Positions 1-64,000 of a stretch of DNA of 64,000 nt are shown piece after piece. The position numbers and the translations under genes were made by a program. This DNA is from an uncultured Thermodesulfobacteriota bacterium (GTDB lineage: Bacteria > Desulfobacterota > WTBG01 > CAIYCZ01 > CAIRTM01). How positions within the stretch are numbered: position 1 is the first letter of the stretch; every line of letters begins with the position of its first letter. The notes beneath the pieces were generated by a model. The model worked only from the letters and a program-made list of their open reading frames with translations, was not told the DNA's origin and searched no databases. The stretch spans positions 2,139 through 66,138 of the forward strand of contig CAYLYF010000004.1 of NCBI GenBank assembly GCA_964387595.1, given 5' to 3'.

Positions 1-1543
1 AAGCTGACCCCTCGGTTCAAGGTTAAACAGCGCATAGGGGACAGCCTTTCCGGTGCGGTCAGACACGATGGACCCGTTAAACCGCATGGGAAAATCACCG
101 CGGTAATCCTCATATCCTGAAAAACTGGAGTTGATGATACCGGTTCCTTTGGTGTCGGTCAAAAATTCGTCCCGATACCCGATTAAAGCACGGGAAGGGA
201 CGCTGAACTCAATGTTGACTCTTCCTTTGCCGTGATTTGCCAGGTTGATCATTCTTCCTTTTTTAACAGACAGCTTTTCAGTGACAACCCCGAGAAAACT
301 TTCTTCGCAGTCAATGAAGAGGTGTTCAACCGGCTCCTGCTTTTTGCCTTTTTTCTCTTTAAAGATGACTTCGGGTCTGCCCACGCTGAACTCAAAGCCT
401 TCCCGCCGCATGGTCTCAATAAGAATGGCCATCTGAAATTCGCCGCGACCCTTTACGATGAAACTTTCGCGTTCCGTTGTTTCTTCGACCTTGATGGCGA
501 CATTAAGAAGGGTCTCCTTATTCAGTCTTTCGCGAATCTTGCTGGACTGGACAATCGTTCCCTCTCTGCCGCAGTATGGGGAGTTGTTAATGGTAAAGCG
601 CATGGAAACTGTGGGCTCGTCAACCGTTATCCGCTTTAAAGGTTTTGGGTAGTCTTTTTTGCAGATCGTATCTCCGATGGTGGTATTTTCGATTCCGGAC
701 AGGATGATTATTTCTCCCGGTCCTGCTTCCTCCACAGTCTTAAACTTCATGCCGTCGTATGTCTGGAGTTTTGAAACTTTAAGGGGAAGGTATTCATTTT
801 TTTCATTGATACAGATCAGCTGATCATTAAATTTTGCTGTTCCGTTAAAGATACGGCCGATAGCAAGACGGCCCAGATAATCTGAATAACCGAGGTCTGA
901 CACCAGCATCTGAAGCGGCGCTTTCGGGTCATAGGTTGGCGGAGGAATTTCCTCGAGTATGCTTTCTAAAAGAACATGAAGATTATCTGTTTTGTCTTCA
1001 AGCTTTTCCATCACAATGCCTTCGCGGCCATTGGCATAAAGAACGGTAAACTCGAGCTGTTCATCGGTAGCTTCAAGATCGATAAAAAGATCATATATTT
1101 CGTCCAGTACTTCATAAGGTCTTGCATCTTTACGGTCGATCTTGTTGATGACCACAATTACATGAAGTCCCGCTTCAAAGGTTTTTTTAAGGACAAAACG
1201 GGTCTGGGGCAAAGGGCCCTCGGAGGCATCCACCAGGAGAATTGCGCCGTCGGCCATTGAAAGCGCTCTCTCCACCTCGCCGCCGAAATCAGCATGCCCG
1301 GGGGTGTCAATGATATTAATTTTTACATTTTTCCAGAGAACAGAGCAGTTTTTTGCTGAAATGGTAATGCCGCGCTCGCGTTCCAGATCCATGCTGTCCA
1401 TGATGCGGTCATCCACTTCCTGGTTTTGTCGGAAAAGACCGCTTTGTTTGAACATGGCATCGACCAGGGTTGTTTTACCGTGGTCAACATGGGCAATGAT
1501 AGCGATATTTCTTATTTTTTCATTTAATACAAGGGCTTTCATC
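1..1543 (-). CDS. typA: translational GTPase TypA/BipA. The C-terminal end runs off the start of the window, so the CDS is partial.
   Basis: Minus-strand translation from the ATG at 1543 gives MKALVLNEKIRNIAIIAHVDHGKTTLVDAM... with GTPase motifs (AHVDHGKTT, DTPGHADF, NKIDR) and an EF-G-like domain order. There is no stop before position 1, which is why it is missing from the ORF track. The plus-strand ORFs at 232-652 are antisense artefacts. Confidence 0.85.
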
Positions 1544-1806
1544 ATTTTGTTTCCGGTTACCTATTCTATATGTTTTGGCAGTTCAGTCCAGAGGCTGTTG
1601 ATTGGTATTATGGTGAATCTGCTGGTTTTTAAGAAGCCTAAAGTTAACTACACAGTATAAGTTATAGTATGCTTTGTGTCAATAAACAATAAGGCTATTG
1701 AGGGGTCAGAAGAACAGGTGTTTTGGGTTGTGAAATTTTTGGAAACTGATTTTAATCCAGGCAATTAATTTAAGTTTTTCTTGACAAAAACCTTTTAAAT
1801 CCTTAA

Positions 1807-1826
1807 TATACTGACCAGTCAGTTTA
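1807..1826. promoter_or_regulatory. Palindromic operator TATACTGACCAGTCAGTTTA (core ACTGAC-N2-GTCAGT), 14 nt upstream of the tetR start codon
   Basis: An inverted repeat seen directly in the sequence. The same core recurs at 2519-2538 and 8335-8354. Confidence 0.6.
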
Positions 1827-1839
1827 TTAAGGATAAGTC

Positions 1840-2436
1840 ATGCTTAAAAAAACGGTAAAAAAAGATCGTAAAGAAGATGTTTTTGAAGCGGCCTTGAAAT
1901 GTTTCAATGAAACAGGCTATTACAGAACATCCATTGATAAAATTGCTAAAAAAGCAAAAATCAGCAAAGGCGGTATATATTATCATTTCAAATCAAAAGA
2001 AGAGCTGTTTATAAAGCTTTTTACTTTCAGGTGCAATAAGTATCTTGAGCAGGTACGAAACGAGATACAGACGGTTAAAGACCCGGAAGAAAGGCTGGAA
2101 CTGTTTATCGAAAAAGCAGGCAGCCTTTATATGGGTAATGAGGATTTCTTAAGGTTTTTTATAGAATTCATGACAATGGGATTACGCGATCCTGAGATTT
2201 GTGATGTAATGACTTCGTATTACAAAAATGCAATTGAACATTTTAAAGAGCTTATTCAGGCCGGAGTAGATGAGAAAATATTTAAAAATATAGATACCGG
2301 TAAAGTTGCCAGGCGTGTTTATTTTCTGTCTGCGGGGATTTTCTTTACCTATTTTACGGTTCGGAAGGATTTTGATTTAGCCGGGGAGCATACCCGTCAA
2401 ATAAGAGAATTTCTGGAAACAATTAAAATTAGTTAA
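1840..2436 (+). CDS. TetR/AcrR family transcriptional regulator
   Basis: The N-terminal HTH is typical of TetR (RKEDVFEAALKCFNETGYYRTSIDKIAKKAKISKGGIYYHFKSKEELF). The gene is divergent from typA and has a palindromic operator in its own promoter. Confidence 0.85.
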   Translation: MLKKTVKKDRKEDVFEAALKCFNETGYYRTSIDKIAKKAKISKGGIYYHFKSKEELFIKLFTFRCNKYLEQVRNEIQTVKDPEERLELFIEKAGSLYMGNEDFLRFFIEFMTMGLRDPEICDVMTSYYKNAIEHFKELIQAGVDEKIFKNIDTGKVARRVYFLSAGIFFTYFTVRKDFDLAGEHTRQIREFLETIKIS

Positions 2437-2518
2437 TACAGGTTTAAAGCATAAAATTACAGTTTTTATGAGTATTTAAATCATTCTTGAGTGGGTGGAT
2501 TGTTTTTTATAACATAAC

Positions 2519-2538
2519 TGTACTGACCGGTCAGTTTA
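2519..2538. promoter_or_regulatory. Second copy of the ACTGACCGGTCAGT operator
   Basis: A palindrome lying 16 nt upstream of the 2554 start codon. Confidence 0.55.
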
Positions 2539-2553
2539 TAGAAAGGGCAAAGT

Positions 2554-2988
2554 ATGAATATATTTGAGATGTTCTATGAAAGTTTCAAAAAATATTTTGA
2601 ATTAATACTCAAGGAGGTTGAAAAAGCTGAAGATCCGGAGCTTCAAGTCCGTATTTTTATTGAGGGTTTTGTGAATGTGATCTACGAGGAACGGGAATTT
2701 TTCAGGACTTACGTGGAAGAGTTGTCCCGGAATGCCGCTAATCCGGAAGTGAAAAAAATGAAAACGATTTTTTATGATCAGTTTATGGAACATCTTAAAA
2801 AGTTATTGCAGCAGGGTATCCGTGCCGGTGTTTTTGTTGGTTTTGACACGGAAAAATTAGCCCGGGCGATCTATTTTCTTTCTATCGGCGTTATTTTTAC
2901 CCGTTATGCCATGAAAATCGATTTTGATCTAAAAGAGCAAAACGCGTTTCAAGTTGACAGAATACTGGAGTCCATAAAATCCAGATAA
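2554..2988 (+). CDS. TetR-like ligand-binding (C-terminal) domain protein that lacks an HTH
   Basis: The 144-aa product aligns with the C-terminal half of the upstream TetR (IFTRYAMKIDFDLKEQNAFQVDRILESIKSR versus FFTYFTVRKDFDLAGEHTRQIREFLETIKIS). An in-frame TAG at 2539 rules out any N-terminal extension. Confidence 0.6.
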   Translation: MNIFEMFYESFKKYFELILKEVEKAEDPELQVRIFIEGFVNVIYEEREFFRTYVEELSRNAANPEVKKMKTIFYDQFMEHLKKLLQQGIRAGVFVGFDTEKLARAIYFLSIGVIFTRYAMKIDFDLKEQNAFQVDRILESIKSR

Positions 2989-3018
2989 GAAAGATAAGCA
3001 GGCAAAGGGAGGAATGAT

Positions 3019-4581
3019 ATGAGTTTGCCAGAAGGTGCCTACCCGGCGTTGGAAGACGCTCTGGGTAAGAATAATGTGAGTGATGATCCGTCCATAACCT
3101 CCGGTTACAGCTATATGTGGCTGGCTTATGCGACGCATGCTCAGTCCGGACGATACCGCCCGGCTGCTGTGGCCTTGCCGGAAAGCACCGGGGACATTCA
3201 GACTATCATCAAAATTGCCAACCGTTACGGGTTCAATTATATACCGGTTGGAACCAATTTGTTCCCGCCGAGCATGCCTACCCGTCCGGACACAATTATT
3301 ATCGATCCCAAACGGATGAACCGCATTCTGGAAATTGATACCGATAATATGTTTGCGGTAGTTGAACCTTATGTTACCTATGCCCAGCTTCAGGCAGAAA
3401 CCATGAAGAAGGGGCTGACCCTTACGGTTTGTGAAGGCGGTTCCCAGTGTTCGGTGCTTGCGAATAATATGTTTCAGGGGATGGGCGGAACCGGTCACAA
3501 GTTTGGATTCAACCGGGGTATTCTGGGCTGTGACTGGATACTGCCGAATGGCGAGCTTTTAAAGATCGGCTCCCGGGGGAATGCCCGCGGCGACTGGTTC
3601 TGGGGGGATTGTGCCGGGATGAACTTAAAAGGGCTGCTGCGGGGGGATAGCGGACACTGCGGTGGTCTGGGCATGGTGACCACCATGGCGGTAAAACTGT
3701 TTCCTTATCCGGGACCCAAAACTTTTCCAGTGAAAGGGACCAGTCCCAATTTTAATACAGATTTTCCGAAAGATCGTTTTAAGGTTAACCTGATAAAATT
3801 TCCGACTCGCGAAAAGCTGATTGATGCCATGTATGAGATCGGGCATGAAGAGATCGCGATTGCTGTGCATGAGGAACCGGCCAGCATGATTTTGTGCGGT
3901 GAGTCTCCTTCGGTTGAATATTTTTGGGAAAAATGGCCGGATTTCAAGAAAAAATGGACCAACGTGCTGTCTGTGACTCTGTTTGGTTTTTCATCTTCAC
4001 GTCAGGTCGAATATGAGCAGACGGTACTTGATGCGATTGTTAAAGAAACTGATGGCGAATATATTACTGAAAATTCAGAGCTTTGGGAACATGCCAGCTG
4101 CAACCTTGGAGAACAGTTCCGTACCGGCGGTTCCAACCGGCTTTTCAGGATTGCGGGTGATTTTTTTGTGATGGGCGGATTCGGCTTTGATTCTCTGGAT
4201 CAGAGCCTGAAAATGAGCAAGGAGTATATGTGGCCTCTCATTTTAGATGGTATTGAAAAAGGACACCTGGCGCCCGATGATATGGGAAATGACTGGCTGA
4301 ACTCCTACCAGCTGGGCCACTTTGCAGAAACCGAGCCGCTGATTTATTTTGAGCACGATCTTGAGGCCGGCGGTACTTTTATGAACGGTTATGTCACCAC
4401 CGTAATGGAAGCCGTGAAAAGAAAAATGACCAGCTCCTGGCCGCTGGGTCCCATGACCTATATTACCGGCCCGGCCATGTGTAATTATCATGAACTGGTG
4501 AAAAAAATAAAAGAAGCGGTTGATCCGAGGATGACCTCAAATCCGGGCTATCCTGTTCCGCCTGAACCGCCGCAGGGATAA
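3019..4581 (+). CDS. FAD-binding (PCMH-type) oxidase, GlcD-like subunit
   Basis: FAD-binding domain-4 pattern (AAVALPESTGDIQTIIKIANRYGFNYIPVGTNLF ... GGTGHKFG). A good RBS (GGGAGG) precedes the start. It is the first of three adjacent oxidase genes. Confidence 0.7.
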   Translation: MSLPEGAYPALEDALGKNNVSDDPSITSGYSYMWLAYATHAQSGRYRPAAVALPESTGDIQTIIKIANRYGFNYIPVGTNLFPPSMPTRPDTIIIDPKRMNRILEIDTDNMFAVVEPYVTYAQLQAETMKKGLTLTVCEGGSQCSVLANNMFQGMGGTGHKFGFNRGILGCDWILPNGELLKIGSRGNARGDWFWGDCAGMNLKGLLRGDSGHCGGLGMVTTMAVKLFPYPGPKTFPVKGTSPNFNTDFPKDRFKVNLIKFPTREKLIDAMYEIGHEEIAIAVHEEPASMILCGESPSVEYFWEKWPDFKKKWTNVLSVTLFGFSSSRQVEYEQTVLDAIVKETDGEYITENSELWEHASCNLGEQFRTGGSNRLFRIAGDFFVMGGFGFDSLDQSLKMSKEYMWPLILDGIEKGHLAPDDMGNDWLNSYQLGHFAETEPLIYFEHDLEAGGTFMNGYVTTVMEAVKRKMTSSWPLGPMTYITGPAMCNYHELVKKIKEAVDPRMTSNPGYPVPPEPPQG

Positions 4582-4660
4582 ACAGAAGAAGGTGAATTAG
4601 AAGATTAGGCCCGGCGTTATTAATAAAAAAATATCAGACAAATGATGGAGGTTAAAAAGG

Positions 4661-6199
4661 ATGGATGAACAAAAGCTGGCCAAGGTGGATTATCAAAAGC
4701 CACTTGAAGATGTATCCTATGGAGAGGTAACGGCGGCAAAGGGTAAATATCAGAAAGAGATAAACCATAAAATAGCTGCTATTGTGGGTGAAAAAAATGT
4801 ATCTGATATGCCGGAAGACCTGGAAAAATATGCTTCTGATAAAAGTCTGGAGAGATATGGTAAGCCGGCCTTTGTGGTCTGTCCGAAAAACATGGAACAG
4901 ATCTGCGAGCTGGTGAAATACGCAAATACGATCCGGCTGCCGATTATCCCGGTCAGCTCAGGCACGCATAATTACGGCGCTGCCCTGCCGCGTATGGGCG
5001 GTATGATCCTTGATTTATCCGGTTGGAAAGAAATCCATAAAATAGATCACAGAAATCGTGCGGTTCGGGTCGCGCCGGGAGTGAATTATAATGAACTTCA
5101 GGATGCCCTTGAAAAAGAGGGGTTAAGAGCGCTTATTCCTCTTTTGCCGCGTAAAGACCAGTCCGTTTTGACCGCTCACATGGAAGCCCATCCCATGCTG
5201 ATTCCGGAGTTCAACTACAGCGAACCGCTTTATACCGCAGAAATCGTATTACCCTCCGGCGAGCTTTTTCGAACCGGCTCAGCCGCAGTGGCGCCGCCGG
5301 AACAGACCCAGACAGATATGGTCGGGCCCTGGGGGCCGGGACTGGACTGGAACCGGCTCTTTACCCGCAGTCAGGGGACCCTGGGGGTGATTACCTGGGC
5401 AAATATCATGGCAGAGCCAAAGCCCGGGAAACAGAAACTCTATTTTACAGCCAGTCCGGATATAAATACGCTGGTTAATTTTACCGGACGGATTCAGAAA
5501 AAATGGATTGGTTATGAATGTTTTATCCTGAACAGAACCCATCTGGCCAATATCCTGTCAAAAACGCCGAGTGAAAGAGAAATGATTCAAAGGAAGCTTC
5601 CGGCATATGTTCAGATTTTCTGTATCGGCGGTTTAAAACGCTTTCCGGATGAGCGTATTGCCTATCAGCAGGCTGATTTTCTGGAGACCTCGCAGGAGTG
5701 CGGAGTGACGCCGCTTCATACGATTCCTGAAGCGCCGCGGGCCGCTGATTTTTTTGAGAAGAATCTGCACCGCTGCTGGGAAGGAGATGTGTACTGGAAG
5801 GATGTCCGCAGAGGAGCAAGCGCTGACATTTTCTTTATTACCACCATGAATAAAGCAGCTGATTTTATTCATGTGATGCAGCAGCAGGCGGGTGCGGCCG
5901 GGTACAATTTTCAGGACATCGGATTTTACCTGCAGCCCATAGAAAACGGCCGGGCAGCGCATGTGGAATTTTCTATTCCTTTCAACCCCGAAGATCAGCA
6001 GGAATGCGCACAGGTAAAACAGCTGCATGGTCTGGCCAGTGAAGAAGTCTATAATCTGGGCGCTTTGTTCACCCGGGCATACGGGCCCTGGGCGCAGATA
6101 ACTGCAAGCCGAAATGCGGGGCAGTACCAGACCGCAAAGCTCATAAAAGAACTTTTAGATAAGAACAATATCATGAACCCGGGGAAACTGGGTCTTTAG
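4661..6199 (+). CDS. FAD-binding (PCMH-type) oxidase, second subunit (GlcE-like)
   Basis: FAD_binding_4-like N-terminus (PAFVVCPKNMEQICELVKYANTIRLPIIPVSSGTHNYG). It is paralogous to the preceding gene. Confidence 0.65.
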   Translation: MDEQKLAKVDYQKPLEDVSYGEVTAAKGKYQKEINHKIAAIVGEKNVSDMPEDLEKYASDKSLERYGKPAFVVCPKNMEQICELVKYANTIRLPIIPVSSGTHNYGAALPRMGGMILDLSGWKEIHKIDHRNRAVRVAPGVNYNELQDALEKEGLRALIPLLPRKDQSVLTAHMEAHPMLIPEFNYSEPLYTAEIVLPSGELFRTGSAAVAPPEQTQTDMVGPWGPGLDWNRLFTRSQGTLGVITWANIMAEPKPGKQKLYFTASPDINTLVNFTGRIQKKWIGYECFILNRTHLANILSKTPSEREMIQRKLPAYVQIFCIGGLKRFPDERIAYQQADFLETSQECGVTPLHTIPEAPRAADFFEKNLHRCWEGDVYWKDVRRGASADIFFITTMNKAADFIHVMQQQAGAAGYNFQDIGFYLQPIENGRAAHVEFSIPFNPEDQQECAQVKQLHGLASEEVYNLGALFTRAYGPWAQITASRNAGQYQTAKLIKELLDKNNIMNPGKLGL

Positions 6200-6213
6200 G
6201 AGGAGTTAAATCC

Positions 6214-7476
6214 ATGAGTCTTGAAAAATACCGATGGGATCTTGTTAACTGTGAACGCTGCTCCATGTGCAAGTGGCAGCATCCCTGGGCTGTTAAAAGC
6301 AGGGCGCGTGCCATGGTCTGCCCTTCACTGAAAAAATATAACTTTGATGCCTATTCCGCTCAGGGCCGGTTTGATCTTGCCCGGGCGCTGCTTGAAGGAG
6401 AAGTCGAGCTGAATGATAAGGCGCTGGAAGTGATCTATTCCTGTACCCTGTGCGGCGCCTGTGATGTGACCTGCAAATTTACCCGCGACATGGAGCCTCT
6501 TGAAGTTCTGCACGAGCTGCGAAAGTATTGCGTTGAGAAGGGAAAAGGACCGTTGCCCGGGCATATGCCCGCAATTGACAGTATCCGGAAAAACAGAAAC
6601 CCCTGGCTTCAGCCTGCAGCGCGCCGCGGCCACTGGGCCCGTAAAATGGAGGTCAAAGACCTGAATCAGGAAAAAGCGGGGGTTCTTTATTTTGCAGGCT
6701 GCACCTACTCCTACAATGCCAATCTTCAGGATGTCGCCCGCTCCACCCTCCGTATTCTTCAGCAGGGCGGGATTGATGTGGGGATTCTGGGCAAAAGTGA
6801 GAACTGCTGCGCCAGTCCGGTGGTGAAGGTCGGTATGTATGACCTTTTCAGGGAGCATGCAGCAAGAAACATTGAAATGTTTAATGATCTTGGGGTGAAA
6901 ACGATTGTCACTTCCTGTGCCGGCTGTTACGGAGTTTTTCAGAGTCAGTATCCGGCGATTGGAAAAATGAATTTTGAGATCAAACACAGTGTGGAATATT
7001 TTGATGAGCTGATCAAAGAAGGAAAACTAAAGTTTACAAAAGAAGTTCCTATGAAGGTGACCTGGCACGACCCCTGCCATTCAGGCCGGGGCGGAGAGCC
7101 TCAGGATCTGTGGGAGGGGAAACGGGTGAAATGGGGGTTGTCTGATCCTCCAAGAGAGAGGAACTTCGGTGCAAAAGGGGTTTATGATGCTCCCCGGAAT
7201 GTATTGAAGGCCATACCGGGTGTTGAGCTTGTTGAAATGGAACGCATCCGGGAATTTTCGTGGTGCTGCGGCGCCGGCGGCGGGGTCAAGTCCGCCCTTC
7301 CGGAATTTGCAGTTGAAACGGCCCGCGAGCGGGTTCAGGAAGCAAAGGAAACAGGCGCTGAGGCGCTGGTGACCAGCTGCCCCTGGTGTGAGGCCAATCT
7401 TCAGGACGGTATCTATGCGGATGACGGCGGTCTGGATATGTATAGCCTGGTGCAGCTGATTGAAAAGGCTATTTAA
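6214..7476 (+). CDS. Fe-S oxidoreductase with 4Fe-4S and CCG cysteine-rich domains (GlcF / HdrD-like)
   Basis: CTLCGACDVTC ferredoxin-type motif, plus two CCG-type cysteine clusters (CAGCYGVF ... WCCGAGGG ... CPWC). Confidence 0.7.
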   Translation: MSLEKYRWDLVNCERCSMCKWQHPWAVKSRARAMVCPSLKKYNFDAYSAQGRFDLARALLEGEVELNDKALEVIYSCTLCGACDVTCKFTRDMEPLEVLHELRKYCVEKGKGPLPGHMPAIDSIRKNRNPWLQPAARRGHWARKMEVKDLNQEKAGVLYFAGCTYSYNANLQDVARSTLRILQQGGIDVGILGKSENCCASPVVKVGMYDLFREHAARNIEMFNDLGVKTIVTSCAGCYGVFQSQYPAIGKMNFEIKHSVEYFDELIKEGKLKFTKEVPMKVTWHDPCHSGRGGEPQDLWEGKRVKWGLSDPPRERNFGAKGVYDAPRNVLKAIPGVELVEMERIREFSWCCGAGGGVKSALPEFAVETARERVQEAKETGAEALVTSCPWCEANLQDGIYADDGGLDMYSLVQLIEKAI

Positions 7477-7509
7477 ATCACTTATTTATTTGTAGAAAAG
7501 GACAGGTTT

Positions 7510-8265
7510 ATGGACTCAAAGAACAGGTTTGCTTTTCCGAAACGGCAAAATCTGGAAAAGCTAGAGGCTTTTTATGCGGAAATGGATAAAAGCGGGTCCT
7601 TTGACCCGGTCATAAAAGAGGGTTCCGGGGTCTGGTGTGCTGAAGTCCACTGTTCCCGGGGAGAATTGTTTGAAAAGGCCGGTATGGCACGGGTGGAACT
7701 GACAAAAGGAGAGGTTGATGGAGGATCCGCAGACATTACTCTGGTTCAGACCCTGGCCTGGCCGAAAAACCCGAATCTGCCCGGTCTGATCATTATGGCC
7801 AGCACCAGTAAAATGGAAGGGATGGACGCGATTATCACCTTTTATGCGGATCTGATCATTCAGAATGGTGCGCCGCTTCAGGAAGACAAGGATATTTTCA
7901 CAGATGCGCTGAGAGCAGCCTGTGAAAAAAATAAACAGAGTTTGGAAGAATACCAGGCTTTTCTGGCGGGCCGGGGGATGCTGGGCGGCTGTGCCGCTGA
8001 ATGCGGGATTCTCTATTTTTTTGAGGAGAGTGACGCGGCGCTTCTGGAGAGCCTGTTTTCAGGCGCAATGGAAGCATACAAAAAAATTACCAGCGAAACA
8101 AAACCGTCGCCGACTGAAGATGATTTTATAAAAATGCGTGACAGTCGTAAGAAAATTCAGGAGTGGATGACGACCGAGGATTACGGCTATAAAGTTTCAC
8201 GGCAGAATAATATTCCTGAAGCAGTTATCGGAGCTTACGGTTTTCCGCCTTCTGCTGAAGGTTAA
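7510..8265 (+). CDS. hypothetical protein. It shows only weak resemblance to coproporphyrinogen oxidase (HemF).
   Basis: A 251-aa ORF in operon position after the GlcF-like gene. A few stretches (RGMLGG..ILYFFEESD, GEVDGGSADITLV) loosely recall the HemF family. This is not a secure call. Confidence 0.3.
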   Translation: MDSKNRFAFPKRQNLEKLEAFYAEMDKSGSFDPVIKEGSGVWCAEVHCSRGELFEKAGMARVELTKGEVDGGSADITLVQTLAWPKNPNLPGLIIMASTSKMEGMDAIITFYADLIIQNGAPLQEDKDIFTDALRAACEKNKQSLEEYQAFLAGRGMLGGCAAECGILYFFEESDAALLESLFSGAMEAYKKITSETKPSPTEDDFIKMRDSRKKIQEWMTTEDYGYKVSRQNNIPEAVIGAYGFPPSAEG

Positions 8266-8334
8266 TCCGTATTTTTTAAAACGGTTCAGCTAGCCGGACA
8301 GTTCTTTGTAAACCCTTTTTTTAGGACAATGATA

Positions 8335-8354
8335 TACTGACCGGTCAGTATAAT
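8335..8354. promoter_or_regulatory. Perfect 20-bp palindrome TATACTGACCGGTCAGTATA, the third copy of the TetR-type operator
   Basis: Seen directly in the sequence, about 70 nt upstream of the 8427 start codon. Confidence 0.6.
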
Positions 8355-8426
8355 CAAGGTGTTTAAAGTTTAGCGTTTTTGATATGTATCACTTGCTAAA
8401 AAAACAGAAAATTAAAAAAGTAAAAT

Positions 8427-9245
8427 ATGGAGCTGAAAATGAAAAAAAACAGAAAAGCATATAGCCTCATATTCATAAGCCTTATTTTTTCACTGTTATC
8501 TATTTCAGAAGCTCTTCATGCAAACGAAAGCCAGATCAAAGAAGATAAACAAATCAATGCTGAGGCCGATGTTGACAGCAATCATCCTGAGATTCCCGAA
8601 GGGGTGACCTGCGCGGATTGTCATGAAATAAAGTTTGATGCAAAGACCACCGCTACTCAGGTATGGCTCACAGGAAACTATGCCGGGTTTAGCCCCGATG
8701 AAGGGATCATGGACAATCGTCTTGTAAAAGAAGCTATTGTAAAAGAAATGGGCGGCAGAAAACAGTGCCGGACCAGCATTCTGGCAACCTGTATCAATAA
8801 TGTGCCGACAAGTTCAACGGCCGAATACGTTCTGGATCCTCAGGACATGGCTTTGTACGGGGTTCATGAAAAAGGAACCGCAAAACTTCTTCACCTTAAA
8901 CAAAATCCCCGATTTAGTTTAAACTGGCACCGGGAATTTAAAAACTGGGGGGAAACGCTCTGTATTCAGTTTGTGGGGACGGCTGAGCTGATTGATGGAA
9001 ACAGCCCGGAATATGAAAAAATCCTGAAAGAGATTTATCCCTATGAGGAAGGCGCGGATGCCAGAAAAATACCCCATGAAAAATATATCCAAATGGCGAA
9101 GCAGATGATGCTGATCAGCAGACTGACCGTAAAAGAGGCAACCATCACCAATATAAAGTTCAGAGAGAAAGGCAAACGTCCCTGGCAGCGCTGGGTTCGA
9201 CATGAAGATGATGATAAGAATTTATACAAAGGAAAGGGCAAATAG
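8427..9245 (+). CDS. secreted protein with a pyridoxamine-5'-phosphate-oxidase-like (FMN-binding split-barrel) domain
   Basis: It has a signal peptide (MKKNRKAYSLIFISLIFSLLSISEALHA). Its C-terminal region (LHLKQNPRFSLNWH ... CIQFVGTAELIDG) is PNPOx-like. Confidence 0.4.
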   Translation: MELKMKKNRKAYSLIFISLIFSLLSISEALHANESQIKEDKQINAEADVDSNHPEIPEGVTCADCHEIKFDAKTTATQVWLTGNYAGFSPDEGIMDNRLVKEAIVKEMGGRKQCRTSILATCINNVPTSSTAEYVLDPQDMALYGVHEKGTAKLLHLKQNPRFSLNWHREFKNWGETLCIQFVGTAELIDGNSPEYEKILKEIYPYEEGADARKIPHEKYIQMAKQMMLISRLTVKEATITNIKFREKGKRPWQRWVRHEDDDKNLYKGKGK

Positions 9246-9247
9246 AT

Positions 9248-10576
9248 ATGTATGATGTTGCAATAGTGGGCGCGGGCCCTTCAGGGCTGCATGCAGCAAA
9301 GTGGGCAGCTAAAAAAGGACTGAGCGTTGTACTCGTAGAAAAACGTATTGATATCTCAAAGATCACCCGGTACTGCAGTGAGCATCTTATTTTAGACGAA
9401 AATTATAATGGCGACACGCTCATTGTGGAGCCCGGTCTACCGCCGGAAGGGCCGTATAAGATCGTTCCTGCAAACAATAAGAACAAGATCCGCTCTGCTA
9501 AATTCGGATGGGAAATAACCTATCACGGTCCCTTATGTCCCTGTCTGGATAAATACTACTATTCCGCCGATCTCGACCACAACGCACATTTTACCTGGCC
9601 GGGGTTCAAACCGCTTGCCTGGAAATATGACAAGGGAGGCCTTCAGCAGCAGCTGCTGGATGAGGTTTTGGCTCTGGGAGTGGAGTATGCTAGCGGAACC
9701 ACCTGTTATGAAGCGCGTGATACCGGGAATTCGGAAGGTGTGCTTTTAAAATGTGTAAGCAAGGGGAAGCGTTTTACCCTGAAAGCCAAAAAACTCCTTG
9801 CTGCGGACGGCGCCAGCGCTCAGATCGCGCAGAGTATGGGAATAAACGATGGCAGAATGTTTTTAGCGACTGCGCCGGTTGTGGCGATCTATATGTCCGG
9901 GGTGAAAGAGTATAACCGGAATCACTGGGTCGGGTACTGGGGGTCGTGCTATGGGTCAAATTACGCACCGCTGATTGGCACCGGCCCTCATGGGCATTTT
10001 GACTGGGCCGATTTGATCATGGTGGGGACTGAAAAACAGCGGCCGCTGGAGCTTTTTGAATATTTTACGAAAAAGAGTCCTGTTGCCTGGAAGTTTGAAA
10101 ATGCCAAAGTCGAGCAGATGCACAGCTGCACCACCAAGGCGTTTGCGCCTTTAAAAAAACCCTACAAGGGGAACTGCCTGGTGATTGGGGACGCAGCGGC
10201 ATTTGTCGAGGTGCAGGCCCAGGGAGCGCTGAACTGCGGGTATTGGGCTGCTGATGCGGTTGCAAAGGAACTGGAAGGCAAAGACGGTTTTGAGGATTAC
10301 GCCCGCACATGGCAGGAGACCTTTGAATTTAACGATGACGGTATGATGCAGGTCACTACCGGATATGCCCTGATTCCATACTATACAGATGAACAGGTGG
10401 TGTATCTGTTTTCTCTTTTAGATGATGTTACGCTGAACGGAAGCTGGAGTCAGTACGAATCGCCCCGCCTGATCTGGGGTGCAATTCACAAACATGATCA
10501 GCGTATTCAGGAGGAACGGCCGGATGTATGGGAGAAGGTTCAGAAACAGCAGGCAAGGAGTCTGGCAGATCAATAA
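9248..10576 (+). CDS. FAD-dependent oxidoreductase of the geranylgeranyl-reductase-like family
   Basis: It has a Rossmann motif (MYDVAIVGAGPSGLHAAKWAAKKGLSVVLVEKR). It is paralogous to the 22645-23916 gene. Confidence 0.7.
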   Translation: MYDVAIVGAGPSGLHAAKWAAKKGLSVVLVEKRIDISKITRYCSEHLILDENYNGDTLIVEPGLPPEGPYKIVPANNKNKIRSAKFGWEITYHGPLCPCLDKYYYSADLDHNAHFTWPGFKPLAWKYDKGGLQQQLLDEVLALGVEYASGTTCYEARDTGNSEGVLLKCVSKGKRFTLKAKKLLAADGASAQIAQSMGINDGRMFLATAPVVAIYMSGVKEYNRNHWVGYWGSCYGSNYAPLIGTGPHGHFDWADLIMVGTEKQRPLELFEYFTKKSPVAWKFENAKVEQMHSCTTKAFAPLKKPYKGNCLVIGDAAAFVEVQAQGALNCGYWAADAVAKELEGKDGFEDYARTWQETFEFNDDGMMQVTTGYALIPYYTDEQVVYLFSLLDDVTLNGSWSQYESPRLIWGAIHKHDQRIQEERPDVWEKVQKQQARSLADQ

Positions 10577-10620
10577 GCGTGTGATGAACGGACAGGAAAG
10601 GTAATAAAATTAATAACAGA

Positions 10621-10733
10621 AAAAGGTATTGGAGAAAGTTGAAATTTTTAAGCACGGACCCCCTCCTGCAAAAAAAATCTGTTTTCTCCATGCCTTTTGA
10701 TTTTCTCTTAAGGAGGTTGTTTTGAAAATCATA
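10621..10733 (+). promoter_or_regulatory. Conserved ~110-nt leader element, copy A. It runs GGAG ... CCCCCTCC (anti-SD) ... AAGGAGG, and ends at the TTG start of the next gene.
   Basis: It is about 80% identical to 24542-24655, including the blocks CGGACCCCCTCC, ATGCCTTTTGATTT and TAAGGAGGTTGTTTTGAAAAT. Confidence 0.6.
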
Positions 10734-11357
10734 GGATTTCTGGGAAGCCCCAGGGTTAAGGGAATTTGCTGCCGGCTTTTGCAGGCAGTACTGGATGGCG
10801 CGCAAAGTCGTGGCGCGGTTGTCCATCGGATTGACCTTATTAAACAAAATATTCAGCACTGTATGGGTTGCTGCAAGTGTATTTTTGATGATCCTTTGCT
10901 TCCCATCGGCCGGTGTCCGATAAAAGATGATATGAAAGAAATCCTTGAGGAATATGCTGCGGCGGACGGCTATGTGTTTGCAAGCCCGGTTTATGATGGG
11001 TCCGTTACAGCGCTGATGAAAAAGTTTATGGAAAGAAAATTCGGTTTGGCCCATCGTTCGCCGGAAGCGCATGCCACTATTTGCGCTGCGCGTGTTCCGG
11101 CTGAGTTTAAAAAAAAAGCAGTGATGCTGGTTACCGGAAACTGTCCTGATGAATACCGGGAGGTGATGGGGGACCCCTGTTTTGAGCTGATGGGGGCTGA
11201 CTGGATGATCGAACAGGTTGAAACAACGGGTCAATTATATGTCGGCGGTGTAGAGACCCTGACTGAAACGGAAACTGCCGACCGTCTTGAAAAAGCCTTT
11301 GAGATGGGCCGGGATATGGTTGATAAAATAGAGCAGGAGCGCAACGCATCCGAGTGA
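10722..11357 (+). CDS. flavodoxin-like fold protein, NAD(P)H-dependent FMN reductase / iron-sulfur-flavoprotein-like
   Basis: MKIIGFLGSPRVKG...FASPVYDGSVTALMKKFMER pattern. It has a TTG start immediately after a strong SD (AAGGAGG). Confidence 0.55.
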   Translation: MKIIGFLGSPRVKGICCRLLQAVLDGAQSRGAVVHRIDLIKQNIQHCMGCCKCIFDDPLLPIGRCPIKDDMKEILEEYAAADGYVFASPVYDGSVTALMKKFMERKFGLAHRSPEAHATICAARVPAEFKKKAVMLVTGNCPDEYREVMGDPCFELMGADWMIEQVETTGQLYVGGVETLTETETADRLEKAFEMGRDMVDKIEQERNASE

Positions 11358-11377
11358 AACAGAGCCTGTGAAGAGGT

Positions 11378-12703
11378 ATGCTGTTATATGGAAATTGCGT
11401 CTTCAGAACATTAAAGCTTCAGAAACAGGAGATAAAATTGGAACATGGAAAAAAAGGACCTCTACATGGCGTGACCATACTGGATTTTACCTGGGTGCTG
11501 GCAGGACCCTTTGCGACCCGGACACTTGCGGATATGGGTGCAGAGATTATCAAGGTTGAGCGCTACAAGGATGGAACCAATGAACGGCACTTACCCCTGA
11601 TTGTGGAAAATGATGGGGTAAAGCAAAGTTCTTATAACATTAACTGCAATCGGGGAAAAAAGAGTATTTGTGTGAATCTGAAAGAAGTTCAGGGCCGGGA
11701 GTTGATCCATGACCTGATCAAAAAAAGCGATGTGCTGATGGAAAACTTTGCGCCAGGCGTTATGGAACGTTTGGACCTTGATTATGATTCTGTAAAAAAG
11801 ATCAATCCGGAAATTGTTTACTGCTCGGTGTCCTGCTTTGGGCACTGGGGACCTTATGCGATGAAACCCGGGTATGATCTGATTGCCCAGGGGGCCAGTG
11901 GATGGACCGATCAGAGCATTACGACCCAGATCGCGCCGGTTTCAATCGGTGACATGACTGCGTCAATGCATGCGGCAACAGCAGTTCTGGCAGCGCTTTA
12001 CAGCCGGAAGGAAACCGGGAAAGGTCAGAATATTGATATCTCCATGATGGACTGCTTATTTACCTTTCATGAAAATACGCTGCCCTGGTATCTGCTGACG
12101 GATGCTATCGGCAAGCCGGTTGAGCCGCCAAAGATCGGGCGGTTGCATCCGGGATATGCGCCCTATGGGATTTATAAGGCAAAGGACGGAGATATTACCA
12201 TAGCCTGTTTAACCCAGCCGCGCTGGGAAGGATTGGTTCGGGCCATGGGCCGGGATTATGAGTGGCTGCTTTCAGATCCCAGAGCGGCCGATGTTTCCAC
12301 CCGGTGTACGGAAAATAACGCGCCGTTTATTCACAAAGTTGTTGAGGAATGGGTTTTGTCAAATACTTCGGTTGACCAGGTGGAGAAAAAACTGGAAAAG
12401 AACGGTGTTCCCTGTCTCCGGGTCAGGGGGATTAAGGAGCTGGCAGACGTGGATCCTCATATTAAAGCACGAGAAATGATGGTTGAGGTTGAACAGCCGT
12501 TTGTGGGTAAAATGAAGATGTACGGCAGTCCGTTTAAAATGTCTGAAACACCCTGCGGCATTAAAGGACATGCGCCGCTGCTGGGGGAAAACAATTTTGA
12601 TGTCCTGCGTAAGAATCTTGGTTATACAGAGGATAAGATTTCAGAGCTTTATGACAATAATGTCCTCTATCATGAAGTGGCTGTTAATAGGTTAAAACCT
12701 TAA
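11378..12703 (+). CDS. CoA-transferase family III (CaiB/BaiF-like)
   Basis: VTILDFTWVLAGPFATRTLADMGAEIIKVER signature. The true start may be the TTG at 11438, which follows a GGAG. Confidence 0.8.
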   Translation: MLLYGNCVFRTLKLQKQEIKLEHGKKGPLHGVTILDFTWVLAGPFATRTLADMGAEIIKVERYKDGTNERHLPLIVENDGVKQSSYNINCNRGKKSICVNLKEVQGRELIHDLIKKSDVLMENFAPGVMERLDLDYDSVKKINPEIVYCSVSCFGHWGPYAMKPGYDLIAQGASGWTDQSITTQIAPVSIGDMTASMHAATAVLAALYSRKETGKGQNIDISMMDCLFTFHENTLPWYLLTDAIGKPVEPPKIGRLHPGYAPYGIYKAKDGDITIACLTQPRWEGLVRAMGRDYEWLLSDPRAADVSTRCTENNAPFIHKVVEEWVLSNTSVDQVEKKLEKNGVPCLRVRGIKELADVDPHIKAREMMVEVEQPFVGKMKMYGSPFKMSETPCGIKGHAPLLGENNFDVLRKNLGYTEDKISELYDNNVLYHEVAVNRLKP

Positions 12704-12730
12704 TATAATTAATAACCGAAGAAGAAGGGA

Positions 12731-13771
12731 ATGAAAAAGATGACTAAAGAGAAAAATTCTGCTCAGGAAGAAAACACAGAAGGCACCATTGAAAAAATGA
12801 TGCAGATGAAACCGTTCCGGCATTTTGACAGCCATGGCCATCCGGGTCTTGAAAAAAAAGGGATTGCGGACAGACAAGGGTGTCAGGAGTTCTGGTGCGG
12901 CAACTCGGTTGTGTCCCGCAGCATGATGGGCGCCCGCGCTTTGCTGGGCGACCCCAACCCTTTTGCCGTGATCACAAAACCTGAAGAATGCCCTGAGATG
13001 ACGCCGGAAGTATTCGTTCAGTATATGGACCAGGCCAATATTGAAGGGATGTGCCTGCAGGCGATACACGGGGTGACTGAACCCTTTGGCCCGGACAAGA
13101 AGGTCTGGAAATGGCATGTGCCCAATGAATACGTGAAAAAAGAGTTTATCGACGCTTTTCCCGGACGGTTCACGGCCGTGGGCGGAGTGCATACCCGTTA
13201 CGGCGTGGAAGCCGCGCTGGAAATGGTGCAGTCGGCCCATGACTGCGGTTTTCCGGGGCTGAAGTTTCATACCGCAACCTCCGGCTGTCCTAATATGAAG
13301 GAGATGTACCCGGTCTATGAAAAATGCGTGGAGCTCGGTCTTCATGTCCAGTTTCACACCGGATGCGAGGAATTGCCCGGTACGCGGACCAAGTGGCAGA
13401 ACCCGGAGCATATGGATGACGTGGCCATTGATTTTCCGGACCTGAAAATCCTGCAGCTGCACTGCGGCATGTTCAATAATATTGAAATGAGTCTCTGGCA
13501 TGTGATGAAGCATGATAATTATTATACGGACGTGGTTATGCCGGTACCCCTGCTGATGCATTTCCGGCAGTTTTTCGACATGGACCACATGCGGTTTCTG
13601 GAGTTTTTTATACCGGACAAGGTCTTCTATGGCACGGATTTTCCGCTGACCATGCCGTTTTACAAACCCATGCTGGACAATATTATGAATATGCCGCTGA
13701 GCATGGAGTTTAAGCATAAATTGACCGGTAATAACTTTAGAAAGTTTGTGAACTGGGAGAGTGCTGCCTGA
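12731..13771 (+). CDS. amidohydrolase-2 family metal-dependent hydrolase or decarboxylase
   Basis: It has the N-terminal FDSHGH metal-binding motif and a TIM-barrel-like length. It sits in a catabolic context. Confidence 0.6.
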   Translation: MKKMTKEKNSAQEENTEGTIEKMMQMKPFRHFDSHGHPGLEKKGIADRQGCQEFWCGNSVVSRSMMGARALLGDPNPFAVITKPEECPEMTPEVFVQYMDQANIEGMCLQAIHGVTEPFGPDKKVWKWHVPNEYVKKEFIDAFPGRFTAVGGVHTRYGVEAALEMVQSAHDCGFPGLKFHTATSGCPNMKEMYPVYEKCVELGLHVQFHTGCEELPGTRTKWQNPEHMDDVAIDFPDLKILQLHCGMFNNIEMSLWHVMKHDNYYTDVVMPVPLLMHFRQFFDMDHMRFLEFFIPDKVFYGTDFPLTMPFYKPMLDNIMNMPLSMEFKHKLTGNNFRKFVNWESAA

Positions 13772-13849
13772 TAGATCGTCATATGAATCGTTTATGAATA
13801 AACAGACGTAACACGGCCAGCGCCGGTATGCGTTAACGGAGGAAAAGAA

Positions 13850-15046
13850 ATGAGAGAAGTTGTCGTTCTGGGCGCCTGCCGAACACCTATTGGAAGTTTC
13901 CTGGGCACCTTAAAAAATGTTCATGTAAAAGAACTGGGCAGGATTGTCGGTTCGGAAGCAATTAAAAGAGCAGGAATAACAGCGGATGATATTGACGAGA
14001 TTGTGTGCGGCAATGTGATTCAGGCGGGTGCCGGAGGGAATGTGGGCCGGCAGATACAGGGGGCTCTCGGTATTCCCTGGTCTGCCCCAGCCTGTACTGT
14101 TAATCAGCTGTGTGCTTCGGCGATGCGTGCTTTTGAGATCGGTGCCCGGAACATTATTTGCGGCGCAACAGACAGTTGCCTTGTCCTGGGTGTGGAAAAT
14201 ATGACGATGGCGCCTTATTTGATTCCTCAGGCCCGCAGCGGATACCGGATGGGTTCCGGAACCCTTGAGGACGCCATGCTTCTGGACGCGCTGGTGTGTT
14301 CGGTCGAGAATTATCATATGGGCGTAACAGCGGAAAACATTGCAACGCATTTTGAGATCTCAAGGCAGGAGCAGGATGCGCTTGCGGTGTTAAGTCAGAA
14401 TCGGGCAGCAGCTGCCATAAAAAGTGGAAGATTTAAAGACGAGATCGTTCCGGTTCAGGTCAAAAACAGGAAAGAGACCATTCTTTTTGATACGGATGAA
14501 CATCCCCGCGGAGGCACAACGGAAGAGACCTTATCGAAGTTAAAGCCTGTTTTCAGGGAAAACGGTACAGTCACTGCCGGAAATGCTTCCGGGGTGAATG
14601 ACGGAGCGGCTGCGGTGATACTGATGTTGCGGGAGAAAGCAGAAAAACTCAATCTTATTCCCCGGGTAAAAGTTCTTGCGACAGCAAGCGTGGGAGTTGA
14701 GCCGGAGGTGATGGGGCTGGGCCCTGCCCGGGCCATTCCCGGAGCCTTAAAATCGGCAGGACTTGATTTTGAACAAATAGATTATTTTGAGGTCAATGAA
14801 GCTTTCGCGGCCCAGTTTCTGGGGGTGGGAAGAATTCTTGAAATAGAGTACGGAATGGTTCTTAACATGGAAAAAACTAACCGGAACGGGTCAGGTATTT
14901 CACTTGGACATCCGGTAGGCTGTTCAGGCCTTCGCGTCATTGTGTCGCTGATTCATGAAATGTATAAAACGGGCGAAAACCTGGGCTGCGCATCCCTGTG
15001 TGCCGGGGGTGGCCCGGGTATGGCAGCCATACTTGAAAGGCTGTAA
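13850..15046 (+). CDS. acetyl-CoA C-acyltransferase (thiolase)
   Basis: VLGACRTPIGSFLGTL, NQLCASAMRA (the active-site Cys) and a C-terminal GGGPGMAAILERL. Confidence 0.85.
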   Translation: MREVVVLGACRTPIGSFLGTLKNVHVKELGRIVGSEAIKRAGITADDIDEIVCGNVIQAGAGGNVGRQIQGALGIPWSAPACTVNQLCASAMRAFEIGARNIICGATDSCLVLGVENMTMAPYLIPQARSGYRMGSGTLEDAMLLDALVCSVENYHMGVTAENIATHFEISRQEQDALAVLSQNRAAAAIKSGRFKDEIVPVQVKNRKETILFDTDEHPRGGTTEETLSKLKPVFRENGTVTAGNASGVNDGAAAVILMLREKAEKLNLIPRVKVLATASVGVEPEVMGLGPARAIPGALKSAGLDFEQIDYFEVNEAFAAQFLGVGRILEIEYGMVLNMEKTNRNGSGISLGHPVGCSGLRVIVSLIHEMYKTGENLGCASLCAGGGPGMAAILERL

Positions 15047-15170
15047 CCGGCGGAGTTTCTGAGCGAAAAGGTGATGCGCACACGCCACATTCAGGTATGG
15101 AGCTTCCACAAAATAAATGCCATGAACATAAAATAAAGTAAAAACCTGAAAATATTATTGTGAGAAAAAA

Positions 15171-16187
15171 ATGGAAAATTCTAAAAAAAAAGGGCTGCTT
15201 GTCTACGATTCAATATATGGCGCGACTGCAGAAGTAGCCTACTGGATAAAAGATCTGATCGGAAAAGAGCACTACCTTGAGGTGAAGCGACAGGGTCAGG
15301 TGACGACGGTCAGGCCCTTTGATTATATTATTATCGGCAGTTACACCCGGCGGGAAAAACCTTCCAAAGCAACTTATGCCTTTGTACAGAAACATCTTGA
15401 AGATCTGTCTCAAAAACAGGTGTGCTATTTTCTGACCTGCGGAGACAGTGACGAAACCCAGCTGCTTAATATTCCCGGATCACCTCCCCATTTGATTGCC
15501 GGGCGGAATTATTTTACGGATATCCTTAAAAAATTTTCGGCGGTAAAGCCGTTGGTGATCGGCGGGTTTGGGGGGCGGCAGGTCTATCCGGCGCTTCACC
15601 TGATGGACAGATTAACCGTTGATCTGGTGGGGAAAATGGCCAAGGAAAGCGGTGCGCCCTGGCAGGGACGCGATATCTGGGAATCGCTGATCCCGGAACG
15701 GGTGGAGGTTTTTGCCGGAGAGATCCGGGAGAAAATACTTGAAAAGCCGGCAAAAGAAGATGTTATGCCGTACCGATGCTATTGGCAATCCATTCTTCCA
15801 GCAGCACTTAGTGATGACGGGATGTTAAAGCAGGATCCCGGGAAGTACACCACCCGGCTGAGTACACCGAAAGTCTATTTTAGCAGGTCACATATCAGAG
15901 GTGATTTTGAAACGCTGGATCCTCTTATCCTTGAATGGGCCGATCAGGCGGGTGTTCAGTTGCTTGAGCAGAGCAGAACATTTTTTAACATCTATTGCCA
16001 TGCTGTAAAATCATACCGTAATAAGAAAGCAACCATTCACATAACTTCGGCCGTTTTTCCTGAGGATCCCGGTAATGTTCATGTTGCCTTTCGCTGTTAT
16101 GAAAAACAGCCGGCGCGTGAGGGAGCTGAACACGATATTCAGAGTGCAGAAAAAATCCTGTGGGCAGAAGGCCGTCAGGTGGAATGA
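15171..16187 (+). CDS. flavodoxin-domain protein with an uncharacterised C-terminal extension
   Basis: The N-terminal KKGLLVYDSIYGATAEVAYWIKDLIG resembles a flavodoxin. The total length is 338 aa. Confidence 0.45.
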   Translation: MENSKKKGLLVYDSIYGATAEVAYWIKDLIGKEHYLEVKRQGQVTTVRPFDYIIIGSYTRREKPSKATYAFVQKHLEDLSQKQVCYFLTCGDSDETQLLNIPGSPPHLIAGRNYFTDILKKFSAVKPLVIGGFGGRQVYPALHLMDRLTVDLVGKMAKESGAPWQGRDIWESLIPERVEVFAGEIREKILEKPAKEDVMPYRCYWQSILPAALSDDGMLKQDPGKYTTRLSTPKVYFSRSHIRGDFETLDPLILEWADQAGVQLLEQSRTFFNIYCHAVKSYRNKKATIHITSAVFPEDPGNVHVAFRCYEKQPAREGAEHDIQSAEKILWAEGRQVE

Positions 16188-16393
16188 AATAATGCTGCCG
16201 GTGGTGTCAGAACCGGATTTTCCAACGAATCTGGCATTCCGGAAGATCAGAACAAAAGGCTATGAGAAGACAATGCGCAGCCCTCTTAAGCGGGATACAT
16301 TCTTTTCTTAACAGGAATATGCTTTTCAGATCAGCCAAAAGCAATCTTTCTTTTAAATAAAGATTTTAATGCATGACTAAAAAGGAGGGAAAG

Positions 16394-17947
16394 ATGAAAA
16401 GGGCAATTTGTTTTAGTCTGGGGTTTGTGTTTTTTATGCTTGCGGCAGAGAGTGCCCTGGCAACGGTGAAACTGTTTGATGAAAAGCTTACTTTAAACGG
16501 TTATGTAAAGGAAGTGGCTTTCTACAGAACCAGCATGCAGGATATGGAGGCGAAATATCATGATACGAACTTTGATTTCTTAAAGACAAGCGCTGGTATT
16601 GAGGCACTCTACAGCATAAAGGAGAGTCAGGATCTGACCATTCGGTTTTTTACGGGGTTAAAATGGTGGTATGAAGCCGCGCCCAGAATTGATGACCAGT
16701 ATGGACGGTCGATGGATCACCGGTTCAAAAAAGATTACGTGACGCCGAGGGATTTTGATGAGGATGTGCTGAATGAGGCATATTTTGATTTTATCAGCGG
16801 TCCCTTTCAGGTCCGAATCGGAAAGCAGATCGTTGTTTGGGGAAACCTTGATGTAGACCGGGCCGCGGATGTAGTTAATCCCGTTGATCTTCGCCACGCC
16901 ATGTTTGGTGTAGACAAGTGGGAAGAATTCAAGCGCGGCATATTTATGATTCGGATGTTCTACCAGACCCAGCTTCCGGGTAATCTCCGCATGGAAGCTA
17001 TATTCAATCCCGGTGATTTTAAACAGGATCTTCTTCCCCTGGACGGCGGTGGTCATTACGGCACGCCGCTCCACCTGAACAATCCATTTGATTCAGATCC
17101 ATCCTTTATGCACTGGCAGTTTGAGAAATCCCGCAGGGATGCGCCGGGGTGGAGCACAAACAACTATGAGTTCGGGTTCAAACTCAGCGGGTATACCTGG
17201 GATATTGACTGGAGCCTGATCTATTATAATTCAATAAACGGTGCTCCTATTATTGATCCCAAAGCTGTCGGACCTTTCATGGAGCAGTATATTTTTGGAA
17301 ATATTCTGCCCTGGCAGGAGGTGGGCGACTGGCCCGGTTACAGGGTTTTTAAATATAAACGGAATCAGATTGTGGGTGGTACTTTTGAAAAATGTATGAC
17401 AAGCGGCGGACTGCTTCGCGGGTCTACCCTTACAGTAGAATGGTATTATGATATCCATTCCCCGTTTAATCTTGGGACCAACGGGGATGCCTCTGCTACC
17501 TATGGAATGATCAGAAAAAACATATTGGGAGGAGCGGTAAAGTTTTATCAGAAATATAATATCCCTGGATTTACCCAAAGCCGGATCTGCACGGGAAAAC
17601 AGTTTGAAATGACCATCACCTATTACTTTGAAAAAATTTTCAAGGATGAGTATGATCTGATTCAGAATACACGCTATCATCGCCGGGGGGATTCTGTGGC
17701 GGATAGTATTTCGGTATTTTGCATGCAGCCGATGTTTAATTATGTCTGGACTTTCGTATTTAACTCCTACTACAAACCCAGAATTGGTAAATGGTTTGTG
17801 ATGCCTGCGGTAAGATATAATTTCCCCGGCAAGCATTGGTCGTTTGAAACAGGTCTCTGCCTTTATGGCGGTGCAAAAAATGACTATACCCACAGTGTTT
17901 ATGAACATAAGGACAGTGTGATATTGAAACTTACCTATGAGTGGTAA
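16394..17947 (+). CDS. DUF1302 family outer-membrane protein
   Basis: It has a signal peptide (MKRAICFSLGFVFFMLAAESALA) after the RBS AAGGAGGG. The ORF-track start at 16373 is upstream of this RBS. It is paralogous to 24700-26268 and is followed by a DUF1329 gene, as is typical. Confidence 0.65.
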   Translation: MKRAICFSLGFVFFMLAAESALATVKLFDEKLTLNGYVKEVAFYRTSMQDMEAKYHDTNFDFLKTSAGIEALYSIKESQDLTIRFFTGLKWWYEAAPRIDDQYGRSMDHRFKKDYVTPRDFDEDVLNEAYFDFISGPFQVRIGKQIVVWGNLDVDRAADVVNPVDLRHAMFGVDKWEEFKRGIFMIRMFYQTQLPGNLRMEAIFNPGDFKQDLLPLDGGGHYGTPLHLNNPFDSDPSFMHWQFEKSRRDAPGWSTNNYEFGFKLSGYTWDIDWSLIYYNSINGAPIIDPKAVGPFMEQYIFGNILPWQEVGDWPGYRVFKYKRNQIVGGTFEKCMTSGGLLRGSTLTVEWYYDIHSPFNLGTNGDASATYGMIRKNILGGAVKFYQKYNIPGFTQSRICTGKQFEMTITYYFEKIFKDEYDLIQNTRYHRRGDSVADSISVFCMQPMFNYVWTFVFNSYYKPRIGKWFVMPAVRYNFPGKHWSFETGLCLYGGAKNDYTHSVYEHKDSVILKLTYEW

Positions 17948-17984
17948 TGACATTTAAAATTCTTTTTGGAAGGGGGATACATTA

Positions 17985-19265
17985 ATGAAAGAAATAAAAA
18001 GACAGCATTATGTTTTTTGCTCCATGATTAGCTGTGTCATTTTACTTGTATTTTTCATATCCACATTGCGGGCTGAAGAAATAGTTTATCCGACTTCAGC
18101 TTATTCCAAAGATGAGCTTGCAAAGGTCAGGGAGTGGGAGAAAAACTGGGCAGGTAAAAACCTCGATAAAACAAACGTTGATCAGGTGGCTGAATTTTTG
18201 CCTGAATCTTATGTGGATATTTATAAAAATCCTGAAAAATGGGGGGCTCCTCCGGGTGAAAACATTACATCGATTCTTGTTCCGTACCAGCAGATCATTG
18301 AAACAAAGGGAATGATCGAAGCAACGAAAAAGTATGCACCTCTGGTTAAGACCAATCTGGACGGGTCCATCGCTAATTATGGTGAAATTGCGGGGGTGCC
18401 TTATCCGGCTCCGAAAACAGGTATTGAGATTGCCTGGAATATGGACTTTAATAACCATGGAGATACAGAGCATTATATGCGGGACGGACCGAACATCAAT
18501 CCGAAACAGAGAACCGAACGGTCCAGCAAGCAGGAGCAATGGTATTTGACTTTCATGCACCGGACTGAAATGGATCCCAAACCGGTACTGCCTACTAAAA
18601 AAGGAATTCTTCGCGGAACCTTTGTTCATATGTATGAACCTCCAGAGTTTATCAATACCCGGTACTATAATTTGAGATTTATGGATACGGCGAAAGATGA
18701 TATGACCTATTTCTGGTATGCCCAGTTCAGGAGAATCAGGCGTTTATCTACCACCCAGCGTACGGATTCGATTGATGGTACGGACCTGATTTATGATGAT
18801 GAATTTTTCTGGGATGGACATATTACCCGGAATACCTATACGCACAAAGGGAAGAAAGATCTTTTATGCTGTCGACACCAGGATGTGTCAAAGTTTAACC
18901 GTCCTAACGGCCAGATTATGTCAAACGACCTGATGCTGGAACGTCTGAACACACTGGTGGTGGATGTGTTCAACAAGGACCCGAGTTATCTATACAGCAA
19001 GCGGATCTGGTATGTTGACCCGGAGACTTATATTATTTTATGGACAGAGATCTACGATCAGAAGGGGCGTTTCTGGAAATGTTTCATGCAAAACACGGGG
19101 AACAATAAAACAGCCCTGGGTGAGACCAAGAACAATATTGTGGGATCGGTCTTTGTGGATTACCAGCGGACTCATGGCGGGCACAGTACAAACAAAATAA
19201 AAGGGGTTTCTGTTGAGCTCGATACCAAGATGTTTTCCATAACGAATCTGCAGAGAACGTACTAA
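17985..19265 (+). CDS. DUF1329 family (LolA-like) periplasmic / outer-membrane protein
   Basis: It is paralogous to 26292-27560. The two share the C-terminus ...NLQRTY and internal blocks (AKVREWEKNWAGK, DDEFFWDGHI). Confidence 0.65.
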   Translation: MKEIKRQHYVFCSMISCVILLVFFISTLRAEEIVYPTSAYSKDELAKVREWEKNWAGKNLDKTNVDQVAEFLPESYVDIYKNPEKWGAPPGENITSILVPYQQIIETKGMIEATKKYAPLVKTNLDGSIANYGEIAGVPYPAPKTGIEIAWNMDFNNHGDTEHYMRDGPNINPKQRTERSSKQEQWYLTFMHRTEMDPKPVLPTKKGILRGTFVHMYEPPEFINTRYYNLRFMDTAKDDMTYFWYAQFRRIRRLSTTQRTDSIDGTDLIYDDEFFWDGHITRNTYTHKGKKDLLCCRHQDVSKFNRPNGQIMSNDLMLERLNTLVVDVFNKDPSYLYSKRIWYVDPETYIILWTEIYDQKGRFWKCFMQNTGNNKTALGETKNNIVGSVFVDYQRTHGGHSTNKIKGVSVELDTKMFSITNLQRTY

Positions 19266-19295
19266 AATCATTAATTAAACAAAGGAGGGTTAGCT

Positions 19296-21278
19296 ATGAG
19301 ACGAAAAGCTTTAAATCAATTTACGGATTTTGTAATGGCAGTTCTGGGCCTGCTCTGTCTGCTTGGCAGTCAGTCGGCTTTTGCTCAGGGTGTAATTGTG
19401 ACAGAAGACCAGACAATTGCAGACAAGTTTACACGGCATACGGTAACTGGTATTACTACACCGCAGCCTGTACTGCCTGACGTTCCCGGATTTATTGGCG
19501 CATCATATATAACTATTGAGGATATCGATGAGAATGGAATATTGGATATTATATCCACCTCGGGAATGGGTCTTGATTCTAATCCAATGACTGCTGACGG
19601 GTCGATCGCTCTTTTTACCTGGGACGGCAGTAACAAGGATGTCTGGGTACAGACAATTATTGAAGATACTTTTTATTTTCCCAATGAAACAATTGTGAAA
19701 GATCTGGATGGAGACGGATATCTTGACATCATTATCATGGACAAGTTTATTTTCGGGGACTTTCCGGGTGGAATTTATTGTCTTAAAAATGGTGGCGGAA
19801 CCATTACCGATCCTTCTAACTGGACACGTGAAACAGTTTTCGAAGATTTATCTCTTGATTCTACACACAGTTATCATCGGGCTCAATTCATTGACCTTGA
19901 TAATGATAACTACGATGATATCGTGACAACGAACTGGGACGGCTGGATTGGCTGGCTGAAAAATAACGGAGATGGAACCTATAATAACGGCACTACCGGG
20001 TATAATAAACATGATATCGGAATCGGGGGTGGTTCTCTTTTTATAATGTATGATGTGGACGAGGATGGCGATCTGGATTTAATCGCTCCTCAGTTTCTTA
20101 TTACAGCAGGGATGATGAGTTGTGAAATTTTAGGCGGGCCATCAGGTACTGACCCGCTAGGTGATTCTCTGGTCTGGTTTGAAAATCCCGGTCTGCTTGC
20201 GCTTGCATCAAATCCTGATGTTCTGTGGAACCGCTATACAATAGATAACTGGTATACTTCTATCAATCCCCTAGGTAAGACAATGGAGATTATGGTTTCA
20301 GATATTGACAATGACGGTACCGATGAGCTGGTGGTCAGTAACCACAACCATCAGAACAGTGATGCAAATGGCAATAGAGTCTGGCCTTCCGGAATATACT
20401 TTCTGGAGATTCCAGGTCTGGGCGGTAACTCCGGCAGTCCGGTAGTTTCTGCTGACTGGGTACCCGTAGCCATTGAGACCGGTGATCCGGATTTAGTAAG
20501 AACGATCAATCCTTCAACCGGCAATTATTATCAGCCGTATGAAGATCCGGCTGTTATTAATGATGTTTATGCATCTGATAGAAGGGGCAGCTTCTATGAT
20601 CAGGGCTCTCCCGGTATGGTTCGTGCCGGTGATATTAATGACGATGATAAAAATGATATTGTAGTTCCCGGAGATGGAAAAGGTGTTGTGTATTATTATG
20701 AAGCCGGTGAAAAGGACGGCGCTAACTTGACTTTTAAAAGGGCTACTCTGTATCAGGATCTTCAGTCCATGCCGGGTGAAGCGGAAATTGTTGATATTGA
20801 CAAAGATGGTGATATGGATATTGTTTCTGTAATTTTTGACACAAGCGTTTCAAAGCTGTATCCGTACACCTCAAGTTCTATTTTTGTTTTTGCACAGAGT
20901 TCACCTTCGGACGGGGATGGTGATGGTGTTCCTGATTCGAATGATAACTGTCCGGATGCAGCCAACCCCGGCCAGGAAGATGCAGATAGTGATGGTGCCG
21001 GTGATGTTTGTGATGCGGATACAATTTATGGAACTATCAGTGGAGATATTCAGGAAGGAGTTACTGTACAGGTTGGTATAGTTAGTTGTGGTATTACTGT
21101 TGTGGTAATTTCGACAGAAACAAATGTAAATGGGTACTATTCATTCGGTGGTTTGGAAGAGGGCCTATACCTCCTTTGGGCTAGCGCTGCTGATTATAGT
21201 TTTGTTCCTACATTTAGCTGGCCGCGTATTCCGCAGGCAGTTATTCAGTCTTATGATTTTATTTCAAGCAATAACTGA
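19296..21278 (+). CDS. secreted FG-GAP / VCBS-repeat protein with a thrombospondin type-3 calcium-binding repeat and a CarboxypepD_reg-like C-terminal domain
   Basis: It has a signal peptide and repeated DxDxDG motifs (DIDENGILDI, DLDGDGYLDI, DVDEDGDLDL). There is an exact TSP3 signature (DGDGDGVPDSNDNCPDAANPGQEDADSDGAGDVCD). The C-terminal beta-sandwich reads VGIVSCGITVVVISTETNVNGYYSF. Confidence 0.65.
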   Translation: MRRKALNQFTDFVMAVLGLLCLLGSQSAFAQGVIVTEDQTIADKFTRHTVTGITTPQPVLPDVPGFIGASYITIEDIDENGILDIISTSGMGLDSNPMTADGSIALFTWDGSNKDVWVQTIIEDTFYFPNETIVKDLDGDGYLDIIIMDKFIFGDFPGGIYCLKNGGGTITDPSNWTRETVFEDLSLDSTHSYHRAQFIDLDNDNYDDIVTTNWDGWIGWLKNNGDGTYNNGTTGYNKHDIGIGGGSLFIMYDVDEDGDLDLIAPQFLITAGMMSCEILGGPSGTDPLGDSLVWFENPGLLALASNPDVLWNRYTIDNWYTSINPLGKTMEIMVSDIDNDGTDELVVSNHNHQNSDANGNRVWPSGIYFLEIPGLGGNSGSPVVSADWVPVAIETGDPDLVRTINPSTGNYYQPYEDPAVINDVYASDRRGSFYDQGSPGMVRAGDINDDDKNDIVVPGDGKGVVYYYEAGEKDGANLTFKRATLYQDLQSMPGEAEIVDIDKDGDMDIVSVIFDTSVSKLYPYTSSSIFVFAQSSPSDGDGDGVPDSNDNCPDAANPGQEDADSDGAGDVCDADTIYGTISGDIQEGVTVQVGIVSCGITVVVISTETNVNGYYSFGGLEEGLYLLWASAADYSFVPTFSWPRIPQAVIQSYDFISSNN

Positions 21279-21303
21279 AGAAGTTTAGACTTGATATTTT
21301 TTT

Positions 21304-21340
21304 AAAAAAGGCAGGGTTTTTCCCTGCCTAGCTTTCTTTT
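21304..21340 (+). terminator. rho-independent terminator (GGCAGGG-TTTTT-CCCTGCC followed by a T-rich tract)
   Basis: A hairpin plus U-run lying 26 nt after the stop of the FG-GAP gene. Confidence 0.6.
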
Positions 21341-21692
21341 TCAATTTGAGATGAAGGCCGCAGGGCGGGATGAAGAAAATATACAAAAAAAGGGTTTAAT
21401 TCCTGAAGGACAGAAAGACAGAAGCCTTGAAATGATTCCCAAAAAGTTTAACTGGCCAAAAATAACTCCTGATAAAATGATATTGCTTGATGTGAAACCA
21501 GGGGCATATCCTCTTCAAAAGATATGGGAACCGGGCTCTGCAACTATTCGAAATTATGCCGGATGATCGAACTGAAATGCATGTTCTAGCCTCTGATAAA
21601 ACACCGGACTCTCTGGGCGAAGATTTTAAATGGGAAACGAACCGATTTTATAAAAAACCCCAGTCGCTATATCTTGAAAGAAGGAGATAATA

Positions 21693-22502
21693 ATGTTTGT
21701 CGTAATTGTTAAATATACTTTTCTGGTTCTGATGTCTATCATTTTACTTGCTGTTCTGGCGGCAATACCCTTTAGGATCAAAGCCCGGAAAGAGGGGGAT
21801 CGGCTTTATTCCCGGTATGAATCCTATACCAATGAAGTTCTGGCGCAGCGTTTCGAATTGCATGAATTTTCAGTTAAAGCGGAATACAGAAAACTTCATC
21901 CTGCCAAATTTTTAAAGACCATGAAATTTCTGGTAATCAGCCGGCAAAGTGATCGTCTTGCCCGGATTAATTCTCTGGATGCCACCCTGTTTTATTTTAT
22001 AAAAATGTATACCCTGATGCTCCGGCCTGATTATGCCTACAATCTGCCGGTCCTTTCCATTGATTTCATTTTTATCGGCGGAAAGCGGGTCTATGTTATT
22101 GAAATAATTGATCCGGCCAGGATCGATGATTCCAACAAGGAGCGATACTATGCAGAGATGAAAAAATGGATGCCGCAGGTTGCAAAATTCAAACAATCCA
22201 AAGTCAGTGACTGGTTTTTTGACTATATTACGGATTTTAGCATCCATATCTCTGCTGATCGTGCTGATGATGAGTTGCTGTTTGAGATTTACAAAACCTA
22301 TCTGAATGCTTATCTGGACATGGCTGAACATGCAGAAAAAGTCAGCCCTGAACAGAGCCAAAAGCTTAAAGCGGGTCTGGAGAAATTTGTCACGACTCTA
22401 CTTGACAAGGGCGGTCCGGCTGTAAATGTGTTTGAGAAATTTATGGGGCCTGAAAAACAGCGGGAATATATACGGACGGTTATGTTTGGTCTTGAGAAAT
22501 AA
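21693..22502 (+). CDS. ferredoxin-dependent bilin reductase (FDBR, Fe_bilin_red)-like protein with an N-terminal transmembrane helix (putative)
   Basis: RPDYAYNLPVLSIDFIFIGGKRVYVIEIIDP aligns with the FDBR core block (PebA [32 protein letters not shown]). The C-terminal VFEKFMGPEKQREYIRTVMF resembles the FDBR C-terminal F..FG..W/E....F motif. Confidence 0.4.
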   Translation: MFVVIVKYTFLVLMSIILLAVLAAIPFRIKARKEGDRLYSRYESYTNEVLAQRFELHEFSVKAEYRKLHPAKFLKTMKFLVISRQSDRLARINSLDATLFYFIKMYTLMLRPDYAYNLPVLSIDFIFIGGKRVYVIEIIDPARIDDSNKERYYAEMKKWMPQVAKFKQSKVSDWFFDYITDFSIHISADRADDELLFEIYKTYLNAYLDMAEHAEKVSPEQSQKLKAGLEKFVTTLLDKGGPAVNVFEKFMGPEKQREYIRTVMFGLEK

Positions 22503-22644
22503 CCGAAGTTAAGGAACTTGTCTGTGAGTAATCAGGTTTTTGTATCATTGAATAATAATGCATGGATTGGGAAAGTGTTGAAGTTTTGTGCTTTCTTTGT
22601 TTGTACTATAAACAGTTTTTATAAATAGCTTGGAGGAATAAAAC

Positions 22645-23916
22645 ATGAACTACGATATTGCAATTGTTGGCGCAGGGCCGGCAGGGCTGATGGCAGCCAA
22701 AAGAGCTTCGGAACAGGGATTGAAAGTGGTCCTGATTGAAAAAAGAAAAGATATCTCAAAAATTACCCGGGCCTGCTGTCAGTTTTTTATTATGGATGAG
22801 GACTTCCAGGGAGAGACCATCCGGATCGAAGATAACAGCGTTGTTTTTAACCAAAACAAATTTGAAGTGGCCTACAGCGGCCCGCTTCTGTCCGTGACAG
22901 ATAAATACTTTATTTCACCCGGGGGGCATAAAATTCATTTTGCCCATGAGGATAAAAAACCACTGGTAATCAAGTTTGATAAGGGGCAGTTGCTGCATGG
23001 CCTGCTGGAGGACTGTGTGCGCCTGGGGGTTGAATTTTTAAATGCATCGAAAATAAAAAGTATTGAAGACCGTGACGATAAAATATCTATAAGTTTAACC
23101 CGGGGGAATGGTGAAGAAAAACTTACAGCCAAAAAACTGGTGATTGCAGACGGGGTGAATACGCCTGCAGCCGAGATGCTGGGACTCAACAGCGGCAGAG
23201 CTCTTTTTACAAAAGTGCTGGTAACCGTATCCACTCTGGAAGGGGTAAAGAATTTTGAGCCGGCCACCCTGAAAAGTTATATGGGAGCCGCCTACCGTTC
23301 TTTTGCGCCTGTAATCATGGGCCCTGCTTTTGGTAGTGATGACATGCGGTATCTGGTGCTGATCGGGACTAAGGAGCGAAGGCCGGAAAAACTGTTTGAA
23401 GAAATTACCATGAATAGCCCGCTTAAACCCATGTTTGAAAATGCCCGGATTGTAAAAAAGGCCGCCTGTACGGCAACCGCCTACAGTTCAATGAAGGTCC
23501 CTCATCGTGGAAATGTTCTGGTGATCGGAGATGCGGCTGCATATGTTGAAGTGGAGACTCAGGGAGCGCTGACCTGCGGTTATCGGGCAGCAGATGCGGT
23601 TTTTGATGAGATTGAGAATAAAAAAGGATTTGAAGCGTATACAAAATGGTGGCAGGACTCCTTTGAGTTCAACGGGGATGATTACCTGCAGGTAGCGCAG
23701 GGGTTTGCTCTTGTGCCGACTTATACGGATGACGAGCTTGACTATCTTTTCGCGCTGATTGAAGGGGAAAGACTGGAAGGGACGTATAACCAGTACAAAT
23801 CACCGAAAGTGATGTGGGGAGCAATACTTAAGCATCGTGAAAGAATTTCACTTGAACGTCCGGCACTTATCAAGAAAATAGACAGTAGAAAACTGTTGCT
23901 TTCGGATTCTTTGTGA
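22645..23916 (+). CDS. FAD-dependent oxidoreductase, geranylgeranyl-reductase-like (paralog of 9248-10576)
   Basis: MNYDIAIVGAGPAGLMAAKRASEQGLKVVLIEKRKDISKITR. It is co-linear with its paralog along the whole length. Confidence 0.7.
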   Translation: MNYDIAIVGAGPAGLMAAKRASEQGLKVVLIEKRKDISKITRACCQFFIMDEDFQGETIRIEDNSVVFNQNKFEVAYSGPLLSVTDKYFISPGGHKIHFAHEDKKPLVIKFDKGQLLHGLLEDCVRLGVEFLNASKIKSIEDRDDKISISLTRGNGEEKLTAKKLVIADGVNTPAAEMLGLNSGRALFTKVLVTVSTLEGVKNFEPATLKSYMGAAYRSFAPVIMGPAFGSDDMRYLVLIGTKERRPEKLFEEITMNSPLKPMFENARIVKKAACTATAYSSMKVPHRGNVLVIGDAAAYVEVETQGALTCGYRAADAVFDEIENKKGFEAYTKWWQDSFEFNGDDYLQVAQGFALVPTYTDDELDYLFALIEGERLEGTYNQYKSPKVMWGAILKHRERISLERPALIKKIDSRKLLLSDSL

Positions 23917-24156
23917 AACATGTCGGATTTTCAGATAAATAAAAAATCTGTCAGACATTGAACTTATTATTTGATGAGCTGTGAAGATGTAAATACCGTT
24001 TGCCGATAGCGGATTAGAATAAAACTGCTTAATCATAATTGACGGTATCTGCACAGGTTTTTATTTTTGATTTTTTAGATTAACTCGTAATCCATATGGA
24101 ATAATATATAAAGGAAGTAAGATAATTAAGAAAAACAAAAAGAATCAAAAAAATAG

Positions 24157-24168
24157 TTGACTTGTCAA
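24157..24168. promoter_or_regulatory. Palindromic box TTGACTTGTCAA (MarR-type operator candidate). It overlaps a -35 element, with -10 TATGTT 16 nt downstream.
   Basis: One of four TTGAC-N2-GTCAA sites. The others are at 24281, 33188 and 33444. Confidence 0.45.
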
Positions 24169-24280
24169 TTGAGAGTGCTATGTTTTATTCAAGAATCAAA
24201 AACTTGGTTTAAATACCTGAATTTTAAATAAATAAAAAGGGCAAATAATTAATTAAAGCAAGGAAATTCAAAACATATAG

Positions 24281-24292
24281 TTGACATGTCAA
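24281..24292. promoter_or_regulatory. Palindromic box TTGACATGTCAA, within a tandem duplicate of the promoter/operator unit
   Basis: The 24141-24200 and 24263-24330 units share ATAGTTGACNTGTCAATTG ... TTTTATTCA. Confidence 0.45.
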
Positions 24293-24541
24293 TTGTATAT
24301 TAGTCTTTTATTCAGTGAATTTTATGTTTTTATTTGAGCGCTTCCCGGGCAACTGCAGACTCAGACCTGTGATTATTTTAAATAACAAAATCCTGAATAT
24401 ATCTATTTGTCAGAGAGGCGGCGCTGAGTTGTCTTTCCGATGATCGGCATTGGTGTTTCCGAATCTCTTTAAAAGAATGATCCTTGCGGATCAATAAGCC
24501 TCTGATGAGCAGAGAGGAAAGGGAGTAAAGTTTATAAAAGA

Positions 24542-24655
24542 AAAAGGTATTGGAGGAAATGGAAATTTTCTCATTACGGACCCCCTCCAAATAAGAAAAA
24601 ACCTGTTTCCTCTATGCCTTTTGATTTAATCGTAAGGAGGTTGTTTTGAAAATAA
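24542..24655 (+). promoter_or_regulatory. Conserved ~110-nt leader element, copy B (TTGGAGG ... CCCCCTCCAA ... TAAGGAGGTTGTTTTG)
   Basis: It matches copy A. The homology extends upstream (24484-24541 versus 10563-10620) into what is the 3' end of the GG-reductase-like gene in copy A. Confidence 0.6.
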
Positions 24656-24699
24656 ATTGTTTTTCATTATATAACATAATCTTTGAGAAAGGAGGAGGC

Positions 24700-26268
24700 A
24701 TGAAAAACAAATTTAAGCAAAAAGGAGGAGTCTTCTTTTTGGCAGCACTTGTTTTTTTTGGGCTATGCGGAAAGGCCGGGGCGACAATTTCTCTGTATGA
24801 CGGAAAGCTGATATTAAGTGGTTTTGCCAAAGAAACAGTGTATGTGCGAACCGACCAGTCAAAACGTGAGCAGGAGTACAGGGATACGGCACTGGATTTG
24901 GCTAAAACGAGTCTCTACATTGAAGCACTGTATACCCTCAGAGAGTGCCCTGATCTGACGGTGCGAATGTTTACAAGCGTTAAGTGGTGGTATGAGTCAA
25001 CTTCAGGTTTTCTGGATGACAATCAGAGACGACACATTCTCCACCGACACCGTAAGCAATATACTTCGCCCCGAAAATTTGATGATGATATTTTAACGGA
25101 AGCTTATGTTGATATTATTAAAGGACCCTTTCAAGTCCGTCTGGGCAAGCAGATCGTTATCTGGGGTCAGCTGGATGTAGATAAAGTTGCCGATGTGGTT
25201 AACCCGATTGATTTCCGCTGGAATGTGCCGGGGATTGATGCCTGGGAAGAAATAAAAAAGGGACTGTGGATGGTTCGTATGTTCTACCAGACTGATTTGC
25301 CCGGAAATATACTTTTAGAAGGTATTTTTAACCCGGGATACTTTCAGGAGTTCCGGCTTCCCTATGATGGAACACACTGGGGGGTTCCCTATGACGAGCC
25401 TTTTGGCGCTTCAGGTATGACGATATTTGGATGGCAGCAGGAGAAGATGCACCGGGATGCCCGAAGATGGAGTCTGAGCGAAAACTATGAGTGGGGATTC
25501 AGGATCCGGGGGTATTCTCTGGGTATTGACTGGACTTTGCTTTTTTGGAATGCCCCTTCAGACAGTCCGACAGCTGATCCCCGGCGCCTGGGTGATTTCA
25601 GTATGCAGTATGTGTCGGGTGCTTTAGGCGCTGCGATCTTCGGAGGGTCTATCAATCCGGGCAACTGGCCGGAATACAAGGTGTACCGGTATAAACGGCT
25701 TCAGACCTTCGGCGGTACGGCCCAGTACTGTGCCGATTGGCTTCATGGCTCGATCTGGCGTCTGGAATGGTTTTACAACAAAGGGCAGCCCTTTAACCGG
25801 GGAGGAAGGGGAAGTGTTTCTGATATAGATGGCTGGACACGCCGAGATACCTATGGATTTGCAGTCTCCTGCTCTGACAAGTTCCGCCTTCCGGGTGTGA
25901 GCAACACTATCGGGCGGGGTAAGATGCTTGATGTGACGTTGACCTTTTTCTGGGATAAAATCAGGGATAACAACCATGATCTTTATAAAAGTGCCTTGAA
26001 TCACCGGCCCGGTGATTCAACGACTGAAGGGTTTTCAATTTTTCTCATGCAGATGATGTTCAGCGGAGAGTGGACTTTTACTTTTATCGGAAATTACAAG
26101 CCTCGCATCAACAAATATTTCGGCTGTCCGACTATGACCTATTCCTTTTCGGGAAGCCACTGGTATATGGATATAGGCTATAAATTTTACGGTGCAAGGC
26201 ACGGTTATAATTACGGTTCTTATCATGATAAAGATGCGGTCATATTCCGGCTGCGTTATGAATTCTAG
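24700..26268 (+). CDS. DUF1302 family outer-membrane protein (paralog 2)
   Basis: The likely start is at ATG 24700, after GGAGGAGG (MKNKFKQKGGVFFLAALVFFGLCGKAGA signal peptide). The ORF-track start at TTG 24646 lies inside the leader element. Confidence 0.6.
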   Translation: MKNKFKQKGGVFFLAALVFFGLCGKAGATISLYDGKLILSGFAKETVYVRTDQSKREQEYRDTALDLAKTSLYIEALYTLRECPDLTVRMFTSVKWWYESTSGFLDDNQRRHILHRHRKQYTSPRKFDDDILTEAYVDIIKGPFQVRLGKQIVIWGQLDVDKVADVVNPIDFRWNVPGIDAWEEIKKGLWMVRMFYQTDLPGNILLEGIFNPGYFQEFRLPYDGTHWGVPYDEPFGASGMTIFGWQQEKMHRDARRWSLSENYEWGFRIRGYSLGIDWTLLFWNAPSDSPTADPRRLGDFSMQYVSGALGAAIFGGSINPGNWPEYKVYRYKRLQTFGGTAQYCADWLHGSIWRLEWFYNKGQPFNRGGRGSVSDIDGWTRRDTYGFAVSCSDKFRLPGVSNTIGRGKMLDVTLTFFWDKIRDNNHDLYKSALNHRPGDSTTEGFSIFLMQMMFSGEWTFTFIGNYKPRINKYFGCPTMTYSFSGSHWYMDIGYKFYGARHGYNYGSYHDKDAVIFRLRYEF

Positions 26269-26291
26269 AATTAGGAAGGAGAGATTATTTT

Positions 26292-27560
26292 ATGAAAGTA
26301 ATAAATCACAAATTATGGCTTAACGGGCTGGCTGTATGGGCAGTATTATGGGCAGGTATTGTTTCAGCGGCGGAAATTGATTATCCGGTTGCAGCTTATT
26401 TCGGAGAGGAGCTTGCAAAGGTCAGGGCCTGGGAAAAAACATGGGCCGGCAAAAAGATCGACGGAAGCAATATTGATCAGGTTGCCGAGTTTTTGCCCGA
26501 ATCATTTGCCGGGATGTATAAAGAACCGGAAAAGTGGGCAGCTCCAGAAGAAGGTCTTTTTTTTAATATTGTTCCTTATCAGCGGGTTATGGACACTCAG
26601 GGCATGATTGATGCGACCCAAAAAAATGCGCCACTTGTTAAGACCAATGATGACGGAACCATAGTGAATTATGCGGGGCTGGCCGGGATCCCTTATCCGA
26701 CACCGAAAACAGGACTTGAAATTGCCTGGAACTTTGATTCTACCAATCATGGAGACAGCGCGCATTACAAACGGAATTCTCCCAATATTAACCCGAAAAC
26801 CCGGTCGGAGCGGTTTGGCGATCAGGAGCAATGGGAACTGTATTTTGTTCACCGTACAGAACTTGATCCTAAACCCCAAATTCCAAAGAACCCGAAGGGG
26901 TATCATCGCGGAACTTTTATCCATATGTGGGGTCCGCCGGAGTTCATGAATACGCGTTATTTCTCGATGCGGTTTATAGATCCGAAAAAAGATGATTCCA
27001 TGTATATGTGGTACCAGGCCTTTCGGCGCATCCGGAGAATGTCCACAAAACAACGTTCAGACGCGGTTGATGGAACAGACCTTATTTATGATGATGAGTT
27101 CTTTTGGGATGGTCATATTATGCGCAACACCTATGAATTTAAAGGCACCAGAGAACTGCTCTGCTCTCGTCATCAGGATATGAAAAAAGTAAGCCGCGCA
27201 ACCGGTCAGATTGTGCCCAATAACCTGGATCTGGAGCGGACAAAGCTGCTGGTTGTTGAAGTCATAAATAAAGACGCTAATTATATATATGGAAAGCGGG
27301 TCTGGTATGTGTGCCCGGAGACCTACATTATTCGCTGGACGGATATATATGATGAAAAGGGACGTTTCTGGAAGACCTTTGCCATGTTTACAAATGATGT
27401 AAAAACAAAAACCGGCGCTGTTAAAAATTTTATAGTGGGGTATTCGCTTATAGATTTTCAGCGAACTCACGGCGGGTATAATATCCAGGATATCCAGGGT
27501 ATCAGTATTGATGTGAACCCGAAAATTTTTACGATCAGTAATCTGCAGAGAACGTATTAG
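26292..27560 (+). CDS. DUF1329 family protein (paralog 2)
   Basis: It has a signal peptide and is co-linear with 17985-19265. Confidence 0.65.
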   Translation: MKVINHKLWLNGLAVWAVLWAGIVSAAEIDYPVAAYFGEELAKVRAWEKTWAGKKIDGSNIDQVAEFLPESFAGMYKEPEKWAAPEEGLFFNIVPYQRVMDTQGMIDATQKNAPLVKTNDDGTIVNYAGLAGIPYPTPKTGLEIAWNFDSTNHGDSAHYKRNSPNINPKTRSERFGDQEQWELYFVHRTELDPKPQIPKNPKGYHRGTFIHMWGPPEFMNTRYFSMRFIDPKKDDSMYMWYQAFRRIRRMSTKQRSDAVDGTDLIYDDEFFWDGHIMRNTYEFKGTRELLCSRHQDMKKVSRATGQIVPNNLDLERTKLLVVEVINKDANYIYGKRVWYVCPETYIIRWTDIYDEKGRFWKTFAMFTNDVKTKTGAVKNFIVGYSLIDFQRTHGGYNIQDIQGISIDVNPKIFTISNLQRTY

Positions 27561-27630
27561 TAATCAATTTCAATTAAAAATCGTTTTTATGGCTTTTTTA
27601 AATTGAAATTGATTCAGGAGGAAATGAAGT

Positions 27631-29718
27631 ATGGACAAAAAACCAAAAAACACGTTTATTACAGCCTGTCTTTTTTTGGCGGTTTTATTAGCCTTAACAG
27701 TTGTTTGTTCTGCTGATGCGCAAACAGTTCCTCCAGCGATTGAAAGCATAACAGCAGAAGACAACTCAATCTGGGAAAGGGTATCAACGGAAGGGTTCGG
27801 TAATTCCAATAATATCGGAATCAGTGCTTTGTGCGCGTATAATGATAATTTGTATGCCCTGACACGAAATGATGTTGAAGGGTTTCAGCTGTGGCAGGCC
27901 GGAACAGCCGGCTGGACCCGGCTGAGCATACCGGGTTTTACTGACAGCGTGCGTCAGCCTTTTTTAAACGGCGGTTACAGTGCCATGACTGTTTTTGACA
28001 ACAGGCTGTATGTGGCGGTTGGTTCCGGGTATGAGGGAGACATGCTTTTCCGCTCTGTCGGCCTGGAAATCTGGCGCTTTGACGGGACAGTCTGGCAGGC
28101 CGTGATCAGTGATGCAAGAAGTGATGGCCAAAAAGAATCCGGGCAGATTACATCTCTGAGCGATTGCGCTGCTGATGATACGGCCATGACTGCGCTGGTT
28201 TCTGACTCAACCAAGGCCTGGACAGTTAACCAGTGGGCCGGAGGTGTGCTGAAGATATCATCCGGTGACGGTGCGGGCCGGGTTTTTGATATTATCAGCA
28301 ATGATAATACGACTTTAACCATTCAGCAGAATGAGGCGGCAACAGAGGATGAATATACGATTTGCGCTTCTTTTGCGCCGGATGCAGACCGCTCGGAGAT
28401 GACCGTTGGCTCGGTTGCTCAGAGTGACAGCTATCTTGTGACGCTGGGCTGGAAAGCAAACGGTTTTGGAGAGATCTGGAACAAGAATCTTATTGGCTTT
28501 GAAGAATACCAGGGCCGTCTGTATCTTTCTGTCGCGCTAAATTATGCGGACGGGACCCGGGTTTGGCGAAGTTCCGACGGTCTTGAGTGGGAGCCGACTT
28601 CAGAGTACAGTTTTGGTCTGATGCATGGTTATGATATGGACGGGGTTGAAACCGGTTTTTGTTTGGTAGACGGTTATGAATACCGTAATGGCGGTCCGGT
28701 TTGTTCCAGCGCCACATATCTGCATGCCAGTGATGTGACGGGTACGGAAAGCCTGTTCGCGGGCGGAACCGGTTCGACCGGCTGCAATGGCCGAGGGGCA
28801 AGGGTATTAAAATATGACGGAACGGAGTGGGCGTTTTTAGTTGATTATTTTGTAGATACTGATGATGAGGGTACGAATGAAAACGGGCTTGGCGATGCAG
28901 CCGATTTTTTAAGCGCTAATTTTCAGGCCTGGTCCTGGGCGGATTATGATGACCATCTTTTTCTCGGTATCGCCCGGACAATTGGCAGCCGAATCATGTA
29001 TACTGCGACAGGAGACACGGCCAATGATTCATGGAAATATGCTGTGGGCGGTGACGGGCCGATGCCGGATGGTTTTGACGGGGCCGGTGGGCTTCTGGGA
29101 TATGGAAGGGGACTGGGATCTCATCTGTATACATATAATAATGCGTTGTGGGCAGCCTGTTTTGTAAACGCGGCTGTTGCAGGCTTACCGTGGAAACTTG
29201 ATGGGGCAGATATCTGGCGGGCAACCGGGTCAGCGGACGCTTTGGTTTGGACGCGGATAACGGACAACGCCTTCGGCAACCGGGGAATTATTACCTTTGG
29301 CAATCCTGTTGAATTTGACGATACCCTGTATGTTGGGGGTTCAAATATTTTTGGAAACTTTACGGAAAACGCTGCTCCAGACGGAAATGGATGTCTGGTT
29401 TTCAGGCTGGCCAGCCGTTCAGACTGGATCGATCTTGACAGCCTGGATGCAGACGAGAAGAAGTTTTTCATAGACCTGTCTTGGACGGTGGATACTTCAT
29501 CGACGATTAATGGATATAATGTGTATGTATCACGTAATTCTGATATGCTTTTTAAACGAAAGTTAAACCTGAGCCTGATTGAAGATACCAGTTTTATCCA
29601 CGGCATTGTATGGCCGGGAAGCAAGTGGTGGTATGTGATAGAAGCGGTCGGATCAGATGGTAAAACAGCAGTTTTTGGGCCAGTCCCATCGACGGCAAAG
29701 AAATTTTTTGAAAACTGA
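27631..29718 (+). CDS. secreted beta-propeller-like repeat protein with a C-terminal fibronectin-III-like domain
   Basis: It has a signal peptide (MDKKPKNTFITACLFLAVLLALTVVCSADA). Internal Trp/Gly-rich repeats recur (LYALTRND..GFQLWQAG, LYVAVGSG..LEIWRFDG). The C-terminus reads YNVYVSRNSDM...WWYVIEAVGSDGK. Confidence 0.4.
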   Translation: MDKKPKNTFITACLFLAVLLALTVVCSADAQTVPPAIESITAEDNSIWERVSTEGFGNSNNIGISALCAYNDNLYALTRNDVEGFQLWQAGTAGWTRLSIPGFTDSVRQPFLNGGYSAMTVFDNRLYVAVGSGYEGDMLFRSVGLEIWRFDGTVWQAVISDARSDGQKESGQITSLSDCAADDTAMTALVSDSTKAWTVNQWAGGVLKISSGDGAGRVFDIISNDNTTLTIQQNEAATEDEYTICASFAPDADRSEMTVGSVAQSDSYLVTLGWKANGFGEIWNKNLIGFEEYQGRLYLSVALNYADGTRVWRSSDGLEWEPTSEYSFGLMHGYDMDGVETGFCLVDGYEYRNGGPVCSSATYLHASDVTGTESLFAGGTGSTGCNGRGARVLKYDGTEWAFLVDYFVDTDDEGTNENGLGDAADFLSANFQAWSWADYDDHLFLGIARTIGSRIMYTATGDTANDSWKYAVGGDGPMPDGFDGAGGLLGYGRGLGSHLYTYNNALWAACFVNAAVAGLPWKLDGADIWRATGSADALVWTRITDNAFGNRGIITFGNPVEFDDTLYVGGSNIFGNFTENAAPDGNGCLVFRLASRSDWIDLDSLDADEKKFFIDLSWTVDTSSTINGYNVYVSRNSDMLFKRKLNLSLIEDTSFIHGIVWPGSKWWYVIEAVGSDGKTAVFGPVPSTAKKFFEN

Positions 29719-29817
29719 TAAAGGTTGTATTTCTTGATCGGAAGCGTGACGCGCATACGCCAAGTCCTGGAGTGAAGTTAAGTAATATGTATGCAAAATA
29801 ATCCGGATTAATTTAAG

Positions 29818-29859
29818 CGATACCCCCCTCAGCCTGCTGTGGGGGGTATTCTTGTTTTA
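29818..29859 (+). terminator. rho-independent terminator (GATACCCCCC ... GGGGGGTATT followed by CTTGTTTT)
   Basis: A hairpin with a U-rich tail, about 100 nt after the stop of the beta-propeller gene. Confidence 0.55.
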
Positions 29860-30104
29860 TAATTATTTTCCAGGAAGAGGAGGGTTTGGGGGATGAAAAT
29901 ATTAAATAAGGAGTAAGCTTTTTATGTTTTTAATCACGATAACGCAACCAGATATCTCTCCAGTTGAAAACGAGTACACTGCCGCAGTTTTTCTCATCAC
30001 ACCTACAGCTTAAGCTTTCAGTGGTTAAAGTAAAAAGATAATTGCTATCGCTTTTTCCTTCTGGTTTTATAATAACGTAATAGCTGATGGCGCAGAGTGG
30101 GTTT

Positions 30105-30185
30105 TATGGGCCGGGCATTCAGGGTATCCGTATTTATGTGAATCCGAAAGATTTTACGGTCAGTAATCTGCAGAGGACGTACTGA
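30105..30185 (+). pseudogene. Remnant of the 3' end of a DUF1329 gene (...GIQGIRIYVNPKDFTVSNLQRTY*)
   Basis: About 80 nt, near-identical to the last 25 codons of 26292-27560 (IQGISIDVNPKIFTISNLQRTY) and similar to 19200-19265. There is no upstream ORF. Confidence 0.7.
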
Positions 30186-30211
30186 TGTAATTGCCTTTCA
30201 TGGGATCAATT

Positions 30212-30259
30212 AAAAACGGTCTCAGACCTTCTGTGCAGAAGGTCTGAGACCGTTTTTAT
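30212..30259. terminator. Bidirectional terminator, a perfect palindrome AAAAACGGTCTCAGACCTTCTG-TGCA-CAGAAGGTCTGAGACCGTTTTT
   Basis: A 17-bp stem flanked by A5 and T5, lying between the DUF1329 remnant (+) and the 3' end of the minus-strand lipoprotein gene. Confidence 0.75.
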
Positions 30260-30262
30260 ATA

Positions 30263-30928
30263 TTATTTCAGGAGTGCTTCTATAACCGGGAGAGTCGCAT
30301 TGATCATAACTTCAGTCAACGATTTAAGAGCCGGATGAGAGATGATGATATCGTTCATGGATCTTGCGTTATCATAATAGCTTTTTATAATTGCTTTTCC
30401 AACGGCATTTTCCGCAAGGACTTCATCCCTGAACCGGTGAAGGGTATCCAGCCGTGTATCGCCTTCCCCTAAAACAGTTCTGGCCGGGCAGACGGGATCG
30501 TCGCCATCGTCAGTGCAGTCCTGCTTGATTGCCTGTGCAATCGGGTAAGCCGGAGTTTCACCCGTGTATTTTGTAAGAGTGCATCCGGAGAATGTGAAAA
30601 GGCTTGCCGGCATGGACTCATCAAGATCTCCCAGATCCTCAGTATACATATATTTTGTTCCCGCAAACACTCTGGGGTATATTCTAAAGGGAACCGGGTC
30701 TTCACCTTCAGATGTGCTGTTTCCGGAAGTATAGCAGGGAAACATAGAGCTGTCGCGCTCCGTGGTTTCTGTGATTACCCAGGTTGCGGTGCTGCTATCA
30801 TCATATGTGACATCCCAGGTGCCGACCATAAAGTCACAGTCCTGAGCCGACACGGCTCCTGATAAAAATAGAAAAAATAAAATAGTACCCAAAGCAAGTT
30901 TTTTCATAACGGTAGCCTCCTTCATCAT
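30263..30928 (-). CDS. hypothetical lipoprotein. Its C-terminal ~60 aa are shared with the FG-GAP paralog.
   Basis: It has a signal peptide plus lipobox-like sequence (MKKLALGTILFFLFLSGAVSAQDC). Its C-terminal TRLDTLHRFRDEVLAENAVGKAIIKSYYDNA matches ENLETVRVFRDKVLLSSQGGRSMVALYYKHA of 30953-33037. Confidence 0.5.
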   Translation of the reverse strand: MMKEATVMKKLALGTILFFLFLSGAVSAQDCDFMVGTWDVTYDDSSTATWVITETTERDSSMFPCYTSGNSTSEGEDPVPFRIYPRVFAGTKYMYTEDLGDLDESMPASLFTFSGCTLTKYTGETPAYPIAQAIKQDCTDDGDDPVCPARTVLGEGDTRLDTLHRFRDEVLAENAVGKAIIKSYYDNARSMNDIIISHPALKSLTEVMINATLPVIEALLK

Positions 30929-30952
30929 AATTAATGTTGTTTAAAAAGGTTT

Positions 30953-33037
30953 TTATTTCAATACAGAACAGGCAGAATTAATATGCCCGCTGTCTGCAAT
31001 GCTATCCAGACGTTTATGGTTGTTTGAGAAACCGTGTAGACTGAAGATTTCATTACCAGTTCGGGTAATTATTTTAGAGCAGTCTTTTTTTAAGTCTAAA
31101 CCGGCATGTTTTGATAGTTCTTTAATCAGCTCAATTCCCTGCTGGATAACTGCTAGAGGAAATACTGTAGCATGGTTTTCTTGCGTTCTTTTTATCTCCG
31201 GAATAAGGGTGCTCAGCAGGTTCCTGGCCTTTGTTTTCAGCTGGGGTTCTCTGAGAAGAATGCCGATGATTTCAGCCGCATGTTTATAATACAGCGCAAC
31301 CATTGATCGACCACCTTGAGAAGATAAAAGGACCTTGTCCCGGAAAACTCTTACAGTTTCTAAGTTTTCCTGCTGTCCGCTCATTAACATACTGATGGGG
31401 CATAACTGTGAAGTTTTGTTTTCGTAGACAAAAATTGAGCCTGAAGAACTGTCTTTATCTACACTGGTATCGTATATGGTTGCGATTATATCCAGGTCAC
31501 CATCACCATCGATATCATAAATATCAGGTTCTCCCGGCATGCATGCCGGATCTTTGTACAGGGCAGCACGTTTAAAGGCCAGGCAGTCATCCTCAAGGCC
31601 TTGTGATTCGTAATAATATACAGCTCCCTTTCCGTCACCCGACACAACCAGATCCGGAAGGCCGTCACCTGAGATATCAGCTGCCTTGACAGCCGCAGGG
31701 GATCCCTGGGAGTAGGCTCCTCCGGGACGGTCAACAGCAAAGGGGTCTGCAGCTACCGCCTCGTCGTCATCTGGATCCAGTTCCGGATTTCCGGAATCTA
31801 TGGTGATTGGATTCCAGTTTTCTGTAACTTGAGGATTGTCCGGAACATTAAAGTAGTAGATACCCGAAGGCCATACTCTGTTATCGCTTTTATAGTCCTG
31901 ATGATTATGGCTTGTAATGAGTATTTCATCATCCGAATCATCATCAATATCCGAACAGAATACGTCAAATCCTTTGCCAATGGGGTTTGACGATTTATAC
32001 CAGTTTTCTATGGTATAACGGTTCCACGGCTGTTTAAGAACCGATACACCTGATGTCCTGCCCGGATTTTCAAACCAGGAAAGGGTATCCCCTCTTATAT
32101 CTGATCCGTCCAGCCCCCCTTTGACAATCAGGGTCCCCGGATTTGTGATCAGGAACTGAGGTGCCAGAACATCAAGGTCGCCGTCTTTGTCTACATCAAA
32201 AAAAGCTATAAAAAAACCGCCTCCCTCACCGATTTCATAAGGGCCGGAATATCCCGAGGGAAAGGTTTCCCTGTCTGTTTCCCGTCTGAACCACTCTACC
32301 CATCGGTACTGCTGATCTGTTTTCTGCCAGTACCACATGTGGGATTTTGTGGTGACGAAGTCCTCCAGTCCGTCGCCGTCTATATCATGGAATTCTGCTT
32401 TATGATAGGTCTCGATACCATCTGTACAGTTATCCGACGAGCATGGACATTTTCCATTTATTTCCCCTTGAAAAATGATCTGTTTTTTCCAATTTTCCGG
32501 ATCGGTGATATCTCCTCCGTTGTTTTCCAGATAATATATGCCGGAGACTCCGCAGGTAGACCACGCGGCCAGGTAGTTGTCCATGACCATAATATCTATG
32601 TCGCTGTCATTATCCATGTCCCTCAGCACCATGTCATTTGGGAAGGAAAAGGTATCGTTAATAATGGTCTGAGTCCAGGCGTCAAGGTTTGAGCCGTTCC
32701 AGGTAAATACTGCGATGGCCCCGTCAAAAATATTAAAATCAACAGATTGTCCCATCAGAGAGGAACAGACCACTTCAGGGATGCTGTCCTGATTCAGATC
32801 ACCCACAGCAACAAAGCCGGGTGCTTTGTAACCGGGGACATCGGGTTTCACCGGCAGCGGTGTTTTTATGCCGGTAATTGTGTGTCGAACAAATTTTAAT
32901 GACAGCAATGGGTCTTTGGAAATATTGACACACTGAGCGGTTGCAGTAGATAGGCTGAACAGTATTGTACACAAACAAAAACAGGCTGCACAAGACTCTT
33001 TTCGAACAAAAAAAGCATAAATGTTACTTTTTTTCAT
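30953..33037 (-). CDS. secreted FG-GAP / VCBS-repeat protein (paralog of 19296-21278) with a different, alpha-helical-looking C-terminus
   Basis: Its N-terminal two-thirds are co-linear with 19296-21278 (FVRHTITGIKTPLPVKPDVPGY versus FTRHTVTGITTPQPVLPDVPGF; DIDGDGDLDI repeats). It has no TSP3 repeat. Confidence 0.65.
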   Translation of the reverse strand: MKKSNIYAFFVRKESCAACFCLCTILFSLSTATAQCVNISKDPLLSLKFVRHTITGIKTPLPVKPDVPGYKAPGFVAVGDLNQDSIPEVVCSSLMGQSVDFNIFDGAIAVFTWNGSNLDAWTQTIINDTFSFPNDMVLRDMDNDSDIDIMVMDNYLAAWSTCGVSGIYYLENNGGDITDPENWKKQIIFQGEINGKCPCSSDNCTDGIETYHKAEFHDIDGDGLEDFVTTKSHMWYWQKTDQQYRWVEWFRRETDRETFPSGYSGPYEIGEGGGFFIAFFDVDKDGDLDVLAPQFLITNPGTLIVKGGLDGSDIRGDTLSWFENPGRTSGVSVLKQPWNRYTIENWYKSSNPIGKGFDVFCSDIDDDSDDEILITSHNHQDYKSDNRVWPSGIYYFNVPDNPQVTENWNPITIDSGNPELDPDDDEAVAADPFAVDRPGGAYSQGSPAAVKAADISGDGLPDLVVSGDGKGAVYYYESQGLEDDCLAFKRAALYKDPACMPGEPDIYDIDGDGDLDIIATIYDTSVDKDSSSGSIFVYENKTSQLCPISMLMSGQQENLETVRVFRDKVLLSSQGGRSMVALYYKHAAEIIGILLREPQLKTKARNLLSTLIPEIKRTQENHATVFPLAVIQQGIELIKELSKHAGLDLKKDCSKIITRTGNEIFSLHGFSNNHKRLDSIADSGHINSACSVLK

Positions 33038-33187
33038 ATATTCTCCAGAAAAACAATTAAGAAAATATTTACCTTGAAACGATCTTTTTAAAATGTGCTG
33101 ACAGCTTATTTCGGCATATTGAAAAAAATGAAATTAAATTCAACTTTCATCTTTTATGAGCCATATTTTTTAAAATAACACAAATAG

Positions 33188-33199
33188 TTGGCTAGTCAA
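33188..33199. promoter_or_regulatory. Palindromic box TTGGCTAGTCAA in the divergent FG-GAP / marR intergenic region
   Basis: It is the same TTGAC-N2-GTCAA family as the boxes at 24157 and 24281. Confidence 0.4.
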
Positions 33200-33443
33200 C
33201 TTAAAAATAGGTCCATAAAGTTCAAAAACTTGTTTTCTAAGCGAAGATGTCTCATGTCTTTAACCTTTTATCAAGGGTCGAGATACAGGTTTTTTTGATC
33301 ATTATTTTATTATTGGTGCAACTCTATTTTAAAAGTTTTAATGAGCATTAATTTCTTTTTATAATTTGTTTAGTTTTTTCAAATACTTATTGGTTTGTCT
33401 GGAAGATGTTTGTGGTTTTTAAAATAAAAATAAATAAACATAT

Positions 33444-33455
33444 TGACTAATCAAT
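33444..33455. promoter_or_regulatory. Box TTGACTAATCAA overlapping the -35 of the marR promoter (-10 TATAAA 16 nt downstream). This is a probable autoregulatory operator.
   Basis: The geometry is seen directly: the marR ATG at 33477 lies about 20 nt after the -10 element. Confidence 0.45.
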
Positions 33456-33476
33456 TATTTTTAGTATAAATAATTT

Positions 33477-33926
33477 ATGGACTCATACTGTAAAAATTTT
33501 AATCCAAAAGATTCAATGGCCAATTTGTTGAACACGACCACGAGGACACTTTCAACCCGGCTTCAGAGTTTATTTACCAGTCACGGGATCGATGTTACCT
33601 CGGAGCAGTGGATGATACTGCTTCTTTTGTGGCAGGAAGACGGCCGTTCTCCCTACCTTCTGGCGGATATTATTGTTAAAGACCGTGCTGCCATCACAAG
33701 GCTCATTGATGGCCTTGAAAGGCGGAATCTTGTGGTGAGAATAAAGGACAAAAATGATTCCCGTCAAAAACAGGTCTATTTAACGCCCAAGGGAAAAGCC
33801 CTGGAAAAAGAACTGATTCCGCTGGGTCTGTCCAACATGGCAAAAGCAAAGCAGGGGATCAGCACTGAAGAAATTGATATCTGTAAAGCCGTATTAAAAA
33901 AGATCTACCAGAATCTAATTGAGTAA
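33477..33926 (+). CDS. MarR family transcriptional regulator
   Basis: Winged-HTH region (SEQWMILLLLWQEDGRSPYLLADIIVKDRAAITRLIDGLERRNLVVRIKDKNDSRQKQVYLTPKG). Confidence 0.8.
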   Translation: MDSYCKNFNPKDSMANLLNTTTRTLSTRLQSLFTSHGIDVTSEQWMILLLLWQEDGRSPYLLADIIVKDRAAITRLIDGLERRNLVVRIKDKNDSRQKQVYLTPKGKALEKELIPLGLSNMAKAKQGISTEEIDICKAVLKKIYQNLIE

Positions 33927-34006
33927 TTCTTTTATGGTTATAATTGATATATCAATCATAATGGTTTGCTTTTATTTTTGCTTGAGAAAACACGAAAGGA
34001 GATTTT

Positions 34007-34798
34007 ATGAGATTTAATAACAAAAATATCATCGTAACCGGGGCTGGAACGGGAATCGGAAAAGGGATCGCCCATCGATTTGCAGCTGAAGGTGGAAATG
34101 TGGTGATTGCAGACCTGAACCGGGAAAATGGGGAGCGTGCCGTACGGGAGATTAAAGAACAGGGGGGATCCGCCCTTTATGTACTAACTGACGTATCAAA
34201 GGAAAAAGACATTGAAAACCTGATTTTAGAAGCGACAGAAGCCTTTGGTCCTTTGCACGTTGCGGTATCAAATGCCGGTATTACGGAATCAGCCTCGTCT
34301 GCTCTTGATATCTCTTCGCAGGAATGGGATCAGGTGTATGCCGTAAACACAAAAGGGTCTTTTCTGTTTTGCCGGGCCAGTGCCAAAAACATGATGGAAA
34401 ACGATATTAAAGGTGCAATTGTAACCTTATCCACGCTGATGGCACGGGGTGGTAAGGGCATGTCCGGGGCGTATGCCTCTTCAAAAGCAGCGGTAATCAT
34501 GTTTACCAAGACCCTGGCCAAGAGCCTTGGAGCATCGGGAATTCGAGTAAATTGTGTGTCCCCGGGAATTGTGGCTACCGAAATCTACAATAAGGTTGAA
34601 AAGGAAATGATGATGGAGAAAGGCTCTTTTGCCGACTGGCTGGTGGAAGAATCAATCAACAATGGTCAGCTTTTGATTCCCCGTGGAGGCGCACCGGAAG
34701 ACATTGCTTCAGCAGTGGCTTTTCTAGCGTCCGAAGATGCATCCTATATTACTTCTCAAAACCTGAGTGTGGACGGCGGCATGGACTGGTGCTGGTAG
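34007..34798 (+). CDS. SDR family oxidoreductase
   Basis: TGAGTGIGKGIA Rossmann motif, NAG, and a YASSKAAV catalytic YxxxK. Confidence 0.85.
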   Translation: MRFNNKNIIVTGAGTGIGKGIAHRFAAEGGNVVIADLNRENGERAVREIKEQGGSALYVLTDVSKEKDIENLILEATEAFGPLHVAVSNAGITESASSALDISSQEWDQVYAVNTKGSFLFCRASAKNMMENDIKGAIVTLSTLMARGGKGMSGAYASSKAAVIMFTKTLAKSLGASGIRVNCVSPGIVATEIYNKVEKEMMMEKGSFADWLVEESINNGQLLIPRGGAPEDIASAVAFLASEDASYITSQNLSVDGGMDWCW

Positions 34799-34872
34799 CA
34801 GACTGTTACAGGGTGCTGGTTTTAAAAATTGAATCGAAGATAACAAAAAAATATAGTCTGGAGGAAAAAATA

Positions 34873-35874
34873 ATGGCAGAGGATAATAAAAAGATAGCCT
34901 TTACGGTTGATGCGGAGCGGTGTGTTGGATGCGGGGCCTGTGTGGATGCCTGTCCGATGAAAATCCTGGCTCTTGAGGATGGTATTTGTATCATCACCGA
35001 TATCTCAAAATGCCTAGAATGCGGTACCTGTATTAAAGAGTGTCCAACAGATGCGATCACCATACCGGGCGTTAAGCTGTCTCCCAAAGAAAAGAAGGGG
35101 AAAAAAGATGATGCCTCGCCTGCAGCAAAGAAGACGGCCGGGGATACTCCGGCTTCGCAGAAGTTCACCCCGATCCTGCAGCATCTGACCGATCTAATAA
35201 CTCAGGAGCTTGCGCCGGTTCAGGTCTTTGAACACGAGGGCACGGATGTCACCAGTTTGAACGAATTTGAGCTTGAAGGGGAGTCCTGCTTTTACCGGGT
35301 TTACAAAGCCGATAAACTTGAAAAAATCGGTATCTCCCGCATGAATTTTTACGGAACCATGGTTGCCGACGTTGTGTCAATCACCCCGGGCCCGGAATAT
35401 GATATGCCCTATTACATTATTGACTGGGATGAATCAGATGAGCATATCTTTTTTATTTGTGACCTGATGCCCAGCGTTGACGTGGCACAAAATCTGGAAC
35501 AGCTGCAAAACTATTTTTATGATCCGCTGGAAGATCTGTACAACACCTACTGTGAAGTTCCCGGAATGAAACCCAGTGTGTTCCACTGGGTCCGTGCGAT
35601 CCACTCTCCTTACCTGATCACCGGGACTGTTGAAAAAACAGGAAATAATGTGGATATGATATATCAGTGTGCTGTGGACTATTTTAATGCCTGGCTGAAA
35701 ATTTATAAAGAAGCCCAACCGCAGGATCCCGGATCCGATTATATGAAACGGGTTCATGAACGGCGGAAAAACATGCGCGCACTTTACCGGGAATACGATC
35801 CCGGTGTCGGAACCCTCAATAAGTTTTTGGGTGATGAGATGGCGGATACCTCTCTCGCCATTATTGAACCGTAA
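34873..35874 (+). CDS. 2x[4Fe-4S] ferredoxin domain fused through a Lys-rich linker to an FDBR-like (bilin-reductase-family) domain (putative)
   Basis: CVGCGACVDACP and CLECGTCIKECP motifs, followed by the linker KEKKGKKDDASPAAKKTAGD, then ITPGPEYDMPYYIIDWDESDEHIFFICDLMP, which aligns with the FDBR core. The start was chosen at ATG 34873, after GGAGGA. The ORF-track start at 34789 overlaps the SDR gene. Confidence 0.45.
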   Translation: MAEDNKKIAFTVDAERCVGCGACVDACPMKILALEDGICIITDISKCLECGTCIKECPTDAITIPGVKLSPKEKKGKKDDASPAAKKTAGDTPASQKFTPILQHLTDLITQELAPVQVFEHEGTDVTSLNEFELEGESCFYRVYKADKLEKIGISRMNFYGTMVADVVSITPGPEYDMPYYIIDWDESDEHIFFICDLMPSVDVAQNLEQLQNYFYDPLEDLYNTYCEVPGMKPSVFHWVRAIHSPYLITGTVEKTGNNVDMIYQCAVDYFNAWLKIYKEAQPQDPGSDYMKRVHERRKNMRALYREYDPGVGTLNKFLGDEMADTSLAIIEP

Positions 35875-35892
35875 ATTGGAAAGGACAACACC

Positions 35893-36600
35893 ATGACCGA
35901 AACTATAGATTTTGCTGGAAAAGCAAAAACATTTATGAATGCCATCCCCATGCAGCCGGTAGAAATAGATCCGAAGCTCAGTCGGATCGAAGCTGAGGGC
36001 GGCATCATTGATCTGGAAATATTTAAGGCGGAAAAGATCGAAAAAATTGTTTTCTGCACCATTAATATGCATGAGACCGGGGTGGTGGAGTCAACGGTTA
36101 TGATCTGGCCGGATGATAATCACAACCTGCCGATCCTGTGGTGCAACCTGACGATTGTGCCGGAAGTCATGAACGTACCTGTTTTTGACTTTGTGCCCAT
36201 GATGGATTTTGTGGTATGGCCCGGATATGCAGAAAAATACGTTGAATGTATTAAAGACTTAAAAGATAATGCGATTGAAATCCTTGGTGATATGGTGATC
36301 GACAAAGCCGCTAATCTTCCCTCGCTATCCGTTTATACCCTTTCTCCGTATAAGCTCGTTGCCATGATCTCAGATGACGGGATAGCAAAGGTTCCCGAGG
36401 TCACGGGAGAATATATTGCAAAATATGCCGAACTGTGGCTGCAGGCTGAACCGATTGTCGGGGATGAAGATAGGGCCTATTATCTTAGAAAAAAAGCAGC
36501 CACCAGCAAGCTAATGAAAGCAAATGATCCCGGTTATCACTTTATGGTGGATGTGTTCGGAGAGGAAACCACGCATAAAGTTTTTGATCTGGTCTTTTAG
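35893..36600 (+). CDS. ferredoxin-dependent bilin reductase family (PcyA/PebA/HY2-like) protein (putative)
   Basis: At 235 aa it is FDBR-sized. WPDDNHNLPILWCNLTIVPEVMNVPVFDFVP aligns with PebA [32 protein letters not shown]. The C-terminal FMVDVFGEETTHKVFDLVF matches the FDBR C-terminal motif. Confidence 0.5.
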   Translation: MTETIDFAGKAKTFMNAIPMQPVEIDPKLSRIEAEGGIIDLEIFKAEKIEKIVFCTINMHETGVVESTVMIWPDDNHNLPILWCNLTIVPEVMNVPVFDFVPMMDFVVWPGYAEKYVECIKDLKDNAIEILGDMVIDKAANLPSLSVYTLSPYKLVAMISDDGIAKVPEVTGEYIAKYAELWLQAEPIVGDEDRAYYLRKKAATSKLMKANDPGYHFMVDVFGEETTHKVFDLVF

Positions 36601-36686
36601 GTGAGGGCAGGCAAAAGTCGGTTATTGTGATATACTTAACTAACTTGTCTTAAAGATATAATAAGGTTTTTATATAGGAGCAGCAT

Positions 36687-38591
36687 ATGTTCGGATGGGC
36701 AGGAAAAATAATGGTCGTTGATCTGACCGAAAGGGAGATCTCTTTCCTTAAAACAAAGGATTATTCAGATAAATATATCGGTGGACTGGGGGTGGGGCTG
36801 AAGCTGTACTGGGACATGGCCTCAGGAAAGGTCAATGCGTTTCACCCGGATAATCCGCTTATTTTAATGACAGGGCCTTTGGCCGGAACAAAAGCGCCTT
36901 CAGCGCCAAGGTTTCTTGTCTGCGGAAAATCACCCTGTATTTATCCAGAAACTTTTGTGAATGCCAATATGGGGGGGCACATTGCTGTTGATCTCAAAAA
37001 AGCCGGATATGACGGTATGGTTATTAAAGGCCGGGCGGACAGCCCTGTCTATTTAAGTATTGAAAATGAAAAGGTGGAAATAAAAGATGCCGGGCATTTG
37101 TGGGGCCTTGGCAATTTTAAAACACGTGAGATCCTCCAGAATGAGTACAGCGGTAAACATGGCATCCTCTCAATCGGTCCTGCGGGAGAGAACCTGACCT
37201 GTTTTGCCATCCTTTTTACGGATGAAGGCAGTACCGCATCCATGGGCTTTGGTGCGGTCATGGGCTCAAAAAATTTGAAAGCCATTACGGTTCGCGGTAC
37301 AGGGAAGATAATAGCGGCCGATGATGAAAAAATAAAAACCATCAGGAGTCGGTTTAAGGCCATGATGGGAGAGGGTTATTTTCATCTCTTTAATAACCCG
37401 ATTATCATTCCAGGATCTGAAGTGGTGAAGCGGGTCCACTGCAGCGGCTGTCCCCAGGGCTGCTGGCGGTCCCTGCATAGAAGTCCTGCCGGAACAGAGG
37501 ATATCCGGAAATGTCAGATCGGAAACTTTTACATGATGTGGGATAAAAAACTGCATGGCAGTTTTACCGAGGCAAGTTTTGAGGCGCCCATGCTGGCCAA
37601 TGATTTCGGGGTATGCGCGCTGGATATGGTCTTTCTTCTGATGTGGATGGATCAGTGCGCACAGCAGGGAATAATCACCCAAAAAGAAACCGGTCTTGAT
37701 TTTTCACAGATGGGAAGCCGGGAGTTTCTGGAAGGCGTGCTGCAGAAGATCTGTAACAAGGAGGGCTTCGGAGAGATCCTTTCTCAGGGCGTTCTTCGTG
37801 CATCAGAAGCTTTTGGGGAGAAGTCGAAAAAGATAACAGCCAACATGCTGACACACAGCGGGCGGGCAATCGCATACGGGCCCAAAGTATTCAGTATGTC
37901 AGCGGCTATTTATGCCACAGAACCCAGACCTTTTATTACCGAACTTCATGAGATCTGTGAACCTCTGACCAAATGGGCTCTGTGGTATTTATCAAAAGGG
38001 GAAAAGAGCTATTTATCCACAGATGTTTTGAAAAAGATCGCAAAAGCGTTCTGGGGCAGTGAACAAGCCGTTGATTTTTCAACTGTTGACGGCAAGGCGC
38101 TTGCGGCCGTTAAGGTCCAGAACAGGCAGTTTATAAAAGAGTCTTTAAACCTGTGTGATTTTGCCTGGCCGGTTTATGACCCTGCTGACAGAGATGACCA
38201 TGTGGGTGACCCGACCTTAGAGGCCCAGCTTTTTTCCGCGGTTACCGGAAAAGAGCTTGATCCCGAGGCATTTGACCTGATTGGAAACCGCCTTTTTACC
38301 CTGAACCGGATGATCCTTCTTCGGGAAGGAAGAAACGGGCGTGAAGATGATGTGCTGCCGGATTTTATGTTTTTAGAACGCGAAGAGATGATCGCAGATG
38401 TTTTTGGCATGTATAATCCGGAACTTTATCTTCCGGGGAAGGGGGAAACGGTGATTTCCCGAAAAGGAAAAGCAGTTGATAAAGATGAGTTTGAAAAGAT
38501 GATGGATGAATATTATGCGCTAAGGGGCTGGGAGGTTCAGACCGGTCTGCCTGAAAAAGAGACTCTGGATAGGCTGGGGTTGAAAGATTAA
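36687..38591 (+). CDS. aldehyde:ferredoxin oxidoreductase (tungsten-containing AOR family)
   Basis: AOR N-terminal domain (MFGWAGKIMVVDLTEREISF...GGLGVGLKLYWD...LILMTGPLAGT). The 634-aa length is typical. Confidence 0.8.
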   Translation: MFGWAGKIMVVDLTEREISFLKTKDYSDKYIGGLGVGLKLYWDMASGKVNAFHPDNPLILMTGPLAGTKAPSAPRFLVCGKSPCIYPETFVNANMGGHIAVDLKKAGYDGMVIKGRADSPVYLSIENEKVEIKDAGHLWGLGNFKTREILQNEYSGKHGILSIGPAGENLTCFAILFTDEGSTASMGFGAVMGSKNLKAITVRGTGKIIAADDEKIKTIRSRFKAMMGEGYFHLFNNPIIIPGSEVVKRVHCSGCPQGCWRSLHRSPAGTEDIRKCQIGNFYMMWDKKLHGSFTEASFEAPMLANDFGVCALDMVFLLMWMDQCAQQGIITQKETGLDFSQMGSREFLEGVLQKICNKEGFGEILSQGVLRASEAFGEKSKKITANMLTHSGRAIAYGPKVFSMSAAIYATEPRPFITELHEICEPLTKWALWYLSKGEKSYLSTDVLKKIAKAFWGSEQAVDFSTVDGKALAAVKVQNRQFIKESLNLCDFAWPVYDPADRDDHVGDPTLEAQLFSAVTGKELDPEAFDLIGNRLFTLNRMILLREGRNGREDDVLPDFMFLEREEMIADVFGMYNPELYLPGKGETVISRKGKAVDKDEFEKMMDEYYALRGWEVQTGLPEKETLDRLGLKD

Positions 38592-39367
38592 AAATGCCTA
38601 AAAGAATTGAAGCGTTTTAAGATCAAAACAAAGACATTAAAAATTTAGTCCCTGTTTGTTTTATCTTTTCCATAATAAAAAGCTGACATACCTTTTTCTC
38701 GCAGAGTCCACAGAGAGAATTTTATTTTTGCTTTCAAGCGCACGATTCTGAAGGCGGGATGTCCTTAATAAACATGAGTAAATCTCTGCTTTCGCGAAGA
38801 TGATCGTGTGGATATAGGTTAAGGAAACGTACAGTACGTGGGTATCTTCCCGATACTTAATGGACATTGGGTGGCCAGACATTCGGCTAATCCTCCAGAC
38901 GGCTTGCGTGCACGAGGGCTTTACTCTACATTTTTGAAGTGTGCTGAAGTACTAAGGTTACCCGAGAGACTGTCGAAAAAGTACATTTCATAAGACTAGA
39001 AACAAATATAGGGTATCAAATCACAAGGCCCTGTTCAAGAACATTGATCCAGGGGCATCCTCGAATGCCGTTTTTATGACCGCATTCACGCCCCGGGTTT
39101 TTTCGACAGTCTCCGAAATAATGTTTACTCATTAATTTTATAACTTCACTTATCTTAAAGCAAATTAAACAAAATATTTTCTACTTTTTTAATAATTTGA
39201 TTAAAACTAATAATAGATAAACCCTTAAAAAAAGTCACAAATATATTGTTTAAAACTCACCATTCCTCAAGCTTTTTCCAAGATTAATTTTTTTTAATTC
39301 TCCCCTTCTCTGCTCAGGTAAGAGTTTTGCTGCAGTTTAAATATTTTTTAATTTATAAATAATATCA

Positions 39368-41428
39368 ATGGAAAAGAAAGATATGGCCGATTCCTTAAAT
39401 TTCAGACTAGGAAAAATTGCAAAAAAAGTTTCTGGGAAGGGTTTTACTTTTATGGGGCCCTTTTTCCCTTCAGCGATATTTTTGATTATTAGTTTATTAC
39501 TCTTTTTTGTTTTTAGAATTCTTTTATATCTGAACAATCTAAGCACTGTTGCTGATGTTGAAAACAGTTTACTTGTTTTTCCAATAGGCATCCGTATAGA
39601 TGTTATCCTTTTAAGTTATCTTATTATACCGGTATTTTTGCTAATGGTTATCCTGCCTTCAAAAGCAGTCAGGATATTCAGCCCTGTTTTTTCTCTTTAT
39701 TTTGCTTTATTTTCGGCTGTTTTTGTATTTATGGAAATTGCCACATTTCCCTTTATGGCGGAATTCGATACTCGGCCGGACAGGCTTTTTGTTGAGCATA
39801 TTGCTCAGTTTAAGGAGGTTGCTGCCATGGTATTGAAGGGATATTTTACGGAATTGCTGATTGGGATTCCCTTAACGCTTCTTTGTACTGCTTTGGTTTA
39901 CTTCTTTTACCAAAATATTTTTAAGCAGTATGTTTCTTTTTCTTTTTTAAAGAGGGCAGCACTTTTTTTAGTTGTTTGTCCTTTGCTGGTTTTAGGCGCA
40001 AGATCAAGTATTGGTCATCGCCCGGCAAACATAAGTACTGCTGCTTTTTCACAAAGCCATCTGGTAAACCAGCTGGGGCTTAATTCAACCTATTCTATGG
40101 TATATGCGTATTACCGTGCAAAAAAACATGGAATAGATCCCCGAAAGATTTACGGTAGAATGGACAAAAATAAAATGTTCGAGGAGGTGCTTGTTTCGGC
40201 CGGTATATCAAAAAGTCCTGATGCTGATATTGAAAAAAGTTTATTTCATTATCAGAAATCAAATTTTCCCAGAAAACAGCCTTTAAACCTGGTTATTATC
40301 CTGGAAGAGAGTCTTGGTGCAGAATATGTGGGTTATTTAGGAGGACTTCCGCTTACGCCAAGTATTGATAAGCTGAGCAAGGAAGGAATCTCTTTTACTA
40401 AGCTTTACTCTACCGGTACAAGGACGGTTCGGGCGATAGAGGCGCTTATCTGCGGATTTTTGCCCACACCAGGAGCAAGTATTGTAAAACTGGAGCGCTC
40501 GCAACAGGGTTTTTTTACTATTGCAGGGCTTCTTGCACAACAGGGGTATGCTACCGAATTTATCTATGGCGGAGACAGTCAGTTTGACAATATGAAGTCC
40601 TTTTTCCTGTCGAATGGTTTTCAAAAAATTCATGATCAGAAAGTTTTTAATGACCCGGTTTTTGCCGGGACCTGGGGCGTGTCCGACGAAGATCTCTTTA
40701 AACAGGCAAATGAAGTTTTTAAAGCTCATAAGGATGAGCCCTTCTTTTCTCTTGTTCTGACAACCTCAAACCATGATCCATTTGAGTTTCCGGACGGCCG
40801 AATAGAGCTTTATGAGCAGCCTAAAATGTCAAGATATAATGCTATGAAGTATGCTGATTATGCGGTGGGTAGATTTTTTGAAATGGCTAAAAAAGAGAAA
40901 TATTATGAAAATACGGTTTTTTTAATTATTGCTGACCATAGCACACGTCTGCGTGGTCAGGACCTGATTCCGATTCATAAATTCAACATACCGGGTATTA
41001 TTATCGGTCCGGGTATTGGGCCCGGTAAGTATGAAAAGGTTTGCAGTCAGATCGATATGCCGTCAACCCTGCTCGATTTAATTAGAATAAGCGCCACGCA
41101 CCCTTTTATAGGAAAACCTCTTTTAAATATAGCAGAAGATGTCCCTGGCAGGGCTATAATGCAGTACGGGGAGGTCAATGCATTTATGCTCGGCAGCGAT
41201 GTGGTTATAAACCGCCCTGAAATGGAACCGTCGCAGTTTATCTATCAGAAAGGGAGACTGGTTCAGTCAGAACTTGATCCTGAACTTGCAAAAAAAGCAC
41301 TTGCACATGCTCTTTTGCCGGGATATTTGTATTATAATAGTTTATACTCTCAAGTTAAAGAAAACGGACAACGCAAAGGGGAAAAGGCTGTATCTGGTAA
41401 AAGAGAAGACAATGGAGGTGTATTATAA
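39368..41428 (+). CDS. LtaS/MdoB-family sulfatase-like phosphoglycerol transferase (membrane-anchored)
   Basis: It has about five N-terminal transmembrane helices, then a sulfatase-fold domain (LVIILEESLGAEY, TGTRTVRAIEALICG, LTTSNHDPF, IIADHSTR). Confidence 0.65.
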   Translation: MEKKDMADSLNFRLGKIAKKVSGKGFTFMGPFFPSAIFLIISLLLFFVFRILLYLNNLSTVADVENSLLVFPIGIRIDVILLSYLIIPVFLLMVILPSKAVRIFSPVFSLYFALFSAVFVFMEIATFPFMAEFDTRPDRLFVEHIAQFKEVAAMVLKGYFTELLIGIPLTLLCTALVYFFYQNIFKQYVSFSFLKRAALFLVVCPLLVLGARSSIGHRPANISTAAFSQSHLVNQLGLNSTYSMVYAYYRAKKHGIDPRKIYGRMDKNKMFEEVLVSAGISKSPDADIEKSLFHYQKSNFPRKQPLNLVIILEESLGAEYVGYLGGLPLTPSIDKLSKEGISFTKLYSTGTRTVRAIEALICGFLPTPGASIVKLERSQQGFFTIAGLLAQQGYATEFIYGGDSQFDNMKSFFLSNGFQKIHDQKVFNDPVFAGTWGVSDEDLFKQANEVFKAHKDEPFFSLVLTTSNHDPFEFPDGRIELYEQPKMSRYNAMKYADYAVGRFFEMAKKEKYYENTVFLIIADHSTRLRGQDLIPIHKFNIPGIIIGPGIGPGKYEKVCSQIDMPSTLLDLIRISATHPFIGKPLLNIAEDVPGRAIMQYGEVNAFMLGSDVVINRPEMEPSQFIYQKGRLVQSELDPELAKKALAHALLPGYLYYNSLYSQVKENGQRKGEKAVSGKREDNGGVL

Positions 41429-41464
41429 ACTCCCAAAACATAAATCAAAACAGGCTGACAGTCG

Positions 41465-42526
41465 TTGAATTTCACCTTATGGTGCAAACCGTTTATGCGA
41501 AACCTTGTTTCCATCCTATGCCTCTCCACGGGGGTGTTGCTTCTTGCTGCTAAGCTTGAGGCGGTGGTAGTAGACCCATCGAGTACATCGACAGGGCTTT
41601 TTCCACAGTTCATCGTTGCCATCGTCGTATTCACGCTATTACGAGTCGGATGGCGAGCTCGGAACACCTTTGGAGAAGGACCTAGCCTGCTGTGGTTTCC
41701 TCTCCTTCTCGTAACTACTGGGTTAATGATGACGAGCTTCATCCTGATGATTTCCTGGGTAGACTACAACTTGGCTCAGCGGACCTATATTGGAGTATAT
41801 AACGAACCCTATAAGGTGTGGGCGACAAGAGGACTCGTCACCGACGGATCAGATGGTTCCCCGGTTCGGGTTCGCAACTCGATCGAAAGCATCAGCTATG
41901 CGTTCGACCAAGGGGCCAAGGGCTCCGAGGTCGACATATTTTATGATCCGAGCTTAGGCGTGTTCGTCGTCTCACATAACAGGCACTACGAAAAGCCAAA
42001 CGGAGTCATCCTGACTCTCGACACGCTGTTTGATACCGTCGGGAACGATGGGTATTTCTGGCTAGATTGGAAGAAGCTGCGCCATTTGGACAAAGACCAG
42101 CTTCAAGCTGCACTCGCAAGGCTGGAACAGCTCATGGGTCGTGGTGATTTGAGGGATCGTGTCTACATTGAAGGAGAGGCCCCGCTAAGTCTACTGACCA
42201 TAAAGCAAGCGGGCTTTCAAACGATCTATGACTGCAAACCAACTTTTGACTCGAACATCATGGGCCCAGTGGTCATAGCTTTATTCAAGGCGGTCTACTA
42301 TTTCGGAGGTTTCACGGTGATGAGTCTGAGTAGTGGTACCCGGGCGGAGCCTATCTACGGACCCAACACCCGTTGTGGGCTGAGCAACATCCCGGTGTTT
42401 CTCTACCACCTGCCCGATGACGTAGCATTTATAGATGAACTTGTTTCCTCCAAGGATGTGCGTGTTATCATTATTCGTCAGGATATCAATCGCTTTGGTT
42501 TCGTAGCCGAAAGCTCCAAGCATTAG
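41465..42526 (+). CDS. membrane-anchored glycerophosphodiester-phosphodiesterase (GDPD)-like protein. It is compositionally atypical (GC-rich).
   Basis: N-terminal transmembrane helices, then a GDPD-like core (ATRGLVTDGS...VRNSIESISYAFDQGAKGSEVDIFYDPSLGVFVVSHN). Codon usage visibly differs from neighbouring genes. Confidence 0.5.
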   Translation: MNFTLWCKPFMRNLVSILCLSTGVLLLAAKLEAVVVDPSSTSTGLFPQFIVAIVVFTLLRVGWRARNTFGEGPSLLWFPLLLVTTGLMMTSFILMISWVDYNLAQRTYIGVYNEPYKVWATRGLVTDGSDGSPVRVRNSIESISYAFDQGAKGSEVDIFYDPSLGVFVVSHNRHYEKPNGVILTLDTLFDTVGNDGYFWLDWKKLRHLDKDQLQAALARLEQLMGRGDLRDRVYIEGEAPLSLLTIKQAGFQTIYDCKPTFDSNIMGPVVIALFKAVYYFGGFTVMSLSSGTRAEPIYGPNTRCGLSNIPVFLYHLPDDVAFIDELVSSKDVRVIIIRQDINRFGFVAESSKH

Positions 42527-42762
42527 CAAGGCTACTGGGGACGGCTAAATAATCCAGTTTTTTTATATATTATGTTAAAAGATTTTCTGCAGGAAATTTA
42601 TATTGTGGATGCTTGAATTCGTAACTGAGTGGTATAATAAATTTAAATAACTATCAGTATCTTTGATAAATTTCAGAATTCAGTTAACGTGCCAAAATTT
42701 AAAATCTTATTGGTATTGATGTTACTCGTGTTTATAATAAAGACATTTCATAAAACCAACAA

Positions 42763-43572
42763 ATGAAAAAATACATTATGGATAAAAAATTTTTCGAAAA
42801 TATATACAAGAAATACAACAAAAAAGCTTTTGTCGCGCCTGATCCGCTCCAGTTTCTTTATGATTATGACAGTACTTATGACCGGGAGATCGTTGGGCTG
42901 ATCGCCTCCTGTCTGGCTTATGGAAAAGTAACCCAAATCCTAAAGAGCGTTGGTACAATTCTTGAAAAGTTAACCCCTGAGCCTTCTGTTTTTCTAAAAA
43001 AAAGTTCACCTGCTAAAATAAAAAATTTGTTTCCCGATTTTAAACACAGGTTTACAACCGGCAGAGAAGTAAGCAGCCTGCTTGTAGCCGTAAGACATGT
43101 AATAAATACATACGGCTCACTTTACAGCTGTTTTTCCTTATGCGCCCGGCCCGAGGATTCTACCCAAATCCCCGCACTGACAAAATTTGTCGGCATCCTA
43201 AAAGAAAAAGCTCACGACATTGAAAGCCATCTTCTCCCCTCCCCTCAAAATGGCAGCGCCTGCAAGCGTCTTAATCTTTATTTGAGGTGGATGGTGAGAA
43301 AAGACAGGGTCGACCCCGGGGGCTGGGATGAACTTGAACAAAAAAAACTGACCATCCCGCTTGACACCCATATGTATAAAATCGGAACAGCCCTTGGTTT
43401 TACCTCCCGGAAACAGGCAGACCTTAAAACAGCCATAGAAATAACAGAGGGGTTCAAACTTTTATCCCCCGAAGATCCGGTCCGGTATGATTTCGCTCTG
43501 ACCCGTTTCGGAATCAGAGATGAGCTTGACATGAAAAAATTCATTACGCAAATCAAAAAAAAGAATCTCTAG
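42763..43572 (+). CDS. conserved hypothetical protein (resembles the TIGR02757 uncharacterised family)
   Basis: A 269-aa ORF containing the ...RLNLYLRWMVRKDRVDPGGW... block. It is AT-rich. No function is assigned. Confidence 0.35.
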   Translation: MKKYIMDKKFFENIYKKYNKKAFVAPDPLQFLYDYDSTYDREIVGLIASCLAYGKVTQILKSVGTILEKLTPEPSVFLKKSSPAKIKNLFPDFKHRFTTGREVSSLLVAVRHVINTYGSLYSCFSLCARPEDSTQIPALTKFVGILKEKAHDIESHLLPSPQNGSACKRLNLYLRWMVRKDRVDPGGWDELEQKKLTIPLDTHMYKIGTALGFTSRKQADLKTAIEITEGFKLLSPEDPVRYDFALTRFGIRDELDMKKFITQIKKKNL

Positions 43573-43843
43573 CATGAACACATCAGCGGACTGCAAAAAA
43601 CCTACTAAGCCCCCCTCTGGCAAAGGACCTGCTTTTTTTAGGCTTGGAGCAGGTCCTTTGCTTTACCTTCGAAATCTAAATTCCCCATTTAAAAGAAACT
43701 CTCCCCTGTTTTTTTACTTTCATAAATCTGAAGTTGACAATGAAAATTAAATAGCGGAACATGTCTGATATATAGACATAAATACAAAAAAAACAAAACC
43801 TGTCTTGAATTTATTCAAGGATACATCTAATCAGGATACGCAT

Positions 43844-44413
43844 ATGAAAAAACGCTGCGGCTGGGTAACAGATGACCCTGTTTACCTTGAATACCACGAC
43901 ACGGAATGGGGAGTTCCTGTCCATGACGACAGACTGCTGTTTGAGTTCCTTATCCTTGAGGGTGCCCAGGCAGGACTGAGCTGGATCACGGTCCTTAAAA
44001 AAAGAGAGAATTACAGAAAAGCTTTTGATAATTTTGACCCGGCTAAAATAGCAAAATACAATAAGAACAAAACCAACGCCCTCCTTTTAAACCCGGGAAT
44101 CATAAGAAATAGACTAAAGATAGAATCTGCCATAAAAAATGCAGGGGCAATTTTAGAAATTAAAAAAAGCTTTAAAAGCTTTGAAACGTTTATCTGGCAG
44201 TTTGTAAATCACAAACCCATATTAAATAAGTGGAAAAATGACACGGATGTGCCGACGACCTCTCCTGAAGCAGAAGAAATGAGCAGAACTCTAAAGAAAA
44301 TGGGGTTTAGCTTTGTTGGACCGACAATATGCTACTCTTTTATGCAGGCAGTCGGCATGGTCAACGACCATGTAACCTCCTGCTTCCGACACAAAAAAAT
44401 CAAAAAACAATAA
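43844..44413 (+). CDS. tag: DNA-3-methyladenine glycosylase I
   Basis: MKKRCGWVTDDPVYLEYHDTEWGVPVHDDRLLFEFLILEGAQAGLSWITVLKKRENYR is a canonical Tag sequence. The start was chosen at the internal ATG. Confidence 0.85.
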   Translation: MKKRCGWVTDDPVYLEYHDTEWGVPVHDDRLLFEFLILEGAQAGLSWITVLKKRENYRKAFDNFDPAKIAKYNKNKTNALLLNPGIIRNRLKIESAIKNAGAILEIKKSFKSFETFIWQFVNHKPILNKWKNDTDVPTTSPEAEEMSRTLKKMGFSFVGPTICYSFMQAVGMVNDHVTSCFRHKKIKKQ

Positions 44414-44466
44414 AGGAGTTCCCTGTTAAACGCAGGAAACTCCTTTTAAATAACGCTTATCATGTT

Positions 44467-44667
44467 TTACTGTCTTACAACCTTTTTTGCCTGTGGACCT
44501 TTCTGGCCCTGTTCTATCTCTATAGAAACCTTTTCCCCCTCATTCAGGGTACGATAACCTTCAGTCTCAATAACACTAAAATGCACGAAAACATCTCCCT
44601 GCTCTTCTGTTTCGATGAAGCCATAGCCTTTTTTTGCGTCAAACCATTTAACGGTACCTTCAGTCAT
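44467..44667 (-). CDS. csp: cold-shock protein (CspA family)
   Basis: [63 protein letters not shown]. Confidence 0.9.
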
Positions 44668-45103
44668 CTCTCTCTTGCTCCTTTCTTAATTGTTAAAACT
44701 GCTCGTAAGGAGGCTACTTTGACTGCTGGTTTGAAACCGAATAGCAAAAGATGCAAAAACAATTTCAAACGTAGAACAAAATAACAACCAGACTTGCATA
44801 CTTAAAGTAGCAGGTAAAACAGTATACCTGTCTATATTTTTGGACTTTATATATTTTAGAAATAAAATGCAAGTTTTTTTTGTACTATTTTACTACTAAA
44901 ATAGAATTTTTTTGCATTATGAATACAGGTTAAACCTTCTTGACAAAAACCATCCATAATTATAATTACATCCTATAAAATTTCATAAATATATTATTTT
45001 AATCTCGTTATATAAGTTTTTTCTTCGATAATCTTAGCAAATATCTGATAAATATGATAACTAGTTAATATTCAAAAATACAAAAATAAAAGCAAGGACC
45101 AAT

Positions 45104-46423
45104 ATGCTTAATAACAGACTCACTGCCGGGAATTTCATCATATCTTCTCTTGGAACACCCAAAAAAAACTCTCCTTTAATAAAAGAAAAAGAACTGTTTG
45201 TAAACGAAACACAAAAAATAACGCAATCTGCAGATATGGAAGAAATAAATTCCTTAATCAGACAGGGCAAAGACCTTCCTTCTTTTGAACTTGCAGGCCC
45301 CAGGAAAAAGATATTTTTTGATTCAAAAAAGGTCAATTGCGCAATAGTGACCTGCGGAGGGCTTTGTCCCGGGATAAACGACGTTATCAGGGCCATTGTT
45401 TACGAATCATATTCAAGATATAAGGTTAATAAAGTCTATGGCTTCAGGTACGGCTACCAGGGAATGGTTAAAAAAAGCAATATCCCTCCCCTTCTTTTAG
45501 ACACGGACATGGTAAATGAGATTCATGAAAAAGGGGGCACCCTGCTGGGCTCATCCCGCGGACCTCAAAACAAAGATAAAATGGTTGATTATCTTCAGGA
45601 GCTTGACATCTCTATTCTTTTTGCAATTGGCGGAGACGGGACGTTGAGAGGGGCATCAGATATTGCATCAAAAATAAAAGAAAGAAAACTTGATATTTCA
45701 GTCATCGGCATCCCCAAAACCATTGATAATGACATTTCTTTTATTGAACAGACCTTTGGATTTGAAACAGCTGTTGAGGAAGCCCGTTCTGTGATTCAGT
45801 CGGCACATATCGAATCTAAAGGAGCTGAAAACGGCATTGGGCTGGTAAAACTGATGGGACGGGATTCCGGGTTTATTGCGGCCCAGGCAACACTTGCAAA
45901 TGCCGATGTAAACTTTTGTCTTATTCCCGAAGTACCGTTCACCCTCACCGGCAAAAACGGCATTTTCCCTCTTTTAAAAAACCGGCTTATAAAACGCAGA
46001 CATTCGGTTATTGTGGTGGCTGAAGGCGCCGGTCAGGACCTGATAGAAAAAGAGCATGAAAGCATCAAAGAAAGAAGGATAGATGCTTCAGGAAATATTC
46101 TGAACAAGGACATCGGAATTTTCTTAAAAGACAAGATCACCTTATATTTCAGAAAAAACAGATTTCCGATAACCGTAAAATACATTGATCCCAGCTACAT
46201 TATCCGCAGCAAACCGGCAAACGCAAATGATTCTGTTTTCTGTCTTCAAATCGGTCAAAATGCGGTTCATGCCGGAATGGCCGGAAAAACCGATATGCTC
46301 GTCAGTTACTGGAACCACAACTACACCCACGTTCCCATAAAACTTGCCACCTCAAAAAGAAAAAAGATTGATCCGGAAGAAAGACTCTGGAAAACCGTGC
46401 TTTCAATGACTGACCAGCATTGA
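45104..46423 (+). CDS. pfk: 6-phosphofructokinase (long, group-III type; ATP- or PPi-dependent)
   Basis: GGLCPGINDV, FAIGGDGTLRGA, IPKTIDND and KLMGRDSGF motifs. The start may instead be the internal Met at 45236. Confidence 0.8.
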   Translation: MLNNRLTAGNFIISSLGTPKKNSPLIKEKELFVNETQKITQSADMEEINSLIRQGKDLPSFELAGPRKKIFFDSKKVNCAIVTCGGLCPGINDVIRAIVYESYSRYKVNKVYGFRYGYQGMVKKSNIPPLLLDTDMVNEIHEKGGTLLGSSRGPQNKDKMVDYLQELDISILFAIGGDGTLRGASDIASKIKERKLDISVIGIPKTIDNDISFIEQTFGFETAVEEARSVIQSAHIESKGAENGIGLVKLMGRDSGFIAAQATLANADVNFCLIPEVPFTLTGKNGIFPLLKNRLIKRRHSVIVVAEGAGQDLIEKEHESIKERRIDASGNILNKDIGIFLKDKITLYFRKNRFPITVKYIDPSYIIRSKPANANDSVFCLQIGQNAVHAGMAGKTDMLVSYWNHNYTHVPIKLATSKRKKIDPEERLWKTVLSMTDQH

Positions 46424-46460
46424 TGTCCCTCTCGAAATTTCCAGTATCTCCGCAAACATA

Positions 46461-46503
46461 AAAAAAGCCCCTGCAACAATAAAAAAGTGCGGGGGCTTTT
46501 TAT
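46461..46503 (+). terminator. terminator-like hairpin (AAAAAGCCCC ... GGGGGCTTTTT)
   Basis: A GC stem with an unusually large (~19-nt) loop and a U-tract, lying 40 nt after the pfk stop. Confidence 0.4.
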
Positions 46504-46576
46504 AATATCTAATTAGAGCATTTTCATAACGTGTAACCATTGCGCAACAAAAGGCTGAAGCGGTACAATCAAAAAG

Positions 46577-46690
46577 TCAAATTTCAAAGTTCAAATGCCA
46601 AATGAATGACAAAAAAGAAAAAAGGATAAAAGGGTTTGGCCTTGGTGTTTTTCAGTTTTATTTGATATTTTTAATTTGAACTTTGAAATT
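46577..46690. repeat. Inverted repeat: a 19-bp arm TCAAATTTCAAAGTTCAAATG and its complement, separated by ~75 bp
   Basis: The arm at 46577-46597 pairs with the one at 46672-46690 (18 of 19). The element is AT-rich and lies between pfk and the ParB-like gene. Confidence 0.5.
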
Positions 46691-46761
46691 TCATTTTAAT
46701 TCATTTAAATCGTTCAATCCGTTCAAACTGTTCTTGAGGCTACAATATTAAAAAAATTGCT

Positions 46762-47151
46762 CTAGTCAAGTCCAAACAGTCTGTTTATCATCTTAATTAT
46801 CACATCTAATACTCTTTTTAACCATCCGGGGTTTTTCAATGTCTCAAGACGGGCCCTGGCATCTTCAAGTTCCTCTTCTGAAAAATCTTTCCGCACCACA
46901 TTTTCTTCGACCTCAAGCTCAAGTTTTTCAATTTCAGATATTTCATCCACGGCCAAAACATCAATAAATCTCCAGCCCAGAGCCTTTGCTGATTCTATTC
47001 TTCTATGTCCGGCAATAAGAAAATTATCTCTGGTAATGACAACCGGGTTCATCAGTCCGTGCTTGCGAAGACTTTCAATCAAAGGCGTTAAATCACCCAG
47101 CTCCTTTCTTATCCGTTTTTTGATCTTTATTTCTTCAATACGTATCTGCAA
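46762..47151 (-). CDS. ParB-like nuclease-domain protein (short, N-terminal domain only)
   Basis: NPVVITRDNFLIAGHRRIESAKALG ParB/Srx-fold motif. The product is 129 aa. Confidence 0.55.
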   Translation of the reverse strand: MQIRIEEIKIKKRIRKELGDLTPLIESLRKHGLMNPVVITRDNFLIAGHRRIESAKALGWRFIDVLAVDEISEIEKLELEVEENVVRKDFSEEELEDARARLETLKNPGWLKRVLDVIIKMINRLFGLD

Positions 47152-47305
47152 GGTATTTTCCCAAAATTAAATCCTGTCGTAAAAGCAATATAGAATAAAC
47201 GCCTTTGCGTGTCAATAACACACCGGCAGATAGTCCAGATTGCTGTCTTTGAAATGTTCCGGGAAAAAACAGGGGAAAGAAAAATATATTTTTAACAGCT
47301 TAAAA

Positions 47306-47533
47306 TCAAAACCTGTAAACCATGGTGTCCTGATCAGGCAGGTTCTCATCCGCCACAACATCAGAGTCTGCATTATAACTGAAATCATCCTCGTCATAGA
47401 GCTCAGATTCCTGATTCATATTAAAGTCAGCCGCTATTTCGGTAGAATATTCATTGTCCATCCAGACATAATCTTCAGGATTTTCAATTGCTGCACATGC
47501 CAGAAAAACTATTACGATAAGTATTTGTCTCAT
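47306..47533 (-). CDS. small secreted acidic protein (hypothetical)
   Basis: A signal peptide (MRQILIVIVFLACAA) preceded by an AAGGAGAAG RBS, then an Asp/Glu-rich tail. Confidence 0.4.
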   Translation of the reverse strand: MRQILIVIVFLACAAIENPEDYVWMDNEYSTEIAADFNMNQESELYDEDDFSYNADSDVVADENLPDQDTMVYRF

Positions 47534-47942
47534 AATCTTCTCCTTTATATACCTACTATATATTGTAGTACATTTATTAGAACATGCAATATGTTGTGCT
47601 TGTTTTTTTAATAATTTTTAAGGAAACGTTTTAATCATCTTTTGATACCCATAATAGCGCCTGTCTTTGTCATATCAGGTCAAAGGGAATGATTTTTTTT
47701 AATAAGTTGTTGCTATTTCCTATGTTAAATTGATATATATTGATAATATTTTTATTGTTTTTTCTTGTTTAATAATGTCATTAGAAATAGACAAGGATGG
47801 CAAATTAAAAAGCTCCAAATTTAAGGCGCGCAAGTCTAAAGGAATGAGGCGTACTTACTGTACGCCGCAAAGACTGAAGATGCAGCGCAACGCAGCCTCG
47901 CCCTGGCGGGATTTAAGAAGCCATATTGTTTAGGAGAAAAAT

Positions 47943-48917
47943 ATGTCCCGCGGAGACCAGCTCGGAAGACAATGGCAGATCATCCAGACCCTCCTTTCTT
48001 CAAAAAGAGGCAAATCTGCAGCAGAAATATCAGATGAACTTGAATGTAACCTGCGCACAGTCTACCGTGATCTTGAGGCCCTTCAGATCGCGGGATTTCC
48101 GATCTGCAATGAAAGAGAAGACGGAAAAAACCTATGGTCACTTCTTGATACAGTTAAACAAAGCATCCCCATTCCCTTCACCCTGACAGAACTGATGGCC
48201 CTGTATTTCAGCCGCGACCTGCTCCGGACCCTCCAGGACACACTGTTCTATGATTCTCTTGAATCTCTTTTTAAAAAAATAAAAACAACGCTTCCGCCCG
48301 ATTCAGAAGAGTTTCTGAAAAATGTCCAAAAAACCCTTTATGTCAGCCAAAAGCAGTACAAAGAATACGGCAGATCAAAGGGAACCATAAACACGGTAAA
48401 TGATGCGGCCATCCGAAAAAAATCAATTGAGATCGATTATTATTCAATGAGCCATAAAAAAGAGAGCACCCGCAAAGTCGACCCTTACAGAATATGGTTT
48501 TTTAACGGGACCTTCTATTTGATCGCATACTGTCATCAGCGTAAAGAAACACGGATCTTTGCCCTTGACCGCATAAAATCCGTACAAATGACAAATGAAA
48601 ATTTTATTGTTCCGGACGACTTTGATCTGGAAGACTTTATGAAACCGAGCTTCGGCATATTTAAAGGAAAACCGGAAAATGTGAAAATATGGTTTGACAC
48701 TGACGCAGCCGGTTATATCAACGAGAAGGTCTGGCATGAAACGCAACAAATAACAGAAAACAAAGACGGGTCCATCATCTTTGAAGCAGAAATCGCCGTA
48801 ACAGAAGAAATAAAAACATGGGTGTTAAGCTGGGGATCAAAAGCCGCAGTCCTAAAACCGGAGTCATTAAAAAAAGAGATGCTGACTGAGATAAAAAAAA
48901 TGGCGGGTAAATATTAA
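47943..48917 (+). CDS. WYL-domain transcriptional regulator (HTH + WYL + WCX, BrxR/CapW-like)
   Basis: The N-terminal HTH reads KSAAEISDELECNLRTVYRDLEALQIAGFPI. The WYL core reads TFYLIAYCHQRKETRIFALDRIKS. Confidence 0.75.
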   Translation: MSRGDQLGRQWQIIQTLLSSKRGKSAAEISDELECNLRTVYRDLEALQIAGFPICNEREDGKNLWSLLDTVKQSIPIPFTLTELMALYFSRDLLRTLQDTLFYDSLESLFKKIKTTLPPDSEEFLKNVQKTLYVSQKQYKEYGRSKGTINTVNDAAIRKKSIEIDYYSMSHKKESTRKVDPYRIWFFNGTFYLIAYCHQRKETRIFALDRIKSVQMTNENFIVPDDFDLEDFMKPSFGIFKGKPENVKIWFDTDAAGYINEKVWHETQQITENKDGSIIFEAEIAVTEEIKTWVLSWGSKAAVLKPESLKKEMLTEIKKMAGKY

Positions 48918-49184
48918 AAACCGGTTTTAATAACTTTCAAAGTATGGCATGGACCAGTAGTTTTGGATGACCCGCCCCACTTAGCTGTACCAATATTTGT
49001 GAGAGAGCATTTGCTGATTTAGCAGACTTATTAAAATAATTGCTTGCAAAAACAAGTTTGAGGAAACTATATTTATCAAACAAAAAATATTTTAAAAACT
49101 TTAAATACAGCTATTTAGCTTAAATCAACTTAAAAACACCCTTGCCGGGTAAAAATTAATCATTAAAATAATCAAGTAGATATA

Positions 49185-49799
49185 ATGCTTATTCTTCTTT
49201 TTGCCATATTAATATATTTCTACGGCGCTTTGCCTTATGCCTACATTGCAACGTATCTTTTAAAAAAAAGAAACCTTGCTTACGAGGGCTCCGGCAATAT
49301 AGGTGTTACAAACGCATTTAAAATTGGCGGTACAAGCGTGGGCATTATTACGGTGCTGGGCGAAATCTCCAAGGCAATTATTCCAATCCTTGCTTCAAGC
49401 TATTTCTTTGAGAGTAATATAAAAATAACGCTTCTTTTTATATACCTTTCATTTCTCGGGACAAGTTTTTCAATATTTTTAAAAGGCAGAGGCGGTAAAG
49501 GCAGTACCGTAACCATTTGGAGCCTGATGATTTTATCACCAAAGGCCTGTGTCATCATGTTAATTATCTGGACAACACTTGTTCTTTTCTCAAAAAATAA
49601 TCCTGTGATAAAAACAATCCCTCTTTTTTTGATTCCAATTATATTCTATATCTTTGAAAAAGATATTTACTTTACTGTTTTTTGTGTTTTATTCAGTATT
49701 ACAACATTTATAAACAATAGAATAAAAATGGATGACTATAAATTTTATAAAATTTTTAATAATAACCCGTTAAGCAAGAAGCATACGAATGGCACATAA
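49185..49799 (+). CDS. PlsY-family (acyl-phosphate:glycerol-3-phosphate acyltransferase-like) membrane protein
   Basis: EGSGNIGVTNAFKIGG and FLKGRGGKGSTV motifs, with about five transmembrane helices. It is very AT-rich. Confidence 0.55.
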   Translation: MLILLFAILIYFYGALPYAYIATYLLKKRNLAYEGSGNIGVTNAFKIGGTSVGIITVLGEISKAIIPILASSYFFESNIKITLLFIYLSFLGTSFSIFLKGRGGKGSTVTIWSLMILSPKACVIMLIIWTTLVLFSKNNPVIKTIPLFLIPIIFYIFEKDIYFTVFCVLFSITTFINNRIKMDDYKFYKIFNNNPLSKKHTNGT

Positions 49800-52143
49800 T
49801 TATATTTTAAAACTGAGCGACTGCAGCCCGCAATCACCCATCGGCAATAAAGCCCGTTCTCTTCTTTCTCTGGATACTCTTCATTACAAAGTTCCTGACA
49901 CTTATATCTGTACTTTTGATGCCTACAAATCCTTTTTATTAAACCCTGCAGAAACAGAAAAAGTAATTCAAGAAGAATTGGCCGGCATCCTAAACAGTCA
50001 AACAACTTATGCCGTACGCTCTTCATCAAGCCTGGAAGATGGCCGCACCTATTCGTACGCAGGTCTTTTCACCACCGTTCTAAACGTGGAAGGTATAGCT
50101 TCAATATGGACTTCAGTCAAATCTGTCTGGGAAACAGCTGATTCTGAAACCGTTAGATCTTACATCCAAAAAATAGGCCGGAACAAAAAAAAATTTTCAA
50201 TGACTGTCATTATTCAGGAGATGATACCGGCAGAATTCTCAGGGGTTGTATTTACACAAAATCCTTTAACAGGCAAAAACGAAACAGTCATTGAAGTCAT
50301 CAAAGGAACCGGCGACAACCTCGTTCAGAATGGTTTTACTCCTTTTCGATGGAGACTGGACAAGGACGGAATCCTTGAAGAACCCGAACAGAATCTTGTT
50401 TCTAAAGAAACCATATCAATAATTTTTGAACAGACAAATAAATTATCCCGCCAGATTGATAAGCCTCTTGATCTGGAATGGTGTTTTAGTAAAGGATCTT
50501 TATTTTGGCTTCAAATGAGAGAAATAACTGCGATACAGAACACAGATGTTTACACAAACCACTTCTCAAAAGAGTTTCTTCCCGGAATAATAAAACCGTT
50601 GGTATGGTCGATCAGTGTACCGCAGATAAACAAGGCTTGGGTTAAAGTTCTGACTGAGATAATGGGAAAAAATAATCTTGATTATAAACGCTTATCAAAA
50701 TCATTTTATTACCATGCCTATTTTAATACGGGAGTATTAGAAATTATTTTTAAAAAGCTTGGTTTTCCTTCAAAAATACTGGATACGCTTATAATCGGTA
50801 ATACAAAATTTTCAGAAGGAATATCTTACAAGCCCACATTAAGAACACTCCGCTTTGCCCCTCGGATGATATTCTTCCTGTTGGATAAACTTAATATTTA
50901 TAAAAGACTGAGCCTTTTTTTAAAAAAAATTGAAGAAGAGGTTTATGAGATCAAAAAAAATGATTTTAGCACGCTTACAGACAAACAACTTTTAGAACAA
51001 ATTGAGGGGCTGTTATTAAAGACTGATCAGCTAAGTTACTATTATCTTTTAGCACCCTTTATTCTTTATTTTTCAAGTTATTTTCTCAGAAAAAGCATTG
51101 GCACAAAAAACCCAGACTTCGTTCACTTTGACGGTTCAGAAATAAACAGTCTTGAGAATTATGATCCGAATATATATATGATCAAACTAAGTAAACAATT
51201 TAAAAAACTGAATATTAACACCCAGAATACACTTAAAGAGACATCCTATGAAGACTTTTGTTCTATGAAGGGAGTTGAATCTTTTAAATCAGGTGTAAAT
51301 AATTTTCTCGAACGTTTTGGTCATTTTAGCGATAGCGGTACTGACTTTTCTTTTAAACCCTGGAAAGAAACGCCAACTTTATTGCTTCACATTATTACAG
51401 ATTATCAATCCAAAATCCAAAATCCGCGCAATCCGTACAATACGTTAATAAAAACGCTGCCATTTTTCAAAAGAGGAGTAATTAAAATAATCCTAAAAAA
51501 AGTTAAAAAGGCCAGAGAATACAAAGAAAAGACGAGTTATATACACACCTATAGTTACGGCATATTAAGGGATCTTTTTATTCAGCTTGGAAACAGTTAT
51601 CAAAAAAAAGATTTTCTCAATAATAAAGAGGATATATTCCTCTTATATTTTGATGAAATTATGGAAATTGCAGAGAGAAAATCTTTAGGTGAAAACATCC
51701 GAGATAAGATCAAAAAAAGGAAAGAAGACATTTGTCGATATAAAAATATGAATTTGCCAAGCATTATATTTGGCGAACAGGAACCCCCGCCTGAACTTTC
51801 TAAAAATATTGATTTTAGTGGAATTGCCACATCCTGTGGATATTGCAGCGGTTATATAAAAGTAGTAAAAGGTATAAGTGAATATGATAAGATGAATCAG
51901 GGAGACATACTGGTTATTCCCTATTCGGACATTGGGCTGGCGCCATTGTTTTCTAAGGCTGGAGCTGTCATTTCTGAATCAGGCGGAATTCTTTCCCATT
52001 GTTCAATCATAGCCCGGGAGTATAAAATTCCTGCAATAACATCAGTAGAAAGAGCCTGTTCCTTGGAAGATAATACCTTTGTAATCGTTGATGGCTATAA
52101 AGGTGAAGTAAGAATAAGTGAATGTCCTGAAAAAGTTAACTAA
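49789..52143 (+). CDS. PEP-utilising enzyme family protein (PPDK_N ATP-grasp plus phospho-His swivel domain; PEP-synthase / rifampin-phosphotransferase-like)
   Basis: IGNKARSL and VRSSSSLEDGRTYSYAGLFTTVLNV (PPDK_N), and a C-terminal GGILSHCSIIAREYKIPAI phosphohistidine domain. It overlaps the PlsY-like gene by 11 nt. Confidence 0.65.
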   Translation: MAHNYILKLSDCSPQSPIGNKARSLLSLDTLHYKVPDTYICTFDAYKSFLLNPAETEKVIQEELAGILNSQTTYAVRSSSSLEDGRTYSYAGLFTTVLNVEGIASIWTSVKSVWETADSETVRSYIQKIGRNKKKFSMTVIIQEMIPAEFSGVVFTQNPLTGKNETVIEVIKGTGDNLVQNGFTPFRWRLDKDGILEEPEQNLVSKETISIIFEQTNKLSRQIDKPLDLEWCFSKGSLFWLQMREITAIQNTDVYTNHFSKEFLPGIIKPLVWSISVPQINKAWVKVLTEIMGKNNLDYKRLSKSFYYHAYFNTGVLEIIFKKLGFPSKILDTLIIGNTKFSEGISYKPTLRTLRFAPRMIFFLLDKLNIYKRLSLFLKKIEEEVYEIKKNDFSTLTDKQLLEQIEGLLLKTDQLSYYYLLAPFILYFSSYFLRKSIGTKNPDFVHFDGSEINSLENYDPNIYMIKLSKQFKKLNINTQNTLKETSYEDFCSMKGVESFKSGVNNFLERFGHFSDSGTDFSFKPWKETPTLLLHIITDYQSKIQNPRNPYNTLIKTLPFFKRGVIKIILKKVKKAREYKEKTSYIHTYSYGILRDLFIQLGNSYQKKDFLNNKEDIFLLYFDEIMEIAERKSLGENIRDKIKKRKEDICRYKNMNLPSIIFGEQEPPPELSKNIDFSGIATSCGYCSGYIKVVKGISEYDKMNQGDILVIPYSDIGLAPLFSKAGAVISESGGILSHCSIIAREYKIPAITSVERACSLEDNTFVIVDGYKGEVRISECPEKVN

Positions 52144-52154
52144 AAAGTGGCTTA

Positions 52155-52892
52155 TTGCAAAACAGAGAACTATCCATGCCTACAAGAATAATTATTAACG
52201 TACCAATCCTTGTTTTTTCTTTATTTTTGTCTTGCTTCATATTCTACAGTATAAGCTGGGCTGGTTTTCAGTTTCTTGACCCGGAAATACCCAATGGAGA
52301 GACAATCACCTACAGCAGTCGAAGCGATGGAAAAACCATCACGGTTAAAGAACAGATCACTCATATCAGGGACGGGCAAAACAACTTATACGAGATTGCT
52401 TCAGTATCGCCCGTACTGGACACCTATATCCGCGTGAACAGAAAAGATATGACCGTTAGCTCTGTTCAAACCATCCAAAAATATGATGCCGCAACCCTGG
52501 ATTCAAAACTTATTGTAAAAAATTCGAAAGCCAATCCAGATAATGACGCTATTAAAATTCCCCACTTTGTTGCCTTAAGCCATTTGTTAAGAGGCTTCCC
52601 CTTCGAGTCAAAAGAAAAATTACAGATTAATTATTTCGGCGGCAGCGGCAGTAAAAAATTCATGCTCTGTGTCCGTAATAAACACCGCAAGACCATTCAG
52701 GTTATGGGTAAAAAGATCGAATGCTACAAACTTGAATTTGGTCTGGCCGGCTTCCTGTGGGCTGTTCTGCCTGAACTTGAATTGTGGTACAGCGTTGAGC
52801 CGCCCCACTATATGGTCAGATACAAAGGCCCGGAAGGTCCGCCAGGAACACCCAAGCGTTTTATTGAGATAATCGATTATCAAGCACCCTGA
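52155..52892 (+). CDS. hypothetical secreted or membrane-anchored protein
   Basis: An N-terminal hydrophobic segment (IIINVPILVFSLFLSCFIFYSISWA). I recognised no domain. Confidence 0.35.
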   Translation: MQNRELSMPTRIIINVPILVFSLFLSCFIFYSISWAGFQFLDPEIPNGETITYSSRSDGKTITVKEQITHIRDGQNNLYEIASVSPVLDTYIRVNRKDMTVSSVQTIQKYDAATLDSKLIVKNSKANPDNDAIKIPHFVALSHLLRGFPFESKEKLQINYFGGSGSKKFMLCVRNKHRKTIQVMGKKIECYKLEFGLAGFLWAVLPELELWYSVEPPHYMVRYKGPEGPPGTPKRFIEIIDYQAP

Positions 52893-52975
52893 AAACATCA
52901 CCGGGTGTCCCCATTCTCAGAAACGGGGATAAATAATTTTAGGGTTATAATCTTTAAATCGTAAAGGAGACCCTT

Positions 52976-53365
52976 ATGAGTGTTTGGTATGCAGATCTAA
53001 TTAAGCCCCCTTTTAATCCCCCAAACTGGGTTTTCGGTCCGGTTTGGACAATTTTATACATCATGATTGCCTGTTCAATCATTTTATACTTAAAAACACC
53101 CTCTAAACATTTGCCGACGCTCACCATCATTATTCTTTTATCCCACCTCATCTTAAATTTTATCTGGATGCCCCTCTTTTTCAGGCTAAATTCTCTGCTG
53201 CTCTCCTTGATCGATATCCTTGTTTTAGACCTGACACTCATCGTTATCATCTTTCTTTTTTGGAAAACCTCCATGGCAGCTGCTGCATTTTTAATTCCTT
53301 ACTTTCTATGGATTTGTCTCGCGACCTATTTAAACGCAGGTATTTTTCTGCTGAACAGACAATAA
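52976..53365 (+). CDS. tspO: TspO/MBR (tryptophan-rich sensory protein) family, short form
   Basis: WYADLIKPPFNPPNWVFGPVWTILYIMIA ... FLIPYFLWICLATYLN. At 129 aa it appears to lack the first transmembrane helix of canonical TspO. Confidence 0.6.
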   Translation: MSVWYADLIKPPFNPPNWVFGPVWTILYIMIACSIILYLKTPSKHLPTLTIIILLSHLILNFIWMPLFFRLNSLLLSLIDILVLDLTLIVIIFLFWKTSMAAAAFLIPYFLWICLATYLNAGIFLLNRQ

Positions 53366-53419
53366 TTTTTTTGCTAACTGGTAAATAATTCAGATATTAA
53401 TTTTAAAAAGAAGAATGTT

Positions 53420-53991
53420 ATGAATAAAATACTATTGCAAATATTAATTTTTATTTTTATAGGGAATACAGCAATGGCTGAACAAAAGGATAAAGTCATT
53501 TATGATTTTACTAAAGAAAAAGACCTTGCAGAATGGCAGGGAATTAATGACACCGTTATGGGCGGCATCTCCCAAAACCGAATGAAACAGTGCGGAGAAG
53601 CACTTGTATGTTTTTCTGGAAATATCTCTCTGGAGAATTTTGGAGGGTTCTGTTCTGCAAGCTCTCTGCCGACACGGACACATGACCTCAGCGATTTTAA
53701 AGGCATTAAGATAAGGCTTAAAGGCGACGGTAAAAAATACAAGGCAACAGTGAAGAATGACGCTTCATTCAGCGGTTTTGTGTACCAGTTTGAATTTAAG
53801 ACTGAAGCGGGGTAATGCAGCGACGTCATTGCCCCCTTCAATAAATTTATACCGGTCTTCAGGGGAGTTGTTCAGGATAGTACAGACAAATTGAAGAATG
53901 GTAAAATAAAGACGTTTGGTTTCCTGATAGCAGACAAGCAGGAAGGGGCTTTTCGTCTGGAAATTGATAATATCAAGGCTTATTTAAAATA
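53420..53991 (+). pseudogene. CIA30-family (complex-I-intermediate-associated protein 30-like) gene interrupted by an in-frame TAA at 53813-53815
   Basis: The ORF 53420-53815 (…WQGINDTVMGGIS…) continues in the same frame after the TAA for 58 more codons, to 53991 (CSDVIAPFNKFIPVFRGVVQD…FRLEIDNIKAYLK). Confidence 0.55.
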
Positions 53992-54115
53992 GATCGAAAA
54001 ACGCTGTTTGCTTCTGTATTTAAGGCTGTTTGCAGTCAACCCTTCCTCATCCGTTCCGCCTTCTGGACCGGTTATGATTGTAGAACAAAATCCGTTTTTG
54101 ATAAACAAAACCGGT

Positions 54116-54550
54116 TCAGGGCTTTATTCTTTCCCAATCCGCAATCGGACCTTCAACGAGTTTAAAAAAAGGATGTGCATCAGGGGTGTTAATAGAATAA
54201 TATTTTTTATATAACTCGGGATCCCGTATCTTCAGTTTATTCAACAGGTGCATCCATTCATATTTGATTTGACCGGTGGTCAGTTCGATTTTTCCTCGTG
54301 TACCGGGACCTTCAATTTTGGTCCGGTTAAAATGATATCTCCGGCTTTGGGCCTCAGCAAAAACACCCGTAAGATATGATCTCAAATAGCGAACAGGATC
54401 AGGCCTTTTTCTGAAACGGATTAACTGCGGATGGTGACAATATGCATTGGTTTGGCCAGATAAAACCTTTACGGCCAGCAAACCTTCACGCCAGAGAGCC
54501 ACCAAACCTTTAGCGTCTAAATAGCAGGGATGCAATGACCAGAGTCTCAT
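54116..54550 (-). CDS. pyrimidine-dimer DNA glycosylase (T4 endonuclease V / DenV-like, Pyr_excise family)
   Basis: MRLWSLHPCYLDAKGLVALWREGLLAVKVLSGQTNAYCHHPQLIRF is a characteristic N-terminus. The start was chosen at the internal Met. Confidence 0.6.
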   Translation of the reverse strand: MRLWSLHPCYLDAKGLVALWREGLLAVKVLSGQTNAYCHHPQLIRFRKRPDPVRYLRSYLTGVFAEAQSRRYHFNRTKIEGPGTRGKIELTTGQIKYEWMHLLNKLKIRDPELYKKYYSINTPDAHPFFKLVEGPIADWERIKP

Positions 54551-54640
54551 GTCTGTTACTCCGGGTAATGTGTTCAATTAATCGTTCAGTTTTAACTGAC
54601 AGCAGTTATCATATTACAAAAAATCTATATATTTATTTGG

Positions 54641-54770
54641 GAAAAAATGGAAGTAACAGAAGAAATTAATACATGGGTGCTAAGCTGGAGATCGAAAACC
54701 GGCAGTCCTAAAACCGGGGTCATTTAAAAAAGAGATGCTAACAAAGATAAAAAAATGCTTGGAAAATATT
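54641..54770 (+). pseudogene. Decayed partial copy of the 3' end of the WYL-regulator gene
   Basis: It is about 85-90% identical to 48797-48917 (GTAACAGAAGAAAT.A..ACATGGGTG.TAAGCTGG.GATC.AAA.CCG.CAGTCCTAAAACCGG.GTCATT). The copy carries frame-disrupting changes. Confidence 0.7.
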
Positions 54771-54844
54771 AGCCTATCATCTTAAGTTTTCATACTCCGT
54801 TTGACTCTGCACCCGGGTTCAGTATATTCAAGAATCGCTTCCAA

Positions 54845-55390
54845 TCAACCCTCGTCAACAGGTGCCAGACCGGTACGTAACAATCTGCCGGTATCATGCC
54901 CCTGCTCTTTCAGACGCATAAGAATTTTGCTGTAAAGATCATCTTCCATCTCCGGCGTTCGTGAAAGGATCCAAAGATATTTATGTCTCGGATGACCGAC
55001 CACCGCCCATTGATAATCTTTGTCCAGCTGTATGATCCAGTAATTCCCGCTGAACGGCCAGAAAAACTGTACCTTGAGCTTGGCATTTGTTTTTTTATCA
55101 ACCACCCAGGCTTTCCCTGAAGCTGATTTCTCCTTACCGTCAGCCGTCCGGATACGGGCTTTATTCAGTACTTTTATCTTTCCATCCTCCCGCAGCGAAT
55201 AGGTCGCTGTTGTTGCAGTACAGTTCTTCTGGAAATTGTTTGGATAACGTGCGATCTCATACCAGGTTCCGATATATTTGTTTAAATCGACGGAGGGAAC
55301 GACTTCCGGCGTATTTTTCATCATATCATCCTTTCCCGCACACGAAGTAAGAAGGATTAAAAGCAAAATAACTGTTTTTTTCATGGCCAT
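54845..55390 (-). CDS. blc: bacterial lipocalin (outer-membrane lipoprotein Blc)
   Basis: Lipoprotein signal (LLILLTSCAG) and the lipocalin signature GTWYEIARYP. Confidence 0.8.
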   Translation of the reverse strand: MAMKKTVILLLILLTSCAGKDDMMKNTPEVVPSVDLNKYIGTWYEIARYPNNFQKNCTATTATYSLREDGKIKVLNKARIRTADGKEKSASGKAWVVDKKTNAKLKVQFFWPFSGNYWIIQLDKDYQWAVVGHPRHKYLWILSRTPEMEDDLYSKILMRLKEQGHDTGRLLRTGLAPVDEG

Positions 55391-55441
55391 ACCAGTATTG
55401 ATCTTAGATTAGTTCTGACAGCTAAAAACTTTCTCCGGCAA

Positions 55442-56068
55442 TTACTGCGCAAGTTTTTCTGCAGCAGCAGAAAGTTCCTGAATCGCTTCGGCAGTAGCAA
55501 AACCCTCACCCTGCCAGCGGATAATCCCCGCTTTATCAAGCAGAAAGGCATGTCCCTTTTGCGGGTCAAGATTCAGCGCCGCCGTATATTTCTCAACATC
55601 ACCATACATGGTCATCACATGCTTATGCTTAAATTCTGGAATGCCGGCCCGCATCCCGCCGTCAATAACAACTTTCATAAACTTATAGCCCGATGAGATC
55701 ATGGGCACCTCATAAAACATAAATCCGTCCCGTTTACCAAAAGTCTCATAAAAAGGATTCAGCCAGGAATCCAGCTGCGGCTGACTCTCCCGCAAAAAGG
55801 CAACCCCCACAAGGGTTACCTTGCCTTTTGCGTCAACGGGCAGTGTTGCAGGCTTATTCTCAAGTGTCTTTGCACTTATCTCAGGAAAAATTTTACCAAT
55901 ATTTGCCTGTTTTTTATCTGTCATGACATATACCCTCTTTTTCTCCTGTTTTTTATCATTTACCTTTTGCGCATAAGCACTTCCGGCACCTGCCGTAAGC
56001 AGCAGCACTATTCCCAAAACACATATAATATAAGTAGTATCTTCTGCTTTAAAGGAATCATTTTTCAT
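55442..56068 (-). CDS. hypothetical periplasmic protein
   Basis: It has a signal peptide (IICVLGIVLLLTAGAGSAYA) and a 208-aa product. I recognised no domain. Confidence 0.4.
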   Translation of the reverse strand: MKNDSFKAEDTTYIICVLGIVLLLTAGAGSAYAQKVNDKKQEKKRVYVMTDKKQANIGKIFPEISAKTLENKPATLPVDAKGKVTLVGVAFLRESQPQLDSWLNPFYETFGKRDGFMFYEVPMISSGYKFMKVVIDGGMRAGIPEFKHKHVMTMYGDVEKYTAALNLDPQKGHAFLLDKAGIIRWQGEGFATAEAIQELSAAAEKLAQ

Positions 56069-56188
56069 TGAAAAACTCCTAAACTATTTAATTTTTTCAG
56101 ATCAAAGATATGCCTGTACCTGCGCATTAAACATAAGAGGGGCCCTATATTTCTATAGAGCCCCTCTATCATGCTAAATCATATCAAT

Positions 56189-57040
56189 CTATTTCCGGTT
56201 AAGAATTTCGTATATTTCATCGACCTGTTTGTCGGTAATCTTCGCACCCTTTTTCTGCATCATTTTAATTATCTCTTTGGGAACACCTGAGGTATAGGGG
56301 TCCTTTGCACATGTTTTGACAATAACGTCCATCGGATGGCACTGGGTACACTCACTCTTAAACAACGGCTGCAGCCAGAAAGGCGCTTCAAGAAATTTTG
56401 CAATATTAATGACCTCCTCATCAGACATGTCCGCACCCTTTTTTTTCTGCATCTCCAGTACAATTTCCATGGCCTTTTTCTCATTATCGTGTATTTTCTG
56501 AGCCCGGGTCGCATCATGACATTTGGTGCACTTATCAGAAAATATATCCAAAAGTGTTATATATTTTTCAAATTTTGCCTTCTTATTAAGCAGTTCATGG
56601 ATAACCTTGGCCTGTTCATCCGTTATGTTCGCTCCTTTTTTCTGCATCCGCTTAATGGCTTCCATTGGAACCGGTCCTTTATCACAGACCCGGATAACCC
56701 TGTCCAGGTTGTGGCATTTTGTACATTCCGTCACCAGCATTTCCCATGATGGTTTTTCAAGTACACCGGCTACATTTAAAGCTTCTTCTACTGAAATACC
56801 GGAATCCTTCTTTTGCTGCATCTTCTTCACGATCTCTGTGGGAGATTTTTCCAGTTTGTGGATATTTTGCACACGAGAGGCATCATGGCATTTGGTACAC
56901 TTTTCTTTAACAAAACTTAAAAGTACCATCTCCCTGTCAGCAGCACCACTTGCCATCTCTTTGTCAGCAGCACCACAACCGCTTAAAAAGAAAACGGTAA
57001 ACGAAAAAACAACGGCTATCATAAGCATGCTTTTTTTCAT
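56189..57040 (-). CDS. tetraheme c-type cytochrome lipoprotein built from four ~65-aa repeats
   Basis: Lipobox (FFLSGCG) and four CxxCH motifs (CTKCHD, CTKCHN, CTKCHD, CTQCHP). Each is followed by a conserved ..MQ.KKG..I(T/S)D.. segment. Confidence 0.7.
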   Translation of the reverse strand: MKKSMLMIAVVFSFTVFFLSGCGAADKEMASGAADREMVLLSFVKEKCTKCHDASRVQNIHKLEKSPTEIVKKMQQKKDSGISVEEALNVAGVLEKPSWEMLVTECTKCHNLDRVIRVCDKGPVPMEAIKRMQKKGANITDEQAKVIHELLNKKAKFEKYITLLDIFSDKCTKCHDATRAQKIHDNEKKAMEIVLEMQKKKGADMSDEEVINIAKFLEAPFWLQPLFKSECTQCHPMDVIVKTCAKDPYTSGVPKEIIKMMQKKGAKITDKQVDEIYEILNRK

Positions 57041-57272
57041 TTTTCCCTCCTCTTGTTTTAATTTATTTAACCTATTATATTAAACGTAATCTTAGTTTGA
57101 TGAAGCATATAAGACAAAAAATTGAACGAATAAATTTATATATATTATTTTAGCTATATAACAGAATATCTAACATTATGCCAGCATGAATTTATTAAAA
57201 GAATAAGTTAATTTTAGTATATTATAATTAATTAAACCCGCTGAGACAGAATATTTTTTAATCTTTAAGCTT

Positions 57273-57828
57273 TTATGCTTTCCTGAAGCAGTTTTCTCCC
57301 TCTTTTATTCCACTGCTGAACGGCTTTTGACAGCCCAGCCACATCAAAAACGGCATTCCTGCCCCCCATATAATCATCAGCCAGATTAAACTAACAACCG
57401 TATTATCCATAATCTCAATCGCCCCGATCTTCTCGCCGCCAAAATAACTTAAGGGTCCGGCAACAGCCCCCAAAGACGCCGCCAGCAGATATCGCCGGTT
57501 CAGCCAGGATAAAGAGTAATGCAGCGTCGAAGCAAAAAGCGCCCACAACGCTAGAAACCATAAAGGCACGATCCAGTCCGCGTAAAAACTCCCGTTGAAC
57601 CGGCAAATCCCAAATAATCCGGCCAGAGCTTCAACACACCCGCCCAACAGGGTCACGCTTAAAATAAAAATCCTGCTTCCTCCGTTTAGAAAATGAAAAA
57701 TGCATAAAAAGCATAAAAGCAACAACCCCGATCGCAACCCACTGTCGTTCATATGCCGCGCTGAATGCACAGGTGAACCATCCCACCTGAAAACCGATAA
57801 AATTAATGATTTTTATAATCGTCTGCAA
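57273..57828 (-). pseudogene. DUF2878-family membrane protein gene split by a frameshift
   Basis: The N-terminus (MQTIIKIINFIGFQVGWFTCAF…) is in ORF 57631-57828. The remainder is in ORF 57273-57770, in another frame. The two ORFs overlap across 57631-57770. Confidence 0.45.
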
Positions 57829-57912
57829 TAAAAAGTCTTCACCAAAAAAAAGGTTTCCCGCTTACAAAACAAATCATCCCATTTCTTACTTTGATTTTAT
57901 TGACATCTGGCT

Positions 57913-59193
57913 TCATCTACCCTGACAACGGTTAAACGGTTTACTGAGCAACAGCTGTACATCTCCGATCACCCGTTCTTCAAATGCGCCCTCACAATAG
58001 CAAAAATAAGCTTCCCACATCCGTATAAAGGTTTCACCGAAACCTAACTTTCTGACAGCCTCTATATTTCCAAAAAAATTATTACGCCAGTATTGCAGGG
58101 TTTTGACATAATGCGGACCGATTTCCTGCAGATCAAATACTGTAAAATCCGTAACCCGTTTGACACAATCTGTTATCGCACTAATAGATGGCAGCGCACC
58201 CCCCGGAAAGATATAACGCTGAATAAAATCGACCGAATCTTTGGCCGCTTCATAACGCTGATCTTTTATGGTGATGGATTGAAGCAGCATGAGACCGGTG
58301 GGTTTCAACAAATCACTGCAGATTTTAAAGAACGTATCAAAATAAGCATGCCCAACAGCTTCGATCATTTCAATAGATACCAGTTTGTCAAATTTTGCAT
58401 TCAGCTTATCAGGAAGGGTGCGGTAATCAGAACTAATCAGGGTAATACGCTCTTGAAGTCCTTCGTCAACAATACGCTGCTGCGTCCAGGCATGTTGTTC
58501 TTTAGAAATTGTCGTGGTGGTGACATGACAACCATAGTGTTTAGTTGCATGAATCGCCAGGGCTCCCCAGCCGGTTCCAATTTCGAGAAGCCGGTCCTCC
58601 GGCTGAAGATTAAGTTTTCGGCAGATGACATCCAGCCGGTGTTTTTGAGCATCATAAAGAGAGCTGTCCGGCTTTGGAAAGATCGCACATGAATACATCA
58701 TGGTCTCATCCAGAAAGAGCCGGTAAAAGTCGTTGCCAAGATCATAATGCGCTTCAATATTTTGACGACTCCCCTTTAAGCTGTTGCGGTTGAGCCAGTG
58801 ATAAAATCTTTGAAAGATCTGACTAAATTTAGAGAAACCGCTGTCCACACCTAAAAGCAGAGATTCATTTATAGCAAATATGCGGACAAAACCGGTCAGG
58901 TCATCACACACCAGGTCCCCGCGCATGTACGCTTCCGCCACACCGATACTGCCGCCAAGAACCAGGGCGGTATAAAACCCAGGGTCATAAACAGTTATAG
59001 TTACAGATAAGGGCTGCCCCGTATCCTTTGATCCAAAAGTCAGGGTTCCCTCTTCATCTAGCAGCTGGAGTTTTCCATGTTTCAGCAGAGAAAGCTTTCC
59101 AACTACCAGACCCTTCATCCAGCGCTGAAAAAAGGTTAATTGAACCGGTTTTGTTTTTTTTACCTGTTCGTTCGGTAGAAGTATTGTTTTCAT
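57913..59193 (-). CDS. cfa: cyclopropane-fatty-acyl-phospholipid synthase family SAM-dependent methyltransferase
   Basis: LLEIGTGWGALAIHATKHYGCHVTTTTISKEQ SAM-binding block and a CFA-synthase-like length (426 aa). Confidence 0.8.
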   Translation of the reverse strand: MKTILLPNEQVKKTKPVQLTFFQRWMKGLVVGKLSLLKHGKLQLLDEEGTLTFGSKDTGQPLSVTITVYDPGFYTALVLGGSIGVAEAYMRGDLVCDDLTGFVRIFAINESLLLGVDSGFSKFSQIFQRFYHWLNRNSLKGSRQNIEAHYDLGNDFYRLFLDETMMYSCAIFPKPDSSLYDAQKHRLDVICRKLNLQPEDRLLEIGTGWGALAIHATKHYGCHVTTTTISKEQHAWTQQRIVDEGLQERITLISSDYRTLPDKLNAKFDKLVSIEMIEAVGHAYFDTFFKICSDLLKPTGLMLLQSITIKDQRYEAAKDSVDFIQRYIFPGGALPSISAITDCVKRVTDFTVFDLQEIGPHYVKTLQYWRNNFFGNIEAVRKLGFGETFIRMWEAYFCYCEGAFEERVIGDVQLLLSKPFNRCQGR

Positions 59194-59232
59194 ATCACAA
59201 AATATATTTGTTTCATCTAAAATTAAACAGAA

Positions 59233-60009
59233 TCAATCAATAACTGCCGTCCCGGGAGGCGGCACATACGGCACTTTTTTAAACCATAATTTAAGCGCCT
59301 GATAATAAATCAGGCTTATCACCTGTCCGGTCATCCATGGAAATTTTAATAACAAGTGAGCCAGGTTCCATCCGTTAATGACCTGTCGCTTCAATTCAAG
59401 CTTCACATCCAGAAGTGTCTCACTTGGATCTTTTACTTCAATTTGAACAAACAGACTTTCCGAAGGTACTGTTATCTGCCAGAAATATTCTAAATCCATT
59501 TTCATAAAAGGAGATACATGAAAGCATTTTTTATTATTAAATTTCAGCAAACGGTTTTTATCAGTATTGCAAGCCTCTTTTCCCTCTTCTATGGGAAGCA
59601 CATATACATGTTTTTGACCCCAGGGCGTATTACTCACTTCGCCCACAATCACATCCAGATGTATTCCGGTTTCATCAAAACAGTAATAGATACAAATGGG
59701 GTTAAAGTAGTAACCGAAATAACACAAGTGCGTTAACATCCGGATCGGCCCTTTCGGACGGCGGCCGATCTCATTTTCCACTTTGTCCCGGATCGTTTGG
59801 TCAAGCGTCAGCAATGGATCACCAAAATGGTCTGACCGTCTCAACCGGCACAGAGATGCCTTGTCCACAGACCAGAACAGACGCCCTTTAAAAACGGCAT
59901 CAATTTCAGCCAAATCCAGATAAACCAAAAAAATCTTATAATTAAAATTATTTTGTGCGGGGGTCAGGCGCTTATGCGTGACCTTTCCTTCGTAAATCGA
60001 ACTGTTCAT
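59233..60009 (-). CDS. DUF1365 family protein
   Basis: MNSSIYEGKVTHKRLTPAQNNFNYKIFLVYLDL is a typical DUF1365 N-terminus. The start was chosen at the internal Met to avoid overlap with the upstream gene. Confidence 0.65.
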   Translation of the reverse strand: MNSSIYEGKVTHKRLTPAQNNFNYKIFLVYLDLAEIDAVFKGRLFWSVDKASLCRLRRSDHFGDPLLTLDQTIRDKVENEIGRRPKGPIRMLTHLCYFGYYFNPICIYYCFDETGIHLDVIVGEVSNTPWGQKHVYVLPIEEGKEACNTDKNRLLKFNNKKCFHVSPFMKMDLEYFWQITVPSESLFVQIEVKDPSETLLDVKLELKRQVINGWNLAHLLLKFPWMTGQVISLIYYQALKLWFKKVPYVPPPGTAVID

Positions 60010-60022
60010 ACCGACAAGCCTC

Positions 60023-61276
60023 TCAGGTTCTGTTGATTGATTCATCAAAACGCTTAATCGCTTTCAAGGCGCTGATAACGCCGTCTTCGTGAAAGCCGTA
60101 TCGCCAATAGGCTCCGCAGAAATGGGTGCGGTTGTGTCCGCTGATCTCATGGTGCCGGGACTGGGCATCAATGCCTTTCTGCAAAAAAACCGGGTGGTGA
60201 TAAATAATACGCCTGATGGTCTGGCTTGGATTCAGAACACCGGGATAATTGAGGGACACACAAAAGGTCTGCTGTGCAGATAAAGACTGCAGAATATTCA
60301 TATTGTAGGTCAATACGACCCGGTCAGACAGGCCCGGGGGGATATGGTAATTCCAGGCCGCCCAGCAATTTTTACGGATCGGCAATGCACTCTGATCGGT
60401 ATGTAAAACTGCGGAATTCTCCTGATATGGGATTGCGGAAAGGATCTCGTGCTCATTAGAGCTGGCATCTTTAAGCAGATCCAAAGCCTGATCACTATGG
60501 CAGGCAAAGAACACATGGTCGCAGCTAACCTCCGTACCGTTAGAGAGTTTAATTGCGCAGTGGTCCTGATGACGGGTAACGGCCTGAACCGCAGTGTCCA
60601 AGTGAATATTTTGAGAAAACCCGCTGATCATTTTTTTAACGTATTCTCTGGAACCGCCGGTAATGACCCGCCATTGGGGGCGATCATTGATATTTAGCAA
60701 ACCATGATTATTGAGAAATCTTAGAAATGTATTCGCCGGATAACCGAACATTTTACGAGGATCGGTCGACCAGATAGCCGCTCCCATAGGGATAAGGTAA
60801 TGGTCACGAAACCGATCGCCAAAACCATATTGATTTAAAAACTCACCCAGACTAATCGACAGATCTCCTGATTCAACAAATATTTTTCCAATGCGGTTAA
60901 AACGAAAAATATCATAGAGCATTTTATAGAAAGACGGACTCAAAATATTTTTACGCTGGCCAAAAAGGCCATTCAAAGAATTGCCGCAATATTCCAGGCC
61001 TGTCTTTTCACATTTTACAGAAAAGCCCATACTGCTGGGTTGTGATTCAACTCCCAGCTCATCAAGCAGTGAAATAAAATTAGGGTAGGTCCAGTCATTA
61101 AATACAATAAATCCGGTGTCCACTGCAAAGTTTCGTCCCTCCGCTTCAACATCAACGGTATGGGTATGTCCGCCGATATAACTGTTTGCCTCAAAGACCA
61201 GAATCTCATGATCTTTGTGCAAACGATATGCAGCTGTTAGTCCCGAAATGCCGCTTCCGATAATTGCGATTTTCAT
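60023..61276 (-). CDS. NAD(P)/FAD-dependent oxidoreductase (amine-oxidase-like)
   Basis: MKIAIIGSGISGLTAAYRL…FEANSYIGGHTHT dinucleotide-binding motif. Confidence 0.75.
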   Translation of the reverse strand: MKIAIIGSGISGLTAAYRLHKDHEILVFEANSYIGGHTHTVDVEAEGRNFAVDTGFIVFNDWTYPNFISLLDELGVESQPSSMGFSVKCEKTGLEYCGNSLNGLFGQRKNILSPSFYKMLYDIFRFNRIGKIFVESGDLSISLGEFLNQYGFGDRFRDHYLIPMGAAIWSTDPRKMFGYPANTFLRFLNNHGLLNINDRPQWRVITGGSREYVKKMISGFSQNIHLDTAVQAVTRHQDHCAIKLSNGTEVSCDHVFFACHSDQALDLLKDASSNEHEILSAIPYQENSAVLHTDQSALPIRKNCWAAWNYHIPPGLSDRVVLTYNMNILQSLSAQQTFCVSLNYPGVLNPSQTIRRIIYHHPVFLQKGIDAQSRHHEISGHNRTHFCGAYWRYGFHEDGVISALKAIKRFDESINRT

Positions 61277-61384
61277 ACGCCACCTCTGAAAAGTTGCCGA
61301 TTAAAAATCGTTAACCACAAACCTTTATATTATAAAAAGAGGCCTCACATCACATCCGGACATTAAAGCCGGGCCGGGACTCTC

Positions 61385-62155
61385 TTATTTTGGATTTGTT
61401 ATTTTTGTCACGATACGGGTTTGCCAGCTGCTCGGCAGCGAACCCATTATCTTCATCAGCATGGCAAACACAAACGGAAAATAAATTTCTTCTTTTTGTT
61501 TTTCAAGTCCGTCAGCAATAATCTTTGCAGCACGTTCAGACTCAATAATCATCGGCATGGGAAAATCGTTCTTGTCAGTCAAGGGTGTTTTTACAAAACC
61601 GGGACAGATAATTGAAACCGGGATCTTTTCAGGAACCAGGCTGATCCGCAGGGCCTGAAGCATGTTCCTGACCGCTGCTTTAGACGCGCCGTACGCTTCG
61701 CTGCGCGGCATACCCAGATAACCGGCAAGACTGCTCATACCGACCAAATGGGGATGTTGAGAAAACCGCAATGCAGGAAGAACGGCCTCAATACCATAGA
61801 CCATAGACATGACATTGATTTTCAGGATATTTTCAAAAAGAAGGCTGTCAAAATTCTTAATATCGACATATTGCGCGCTGCCGGCATTGAACAGGGCAAT
61901 ATCAATCCTACCAAACTCCGCAACAATCTTTTCAACCGCAAACAAATTTGCCTGCCGGTCGCACAAATCAGCCGGAACCACTAAATGCCCTTCACCGTCC
62001 AGTTCCTGTATTAAGGTCTGAAGTCTAGACTCATTGCGGGCAGTAACAGCCAAACGGGCGCCACGTCCGGCAAGCTCCATAGCCACAGCACGTCCGATAC
62101 CGGTAGATGCTCCTGTGATCCAGACATTTCGTCCTTTAAAGCCGTTTTTCTTCAT
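61385..62155 (-). CDS. SDR family oxidoreductase
   Basis: ITGASTGIGRAVA, NAG and a YGASKAAV catalytic YxxxK. Confidence 0.8.
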   Translation of the reverse strand: MKKNGFKGRNVWITGASTGIGRAVAMELAGRGARLAVTARNESRLQTLIQELDGEGHLVVPADLCDRQANLFAVEKIVAEFGRIDIALFNAGSAQYVDIKNFDSLLFENILKINVMSMVYGIEAVLPALRFSQHPHLVGMSSLAGYLGMPRSEAYGASKAAVRNMLQALRISLVPEKIPVSIICPGFVKTPLTDKNDFPMPMIIESERAAKIIADGLEKQKEEIYFPFVFAMLMKIMGSLPSSWQTRIVTKITNPK

Positions 62156-62508
62156 CTTAAATTACTTTACTAAATTTTCGTCTTAGAAAAATATTTCAGA
62201 TTTTAAAAACGCCAGAATGTGTTCCAGATTCATCTAAAGAGGAGAAGGGATTTCGATCAAACGACTCAAATGCATCTCGGATTAAGGAAAAAATTCAATA
62301 AAAAATTTTCAGACAGGGTCATTCATTCAGTAATTGATTCCAGGCGACCGCACCGTCTGCCATTTCACATAATTATTTTAGGTATAACATGGATAAAATA
62401 AAAATCAAATTTAAAGCAAAATTACTTTAAATGCATAATAAACAAAACAGGTTTCCGGGGTATCTTAAAGCCCATGACAATATTAATAAAATAAGACTCT
62501 ACGAATGT

Positions 62509-63117
62509 TCAATCCCTGATATCGTCAAGCAGTGTATCCCTCAGTTTTTTATCCACAGGCTCTTTTCCCAGCCAGATAGCAAAATAGGCTCTCGCAAAAT
62601 CCGCACCCCTAATTGTGATTAAAGGTTTGGAATTCAATGTCATCTGGATCCCTTTTCCCGGAATATAGGTAAGTGCATAACGGTCTTTGGGTTTCACATC
62701 CTGATAAGCACTATGAAATTTTTCTAATCGGCTGTTCAGCTTTTTCAATAACAGATCCGTCTCATTTCTCCGCAAGACCTTATTCGCTGCCGAAACCATA
62801 TCCGCAGCAGAAATACTCCGAAAATACGACAGCTCAAGCCGCTTTGGAACTTCTTCTAAAACATCTTTGACCAAAAAGTCCTCCCCCTGGTACAGAGCAA
62901 CAGAATAAACCTTAAAGATCTTTTTATAGCGAAGCAAACCGACCGTTTCAAGCTTTAAACGACTGCCATCCACAATAATGCTTTCATCAAAACTTACTCC
63001 TGAAATTTCTCGTGTACCTTTCTCCGCATAGGCAGAAAAACCGATTACAGCTAAAAATCCGATTAAAACAAAATTAAATTTCAATATTTTTCTTATCGGG
63101 AATATTTTAATCGTCAT
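62509..63117 (-). CDS. chalcone-isomerase-like (CHI-like) family protein
   Basis: A secreted protein of about 200 aa whose pattern (GVSFDESIIVDGSRLKLETVGLLRYKKIFKVYSVALY) is typical of CHI-like proteins found in cfa clusters. Confidence 0.5.
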   Translation of the reverse strand: MTIKIFPIRKILKFNFVLIGFLAVIGFSAYAEKGTREISGVSFDESIIVDGSRLKLETVGLLRYKKIFKVYSVALYQGEDFLVKDVLEEVPKRLELSYFRSISAADMVSAANKVLRRNETDLLLKKLNSRLEKFHSAYQDVKPKDRYALTYIPGKGIQMTLNSKPLITIRGADFARAYFAIWLGKEPVDKKLRDTLLDDIRD

Positions 63118-63250
63118 TTACTCCAGAAAATCCTATGGGTTTCAATTTTCCAGCATAAGAAGCGACGTCTCAAAAAGACGTTGCAAAACAAAAAACATAC
63201 AAGTAAGATGACAAAAATACGGCAATAGAAACCCGTGCAGGCAGCTAAAG

Positions 63251-63709
63251 ATGAAACCCACAGAAGAGACTTATGATTCAGGTTTTAAAAACTACCTGAC
63301 CGCCTTAGAAAATTTAAACGCTGAAAAAGTAGCGGGTCTGGAAAGTGTCATGTGCAGCGATATTCATTTCGTTGACCCGTTTAATGATGTGACCGGGCTG
63401 GAAAAAGTTCAGATGATCTTCAGACACATGTACCAAAAAATCAAAGATGCCCGTTTTATAATCCTCAATTCCGCACTGGACCTTAAGAGCCCTGATCCGG
63501 TAGGCCTGATCCGTTGGCGAATGGTAGGGAACCTAAGCTCAAATGACCTCCCCTGGCCCATCGAGGGAATGAGTGAAGTACGCTTTGCGGATGACGGCCG
63601 GGTGCGGGAACATATCGACCACTGGGATGCCAGCGCACAATTTTTTGAACGCCTGCCTATCATCAGCTGGGTGATCCGGTTTATCAAAACCCGCATTAAG
63701 CCATCTTAA
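63251..63709 (+). CDS. NTF2-like / SnoaL-like small protein
   Basis: A 152-aa product with an NTF2-fold-like pattern. It belongs to the conserved cfa-associated cluster. Confidence 0.45.
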   Translation: MKPTEETYDSGFKNYLTALENLNAEKVAGLESVMCSDIHFVDPFNDVTGLEKVQMIFRHMYQKIKDARFIILNSALDLKSPDPVGLIRWRMVGNLSSNDLPWPIEGMSEVRFADDGRVREHIDHWDASAQFFERLPIISWVIRFIKTRIKPS

Positions 63710-64000
63710 TCTTTTATTTTCTGAAAAGAAAGAAAGACCGTTCCAACCTTTAACCCCCAGCGCCTCACCGTTGCCAGATTAAGAAGTACATCATTGGGCT
63801 GCAGAAACATCCAGTCATCAAAATTAACTTTCCAGGTCCCATCACCCACCTTAAGATTAAAATCATATTTCCAGTTAAAGGCATTCCCGCTTAAATGACC
63901 CGCCGCATCTCCGACAGCATTGTCCGTCTTACCAACATAGCTGCCGTCATATTTCTTTCGAATCACCCATACGCGATTTTCTTTTTCCCCGTCATTATAA
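63706..64000 (-). CDS. DUF3833 family lipoprotein (N-terminus lies beyond the window end)
   Basis: …RVWVIRKKYDGSYVGKTDNAVGDAAGHLSGNAFNWKYDFNLKVGDGTWKVNFDDWMFLQPNDVLLN matches the DUF3833 pattern. The reading frame is open through position 64000. Confidence 0.55.
   Translation of the reverse strand, partial: YNDGEKENRVWVIRKKYDGSYVGKTDNAVGDAAGHLSGNAFNWKYDFNLKVGDGTWKVNFDDWMFLQPNDVLLNLATVRRWGLKVGTVFLSFQKIKD

Follow-up and report, generated by a model that had tools for sequence, protein, structure and literature searches.

Why does a non-coding leader occur twice within one short genomic stretch, and does it act as a regulatory RNA? The question arose in the 64-kb window that we analysed, a single stretch of 64,000 nucleotides, in which an earlier note had described segments 10621-10733 and 24542-24655 as about 80% identical and had read both as an expression platform with alternative pairings of the Shine-Dalgarno (SD) sequence. 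The element is located on the + strand and directly precedes a weakly initiated gene; it occurs in a few uncultured bacteria of sulfate-reducer-like type, is probably undescribed and probably regulates gene expression, by a mechanism that appears to differ from the one originally proposed.

Extent and genomic setting of the two copies

Comparison of positions 10500-10800 with the rest of the window (blastn) returned 24483-24653 as the sole other match, aligned to 10562-10729 with 81.9% identity over 171 nt (E = 1e-42). The similarity was thus as described, but the repeat proved longer, its 5' edge lying at ~10555, within the final ~22 nt of a FAD-oxidoreductase gene (9248-10576), stop codon included. 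Identity between the copies, hereafter A and B, was 77% in the 5' flank, 80% in the hairpin described below and 83% in the tail, and dropped to 39-45%, the random level, directly beyond the repeat edges. A covariance model search recovered exactly two copies in the 64-kb window.

Copy A separates the FAD-oxidoreductase gene from an FMN-reductase/flavodoxin-like gene (10722-11357; Pfam FMN_red, 9e-21) that is initiated at TTG. The 5' flank of copy A (10555-10620, + strand) consists of the last ~22 nt of the oxidoreductase gene with its TAA stop (10574-10576), followed by a 44-nt spacer, and is 77% identical to 24476-24541. As this flank lacked conservation in the orthologous leaders L006, L007, L061 and L066, it falls outside the conserved core. 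At the other end of the copy (10710-10724, + strand), the SD AAGGAGG (10710-10716) precedes the TTG start (10722-10724) by a 5-nt spacer.

The corresponding flank of copy B (24476-24541, + strand) contains no ORF; it preserves, as a relic, the 3' end of an A-type oxidoreductase gene with its stop (GCGGATCAATAAG). Its copied SD AAGGAGG (24634-24640) and TTGAAAAT (24646-24653), in the block 24634-24655 on the + strand, match copy A at 21 of 21 positions, against ~80% in the rest of the repeat. Copy B is a transplanted segment of ~178 nt that takes in the final codons of an A-type oxidoreductase gene, the SD and the TTG, and that also carries the opening 4 FMN-reductase codons. The flanking genes had been regarded as protein-level paralogs, and the two oxidoreductases do share 42% amino acid identity; however, copy B does not adjoin oxidoreductase B (22645-23916) and lies 560 nt downstream of it, and the 3' end of that gene bears no resemblance to the repeat.

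A TTG start had likewise been assigned to both copies. This holds for the FMN-reductase gene at copy A, whereas the TTG of copy B (24646) is not an annotated start: it lies 54 nt upstream of, and in frame with, the ATG (24700) of a DUF1302 gene (DUF1302-B; Pfam DUF1302, 7.5e-22), which is preceded by an SD of its own, encodes a signal peptide, and whose 522-aa form was called by gene callers in six independent assemblies. Region B had the same sequence in six independent assemblies, which rules out an assembly artefact. The source species is abundant in SRR7529181, SRR7528366 and ERZ27316021, among others. No element was found in the DUF1302-B orthologues L070 and L071 (covariance model search, filters off), so copy B is, as far as visible, specific to the source species. 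A single duplication placed the whole module, from the hairpin through the SD to the TTG, in the 5' UTR of the DUF1302/DUF1329 outer-membrane operon, where its structure was retained.

A long hairpin maintained by compensatory change

Homologues beyond the window, on which the case for a genuine element had been made to depend, were found in the same position in four other lineages of metagenomic species (L006, L007, L061/62 and L066-68), giving a comparison set of just six distinct sequences: copies A and B and four orthologous leaders. Folded independently, 6/6 formed one hairpin of 78-90 nt, with stabilities of -27 to -38 kcal/mol and z from -3.8 to -6.8. The hairpin spans 10621-10698 in copy A (+ strand; MFE -27 kcal/mol, z = -3.8; covariance model hit of 133 bits) and 24542-24622 in copy B (+ strand; MFE -29.6 kcal/mol, z = -5.2). 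In copy A, a lower stem (AAAAGGUAU/AUGCCUUUU) is followed by a 1-nt 5' bulge, a middle stem (GGAGAAAG/CUGUUUUCUCC), a stem of a U-run with an A-run, and an apical stem GCA-GGA/UCC-UGC. The stem as a whole measures ~30 bp, is interrupted, and is AU-rich in its upper half; the 1-nt 5' bulge is conserved in position, and neither it nor the internal loops are conserved in sequence. Compensatory differences from A to B convert the sub-apical GCA/UGC into AUU/AAU, and GGAGA/UCUCC into GGAGG/CCUCU. The + strand folds better than the - strand in 5/6 sequences, because G-U pairs lie on the + strand, and on these grounds the - strand was rejected as the functional one. A second helix, GAUUUU/AAAAUC, proposed by RNAalifold around the SD and start with one compensatory pair, was dropped because it does not form in copy B, L061 or L066.

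The upstream GGAG(G), previously cast as an anti-anti-SD, has a simpler place in this fold: in every copy that has GGAG, it pairs with CUCC of the 3' arm of the same long hairpin. Nor is it conserved, being absent from L061, where CCGGAAACA/UGUUUCCG replaces it through compensatory change, and reduced to GAGG in L066.

RNA folding and covariation analysis, both suggested beforehand as checks, supported the element: both copies fold into one hairpin, and its stems covary. Across 7 sequences, 93.2% of cells were paired, compared with 46-62% for slid partners; the covariation score was 0.236, against a maximum of 0.122, with double changes at five pairs, and was reached by 1/500 shuffles. Leader identity exceeded the four-fold-site identity of the adjacent gene in 10/10 orthologue pairs (for instance 86 vs 58, 79 vs 46 and 59 vs 37). 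Between copies A and B, hairpin stability was kept despite ~20% divergence (p about 0.007-0.016 by simulation), and only 0.7% of randomly mutated A hairpins equalled the stability of hairpin B. An interrupted hairpin of 78-90 nt is thus maintained by compensatory change, and sequence comparison points to the leader as a conserved, functional-looking RNA element rather than a product of drift. Function had originally been argued from the presence of two different downstream genes; it now finds its support in the homologues and the four-fold sites, whereas the gene-pair argument is weakened because copy B is a transplanted segment carrying the SD and the first 4 FMN-reductase codons.

An invariant C-rich loop upstream of the SD

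All of the motifs named at the outset, GGAG(G), GGACCCCCTCC, AAGGAGG and TTGTTTTGAAAAT, are present. GGACCCCCTCC occurs at 10656-10666 and 24578-24588, and the apical C-rich motif CCCCCUCC at 10659-10666 in copy A and at 24581-24588 in the fold of copy B, both on the + strand. The conserved tract complementary to the SD was also correctly recognised, CCCCCTCC being the one invariant unpaired motif. Its core CCCCUCC, part of a loop motif CCCCUCC(C/U), is found in 6/6 distinct leaders and is their only invariant unpaired sequence, while the closing stems under the same loop are wholly different (GGA/UCC, UGG/CCA, UCGG/CCGA and UUACAGU/ACUGUAA). CCCCUCC includes the anti-Shine-Dalgarno core CCUCC and is complementary to the SD GGAGG, which is invariant in 6/6 leaders as well, at a loop-to-SD distance of 45-49 nt (6/6). 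Orthologues that bear the hairpin combine GGAGG with TTG, whereas hairpin-less relatives have weaker SDs and ATG.

Contact between loop and SD is possible only as a pseudoknot. The duplex of the loop with its own SD has an energy of -9 to -10.7 kcal/mol, and the predicted SD accessibility is intermediate (0.34-0.63). The price of leaving loop and SD unpaired is 4-5.6 kcal/mol, against about 9 recovered by the duplex, for a net gain of 3.1-5 kcal/mol, roughly the size of a pseudoknot penalty; by these estimates, the contact would be permitted by the energetics rather than predicted by them. Given that the loop is at the distal end of a ~30-bp helix and the SD just 13-17 nt from the helix base, the modelled contact would be sterically tight unless the upper stem opens. 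No loop-SD covariation is visible in the six distinct sequences, because loop and SD are both invariant. Any C-rich loop would complement any strong SD, which weighs against the loop-SD reading, and the loop's pairing with further SDs of the window is as strong as, or stronger than, that with its own.

We tentatively favour a new cis-acting leader of narrow lineage distribution, whose anti-SD-like loop may contact the SD. The loop would pair with the SD of the immediately downstream cistron in a loop-SD pseudoknot, made possible by breathing of the weak A-U upper stem; such pairing would reduce or gate the initiation of FMN-reductase translation, and the block would be lifted by a factor or condition able to occupy the loop or to melt the hairpin. 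The duplication, we infer, put the DUF1302/DUF1329 operon under the same control. Somewhat doubtful, in our estimation, is the broader claim of a new class of modular, transplantable translational regulator, in which a copy of the 16S rRNA anti-SD core (CCUCC), displayed on a long hairpin, would act in cis as the ribosome's competitor for the perfect SD before a weak UUG, and in which the whole cassette (hairpin, SD and start) could move as a unit, as it would have done in bringing the DUF1302/DUF1329 outer-membrane operon under its control.

If the cis-acting reading is true, a motif without an Rfam counterpart would join the very small set of known Desulfobacterota regulatory RNAs, and the regulator would sit in an operon whose flavin-dependent catabolic pathway is uncharacterised. 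It would also be the cis-acting equivalent of the C-rich-loop small RNAs that arose independently in Alphaproteobacteria, Staphylococcus, Xanthomonas and Helicobacter, and would strengthen the idea of the loop-displayed anti-SD as a recurrent solution. The internal duplication is a natural experiment and shows that a hairpin-SD-start cassette is movable between operons. Because no more than a handful of uncultured lineages carry the element and its effect on expression is putative, the wider impact would be moderate.

Alternative explanations

Stable intercistronic hairpins followed by U-tracts are familiar in another role, and we consider it unlikely, though worth serious attention, that the element is an intrinsic terminator or attenuator and/or a 3'-end stabiliser (including a double-strand RNase site) that sets the ratio of upstream to downstream product. 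As a terminator, hairpin and U-tract would stop or pause some of the transcription that passes from the oxidoreductase gene into the FMN-reductase gene, and from the promoter into DUF1302-B; as a stabiliser, the hairpin would shield the upstream mRNA from 3' exonucleases. In common with Rho-independent terminators and attenuator hairpins, the element has a stable stem with an A-run before it and a G-C end (..GCC), followed at once in 6/6 leaders by UUU(U) and a U-rich tail with 6-8 U in 10 nt (10699-10709 in copy A, + strand, where the tract UUUUGAUUUUCUCUU occupies 10695-10709, with four leading U, 10695-10698, that also serve to close the stem), and it occupies the largest spacer in its part of the operon. 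Yet the interrupted, bulged stem of about 30 bp is some three times the usual length, the consensus scan gave no terminator call, and the tail of L061 is weak (UUUGGUUGCU). Neither termination nor exonuclease blocking depends on the sequence of the loop, whereas here CCCCUCC is invariant while the stems change; the downstream genes, of the same apparent pathway, have no promoter visible by consensus scan between them and the hairpin; and the fixed link to SD and TTG, with their co-duplication in B, would be left unaccounted for. That same link bears on a trans-acting small RNA processed from the operon transcript, with CCCCUCC as a seed against the G-rich SDs of other mRNAs, such as DUF1302-A (AGGAGGG) and an FG-GAP gene, by analogy with cuckoo/CcsR, RNAIII/Rsa, sX13 and RepG. 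Every copy lies at a fixed distance from an SD and start, and the SD-TTG block kept perfectly in B is not needed by an RNA acting in trans; we regard this explanation as quite unlikely. Its attractions are a sole conserved sequence that is an anti-SD-like loop on stems rich in compensatory changes, as in cuckoo RNAs (PMC4615179), a terminator-like 3' end, two copies in one genome that would suit a dosage effect, and several SDs in the window with stronger predicted duplexes (-13 to -15 kcal/mol) than that with its own SD (-11.7 kcal/mol). Ranking targets by duplex energy was, however, not discriminating, because most SDs in the window are GGAGG-like; no + strand promoter (sigma-54 or sigma-70) was found by eye or consensus scan in the element or upstream of either copy; and free-standing copies were found neither in ~190 kb of related loci (covariance model) nor by 20-mer in public collections.

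An invariant loop on variable stems, together with a conserved 1-nt 5' bulge, is also typical of a loop bound by a protein or RNA ligand, and the loop on its long helix could be the binding site of a sequence-specific RNA-binding protein that sets the outcome, whether translation, stability or antitermination. We judge this improbable, since the window holds no linked candidate gene for an RNA-binding protein and a CsrA-like GGA beside the loop (by eye) is lost in L007 (GGU). Very improbable is a non-functional relic of segmental duplication or of a mobile repeat, similar through recent copying only: the uniform identity of A and B (77-83%) over flank, hairpin and tail, the sharp edges and the gene fragments of both neighbours carried by the copy would fit, but the orthologous leaders are conserved above four-fold sites, the stems covary, hairpin B keeps its full stability, and a mere two copies exist, with no terminal repeats and no plasmid, phage or public-collection matches. 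Least probable of all is the three-part platform from which the analysis started, in which the SD is masked by CCCCCTCC and set free through competition from the upstream GGAG for CCCCCTCC. All three sequence elements are present in A, B, L006 and L007, and CCUCC is complementary to both GGAG(G) tracts; the upstream GGAG, however, pairs with the 3' arm in a pairing that covaries, and it is missing in L061 and incomplete in L066. The C-tract lies in the apical loop, paired with neither GGAG; an aptamer-like conserved core is lacking; and in each of the six sequences, forcing a nested CCUCC:GGAGG pairing raises the energy by 15-27 kcal/mol over that of the minimum-energy fold. Mutually exclusive SD pairings, by which the earlier note had itself proposed to judge the switch model, are absent from the predicted structures, so the model fails.

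Relation to known RNA elements

A search of the whole window against Rfam 15 at gathering thresholds gave 0 hits. With permissive filters, the best scores for the two copies reached 17-19 bits, where the thresholds stand at 41-100, and E was at least 0.7; sub-threshold matches to atoC and manA-II (about 17 bits, E > 2) were dismissed as chance. Exact-pattern searches with a 20-mer of the 3' arm yielded 9 matches in GTDB species genomes and 41 in JGI metagenome contigs, all in unrelated sequence without the rest of the element; the one 20-mer match with CCCCCTCC nearby (L040) was rejected as C-rich repetitive sequence. Present twice in 64 kb and once in each related locus, the element does not qualify as a REP/MITE-like repeat. 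A ligand-binding core, as expected of a riboswitch, is absent from what is a single unbranched hairpin with one conserved loop.

The closest likeness is to the cuckoo RNAs (CcsR, RSs0680, alpha-r14) of Alphaproteobacteria, stem-loops whose sole conserved sequence is a C-rich anti-SD-like loop (CCUCCUCCC), whose stems are dominated by compensatory mutations, and which are thought to occlude ribosome-binding sites (PMC4615179). Cuckoo RNAs form 2-4 adjacent short hairpins, are free or processed, act in trans, and are known only from Rhodobacterales and Rhizobiales, beside a specific orthologous gene, OG1 (PMC4615179). The present element, in contrast, has a single 78-90-nt hairpin per copy with CCCCUCC, rather than at least two adjacent CCUCCUCCC stem-loops, and sits within an oxidoreductase/FMN-reductase operon at a fixed distance from one SD, on Desulfobacterota-like metagenome contigs, a lineage assignment based solely on the names that homologues carry (Desulfobacterota / Deltaproteobacteria MAGs); the cuckoo neighbourhood is not matched. 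Unpaired C-rich loops that pair with G-rich or SD sequences are also described for S. aureus RNAIII/Rsa, Xanthomonas sX13 and H. pylori RepG, and are regarded as convergent (discussion of PMC4615179). These RNAs act in trans from their own genes, whereas the nearest partner of our element is an SD 45-49 nt downstream in the same RNA, and the element has no sequence or structural homology to them.

Like SD-sequestering leaders and riboswitch platforms, the element places an anti-SD upstream of the SD in one leader, directly before the start codon, and is conserved across species. Unlike them, it has no predicted mutually exclusive helices, no multi-helix junction and no ligand-type unpaired core, and its anti-SD, instead of being paired, is exposed in a loop.

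A further parallel is the repZ leader of IncI-alpha/IncB plasmids. There, the loop of an upstream hairpin controls translation by pairing beside the ribosome-binding site ~100 nt away; the resulting pseudoknot is activating, the loop is itself the target of an antisense RNA, and a short leader ORF terminates on the start codon. Our element has no evident antisense gene. A small ORF beginning at AUG/GUG in the 3' arm differs from that of repZ in having no SD; its start lies within the stem, L006 and L007 conserve neither its length nor its stop, and it was set aside as incidental. In copies A and B and in L066, its stop overlaps the TTG start (UUGA), much as the repZ leader ORF ends on its start codon.

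Extent and gene context of the repeat

With positions 10500–10800 as blastn query, the window returned a single significant second match, pairing 10562–10729 with 24483–24653 (81.9% identity over 171 nt, E = 1e-42), and the same pair was recovered by a repeat finder and by pairwise alignment. The earlier note had described two segments about 80% identical; the duplication is real, but its length had been understated. Identity was even along the repeat (77% in the 5' flank, 80% in the hairpin described below, 83% in the tail) and dropped to 39–45% at both edges, so that the repeat is a sharply bounded segment of ~178 nt, at 10555–10733 (copy A) and 24476–24655 (copy B). The block from the Shine-Dalgarno sequence (SD) to the TTG codon is identical at 21 of 21 positions, versus ~80% for the rest.

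Copy A spans the 145 nt that separate an FAD-dependent oxidoreductase gene (9248–10576) from an FMN-reductase/flavodoxin-like gene (start TTG at 10722), its boundaries falling within the last ~22 nt of the former and after codon 4 of the latter. The intergenic region that holds copy B is 780 nt long; copy B is placed 560 nt past oxidoreductase B (22645–23916, a paralogue with 42% amino acid identity to oxidoreductase A) and 54 nt ahead of the ATG (24700) of DUF1302-B, a gene with its own SD and signal peptide. The stretch around copy B is base-for-base identical across six independent assemblies, whose gene calls also place the DUF1302-B start at the ATG. The 3' end of oxidoreductase B itself does not resemble the repeat, and copy B retains GCGGATCAATAAG, a relic of the A-type oxidoreductase stop region. 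Copy B is therefore a segment moved from an A-type locus, not a leader that diverged together with paralogous operons. At four-fold sites the two oxidoreductase paralogues are saturated (36% identity).

The surroundings of copy B contain further repeats. Two copies of a palindrome, TTGAC(T/A)TGTCAATTG, occur upstream of it in the long intergenic region (24157–24172 and 24280–24295), the first overlapping a sigma-70-like promoter (TTGACT-16-TATGTT, extended TG). This site is likely the promoter and operator of the DUF1302-B operon, in which case hairpin B would fall in a ~350-nt 5' UTR. A DUF1302-DUF1329-large secreted protein block is present as tandem paralogues (16373–21278 and 24700–29718; 71–76% DNA identity in patches, spacing ~8.3 kb).

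A conserved hairpin and its distribution

Folding of both copies, as the earlier note had proposed, gave one long interrupted hairpin each, at 10621–10698 (folding z-score −3.8) and 24542–24622 (−5.2) on the + strand; owing to G-U pairs, this strand is predicted to fold better than the − strand. The lower stem, AAAAGGUAU/AUGCCUUUU, leads into a single-nucleotide 5' bulge, a middle stem in which the upstream GGAG pairs with CUCC from the 3' arm, then a U-run/A-run stem, and finally a short apical stem topped by a loop that contains CCCCC(UCC). Downstream of the hairpin come UUUUGAUUU, the SD AAGGAGG 13–17 nt further on, and TTG. A short ORF without an SD starts from AUG/GUG in the 3' arm (10691–10726; 24615–24650; about 5971–6003 in the orthologous locus L066). 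Its product in copy A is MPFDFLLRRLF, and the stop TGA and the TTG start overlap in UUGA; the ORF is not kept in the orthologous loci L006 or L007.

Among close relatives of the FMN-reductase protein, contigs of four further lineages bear the element at the same position (L006, 86% amino acid identity; L007, 77%; L061/L062, 68%; L066–L068, 66%), while it is absent from four relatives of different synteny (L008, L060, L063, L069), which have weaker SDs and ATG starts. Genes that carry the hairpin combine a perfect GGAGG with a 5-nt spacer and a TTG. In L006, the closest orthologue, an ATC stands at the TTG position (5569), so that the gene caller chose a downstream ATG (192 aa); the ATC may be a non-canonical start, an error in sequencing or a sign of an inactivated gene. 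The oxidoreductase ahead of the hairpin is B-type (423 aa) in L006 and L007 and A-type (442 aa) in the window, L061 and L066, a mixture that indicates recombination between paralogous loci.

A covariance model trained on four of the leaders matched exactly twice in the window and once per related locus, and found no element upstream of DUF1302-B orthologues. An exact scan of GTDB genomes and JGI metagenome contigs with a 3'-arm 20-mer gave chance matches only, and neither plasmid and phage collections nor Rfam families matched. The element appears to be a rare feature of a narrow lineage rather than a dispersed repeat; names on homologues mark the host as an uncultured Desulfobacterota-like organism. 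In other species, the SDs of DUF1302-B orthologues are very rich in G (GGAGGGGGU and GGAGGGGGG), each with an upstream C-rich tract (GCCCCCCUCC, CCCUUUU) that pairs with the SD in the minimum-energy fold (L071 4363–4372 and 4491–4499; L070 4417–4441); this may be an independent anti-SD arrangement in the same gene family, with overall z-scores that are not significant.

Evidence of selection on the hairpin, and its invariant apical motif

All six distinct leaders (copies A and B and the four orthologous lineages) fold independently to the same architecture, the orthologues with z-scores of −6.3 to −6.8. In an alignment fitted to the model, which tilts these figures towards structure, standard pairs occupied 93.2% of pair cells versus 46–62% with slid partners, and the covariation score was 0.236 versus at most 0.122; five pairs showed double-sided change, and 1 of 500 shuffles reached the observed score. 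Compensatory changes convert GGUAU/AUGCC in the lower stem to GGCAUGGC/GCUGUGCC (L061) and GGCACGAG/UUCGUGCC (L066), and GGAGGAAA/UUUCCUCC in the middle stem to CGGAAACA/UGUUUCCG (L061); in the sub-apical stem, A has GCA/UGC where B has AUU/AAU. Leader identity exceeded four-fold-site identity of the adjacent gene in 10/10 orthologue pairs (for example 86 vs 58, 79 vs 46 and 59 vs 37). When an equal number of random mutations was simulated, only 0.7% of sequences kept the observed hairpin energy in the A-to-B direction and 1.6% in the B-to-A direction. Across the six sequences, the element is very probably a functional structured RNA on the + strand, and we regard a neutral relic as highly improbable.

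CCCCUCC is the sole invariant unpaired sequence in these leaders, set in GGACCCCCUCC (A, B and L006), GGUCCCCCUCCC (L007), GGAGCCCCUCCCC (L061) or CCUUCCCCUCCC (L066; a 16-nt loop with a 7-bp closing stem), and kept even at 59–65% whole-leader identity with unrelated closing stems. Within it lies CCUCC, complementary to the SD core, and its end is 45–49 nt upstream of the GGAGG in every copy.

Possible modes of action

The earlier note had envisaged a three-part switch, with GGAG as anti-anti-SD and the C-tract sequestering the SD. GGAG is instead a stem residue that covaries with the 3' arm and is missing from L061. In every one of the six sequences, the best nested CCUCC:SD structure is 15–27 kcal/mol less stable than the minimum-energy fold, and the element has no aptamer-like core. 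The switch is therefore unsupported, and we give it the least credence of all; the C-tract as anti-SD survives. Loop-SD contact would be possible only as a pseudoknot: freeing both partners costs 4–5.6 kcal/mol and the duplex returns about 9, a net gain similar to a pseudoknot penalty, so that energetically the contact is allowed without being predicted. Sterically, it would also be a tight fit unless the weak upper stem of A-U pairs opened.

The fixed loop-SD spacing, the perfect SD with a weak UUG start and the 21/21 SD-TTG block favour a role in cis, and our tentative preference is a hairpin that would control translation through its anti-SD-like loop. An intercistronic attenuator or stabiliser, a less likely reading, would fit the stem end of GCC followed by UUU(U) in 6/6 sequences but leaves the invariant loop unexplained; its tail is terminator-like, whereas the length of the stem and the conservation of the loop are not. 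Functionally, the nearest counterparts are small RNAs that display anti-SD-like C-rich loops (cuckoo/CcsR, RNAIII/Rsa, sX13, RepG), and by analogy the element might be a processed trans-acting small RNA, which we think rather unlikely. The definition of cuckoo RNAs (PMC4615179) calls for two or more hairpins, the motif CCUCCUCCC, a host from the Alphaproteobacteria and a trans mode of action, and the element falls outside it. A protein-binding site seems more doubtful still.

Other repeats in the window

A perfect palindrome, TACTGACCGGTCAGTA, heads catabolic gene blocks at three intergenic spots (1791–1826, 2503–2538 and 8317–8352) and is probably the operator of the repressor encoded by a nearby TetR-family gene (L001 1119–1715, about 1840–2436 of the window). 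A second ~110-nt duplication (84–89% identity) pairs 48790–48899, the 3' end of ORF 47943–48917, with 54645–54755; among the + strand ORFs listed from 100 aa upwards, none covers the stretch of the second copy, which may therefore be a gene fragment. At 46573–46697, within AT-rich intergenic DNA, there is an imperfect inverted repeat of 50 nt with 74% complementarity and a 25-nt spacer.

Follow-up and report, generated by a model that had tools for sequence, protein, structure and literature searches.

The region described here carries two old pairs of DUF1302 and DUF1329 genes. On the reading that we favor, with somewhat better than even confidence, these pairs have become unlinked from the genes of their usual partners, have come to stand beside different Sec-exported propellers as parts of an envelope import mechanism and, in the second pair, have received a propeller gene (prop) inserted at the end of DUF1329_2. 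The region (positions 16394-33037) lies within a 64,000-nt stretch of DNA from an uncultured Thermodesulfobacteriota bacterium (GCA_964387595.1 CAYLYF010000004.1:2139-66138), hereafter the window. The host is an uncultured bacterium of the sulfate-reducer type and the region is a rearrangement-prone anaerobic catabolic island. Loci compared with the window carry L-numbers (L001, L014, etc.), and the presence or absence of genes in them was judged within the fetched flanks. DUF1302/DUF1329 pairs are widespread and show clear mutant phenotypes on hydrophobic substrates, with no defined mechanism, and they have expanded to several copies per genome in Thermodesulfobacteriota. At this locus the pair is separable from its usual propeller and RND partners and can precede entirely different exported propellers. 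Taken together, the uncoupling from partners, the expansion in copy number and the differing propellers suggest an import core that can be reused, with substrate specificity perhaps residing in the accessory proteins. Also brought to light here are a large propeller family that lacks annotation, informative for its fusions to FG-GAP propellers and esterases, and a cluster of bilin-reductase-family genes that is unexpected in a strict anaerobe.

Two DUF1302/DUF1329 modules and their exported propellers

Module 1 is a tight operon of three genes, DUF1302_1, DUF1329_1 and FG_1, whereas module 2 runs from DUF1302_2 and DUF1329_2 through prop, a fossil of a DUF1329 3' end and a bidirectional terminator to the convergent FG_2-p221 operon (Table 1). 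The initial annotation had described module 1 as co-directional, which the Pfam matches and the spacers of 37 and 30 nt bear out; of its account of module 2 (DUF1302, DUF1329, a beta-propeller gene, the fossil, the terminator and a minus-strand FG-GAP gene) all sequence-level statements hold.

Table 1. Features of the region, in window coordinates
Feature	Position	Strand	Basis or remark
DUF1302_1, predicted outer-membrane beta-barrel and signal peptide	16394..17947 (longest ORF from 16373)	+	PF06980 51.6 bits; gene call in L001
DUF1329_1, LolA-like exported protein, signal peptide	17985..19265	+	PF07044 119 bits; PF17131
FG_1, exported FG-GAP seven-blade propeller, C-terminal TSP3-like Asp-rich repeat and CarboxypepD_reg-like domain	19296..21278	+	PF13517 54.9 bits
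Terminator-like hairpin closing the module-1 operon	21309..21329	.	Hairpin prediction
FDBR-family (ferredoxin-dependent bilin reductase-like) gene, N-terminal hydrophobic segment	21693..22502	+	PF05996 63.6 bits (GA 31)
GGred_1, GG-reductase-like FAD enzyme	22645..23916	+	TIGR02032 E = 3.6e-23
Two perfect TTGAC-NN-GTCAA palindromes, candidate operators upstream of module 2	24157..24292	+	First overlaps a -35/-10 match
DUF1302_2	24700..26268 (longest ORF from 24646, TTG)	+	PF06980 78.3 bits; gene call
DUF1329_2, with the live repeat copy in its last ~87 nt	26292..27560	+	PF07044 136 bits
AT-rich hairpin in the DUF1329_2-prop spacer	27562..27614	+	dG -15.8; 40-nt indel here in variant L003
prop, 695 aa, exported beta-propeller (~7 blades and an inserted beta subdomain), C-terminal Fn3-like sandwich	27631..29718	+	AF2
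Terminator hairpin of prop	29819..29850	+	dG -23 kcal/mol
Fossil of the DUF1329_2 3' end, including the stop codon	30099..30185	+	Weak similarity back to ~30024
Perfect bidirectional terminator, common to the former DUF1329_2 end and p221	30211..30258	.	Arms 30211-30233 / 30236-30258
p221, small exported protein, CFI-box-CTERM domain	30263..30928	-	NF041770 41.0 bits (cut-off 40)
FG_2, exported FG-GAP seven-blade propeller, helical C-terminal domain including CFI-box region	30953..33037	-	PF13517 64.2 bits
MarR-family regulator, divergent from FG_2	33477..33926	+	Arrangement conserved in L064, L065, L067, L081, L082, L084

Both DUF1302 copies score above the Pfam gathering cut-off (GA) of PF06980 (23.2) and show a signal-like hydrophobic segment at the N-terminus. 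Both DUF1329 copies exceed the cut-offs of PF07044 (23.1) and of the LolA_like model PF17131 (35.8 and 43.2 bits; GA 30), with a weak PDB profile match to 3bk5, and each directly follows its DUF1302 gene, at 37 nt in module 1 and 23 nt in module 2. Between the modules the paralogs are 44% (DUF1302), 60% (DUF1329) and 42% (FG-GAP, over the N-terminal ~540 aa only) identical. DUF1329_1 (84% to L014, 76% to L082) and DUF1329_2 (80% to L007, 79% to L016) are thus closer to orthologs in other MAGs than to each other, and the two DUF1302/DUF1329 pairs are anciently diverged copies. Several DUF1329 copies per island, some of them convergent, occur in relatives (L016, L015, L028, L050).

FG_1 starts 30 nt past DUF1329_1, an arrangement also found in L014 (FG_1 77% identical). 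Assignment of FG_1 and FG_2 to the FG-GAP propellers follows from PF13517 scores above GA (26.9) and from AF2 and Foldseek matches to aldos-2-ulose dehydratase (AUDH), integrins and CRTAC1; the FG_2 model (pLDDT 85) is nearest in fold to the propeller of aldos-2-ulose dehydratase, ITFG2, integrin alpha and CRTAC1. Asp-rich repeats occupy residues ~537-580 of FG_1, and the TSP_3 model (PF02412) matches FG_1 only, at 23.1 bits, just below its GA of 25, with no match in FG_2. Directly downstream of FG_2 lies p221, a position that is conserved, with orthologs 54-72% identical in L066, L081, L082 and L083. The CFI-box-CTERM model is passed by p221, and FG_2, at 39.8 bits, is borderline; the CFI-box regions of the two proteins are mutually similar (E = 1e-7). 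The FG-GAP family of the window is sharply bounded, with ~85 clusters at ≥41% identity and then a gap, and occurs only in deltaproteobacterial-type MAGs.

The prop protein has no match in Pfam or NCBIfam. Its AF2 model (pLDDT 88, pTM 0.89) is a beta-propeller with a C-terminal beta-sandwich whose PDB matches are generic propellers only, and its family is large (156 homolog clusters) and has no Pfam model. The closest orthologs (68-77% identity) stand in unrelated contexts, beside FGE-sulfatase genes or a transposase and with no DUF1302/DUF1329 nearby. The initial annotation had called this propeller gene unrelated, a description that does not fit the family: genes of the prop and FG-GAP families stand side by side in L066 and L083 and are fused, in one order or the other, in L010, L074/75, L072, L076 and L077, which makes at least eight other loci. 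Judged from these arrangements, prop and FG-GAP proteins are predicted functional partners elsewhere. A partnership of the window prop with FG_2 would be an extrapolation, because the FG-GAP-linked props are just 42-45% identical to it and its own close orthologs are not next to FG-GAP genes. Esterases are fused to prop in relatives.

Partner genes across related loci and the origin of module 2

The initial annotation had proposed a consistent coupling of DUF1302/DUF1329 to FG-GAP proteins and GG-reductase-like enzymes, which the co-occurrence counts do not support: of 52 DUF1329 loci only 3 have an FG-GAP core in their flanks, of 17 independently found FG-GAP loci only 1 has a DUF1329 gene nearby, and GG-reductase-like genes are near 10 of the 52. 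The usual partners in the lineage are a Ycf48-like/BNR propeller (22/52) and an MMPL transporter (23/52). Neither occurs near any of the 16 DUF1329 loci closest to the window copies, and both window modules belong to a DUF1302/DUF1329 subclade with neither BNR nor MMPL nearby. The genes that follow DUF1329 in relatives are varied (SDR, TetR, FAD enzymes, hydrolases, ferrochelatase-like).

The fossil and the end of DUF1329_2 form a direct repeat (27474-27556 and 30099-30181; 83 nt, 81% identical) with its copies 2,625 nt apart. In blastn the fossil matches DUF1329_2 at 87.7% over 65 nt (E = 3e-17), and in tblastn DUF1329_2 residues 370-422 match 30024-30182 (E = 1.6e-5). Both observations of the initial annotation at this site, a DUF1329 3' fossil and a perfect bidirectional terminator beside it, survive closer scrutiny, as the similarity stands when scored by blastn and tblastn and the terminator arms are 100% complementary (dG -38 and -36.5 kcal/mol on the two strands). 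Going upstream in 30-nt blocks, in-register identity falls from 83 and 83 to 63 and 37%. Because the 93 nt further upstream are just 42% identical (shuffle p = 0.0007), the fossil is solid for ~90 nt only, with a weak extension to ~160 nt possible. In-frame stops lie upstream, and the codon differences (9 nonsynonymous versus 5 synonymous) indicate relaxed constraint. The best DNA match is the DUF1329_2 of the same genome (87.7%, versus 76-78% to the orthologs in L007 and L016), and both end in the lineage-specific NLQRTY. Within the population the spacer varies, with an IS66 element at 30041 in L005 and a 40-nt indel in L003.

On the insertion reading, DUF1329_2 would originally have ended right at the bidirectional terminator that it shared with the convergent FG_2-p221 operon. 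A segment of ~2.5 kb carrying prop, with its own ribosome-binding site and terminator, would then have inserted there and duplicated the target; the repeat copy attached to the gene would have been kept by selection and the other would have decayed into the fossil. The terminator of prop sits upstream of the fossil, and the direct repeat flanks the prop segment. FG_2-p221 is divergent from a MarR-SDR-Fer4/FDBR-FDBR block both in the window and in L064, L065, L067, L081, L082 and L084, of which L081 lacks DUF1302/DUF1329 over the fetched sequence and L082 carries a module-1 ortholog only. With this orientation unchanged in relatives without module 2, an origin of FG_2 by inversion from a three-gene unit is improbable. 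L016 has GGred_1, DUF1302_2 and DUF1329_2 in the same order as the window and has neither prop nor FG_2. A pre-insertion allele, with DUF1329_2 abutting the terminator, was not found among the assemblies with identical DUF1329_2, all of which already carry prop. The nearest locus with a DUF1329 convergent on an FG_2-like gene and without prop is L025, a distant one at 56% and 53% identity, where the gene in between has no relation to p221. The initial annotation had taken the fossil for a former DUF1329/FG-GAP junction left when an inversion or insertion split the unit. The fossil does appear to mark the former 3' end of DUF1329_2, although it abuts the terminator of the convergent operon and not an FG-GAP start; an insertion separating DUF1329_2 from that terminator agrees with the unrelated contexts of the closest prop orthologs, whereas an inversion of FG_2 does not agree with its constant orientation. 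As the scar of a gene insertion, the fossil would be of local interest only.

An ancestral DUF1302-DUF1329-FG-GAP operon might instead have been duplicated en bloc, the FG-GAP gene of module 2 then being inverted or cut off by an unrelated insert and the fossil being the old DUF1329/FG-GAP junction. Module 1 and its ortholog L014 have just this structure, each of the three gene families has a paralog in both modules, and L066 and L083 carry a co-directional series of DUF1329, unk251, a prop-like gene, FG_2 and p221. We nevertheless consider this unlikely, given the unchanged orientation of FG_2-p221 to MarR-SDR-FDBR in the relatives named above, the terminator where an FG-GAP start would be expected and the scarcity of FG-GAP cores near DUF1329 loci; moreover, DUF1329_1 and DUF1329_2 each have closer orthologs elsewhere (76-84% versus 60% mutual), mostly without FG-GAP in the fetched flanks, so that any such duplication would be old and mostly erased. 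It is likewise improbable that the fossil is all that remains of a third, independent DUF1329 gene that stood before the terminator and was mostly deleted, with no target duplication. The weak in-register similarity over ~90 nt further upstream means that more of a gene may once have stood there, the island is plastic (IS66 in one variant), and relatives do carry several DUF1329 genes per island, convergent ones included. Yet the best DNA match of the fossil is DUF1329_2 and not DUF1329_1 or any of 52 other copies, it lies in direct orientation immediately flanking the prop segment, and the interval 29719-30024 contains neither a remnant of DUF1302 nor any further 5' part of DUF1329.

A broader objection is that the neighborhood is incidental, with prop, FG-GAP and p221 proteins exported for a role of their own (adhesion, extracellular hydrolysis) and brought beside DUF1302/DUF1329 by shuffling in a crowded island. 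The low co-occurrence in both directions, the unrelated contexts of prop orthologs and the many different genes found after DUF1329 in relatives are what such shuffling would produce. We regard this as somewhat unlikely, since DUF1329_1 and FG_1 are spaced by 30 nt before one downstream terminator in an arrangement conserved in L014, the canonical design itself places a propeller after DUF1329, and CFI-box exported hydrolases adjoin DUF1302/DUF1329 in L034, L036, L037, L047 and L051.

Island enzymes and substrate readings

The protein encoded at 21693-22502 has direct PDB sequence matches to PebB (6e-8), PcyA (2e-6) and PebA (5e-5), and three island proteins score above the PF05996 cut-off (63.6, 46.4 and 39.2 bits) and are predicted members of the FDBR family. 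GGred_1, which has a paralog at 9248-10576 (42% identical), keeps its designation as a GG-reductase-like flavoenzyme by its TIGR02032 E-value but, at 82.7 bits against a cut-off of 158.8, is GG-reductase-like only. The lipid or isoprenoid-like substrate suggested earlier fares less well, as the presence of bilin-reductase-like genes speaks against a simple lipid reading.

In the import mechanism that we envisage, the exported propellers (and, in relatives, the fused esterases) would bind or act on a substrate of low solubility in the envelope, the DUF1302/DUF1329 pair would carry it across the outer membrane and periplasm, and the cytoplasmic flavin, Fe-S and CoA-dependent enzymes of the island would then transform it. 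A far more specific and decidedly improbable version would cast the island as a dedicated anaerobic apparatus that captures, imports and reductively degrades a hydrophobic, pigment-like compound, either a bilin or a tetrapyrrole derived from chlorophyll and bearing its phytyl ester. Exported double-propeller proteins of prop and FG-GAP and the prop-fused esterases of relatives would release and bind it, DUF1302/DUF1329 would import it independently of RND, and work on the ring and the isoprenoid tail would fall to FDBR-like, GG-reductase-like, HemG-type flavodoxin and ferrochelatase-like enzymes. If true, tetrapyrroles in sediments would be turned over by an anaerobic route not known before.

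Comparison with known systems

In homologs, DUF1302 is described as a barrel of 18 strands for which binding to DUF1329 is predicted (PMC13499233), and DUF1329 in turn is predicted to bind a BNR propeller and an RND transporter (PMC10866462). Mutant phenotypes are described on Tween 20, monoterpenes and phenanthrene, and DUF1302/DUF1329 are among the most highly expressed proteins of an anaerobic benzene degrader. The initial annotation had proposed an undescribed system; a DUF1302/DUF1329 pair with a propeller and an RND transporter behind it is in fact known already from AmeABCD (Castellaniella defragrans), Sama_1588-1591, PP_0765/0766 with PP_2018/2019 and the ‘Nanopod’ cluster of ORM2a (benzene degrader). 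The AmeABCD-type set comprises DUF1302, DUF1329, a Ycf48/BNR propeller and a COG1033/MMPL RND transporter, and the full canonical set is also present in the lineage of the window. The window modules resemble it in the adjacent DUF1302 and DUF1329 genes with predicted signal peptides, in the exported beta-propeller right after DUF1329 and in their location in a catabolic island for hydrophobic or cyclic compounds. They differ in that their propellers are FG-GAP or prop rather than Ycf48/BNR, ~2x the size and with extra C-terminal domains; neither FG-GAP nor prop has detectable homology to BNR (hhalign probabilities 0.1% and 9%). The 64-kb window contains no tblastn match to a Ycf48/PSII_BNR (COG4447) propeller, with a BNR protein of the lineage as query, and no COG1033/MMPL RND transporter gene; by analogy with P. 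putida, the transporter gene could lie elsewhere in the genome. New at this locus are the substituted propeller and the absence of a linked RND transporter.

Relative to the known FDBRs (PcyA, PebA, PebB, pre-PcyA), an Asp of the island protein with the direct PDB matches aligns with the Asp of the template LDLV stretch. Unlike them, one island copy carries a fused 2x[4Fe-4S] ferredoxin domain and one has an N-terminal membrane segment, and their context is a strict-anaerobe catabolic one with AOR, SDR and MarR, not the heme oxygenase, BBAG or V4R genes with which pre-PcyA is described (PMC10151467). The FG-GAP proteins of the window share the seven-blade fold of integrin-alpha-type FG-GAP/VCBS propellers (aldos-2-ulose dehydratase N-domain, CRTAC1, ITFG2), with Foldseek E-values of 5e-11 to 1e-7 at a sequence identity of only 10-14%, and have in common with them conserved Asp-rich loops of the DxDxDG type. 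What sets the window family apart from these propellers is its C-terminal TSP3/CarboxypepD_reg or helical CFI-box domains and its fusion to prop.

Gene content of the island

The window is a catabolic island of an anaerobe, in which two gene modules built around a DUF1302–DUF1329 pair are set among flavoenzymes, regulators and redox proteins (table below). Signal-like N-terminal segments are found in all eight envelope proteins. Between the paralogues, identity is 44% for DUF1302, 60% for DUF1329 and 42% for the FG-GAP propellers, the last over the N-terminal ~540 residues only; beyond these, FG_1 carries TSP3-like and CarboxypepD_reg-like regions, and FG_2 a helical region with a CFI-box-CTERM domain that also occurs in p221. 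A literature search for “CFI-box” returned no match. The two modules, the stranded DUF1329 3' fragment (the fossil) and the terminator beside it, all reported by the initial annotation, are present in the sequence.

Features of the catabolic island (window positions; placement relative to the two-module region)
Feature	Position	Strand	Placement
TetR regulator			upstream
GlcDEF-like trio (two FAD_binding_4, one CCG/Fe-S protein)	3019-7476		upstream
unk251 (251 aa, unannotated, cytoplasmic)	7510-8265		upstream
PNPOx-like protein			upstream
GG-reductase-like flavoenzyme, first copy			upstream
FMN reductase			upstream
Type III CoA-transferase	11378-12703		upstream
Amidohydro_2 protein			upstream
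Thiolase			upstream
Flavodoxin_5 protein			upstream
DUF1302_1	16394-17947
DUF1329_1	17985-19265
FG_1 (FG-GAP propeller)	19296-21278
FDBR-family protein with N-terminal membrane segment	21693-22502
GGred_1 (second GG-reductase-like enzyme)	22645-23916
DUF1302_2	24700-26268
DUF1329_2	26292-27560
prop (exported beta-propeller, 695 aa, no Pfam/NCBIfam match)	27631-29718
Fossil of DUF1329_2 3' end	~30099-30185
Bidirectional terminator	30211-30258
p221 (small CFI-box-CTERM protein)	30263-30928	minus
FG_2 (FG-GAP propeller)	30953-33037	minus
MarR, then SDR			downstream
Two FDBR-family proteins, one a ferredoxin-FDBR fusion (2x[4Fe-4S] domain)	34789-35874, 35893-36600		downstream
Aldehyde:ferredoxin oxidoreductase (AOR)			downstream
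Sulfatase-domain protein (686 aa, N-terminal membrane region)	39368-41428		9.6 kb downstream of prop

A scan of the whole window against Rfam found no matching family, and a search for sigma-54 promoters gave fewer matches than expected by chance. The motif TTGAC-NN-GTCAA occurs as two perfect palindromes upstream of module 2 (24157-24168 and 24281-24292), the first overlapping a -35/-10 match, and as two one-mismatch copies in the divergent FG_2/MarR spacer (33188-33199 and 33443-33454). It is not enriched across the window (4 found versus 2.1 expected); these sites, suggestive by placement only, could serve the MarR or TetR regulator as operators.

The fossil and the history of module 2

The fossil is real. 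A repeat search identified an 83-nt direct repeat (27474-27556 and 30099-30181) that is 81% identical over copies 2,625 nt apart; blastn gives 87.7% identity over 65 nt (E = 3e-17), and tblastn matches residues 370-422 of DUF1329_2 to the fossil region (E = 1.6e-5). Because in-register identity declines upstream (from 83% to 63% to 37%), the solid part measures ~90 nt, near the ~80 nt originally estimated, with a possible weak extension to ~30024; the next 93 nt upstream are 42% identical (p = 0.0007). The top DNA match of the fossil is DUF1329_2 of the same genome, with DUF1329_1 and 52 other copies all poorer and the DUF1329_2 orthologues of two relatives (L007 and L016) at 76-78%, and the lineage-specific NLQRTY ending is kept. 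Nine nonsynonymous and five synonymous codon differences, together with stop codons upstream, are as expected if the fragment is dead. The fossil sits 3' of prop's own terminator (29819-29850, dG -23 kcal/mol), and directly 3' of it lies a perfect hairpin with 23-bp arms and A and T runs on either side (dG -38 and -36.5 kcal/mol on the two strands). Neither fossil nor spacer has a homologue in L081-L084, which carry the closest FG_2 genes.

The initial annotation read this arrangement as an ancestral three-gene unit, DUF1302–DUF1329–FG-GAP, split by an inversion or insertion. In the loci of the nearest FG_2 orthologues (75-81% identity across the propeller core), FG_2 and p221 diverge from MarR-SDR-FDBR as in the window, even without module 2. 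L081 keeps the arrangement and has neither DUF1302 nor DUF1329 within 13 kb of sequence; in L082 only a module-1 orthologue is present (76%), with a small STAS-like ORF after it rather than FG_1. The same orientation recurs in L064, L065, L067 and L084. L016 shares GGred_1, DUF1302_2 and DUF1329_2 in order (73% and 79%) and continues with TetR-AOR-SDR, with neither prop nor FG_2. The closest prop orthologues (68-77%) have FGE-sulfatase genes or a transposase as neighbours, and in no case DUF1329. Taken together, the conserved FG_2 orientation, the L016 order and the contexts of prop point to a history in which DUF1329_2 would formerly have ended at a terminator in common with the FG_2-p221 operon, by then already convergent. 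A prop segment of ~2.5 kb would then have inserted, duplicating ~90-160 nt of the target, a structure that could be produced by Campbell-type integration of a circular intermediate or by replication-based duplication. No pre-insertion allele was found, so the prop insertion is inferred rather than observed, and DNA homology to the prop orthologues ends at the coding region, so that the exact ends of the insert cannot be mapped from it.

A specific inversion of FG_2 is not supported by L066 and L083, where a DUF1329 without an upstream DUF1302 (L066 2980-4173; L083 5956-7200) is followed co-directionally by unk251, prop-like, FG_2 and p221 genes. This order is the same gene set shuffled between genomes and supports functional linkage of the set. 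Of the earlier reading, the fossil and an insertion stand and the split of a three-gene unit does not. In L025, the gene between DUF1329 and an FG_2-like gene was considered as a p221 homologue and rejected as not homologous.

The assembly collection contains the identical DUF1329_2 in 47 indexed blocks, and prop follows it in 6 of the 6 places listed. Among population variants, L005 carries an IS66 element at 30041/30042 (L005 13750 onward), within the spacer, a short way 5' of the fossil, and L003 differs by a 40-nt indel in the stretch separating DUF1329_2 from prop (window 27561-27630).

Partners of the DUF1302/DUF1329 pair and of the FG-GAP proteins

A DUF1329 alignment scan of genomes yielded 52 loci, all from MAGs, several of which contribute 2-6 loci each. 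Nearly all are labelled Thermodesulfobacteriota, delta-proteobacteria or Proteobacteria. L014 (JABMQA010001069.1), labelled “Bacteroidetes bacterium”, carries a module-1 orthologue (95%, 84% and 77% identity), and L012 (CAIVED010000039.1), labelled “uncultured archaeon”, a DUF1329 that is 61% identical; both are probably mislabelled or mis-binned. The pairing of DUF1302 with a following DUF1329 is near-universal across the 52 loci. Counted as homologues within the fetched flanks, the neighbours are MMPL (23/52), Ycf48/BNR propellers (22/52), FDBR-family proteins (13/52), GG-reductase-like enzymes and SDRs (10/52 each), PNPOx and alpha/beta-hydrolases (9/52 each), FAD_binding_4/CCG (7/52), the FG-GAP core (3/52: L010, L014 and L025) and prop (1/52). 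A PSII_BNR propeller is the next gene after DUF1329 in 10 of 44 loci, followed by MMPL where the sequence extends (5 loci). The 16 loci with a DUF1329 sharing 57.7% identity or more with the window copies all lack BNR and MMPL in the fetched flanks; these genes are present at most of the remoter loci, and the window itself has neither.

Seen from the other side, DUF1329 occurs near FG-GAP in only 1 of the 17 loci of a metagenome scan (L066), and a prop-family gene is adjacent or fused to FG-GAP in 6 of the 17. Open-frame checks identified prop-FG fusions in L010 (6892-10743) and L074/75, FG-prop fusions in L072, L076 and L077, and separate adjacent genes in L066 and L083. The counts from both sides and the fusions make prop, which had been called unrelated, the FG-GAP family's most regular partner, and FG-GAP, whose coupling to DUF1302/DUF1329 had been called consistent, only an occasional neighbour of that pair. 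In L010, DUF1329 and the prop-FG-GAP fusion gene are separated by the gene for a 1,032-aa hybrid PAS-histidine kinase/receiver/sigma-54 activator (3241-6339).

The prop family comprises 156 clusters without a Pfam or NCBIfam model, and its other fusions are to alpha/beta-hydrolase domains (including chlorophyllase-type Pfam matches), TSP3 repeats and CFI-box domains. FGE-sulfatase-family genes follow the closest prop orthologues in L059 (7303-8421) and L061 (10166-11317). In its confident AF2 model (pLDDT 88, pTM 0.89), prop folds into roughly seven blades of four strands each, with a beta subdomain inserted and an Fn3-like sandwich at the C terminus, and Foldseek returns generic propellers only. 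The FG_2 model (pLDDT 85) combines an integrin-alpha-type seven-blade propeller (AUDH, ITFG2, integrins, CRTAC1) with a helical C-terminal domain. PDB sequence searches gave no significant match for DUF1302_2, prop, the FG-GAP profile or the unk251 profile, and none for DUF1329_2 alone; a two-sequence DUF1329_2 profile gave only a weak LolA-like match (3bk5, E = 0.0074). Profile-profile tests detected no mutual homology among prop, FG-GAP and the BNR propellers of the lineage; if the propellers after DUF1329 fill the same role, they would, on sequence grounds, be analogues.

Function, substrate and known systems

In homologous systems, DUF1302 is an 18-strand barrel with DUF1329 as its predicted binding partner, and DUF1329 is predicted to bind a BNR propeller and an RND pump; mutants fail when given Tween 20, monoterpenes or phenanthrene. 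The pairs in the window may be import cores set in the catabolic island, with the exported propellers, plus esterases in relatives, binding or processing a substrate of poor solubility; any RND partner that is required would be encoded elsewhere.

The isoprenoid-like substrate first proposed fits the GG-reductase-like enzymes, but other genes point in a different direction. The island encodes three FDBR-family proteins, one directly matching PebB, PcyA and PebA, and a HemG-type flavodoxin. Ferrochelatase-like proteins (~480-516 aa) come directly after DUF1329 in L021 (7074-8624) and L023 (4268-5710), and such a gene is third downstream of DUF1329 in L022 (12668-14125). The unk251 homologue of L083 (7297-8061) has a faint match to coproporphyrinogen oxidase (CPOX; E = 0.004), an enzyme with the same fold as FDBR (PMC10151467); the window copy has no Pfam match. 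Together these genes and the CPOX-like signal suggest a tetrapyrrole- or bilin-like substrate. Further unk251 family members occur in L066 (4279-5022) and L068 (9901-10635), and in L066 and L083 the gene lies between DUF1329 and prop.

The context of the FDBR genes (MarR, SDR and AOR in the catabolic island of a strict anaerobe) is unlike that described for pre-PcyA clusters. By architecture, the GlcDEF-like trio and type III CoA-transferase resemble the “Magic” cluster of the benzene degrader ORM2a (Desulfobacterota), which is highly expressed and has been proposed for anaerobic benzene activation. More intriguing as leads are the prop family and the FDBR-rich island. The locus itself is a variant of an already known envelope system: the order DUF1329, PSII_BNR, MMPL in relatives is the canonical design of AmeABCD of Castellaniella defragrans, Sama_1588-91, PP_0765/6 with PP_2018/9, and the “Nanopod” cluster of ORM2a.

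Follow-up and report, generated by a model that had tools for sequence, protein, structure and literature searches.

A membrane-anchored protein of the FDBR superfamily with a flavodoxin-domain partner in the catabolic-looking gene set of anaerobic Thermodesulfobacteriota

The gene described here (TM-FDBR; 21693..22502, + strand) lies in a window of 64,000 nucleotides, the whole stretch of DNA analysed, from an uncultured Thermodesulfobacteriota bacterium. Its product of 269 aa is as quoted in the initial annotation, with RPDYAYNLPVLSIDFIFIGGKRVYVIEIIDP at residues 111-141, VFEKFMGPEKQREYIRTVMF at residues 246-265 and FLVLMSIILLAVLAAIPF at residues 10-27. A strong Shine-Dalgarno sequence, AAGGAGA (21681..21687, +), stands 5 nt before the ATG. 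At the 3' end of the upstream FG-GAP gene, an intrinsic-terminator-like hairpin (21309..21329, +) closes that gene as a rho-independent terminator, so a new transcription unit probably begins with TM-FDBR. The gap in front of the gene (21279-21692, 414 nt) contains no remnant of a flavodoxin gene detectable by tblastn, and no homologue was found for a 71-aa ORF (21351-21566) that some annotations call there. The downstream neighbors are those that had been named before: directly downstream is a geranylgeranyl reductase (GGR)-like FAD-dependent oxidoreductase (GGR2; 22645..23916, +; PF01494), and beyond it are a DUF1302 gene (24646-26268, +) and a DUF1329 gene (26292-27560, +), both inside a strain-variable cassette. 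A first such pair encodes a DUF1302 outer-membrane protein (16373-17947, +) and a DUF1329 LolA-like protein (17985-19265, +).

The initial annotation had placed the product in the FDBR superfamily, and the profile and structural comparisons bear this out. The protein matches Pfam PF05996 (Fe_bilin_red) with 63.6 bits (E 2.8e-17) against a gathering cut-off of 31, residues 48-265 aligning with profile positions 6-227 of 228. The FDBR domain delimited by this Pfam envelope and by alignment to the solved FDBRs is encoded at 21834..22487 (+). No match was found to the RCCR family of Pfam (PF06405, RCC_reductase). A search of the PDB with a profile of the TM-FDBR family, for which 184 homologues were collected, gave matches to PebB, PcyA, PebA, and HY2 (E values of 2e-11 to 6e-4). 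The AF2 model, a predicted and not an experimental structure (pLDDT 94.9), superposes on the solved FDBRs in Foldseek with TM scores of 0.70-0.73 (PebB, E 2e-12 and 0.71-0.73; PcyA, 0.70; PebA, 0.72; HY2, 0.72) and is nearer to them than to RCCR (~0.6) or CPO (~0.5). In this model, the fold is the alpha/beta/alpha sandwich of the FDBRs, which the protein has in common with PebA, PebB, HY2, and PcyA (PDB 2x9o, 6qwq/6qx6, 6kmd, 2g18/2d1e), as it does the central Asp; its identity to the solved FDBRs is 12-18%. A "GPA" motif in the C-terminal helix resembles the "DPA" of PebA and PebB. RCCR and CPO belong to the same superfold and bind tetrapyrroles, and RCCR is catabolic and ferredoxin dependent; these two enzymes come from aerobic, oxygen-dependent pathways.

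Within the superfamily, TM-FDBR fails every NCBIfam equivalog to which it was compared: 47 bits versus a cut-off of 263 for PebA, 42 versus 327 and 39 versus 283 for PebB, 25.8 versus 206 for PcyA, and 23.9 versus 303 for NF009721. A small NJ tree, which had three references from the PDB and no pre-PcyA sequences, shows the TM-FDBR family as monophyletic (bootstrap 90) and apart from PcyA, PebA, PebB, and both further FDBR-like genes of the window. Judged by its sequence, the protein is not PcyA, PebA, or PebB. It is probably not a pre-PcyA protein either, as its gene context sets it apart from these. The family was seen only in MAGs of Thermodesulfobacteriota/"Deltaproteobacteria", and MAGs and metagenomes are the source of all data on it. 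Some distant "dark" FDBR-like proteins (P0121, P0159, P0179, and P0200) are encoded on contigs too short or uninformative for their context to be read. Two uncharacterized FDBR clades of uncertain placement have been reported by Frascogna et al. in 2026, whose supplement also lists an "Unknown" query, D6734_12105 (PMC13193486).

Like the pre-PcyA proteins (pre-1 to pre-3), TM-FDBR is an FDBR-family protein of non-photosynthetic bacteria that lacks the His88 and Glu76 of PcyA (PMC10151467; PMC13446030). It has Thr at the His88 position, as do pre-3 and some pre-1 proteins, and keeps the central Asp, as do pre-2 and pre-3. However, the pre-PcyA proteins are soluble, whereas TM-FDBR is membrane anchored, and its loci are without the genes that accompany them, namely, heme oxygenase, an Fe-S protein, a V4R pair, and a BBAG globin for pre-1 and pre-3 and a B12-binding protein and a globin for pre-2 (PMC10151467). 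It is conceivable, but very improbable, that the protein is an ordinary bilin-biosynthetic FDBR of the pre-PcyA or PebA kind, reducing biliverdin for a photoreceptor or a bilin-binding globin: the best weak matches are to the PebA, PebB, and PcyA models, and active pre-PcyA enzymes do occur in heterotrophic bacteria (PMC13446030; PMC10151467). The equivalog scores of 24-47 bits against cut-offs of 206-327 speak against it, as does the finding that neither the window nor any related locus, that is, the 39 loci of TM-FDBR and the 43 loci of the CPO-like gene described below, contains genes for heme oxygenase, BBAG globin, V4R, or phytochrome, nor the Fe-S component of the pre-PcyA context. In addition, the hosts are anaerobic, and heme oxygenase requires O2; the surrounding genes, among them those for thiolase, CoA-transferase, amidohydrolase, and AOR, look catabolic. 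A membrane anchor is not known from any described FDBR, and our search of the literature, which covered PF05996/Fe_bilin_red, bilin reductases together with GGR and flavodoxin proteins, and bilin reductases with a membrane anchor, found nothing relevant.

The N-terminal transmembrane helix, YTFLVLMSIILLAVLAAIPF, covers residues 8-27 (21714..21773, +) and is both a conserved hydrophobic stretch and a helix in the model. Near the N terminus, 110 of the 111 full-length homologues have 17 or more consecutive uncharged residues (21 aa on average), and the model shows an unbroken helix over residues 2-53, with pLDDT values of 89-93 for residues 1-30. The helix had been noticed in the initial annotation and proves to be a family trait, and because it is present in nearly all full-length homologues, it is no start-codon artifact. 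A soluble protein with a mis-called start would agree with five distant relatives at 30-38% identity (P0128, P0129, P0131, P0142, and P0144) that have no N-terminal hydrophobic segment. However, the ribosome-binding sequence precedes the first ATG, the hydrophobic stretch keeps its place in the homologues though its sequence is poorly conserved, the homologues span 100% of the query including the N terminus, and the model is confident in this region, which leaves this explanation with a negligible probability; we rejected it on the Shine-Dalgarno sequence and the family-wide conservation of the helix. With PF05996 passed and the helix conserved, neither an unrelated HMM family nor a wrong start was found. 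The count of Lys and Arg residues is 1.4 before and 3.7 after the helix, which favors a cytoplasmic domain, but the net charge is similar on the two sides (+1.4 before versus +1.1 after). As an alternative topology, the domain may be periplasmic and fed by a secreted heme-c/PNPOx protein.

The catalytic residues were compared with those of reference FDBRs (PMC13446030). Asp124 (22062..22064, +) aligns with the central proton-donating Asp of the beta-sheet (Asp105 of Synechocystis PcyA and Asp105 of PebS) and is invariant in the 112 family members and nearly so in relatives down to about 25% identity. The His88 position of PcyA is occupied by Thr107, and the distal Asp position (PebS D206, HY2 D256, and PcyA D220) is occupied by Gly241 in an invariant GGP motif (Gly240-Gly241-Pro242; 22410..22418, +). 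No clear equivalent of Glu76 is present in the alignment, Asp96 being one position off. Compared with PebA, PebB, HY2, and PcyA, the protein thus has Thr for His88 and Gly for the distal Asp in addition to its N-terminal anchor, and the absence of equivalents of the distal Asp, His88, and Glu76 counts against the reductase proposed below. The polar pocket residues R132, E137, D140, H185, and D193 are invariant or nearly so in the 112 sequences; T107, the GGP motif, R132, E137, and D140 are specific to the clade.

With two of the three canonical catalytic positions lost, TM-FDBR could have kept the fold and lost the activity, serving as a membrane-tethered ligand-binding or scaffold protein such as a tetrapyrrole carrier, chaperone, or sensor. 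A PcyA-like subunit has a structural role in the Ycf2-FtsHi motor complex (8xqw/8xks, which is among the fold and sequence matches), and the first pre-1 protein to be tested, POZ53557, had very low activity in a co-expression assay in 2023 (PMC10151467). Against this interpretation stands the near-invariance of the central Asp and of the five pocket residues, and pre-1 as well as pre-2 shows activity though they also lack His88 and Glu76 (PMC13446030). Also counting against it are the tight pairing of TM-FDBR with an electron-carrier protein, seen in 30 of 39 loci, and a ferredoxin-FDBR fusion in the gene set, the latter arguing for the importance of electron transfer. We regard a non-catalytic role as improbable.

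The electron-carrier protein in question is encoded in the window at 15171..16187 (+) and had been overlooked in the initial annotation. It is a two-domain protein of 338 aa, with a Flavodoxin_5/HemG-like N-terminal domain (Flavodoxin_5, 64.2 bits versus a cut-off of 27) and a conserved C-terminal domain of about 150 aa that matches no Pfam family and no PDB sequence. A homologue of it directly adjoins TM-FDBR in 30 of the 39 loci, where it is the commonest partner, and we suggest that it is a putative electron donor. The pairing of a flavodoxin-type accessory protein with a putative tetrapyrrole redox enzyme recalls the bilirubin reductase system BilR/BilS and HemG, the menaquinone-dependent protoporphyrinogen dehydrogenase. 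However, the protein scores far below the cut-offs for HemG (32.5 bits versus 142) and BilS (27.7 bits versus 155), and its additional C-terminal domain distinguishes it from BilS and from HemG, a single-domain protein of about 180 aa; BilR itself belongs to the Old Yellow Enzyme family, whereas TM-FDBR has the FDBR fold.

The survey of the 39 loci also ties TM-FDBR to GGR-like genes (24 of 39) and DUF1302 genes (15 of 39), together with DUF1329, an association that the initial annotation had proposed to look for. The GGR-like proteins score 66-83 bits with TIGR02032 (GGR2, 82.7), below its cut-off of 158.8, so that the earlier label of geranylgeranyl reductase-like holds for a GGR-like FAD enzyme and not for membership of the geranylgeranyl reductase family; they have weak matches to the GGR, MenJ, and UbiH families, and GGR2 is predicted to be a generic FAD enzyme of the GGR/UbiH class. 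The GGR-like gene beside TM-FDBR varies by locus, GGR2 being about 28% identical to the "canonical" 453-aa partner. Unbiased clustering of the TM-FDBR neighbors yielded MMPL and BNR proteins in 14-15 loci each. All four components of an AmeABCD-type hydrophobe transporter, that is, a DUF1302 outer-membrane protein, a DUF1329 LolA-like protein, a BNR/Ycf48-like protein, and an HAE3/MMPL RND protein, stand beside TM-FDBR homologues in L004 and L006 and in a further 14 loci or so. We know of no report of an FDBR-like gene beside Ame-type systems. These loci share the four-part composition of AmeABCD from Castellaniella defragrans and of the DUF1302/DUF1329/BNR/RND systems of Pseudomonas (PMC6394551; bioRxiv 2020.07.04.188060). 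In contrast, only DUF1302 and DUF1329, each twice, were detected in the window, with no MMPL or BNR; where BNR and RND genes would be expected, it has an FG-GAP protein and an unclassified secreted protein of 695 aa that looks repeat rich.

AmeABCD-type cassettes deal with hydrophobic compounds, and the relatives characterized so far work on monoterpenes, fatty esters, and hopanoids (PMC6394551; bioRxiv 2020.07.04.188060). This raises the possibility that TM-FDBR is a real reductase whose substrate is not a tetrapyrrole but a membrane-resident or imported lipophilic conjugated compound, such as an isoprenoid quinone, a polyene or carotenoid-like lipid, or a terpenoid, reduced alongside the GGR-like flavoenzymes, with the AmeABCD-type system moving it across the envelope. 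In its favor are the cassette, which is divergently adjacent in about 15 loci, the GGR, MenJ, and UbiH matches of the GGR-like partners, a UbiD-family decarboxylase directly upstream in one locus (L007), an anchor that suits a membrane-embedded compound, and the absence of heme oxygenase and bilin acceptors from all loci.

The rest of the gene set bears on the same question. Downstream in the window, a MarR regulator (33477-33926, +) and an SDR (34007-34798, +) head an operon with two FDBR-like genes and an aldehyde:ferredoxin oxidoreductase family gene. The first FDBR-like gene (34789..35874, +) encodes a natural fusion of two 4Fe-4S ferredoxin domains (Fer4) with an FDBR-like domain (PF05996, 46.4 bits), and its presence within the same gene set as TM-FDBR counts for an electron-driven role of the latter. 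The second (35893..36600, +) encodes a soluble FDBR-like protein in which Asn takes the place of the central Asp. The TTGACnnGTCAA sites are putative targets of the MarR regulator. The oxidoreductase (36687..38591, +) was considered as a BamB-like dearomatizing reductase; this was rejected, the protein being nearer to ordinary AORs (9g7j, 216 bits) than to BamB (4z3w, 162 bits). TM-FDBR had been called a third FDBR-like paralogue, which holds at the superfamily level; the three are not recent paralogues, as their pairwise BLASTP matches are short and weak (21-36% identity; E values of 0.013, 0.002, and 4e-05). All three FDBR-like genes stand side by side in a strain variant (L052, a sister strain), where the homologue of the fusion gene lies with TM-FDBR and GGR2; the initial annotation had overlooked this contiguity. 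FDBR-like genes also cluster together in L010 and L027.

A further gene (7510..8265, +) had been described as weakly HemF-like. It has no Pfam or NCBIfam match, and its sequence match to CPO is not significant (E 2.4). However, its predicted model (pLDDT 89.3) has the CPO (HemF) fold, the top 19 PDB matches in Foldseek all being coproporphyrinogen oxidases (E 2.5e-9; TM up to 0.79), so that the resemblance stands for the modelled fold and HemF membership was not found by sequence. With this protein, the window has four genes of the FDBR/CPO fold. As a relative of the FDBRs by sequence it was rejected (hhalign probability, 0.5%); the two are linked by fold alone. The CPO-like gene adjoins TM-FDBR in L007, in the order UbiD, TM-FDBR, CPO-like, flavodoxin protein, is close by in L029, and accompanies the same set of genes in another 21 loci. 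A secreted CxxCH and PNPOx split-barrel protein (8427-9245, +) and a first GGR-like FAD enzyme (9248-10576, +) recur near the CPO-like and TM-FDBR genes, and the larger, variable gene set also includes FMN reductase, AOR, sometimes UbiD, thiolase, CoA-transferase, amidohydrolase, and GlcDEF-like genes. The TspO homolog that had been counted in a tetrapyrrole theme is real (52976-53365; PF03073, 127.5 bits), but we rejected it as a part of that theme: it is outside the TM-FDBR gene set, in a separate cluster 30 kb away, with surroundings of the lipid-modification type (CFA synthase, DUF1365, amine oxidase, SDR, and lipocalin).

Known FDBRs catalyze their reactions without a cofactor, and the extended pyrrole pi-system stabilizes the substrate radicals, as in the mechanisms of PcyA and PebS. 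This need for stabilized radicals counts against a non-tetrapyrrole substrate, as do the occurrence together of four proteins of the FDBR/CPO fold and a HemG-like flavodoxin and the fact that the clusters yielded no gene for isoprenoid or quinone biosynthesis. Moreover, tetrapyrrole binding is common to all characterized members of the FDBR/RCCR/CPO fold, and no non-tetrapyrrole substrate is known for any of them (PMC13193486). The AmeABCD system, the GGR-like and UbiD-type enzymes, and the MenJ/UbiH-like matches suit isoprenoid or quinone chemistry equally well. Both bilin or tetrapyrrole modification and the use of a different substrate, the two possibilities raised by the initial annotation, are consistent with the sequence evidence, and we consider a non-tetrapyrrole substrate unlikely, if far from negligible.

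The reading to which we lean, with a confidence a little short of even, is that TM-FDBR, in a gene set that looks catabolic, is a reductase at the membrane face, driven by flavodoxin or ferredoxin, whose substrate is hydrophobic and probably derived from a tetrapyrrole. The catalytic domain would lie on the cytoplasmic side of the inner membrane, where the neighboring flavodoxin-domain protein or a ferredoxin would pass it electrons one at a time. With Asp124 as the presumed proton donor, it would reduce a C=C bond in a conjugated, hydrophobic compound that enters the membrane by partitioning, most likely a tetrapyrrole derivative, linear or cyclic, of heme, chlorophyll, or bilin origin. The reaction would be one step of an O2-independent transformation or catabolic route and not of pigment biosynthesis. 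That the window encodes part of an undescribed, O2-independent pathway for the uptake and reductive transformation or degradation of heme-, chlorophyll-, or bilin-derived tetrapyrroles in sulfate-reducing Thermodesulfobacteriota of anoxic waters and sediments is a more doubtful proposal. Its enzymes would be the flavodoxin-fed membrane-tethered FDBR, the ferredoxin-FDBR fusion, the soluble FDBR-like protein, and the CPO-fold protein, and later steps might be taken by flavin reductases, AOR, a decarboxylase, an amidohydrolase, and thiolase.

The FDBRs known so far are soluble enzymes of pigment biosynthesis in phototrophs and their phages and, lately, in a few heterotrophs with heme oxygenase and globins. 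The TM-FDBR clade stands apart from them: it is membrane anchored, restricted to anaerobes that are not phototrophs, without heme oxygenase or a bilin acceptor nearby, and has a flavodoxin-domain partner of its own, and its catabolic-looking gene set encodes three further proteins that share its tetrapyrrole-binding superfold. The clade bears on the origin of FDBR chemistry before its acquisition by cyanobacteria, and, as a corollary of the pathway just proposed, it might represent an early-branching "archae-FDBR" or "pre-PebA" lineage of the kind sought by FDBR researchers (PMC13446030). If the substrate is a tetrapyrrole, these genes would offer the first genetic handle on how heme, chlorophyll, or bilins are broken down or salvaged anaerobically in sediments and stratified lakes, where tetrapyrrole turnover is a large and poorly understood flux of carbon and nitrogen. 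If it is not, TM-FDBR would be the first enzyme of the FDBR fold beyond tetrapyrrole chemistry. In either case, the soluble domain and a D124N variant, together with the flavodoxin partner, are concrete targets for expression and assay.

The ORF at 21693-22502 (+) encodes a protein of 269 aa, TM-FDBR, in which all three peptides quoted in the initial annotation are present exactly. A Shine-Dalgarno sequence (AAGGAGA, 21681-21687) lies 5 nt upstream of its ATG, and the start codon is credible. Because a strong hairpin terminator (21309-21329) closes the upstream FG-GAP gene, a new transcription unit probably starts at TM-FDBR. No gene remnant was found in the 414-nt gap upstream of it. A 71-aa ORF in the gap (21351-21566, +), which some public annotations call a gene, matched no Pfam model, and no counterpart was noticed among related loci.

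The proposed FDBR assignment was upheld by profile and structure comparisons. Pfam PF05996 (Fe_bilin_red) matched residues 48-265 with 63.6 bits, twice the gathering score, and a profile built from 31 members of the TM-FDBR family matched PebB, PcyA, PebA, and HY2 in the PDB (E 2e-11 to 6e-4). The AlphaFold2 model (alignment depth, 112 sequences; pLDDT 94.9; pTM 0.89) consists of one continuous helix (residues 2-53) and, after it, the FDBR alpha/beta/alpha sandwich, and in Foldseek it superposed on PebB, PcyA, PebA, and HY2 with TM scores of 0.70-0.73, followed by RCCR (about 0.6) and CPO (about 0.5). The NCBIfam orthologue models of PebA, PebB, and PcyA gave only 24-47 bits, under their cut-offs of 206-327, which places TM-FDBR, as judged by these scores, within the superfamily but outside all known enzyme groups.

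The N-terminal transmembrane anchor, which might have come from a mis-called start, is a family trait. The homologues found by protein search (n = 184) are mostly 262-270 aa long, are 50-83% identical, and align from query residue 1; 110 of the 111 full-length ones carry an uncharged N-terminal stretch of 17 or more residues. The hydrophobic stretch averages 21 aa with a mean Kyte-Doolittle value of 2.9 and is poorly conserved in sequence, the pattern expected for a membrane anchor. The count of lysine plus arginine rises from 1.4 ahead of the helix to 3.7 in the 15 residues behind it, an asymmetry that favors a cytoplasmic catalytic domain, although both flanks carry similar net charges. The partner proteins have no signal peptides, which would support the cytoplasmic reading. 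Soluble proteins occur among the more distant relatives (25-38% identity), and other very distant FDBR-like proteins have N-terminal helices of their own.

We aligned the family with Nostoc PcyA, Guillardia PebB, and Synechococcus PebA, with Frascogna et al. 2026 (PMC13446030) as the source of the residues used for reference. PcyA Asp105 corresponds to Asp124, which is invariant in the family and nearly invariant down to 25% identity, and PcyA His88 corresponds to Thr107, the same residue as in pre-3. The distal Asp (PebS D206, HY2 D256, PcyA D220) is replaced by Gly241 within an invariant Gly-Gly-Pro, and PcyA Ser114, a propionate-contacting position in the PcyA structure, by Arg132. Arg132, Glu137, Asp140, Trp174, and Asp193 are conserved specifically in the clade. 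The number of conserved polar residues speaks against a decayed fold and in favor of an enzyme whose catalytic arrangement is its own.

Against 1.84 billion cluster representatives, the TM-FDBR profile matched 365 clusters at E <= 1e-3. At E <= 1e-30 this number fell to 23, which marks the family proper as small. The weaker matches outside the window (P0146-P0269) include many FDBR-like proteins of 210-275 aa, of which some are soluble and others carry a hydrophobic N-terminal helix of their own; 6 of 10 sampled fell under Pfam's FDBR threshold, so there are FDBR-like proteins beyond the known groups that the Pfam model misses. The 25 TM-FDBR sequences in a small NJ tree formed a monophyletic clade (bootstrap 90) that was separate from PcyA, from PebA plus PebB, and from the two other FDBR-like genes of the window (34789-35874 and 35893-36600), which paired together. 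Pairwise BLASTP among the three gave short, weak matches only (21-36% identity). In the product of 34789-35874 (+), a 2x[4Fe-4S] ferredoxin domain is naturally fused to an FDBR-like domain. This protein keeps the central Asp and has a "DP" motif; the soluble product of 35893-36600 has Asn in the central position.

We surveyed the context of 39 TM-FDBR loci, all from Thermodesulfobacteriota/"Deltaproteobacteria" MAGs or metagenomes, with record titles naming Lake Tanganyika-type "DeepCast_150m", Lac Pavin, sediments, and Danish "MFD" samples. The commonest arrangement has two divergent halves: BNR, MMPL/RND, DUF1302, and DUF1329 in one direction and (TetR), a GGR-like FAD enzyme (about 453 aa), a flavodoxin-domain protein (334-429 aa), and TM-FDBR in the other. 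The flavodoxin gene adjoins TM-FDBR in 30 of the 39 loci, the GGR-like gene occurs in 24 and DUF1302 in 15, and unbiased clustering found MMPL and BNR in 14-15 loci each. Several MAGs carry two copies in differing settings (e.g., L007 and L014 from one MAG). The TM-FDBR of the window belongs to the second setting, as in L001, L007, and L011 (73-79% identity), where the neighbors are CPO-like, secreted CxxCH/PNPOx protein, FMN reductase, GlcDEF-like, amidohydrolase, and thiolase genes. The L007 operon reads UbiD, TM-FDBR, CPO-like, flavodoxin protein, PNPOx, with the UbiD-family decarboxylase gene (8459-9955) directly 5' of the TM-FDBR homologue. A tandem soluble FDBR-like pair clusters with TM-FDBR in L010 and L027; in the latter, two genes with faint, sub-threshold ferrochelatase similarity (10960-12405 and 15327-17165; E 3e-4 and 1e-2) also adjoin TM-FDBR, a hint only. 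The Amidohydrolase_2 gene of the window (12731-13771, +) is 91-92% identical in L001, L074, and L083, compared with 53-89% for most neighbors, which suggests unusually strong constraint or recent exchange; an antisense ORF (12692-13717, 341 aa) covers nearly all of it.

The flavodoxin partner in the window (15171-16187) combines a Flavodoxin_5 domain (64 bits), which resembles HemG and BilS weakly and below threshold, with a C-terminal domain of about 150 aa that matched nothing in Pfam or, by sequence, in the PDB. DUF1302a, DUF1329a, and the FG-GAP gene separate it from TM-FDBR. The ORF at 7510-8265 (+) matched no Pfam or NCBIfam model, and its family profile touched human CPO alone (E 2.4, via two collinear motifs). 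Its AF2 model (pLDDT 89.3), however, had HemF/CPO as the top 19 structure matches (E 2.5e-9, TM up to 0.79), with PcyA and RCCR next, so the description of this ORF as weakly HemF-like was correct at the fold level. The same gene set recurs across the 43 loci of this family, three of which (L077, L087, and L091) carry tandem ferredoxin-FDBR and FDBR pairs 58-62% and 44-47% identical, respectively, to the window genes. The adjacent gene (8427-9245, +) encodes an unusual secreted combination of signal peptide, one CxxCH heme-c motif (CADCH), and PNPOx-type split-barrel; its homologues adjoin CPO-like and TM-FDBR genes and occur in 12 of 21 long CPO-like loci. TspO, by contrast, does not belong to this gene theme as had been supposed. 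It groups with a lipid-modification-type set in a separate cluster (52976-63709) together with a CIA30-like protein, lipocalin, ATP10-like protein, cytochrome c (weak, sub-threshold multiheme-type matches), DUF2878, cyclopropane-fatty-acid synthase, DUF1365, amine oxidase, SDR, chalcone-isomerase-like protein, and SnoaL. Elsewhere, a full-length TetR regulator gene (1840-2436, +) is followed by a 144-aa ORF (2554-2988, +) that matches TetR C-terminal domains only and lacks the DNA-binding N-terminus; truncation or a wrongly called start may account for this.

Linkage of the three FDBR-like genes is seen in a sister strain (L052, ENA ERZ27316312), which matches 11693-24186 at 98.5% and 33421-38582 at 87.6% and has the uninterrupted order TM-FDBR, GGR2 (the GGR-like gene at 22645-23916 in the window), MarR, SDR, ferredoxin-FDBR, FDBR, AOR. 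Because GGR2 runs straight into the MarR-SDR-FDBR-FDBR-AOR genes there, the 9.2 kb missing from this strain (24187-33420: DUF1302b, DUF1329b, 695-aa and 221-aa secreted proteins, the former repeat-rich in appearance, and FG-GAPb on the minus strand) is a strain-variable cassette. A promoter-like sequence of about 55 bp lies at either edge. Four TTGACnnGTCAA-type palindromes (24157-24168, 24281-24292, 33188-33199, and 33443-33454) are confined to the two intergenic regions flanking the cassette, and a longer 17-nt pattern has 4 sites against 0.05 expected by chance; they are plausible candidate MarR operators common to the transporter cassette and the MarR-SDR-FDBR-AOR operon. Between the 695-aa and 221-aa genes lies a short fragment (about 30024-30182, +) that resembles the DUF1329 C-terminus, with 45% identity to residues 370-422 encoded by the 26292 gene (E 4e-8), and probably represents what is left of a pseudogene.

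Based on the FDBR fold, the conserved anchor and central Asp, the dedicated electron-carrier neighbor, the ferredoxin-FDBR fusion in the same gene set, the hydrophobe-transporter neighbor, and the four same-fold proteins, we suggest that TM-FDBR, with its domain toward the cytoplasm, would be supplied with electrons one at a time by the flavodoxin protein or a ferredoxin, would use Asp124 for protonation, and at the membrane surface would reduce a hydrophobic, conjugated substrate at one of its double bonds. FDBRs perform radical chemistry without a cofactor. For this reason, and because the fold recurs fourfold and the partner is HemG-like, a tetrapyrrole derivative is the favored substrate; we hold this statement as a whole tentatively, at somewhat under an even chance, and the substrate class is its weakest step. 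All characterized members of the FDBR/RCCR/CPO fold bind tetrapyrroles (PMC13193486). An isoprenoid, quinone, or polyene, which we consider rather unlikely, would fit nearly as well, being compatible with the Ame-type transporter (DUF1302, DUF1329, BNR, and HAE3/MMPL RND), the GGR/UbiH/MenJ-like flavoenzymes, and UbiD. Bilin biosynthesis of the classical kind is an unlikely role, since no locus examined carries a gene for heme oxygenase, BBAG, V4R, or phytochrome.

In heterotrophs, the pre-PcyA enzymes are soluble, and their genes cluster with those for HO, Fe-S, V4R, and BBAG proteins (PMC10151467), and two additional uncharacterized FDBR clades have been mentioned without description (PMC13193486). 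Our literature search turned up no report of membrane-anchored FDBRs or of this combination of genes. TM-FDBR is clearly an FDBR-superfamily protein, with an architecture, partner set, and host range that are new relative to the groups already described, and its role is probably new. Since thiolase, CoA-transferase, amidohydrolase, GlcDEF-like, and AOR genes surround it, the gene set more likely serves catabolism or transformation than pigment biosynthesis.
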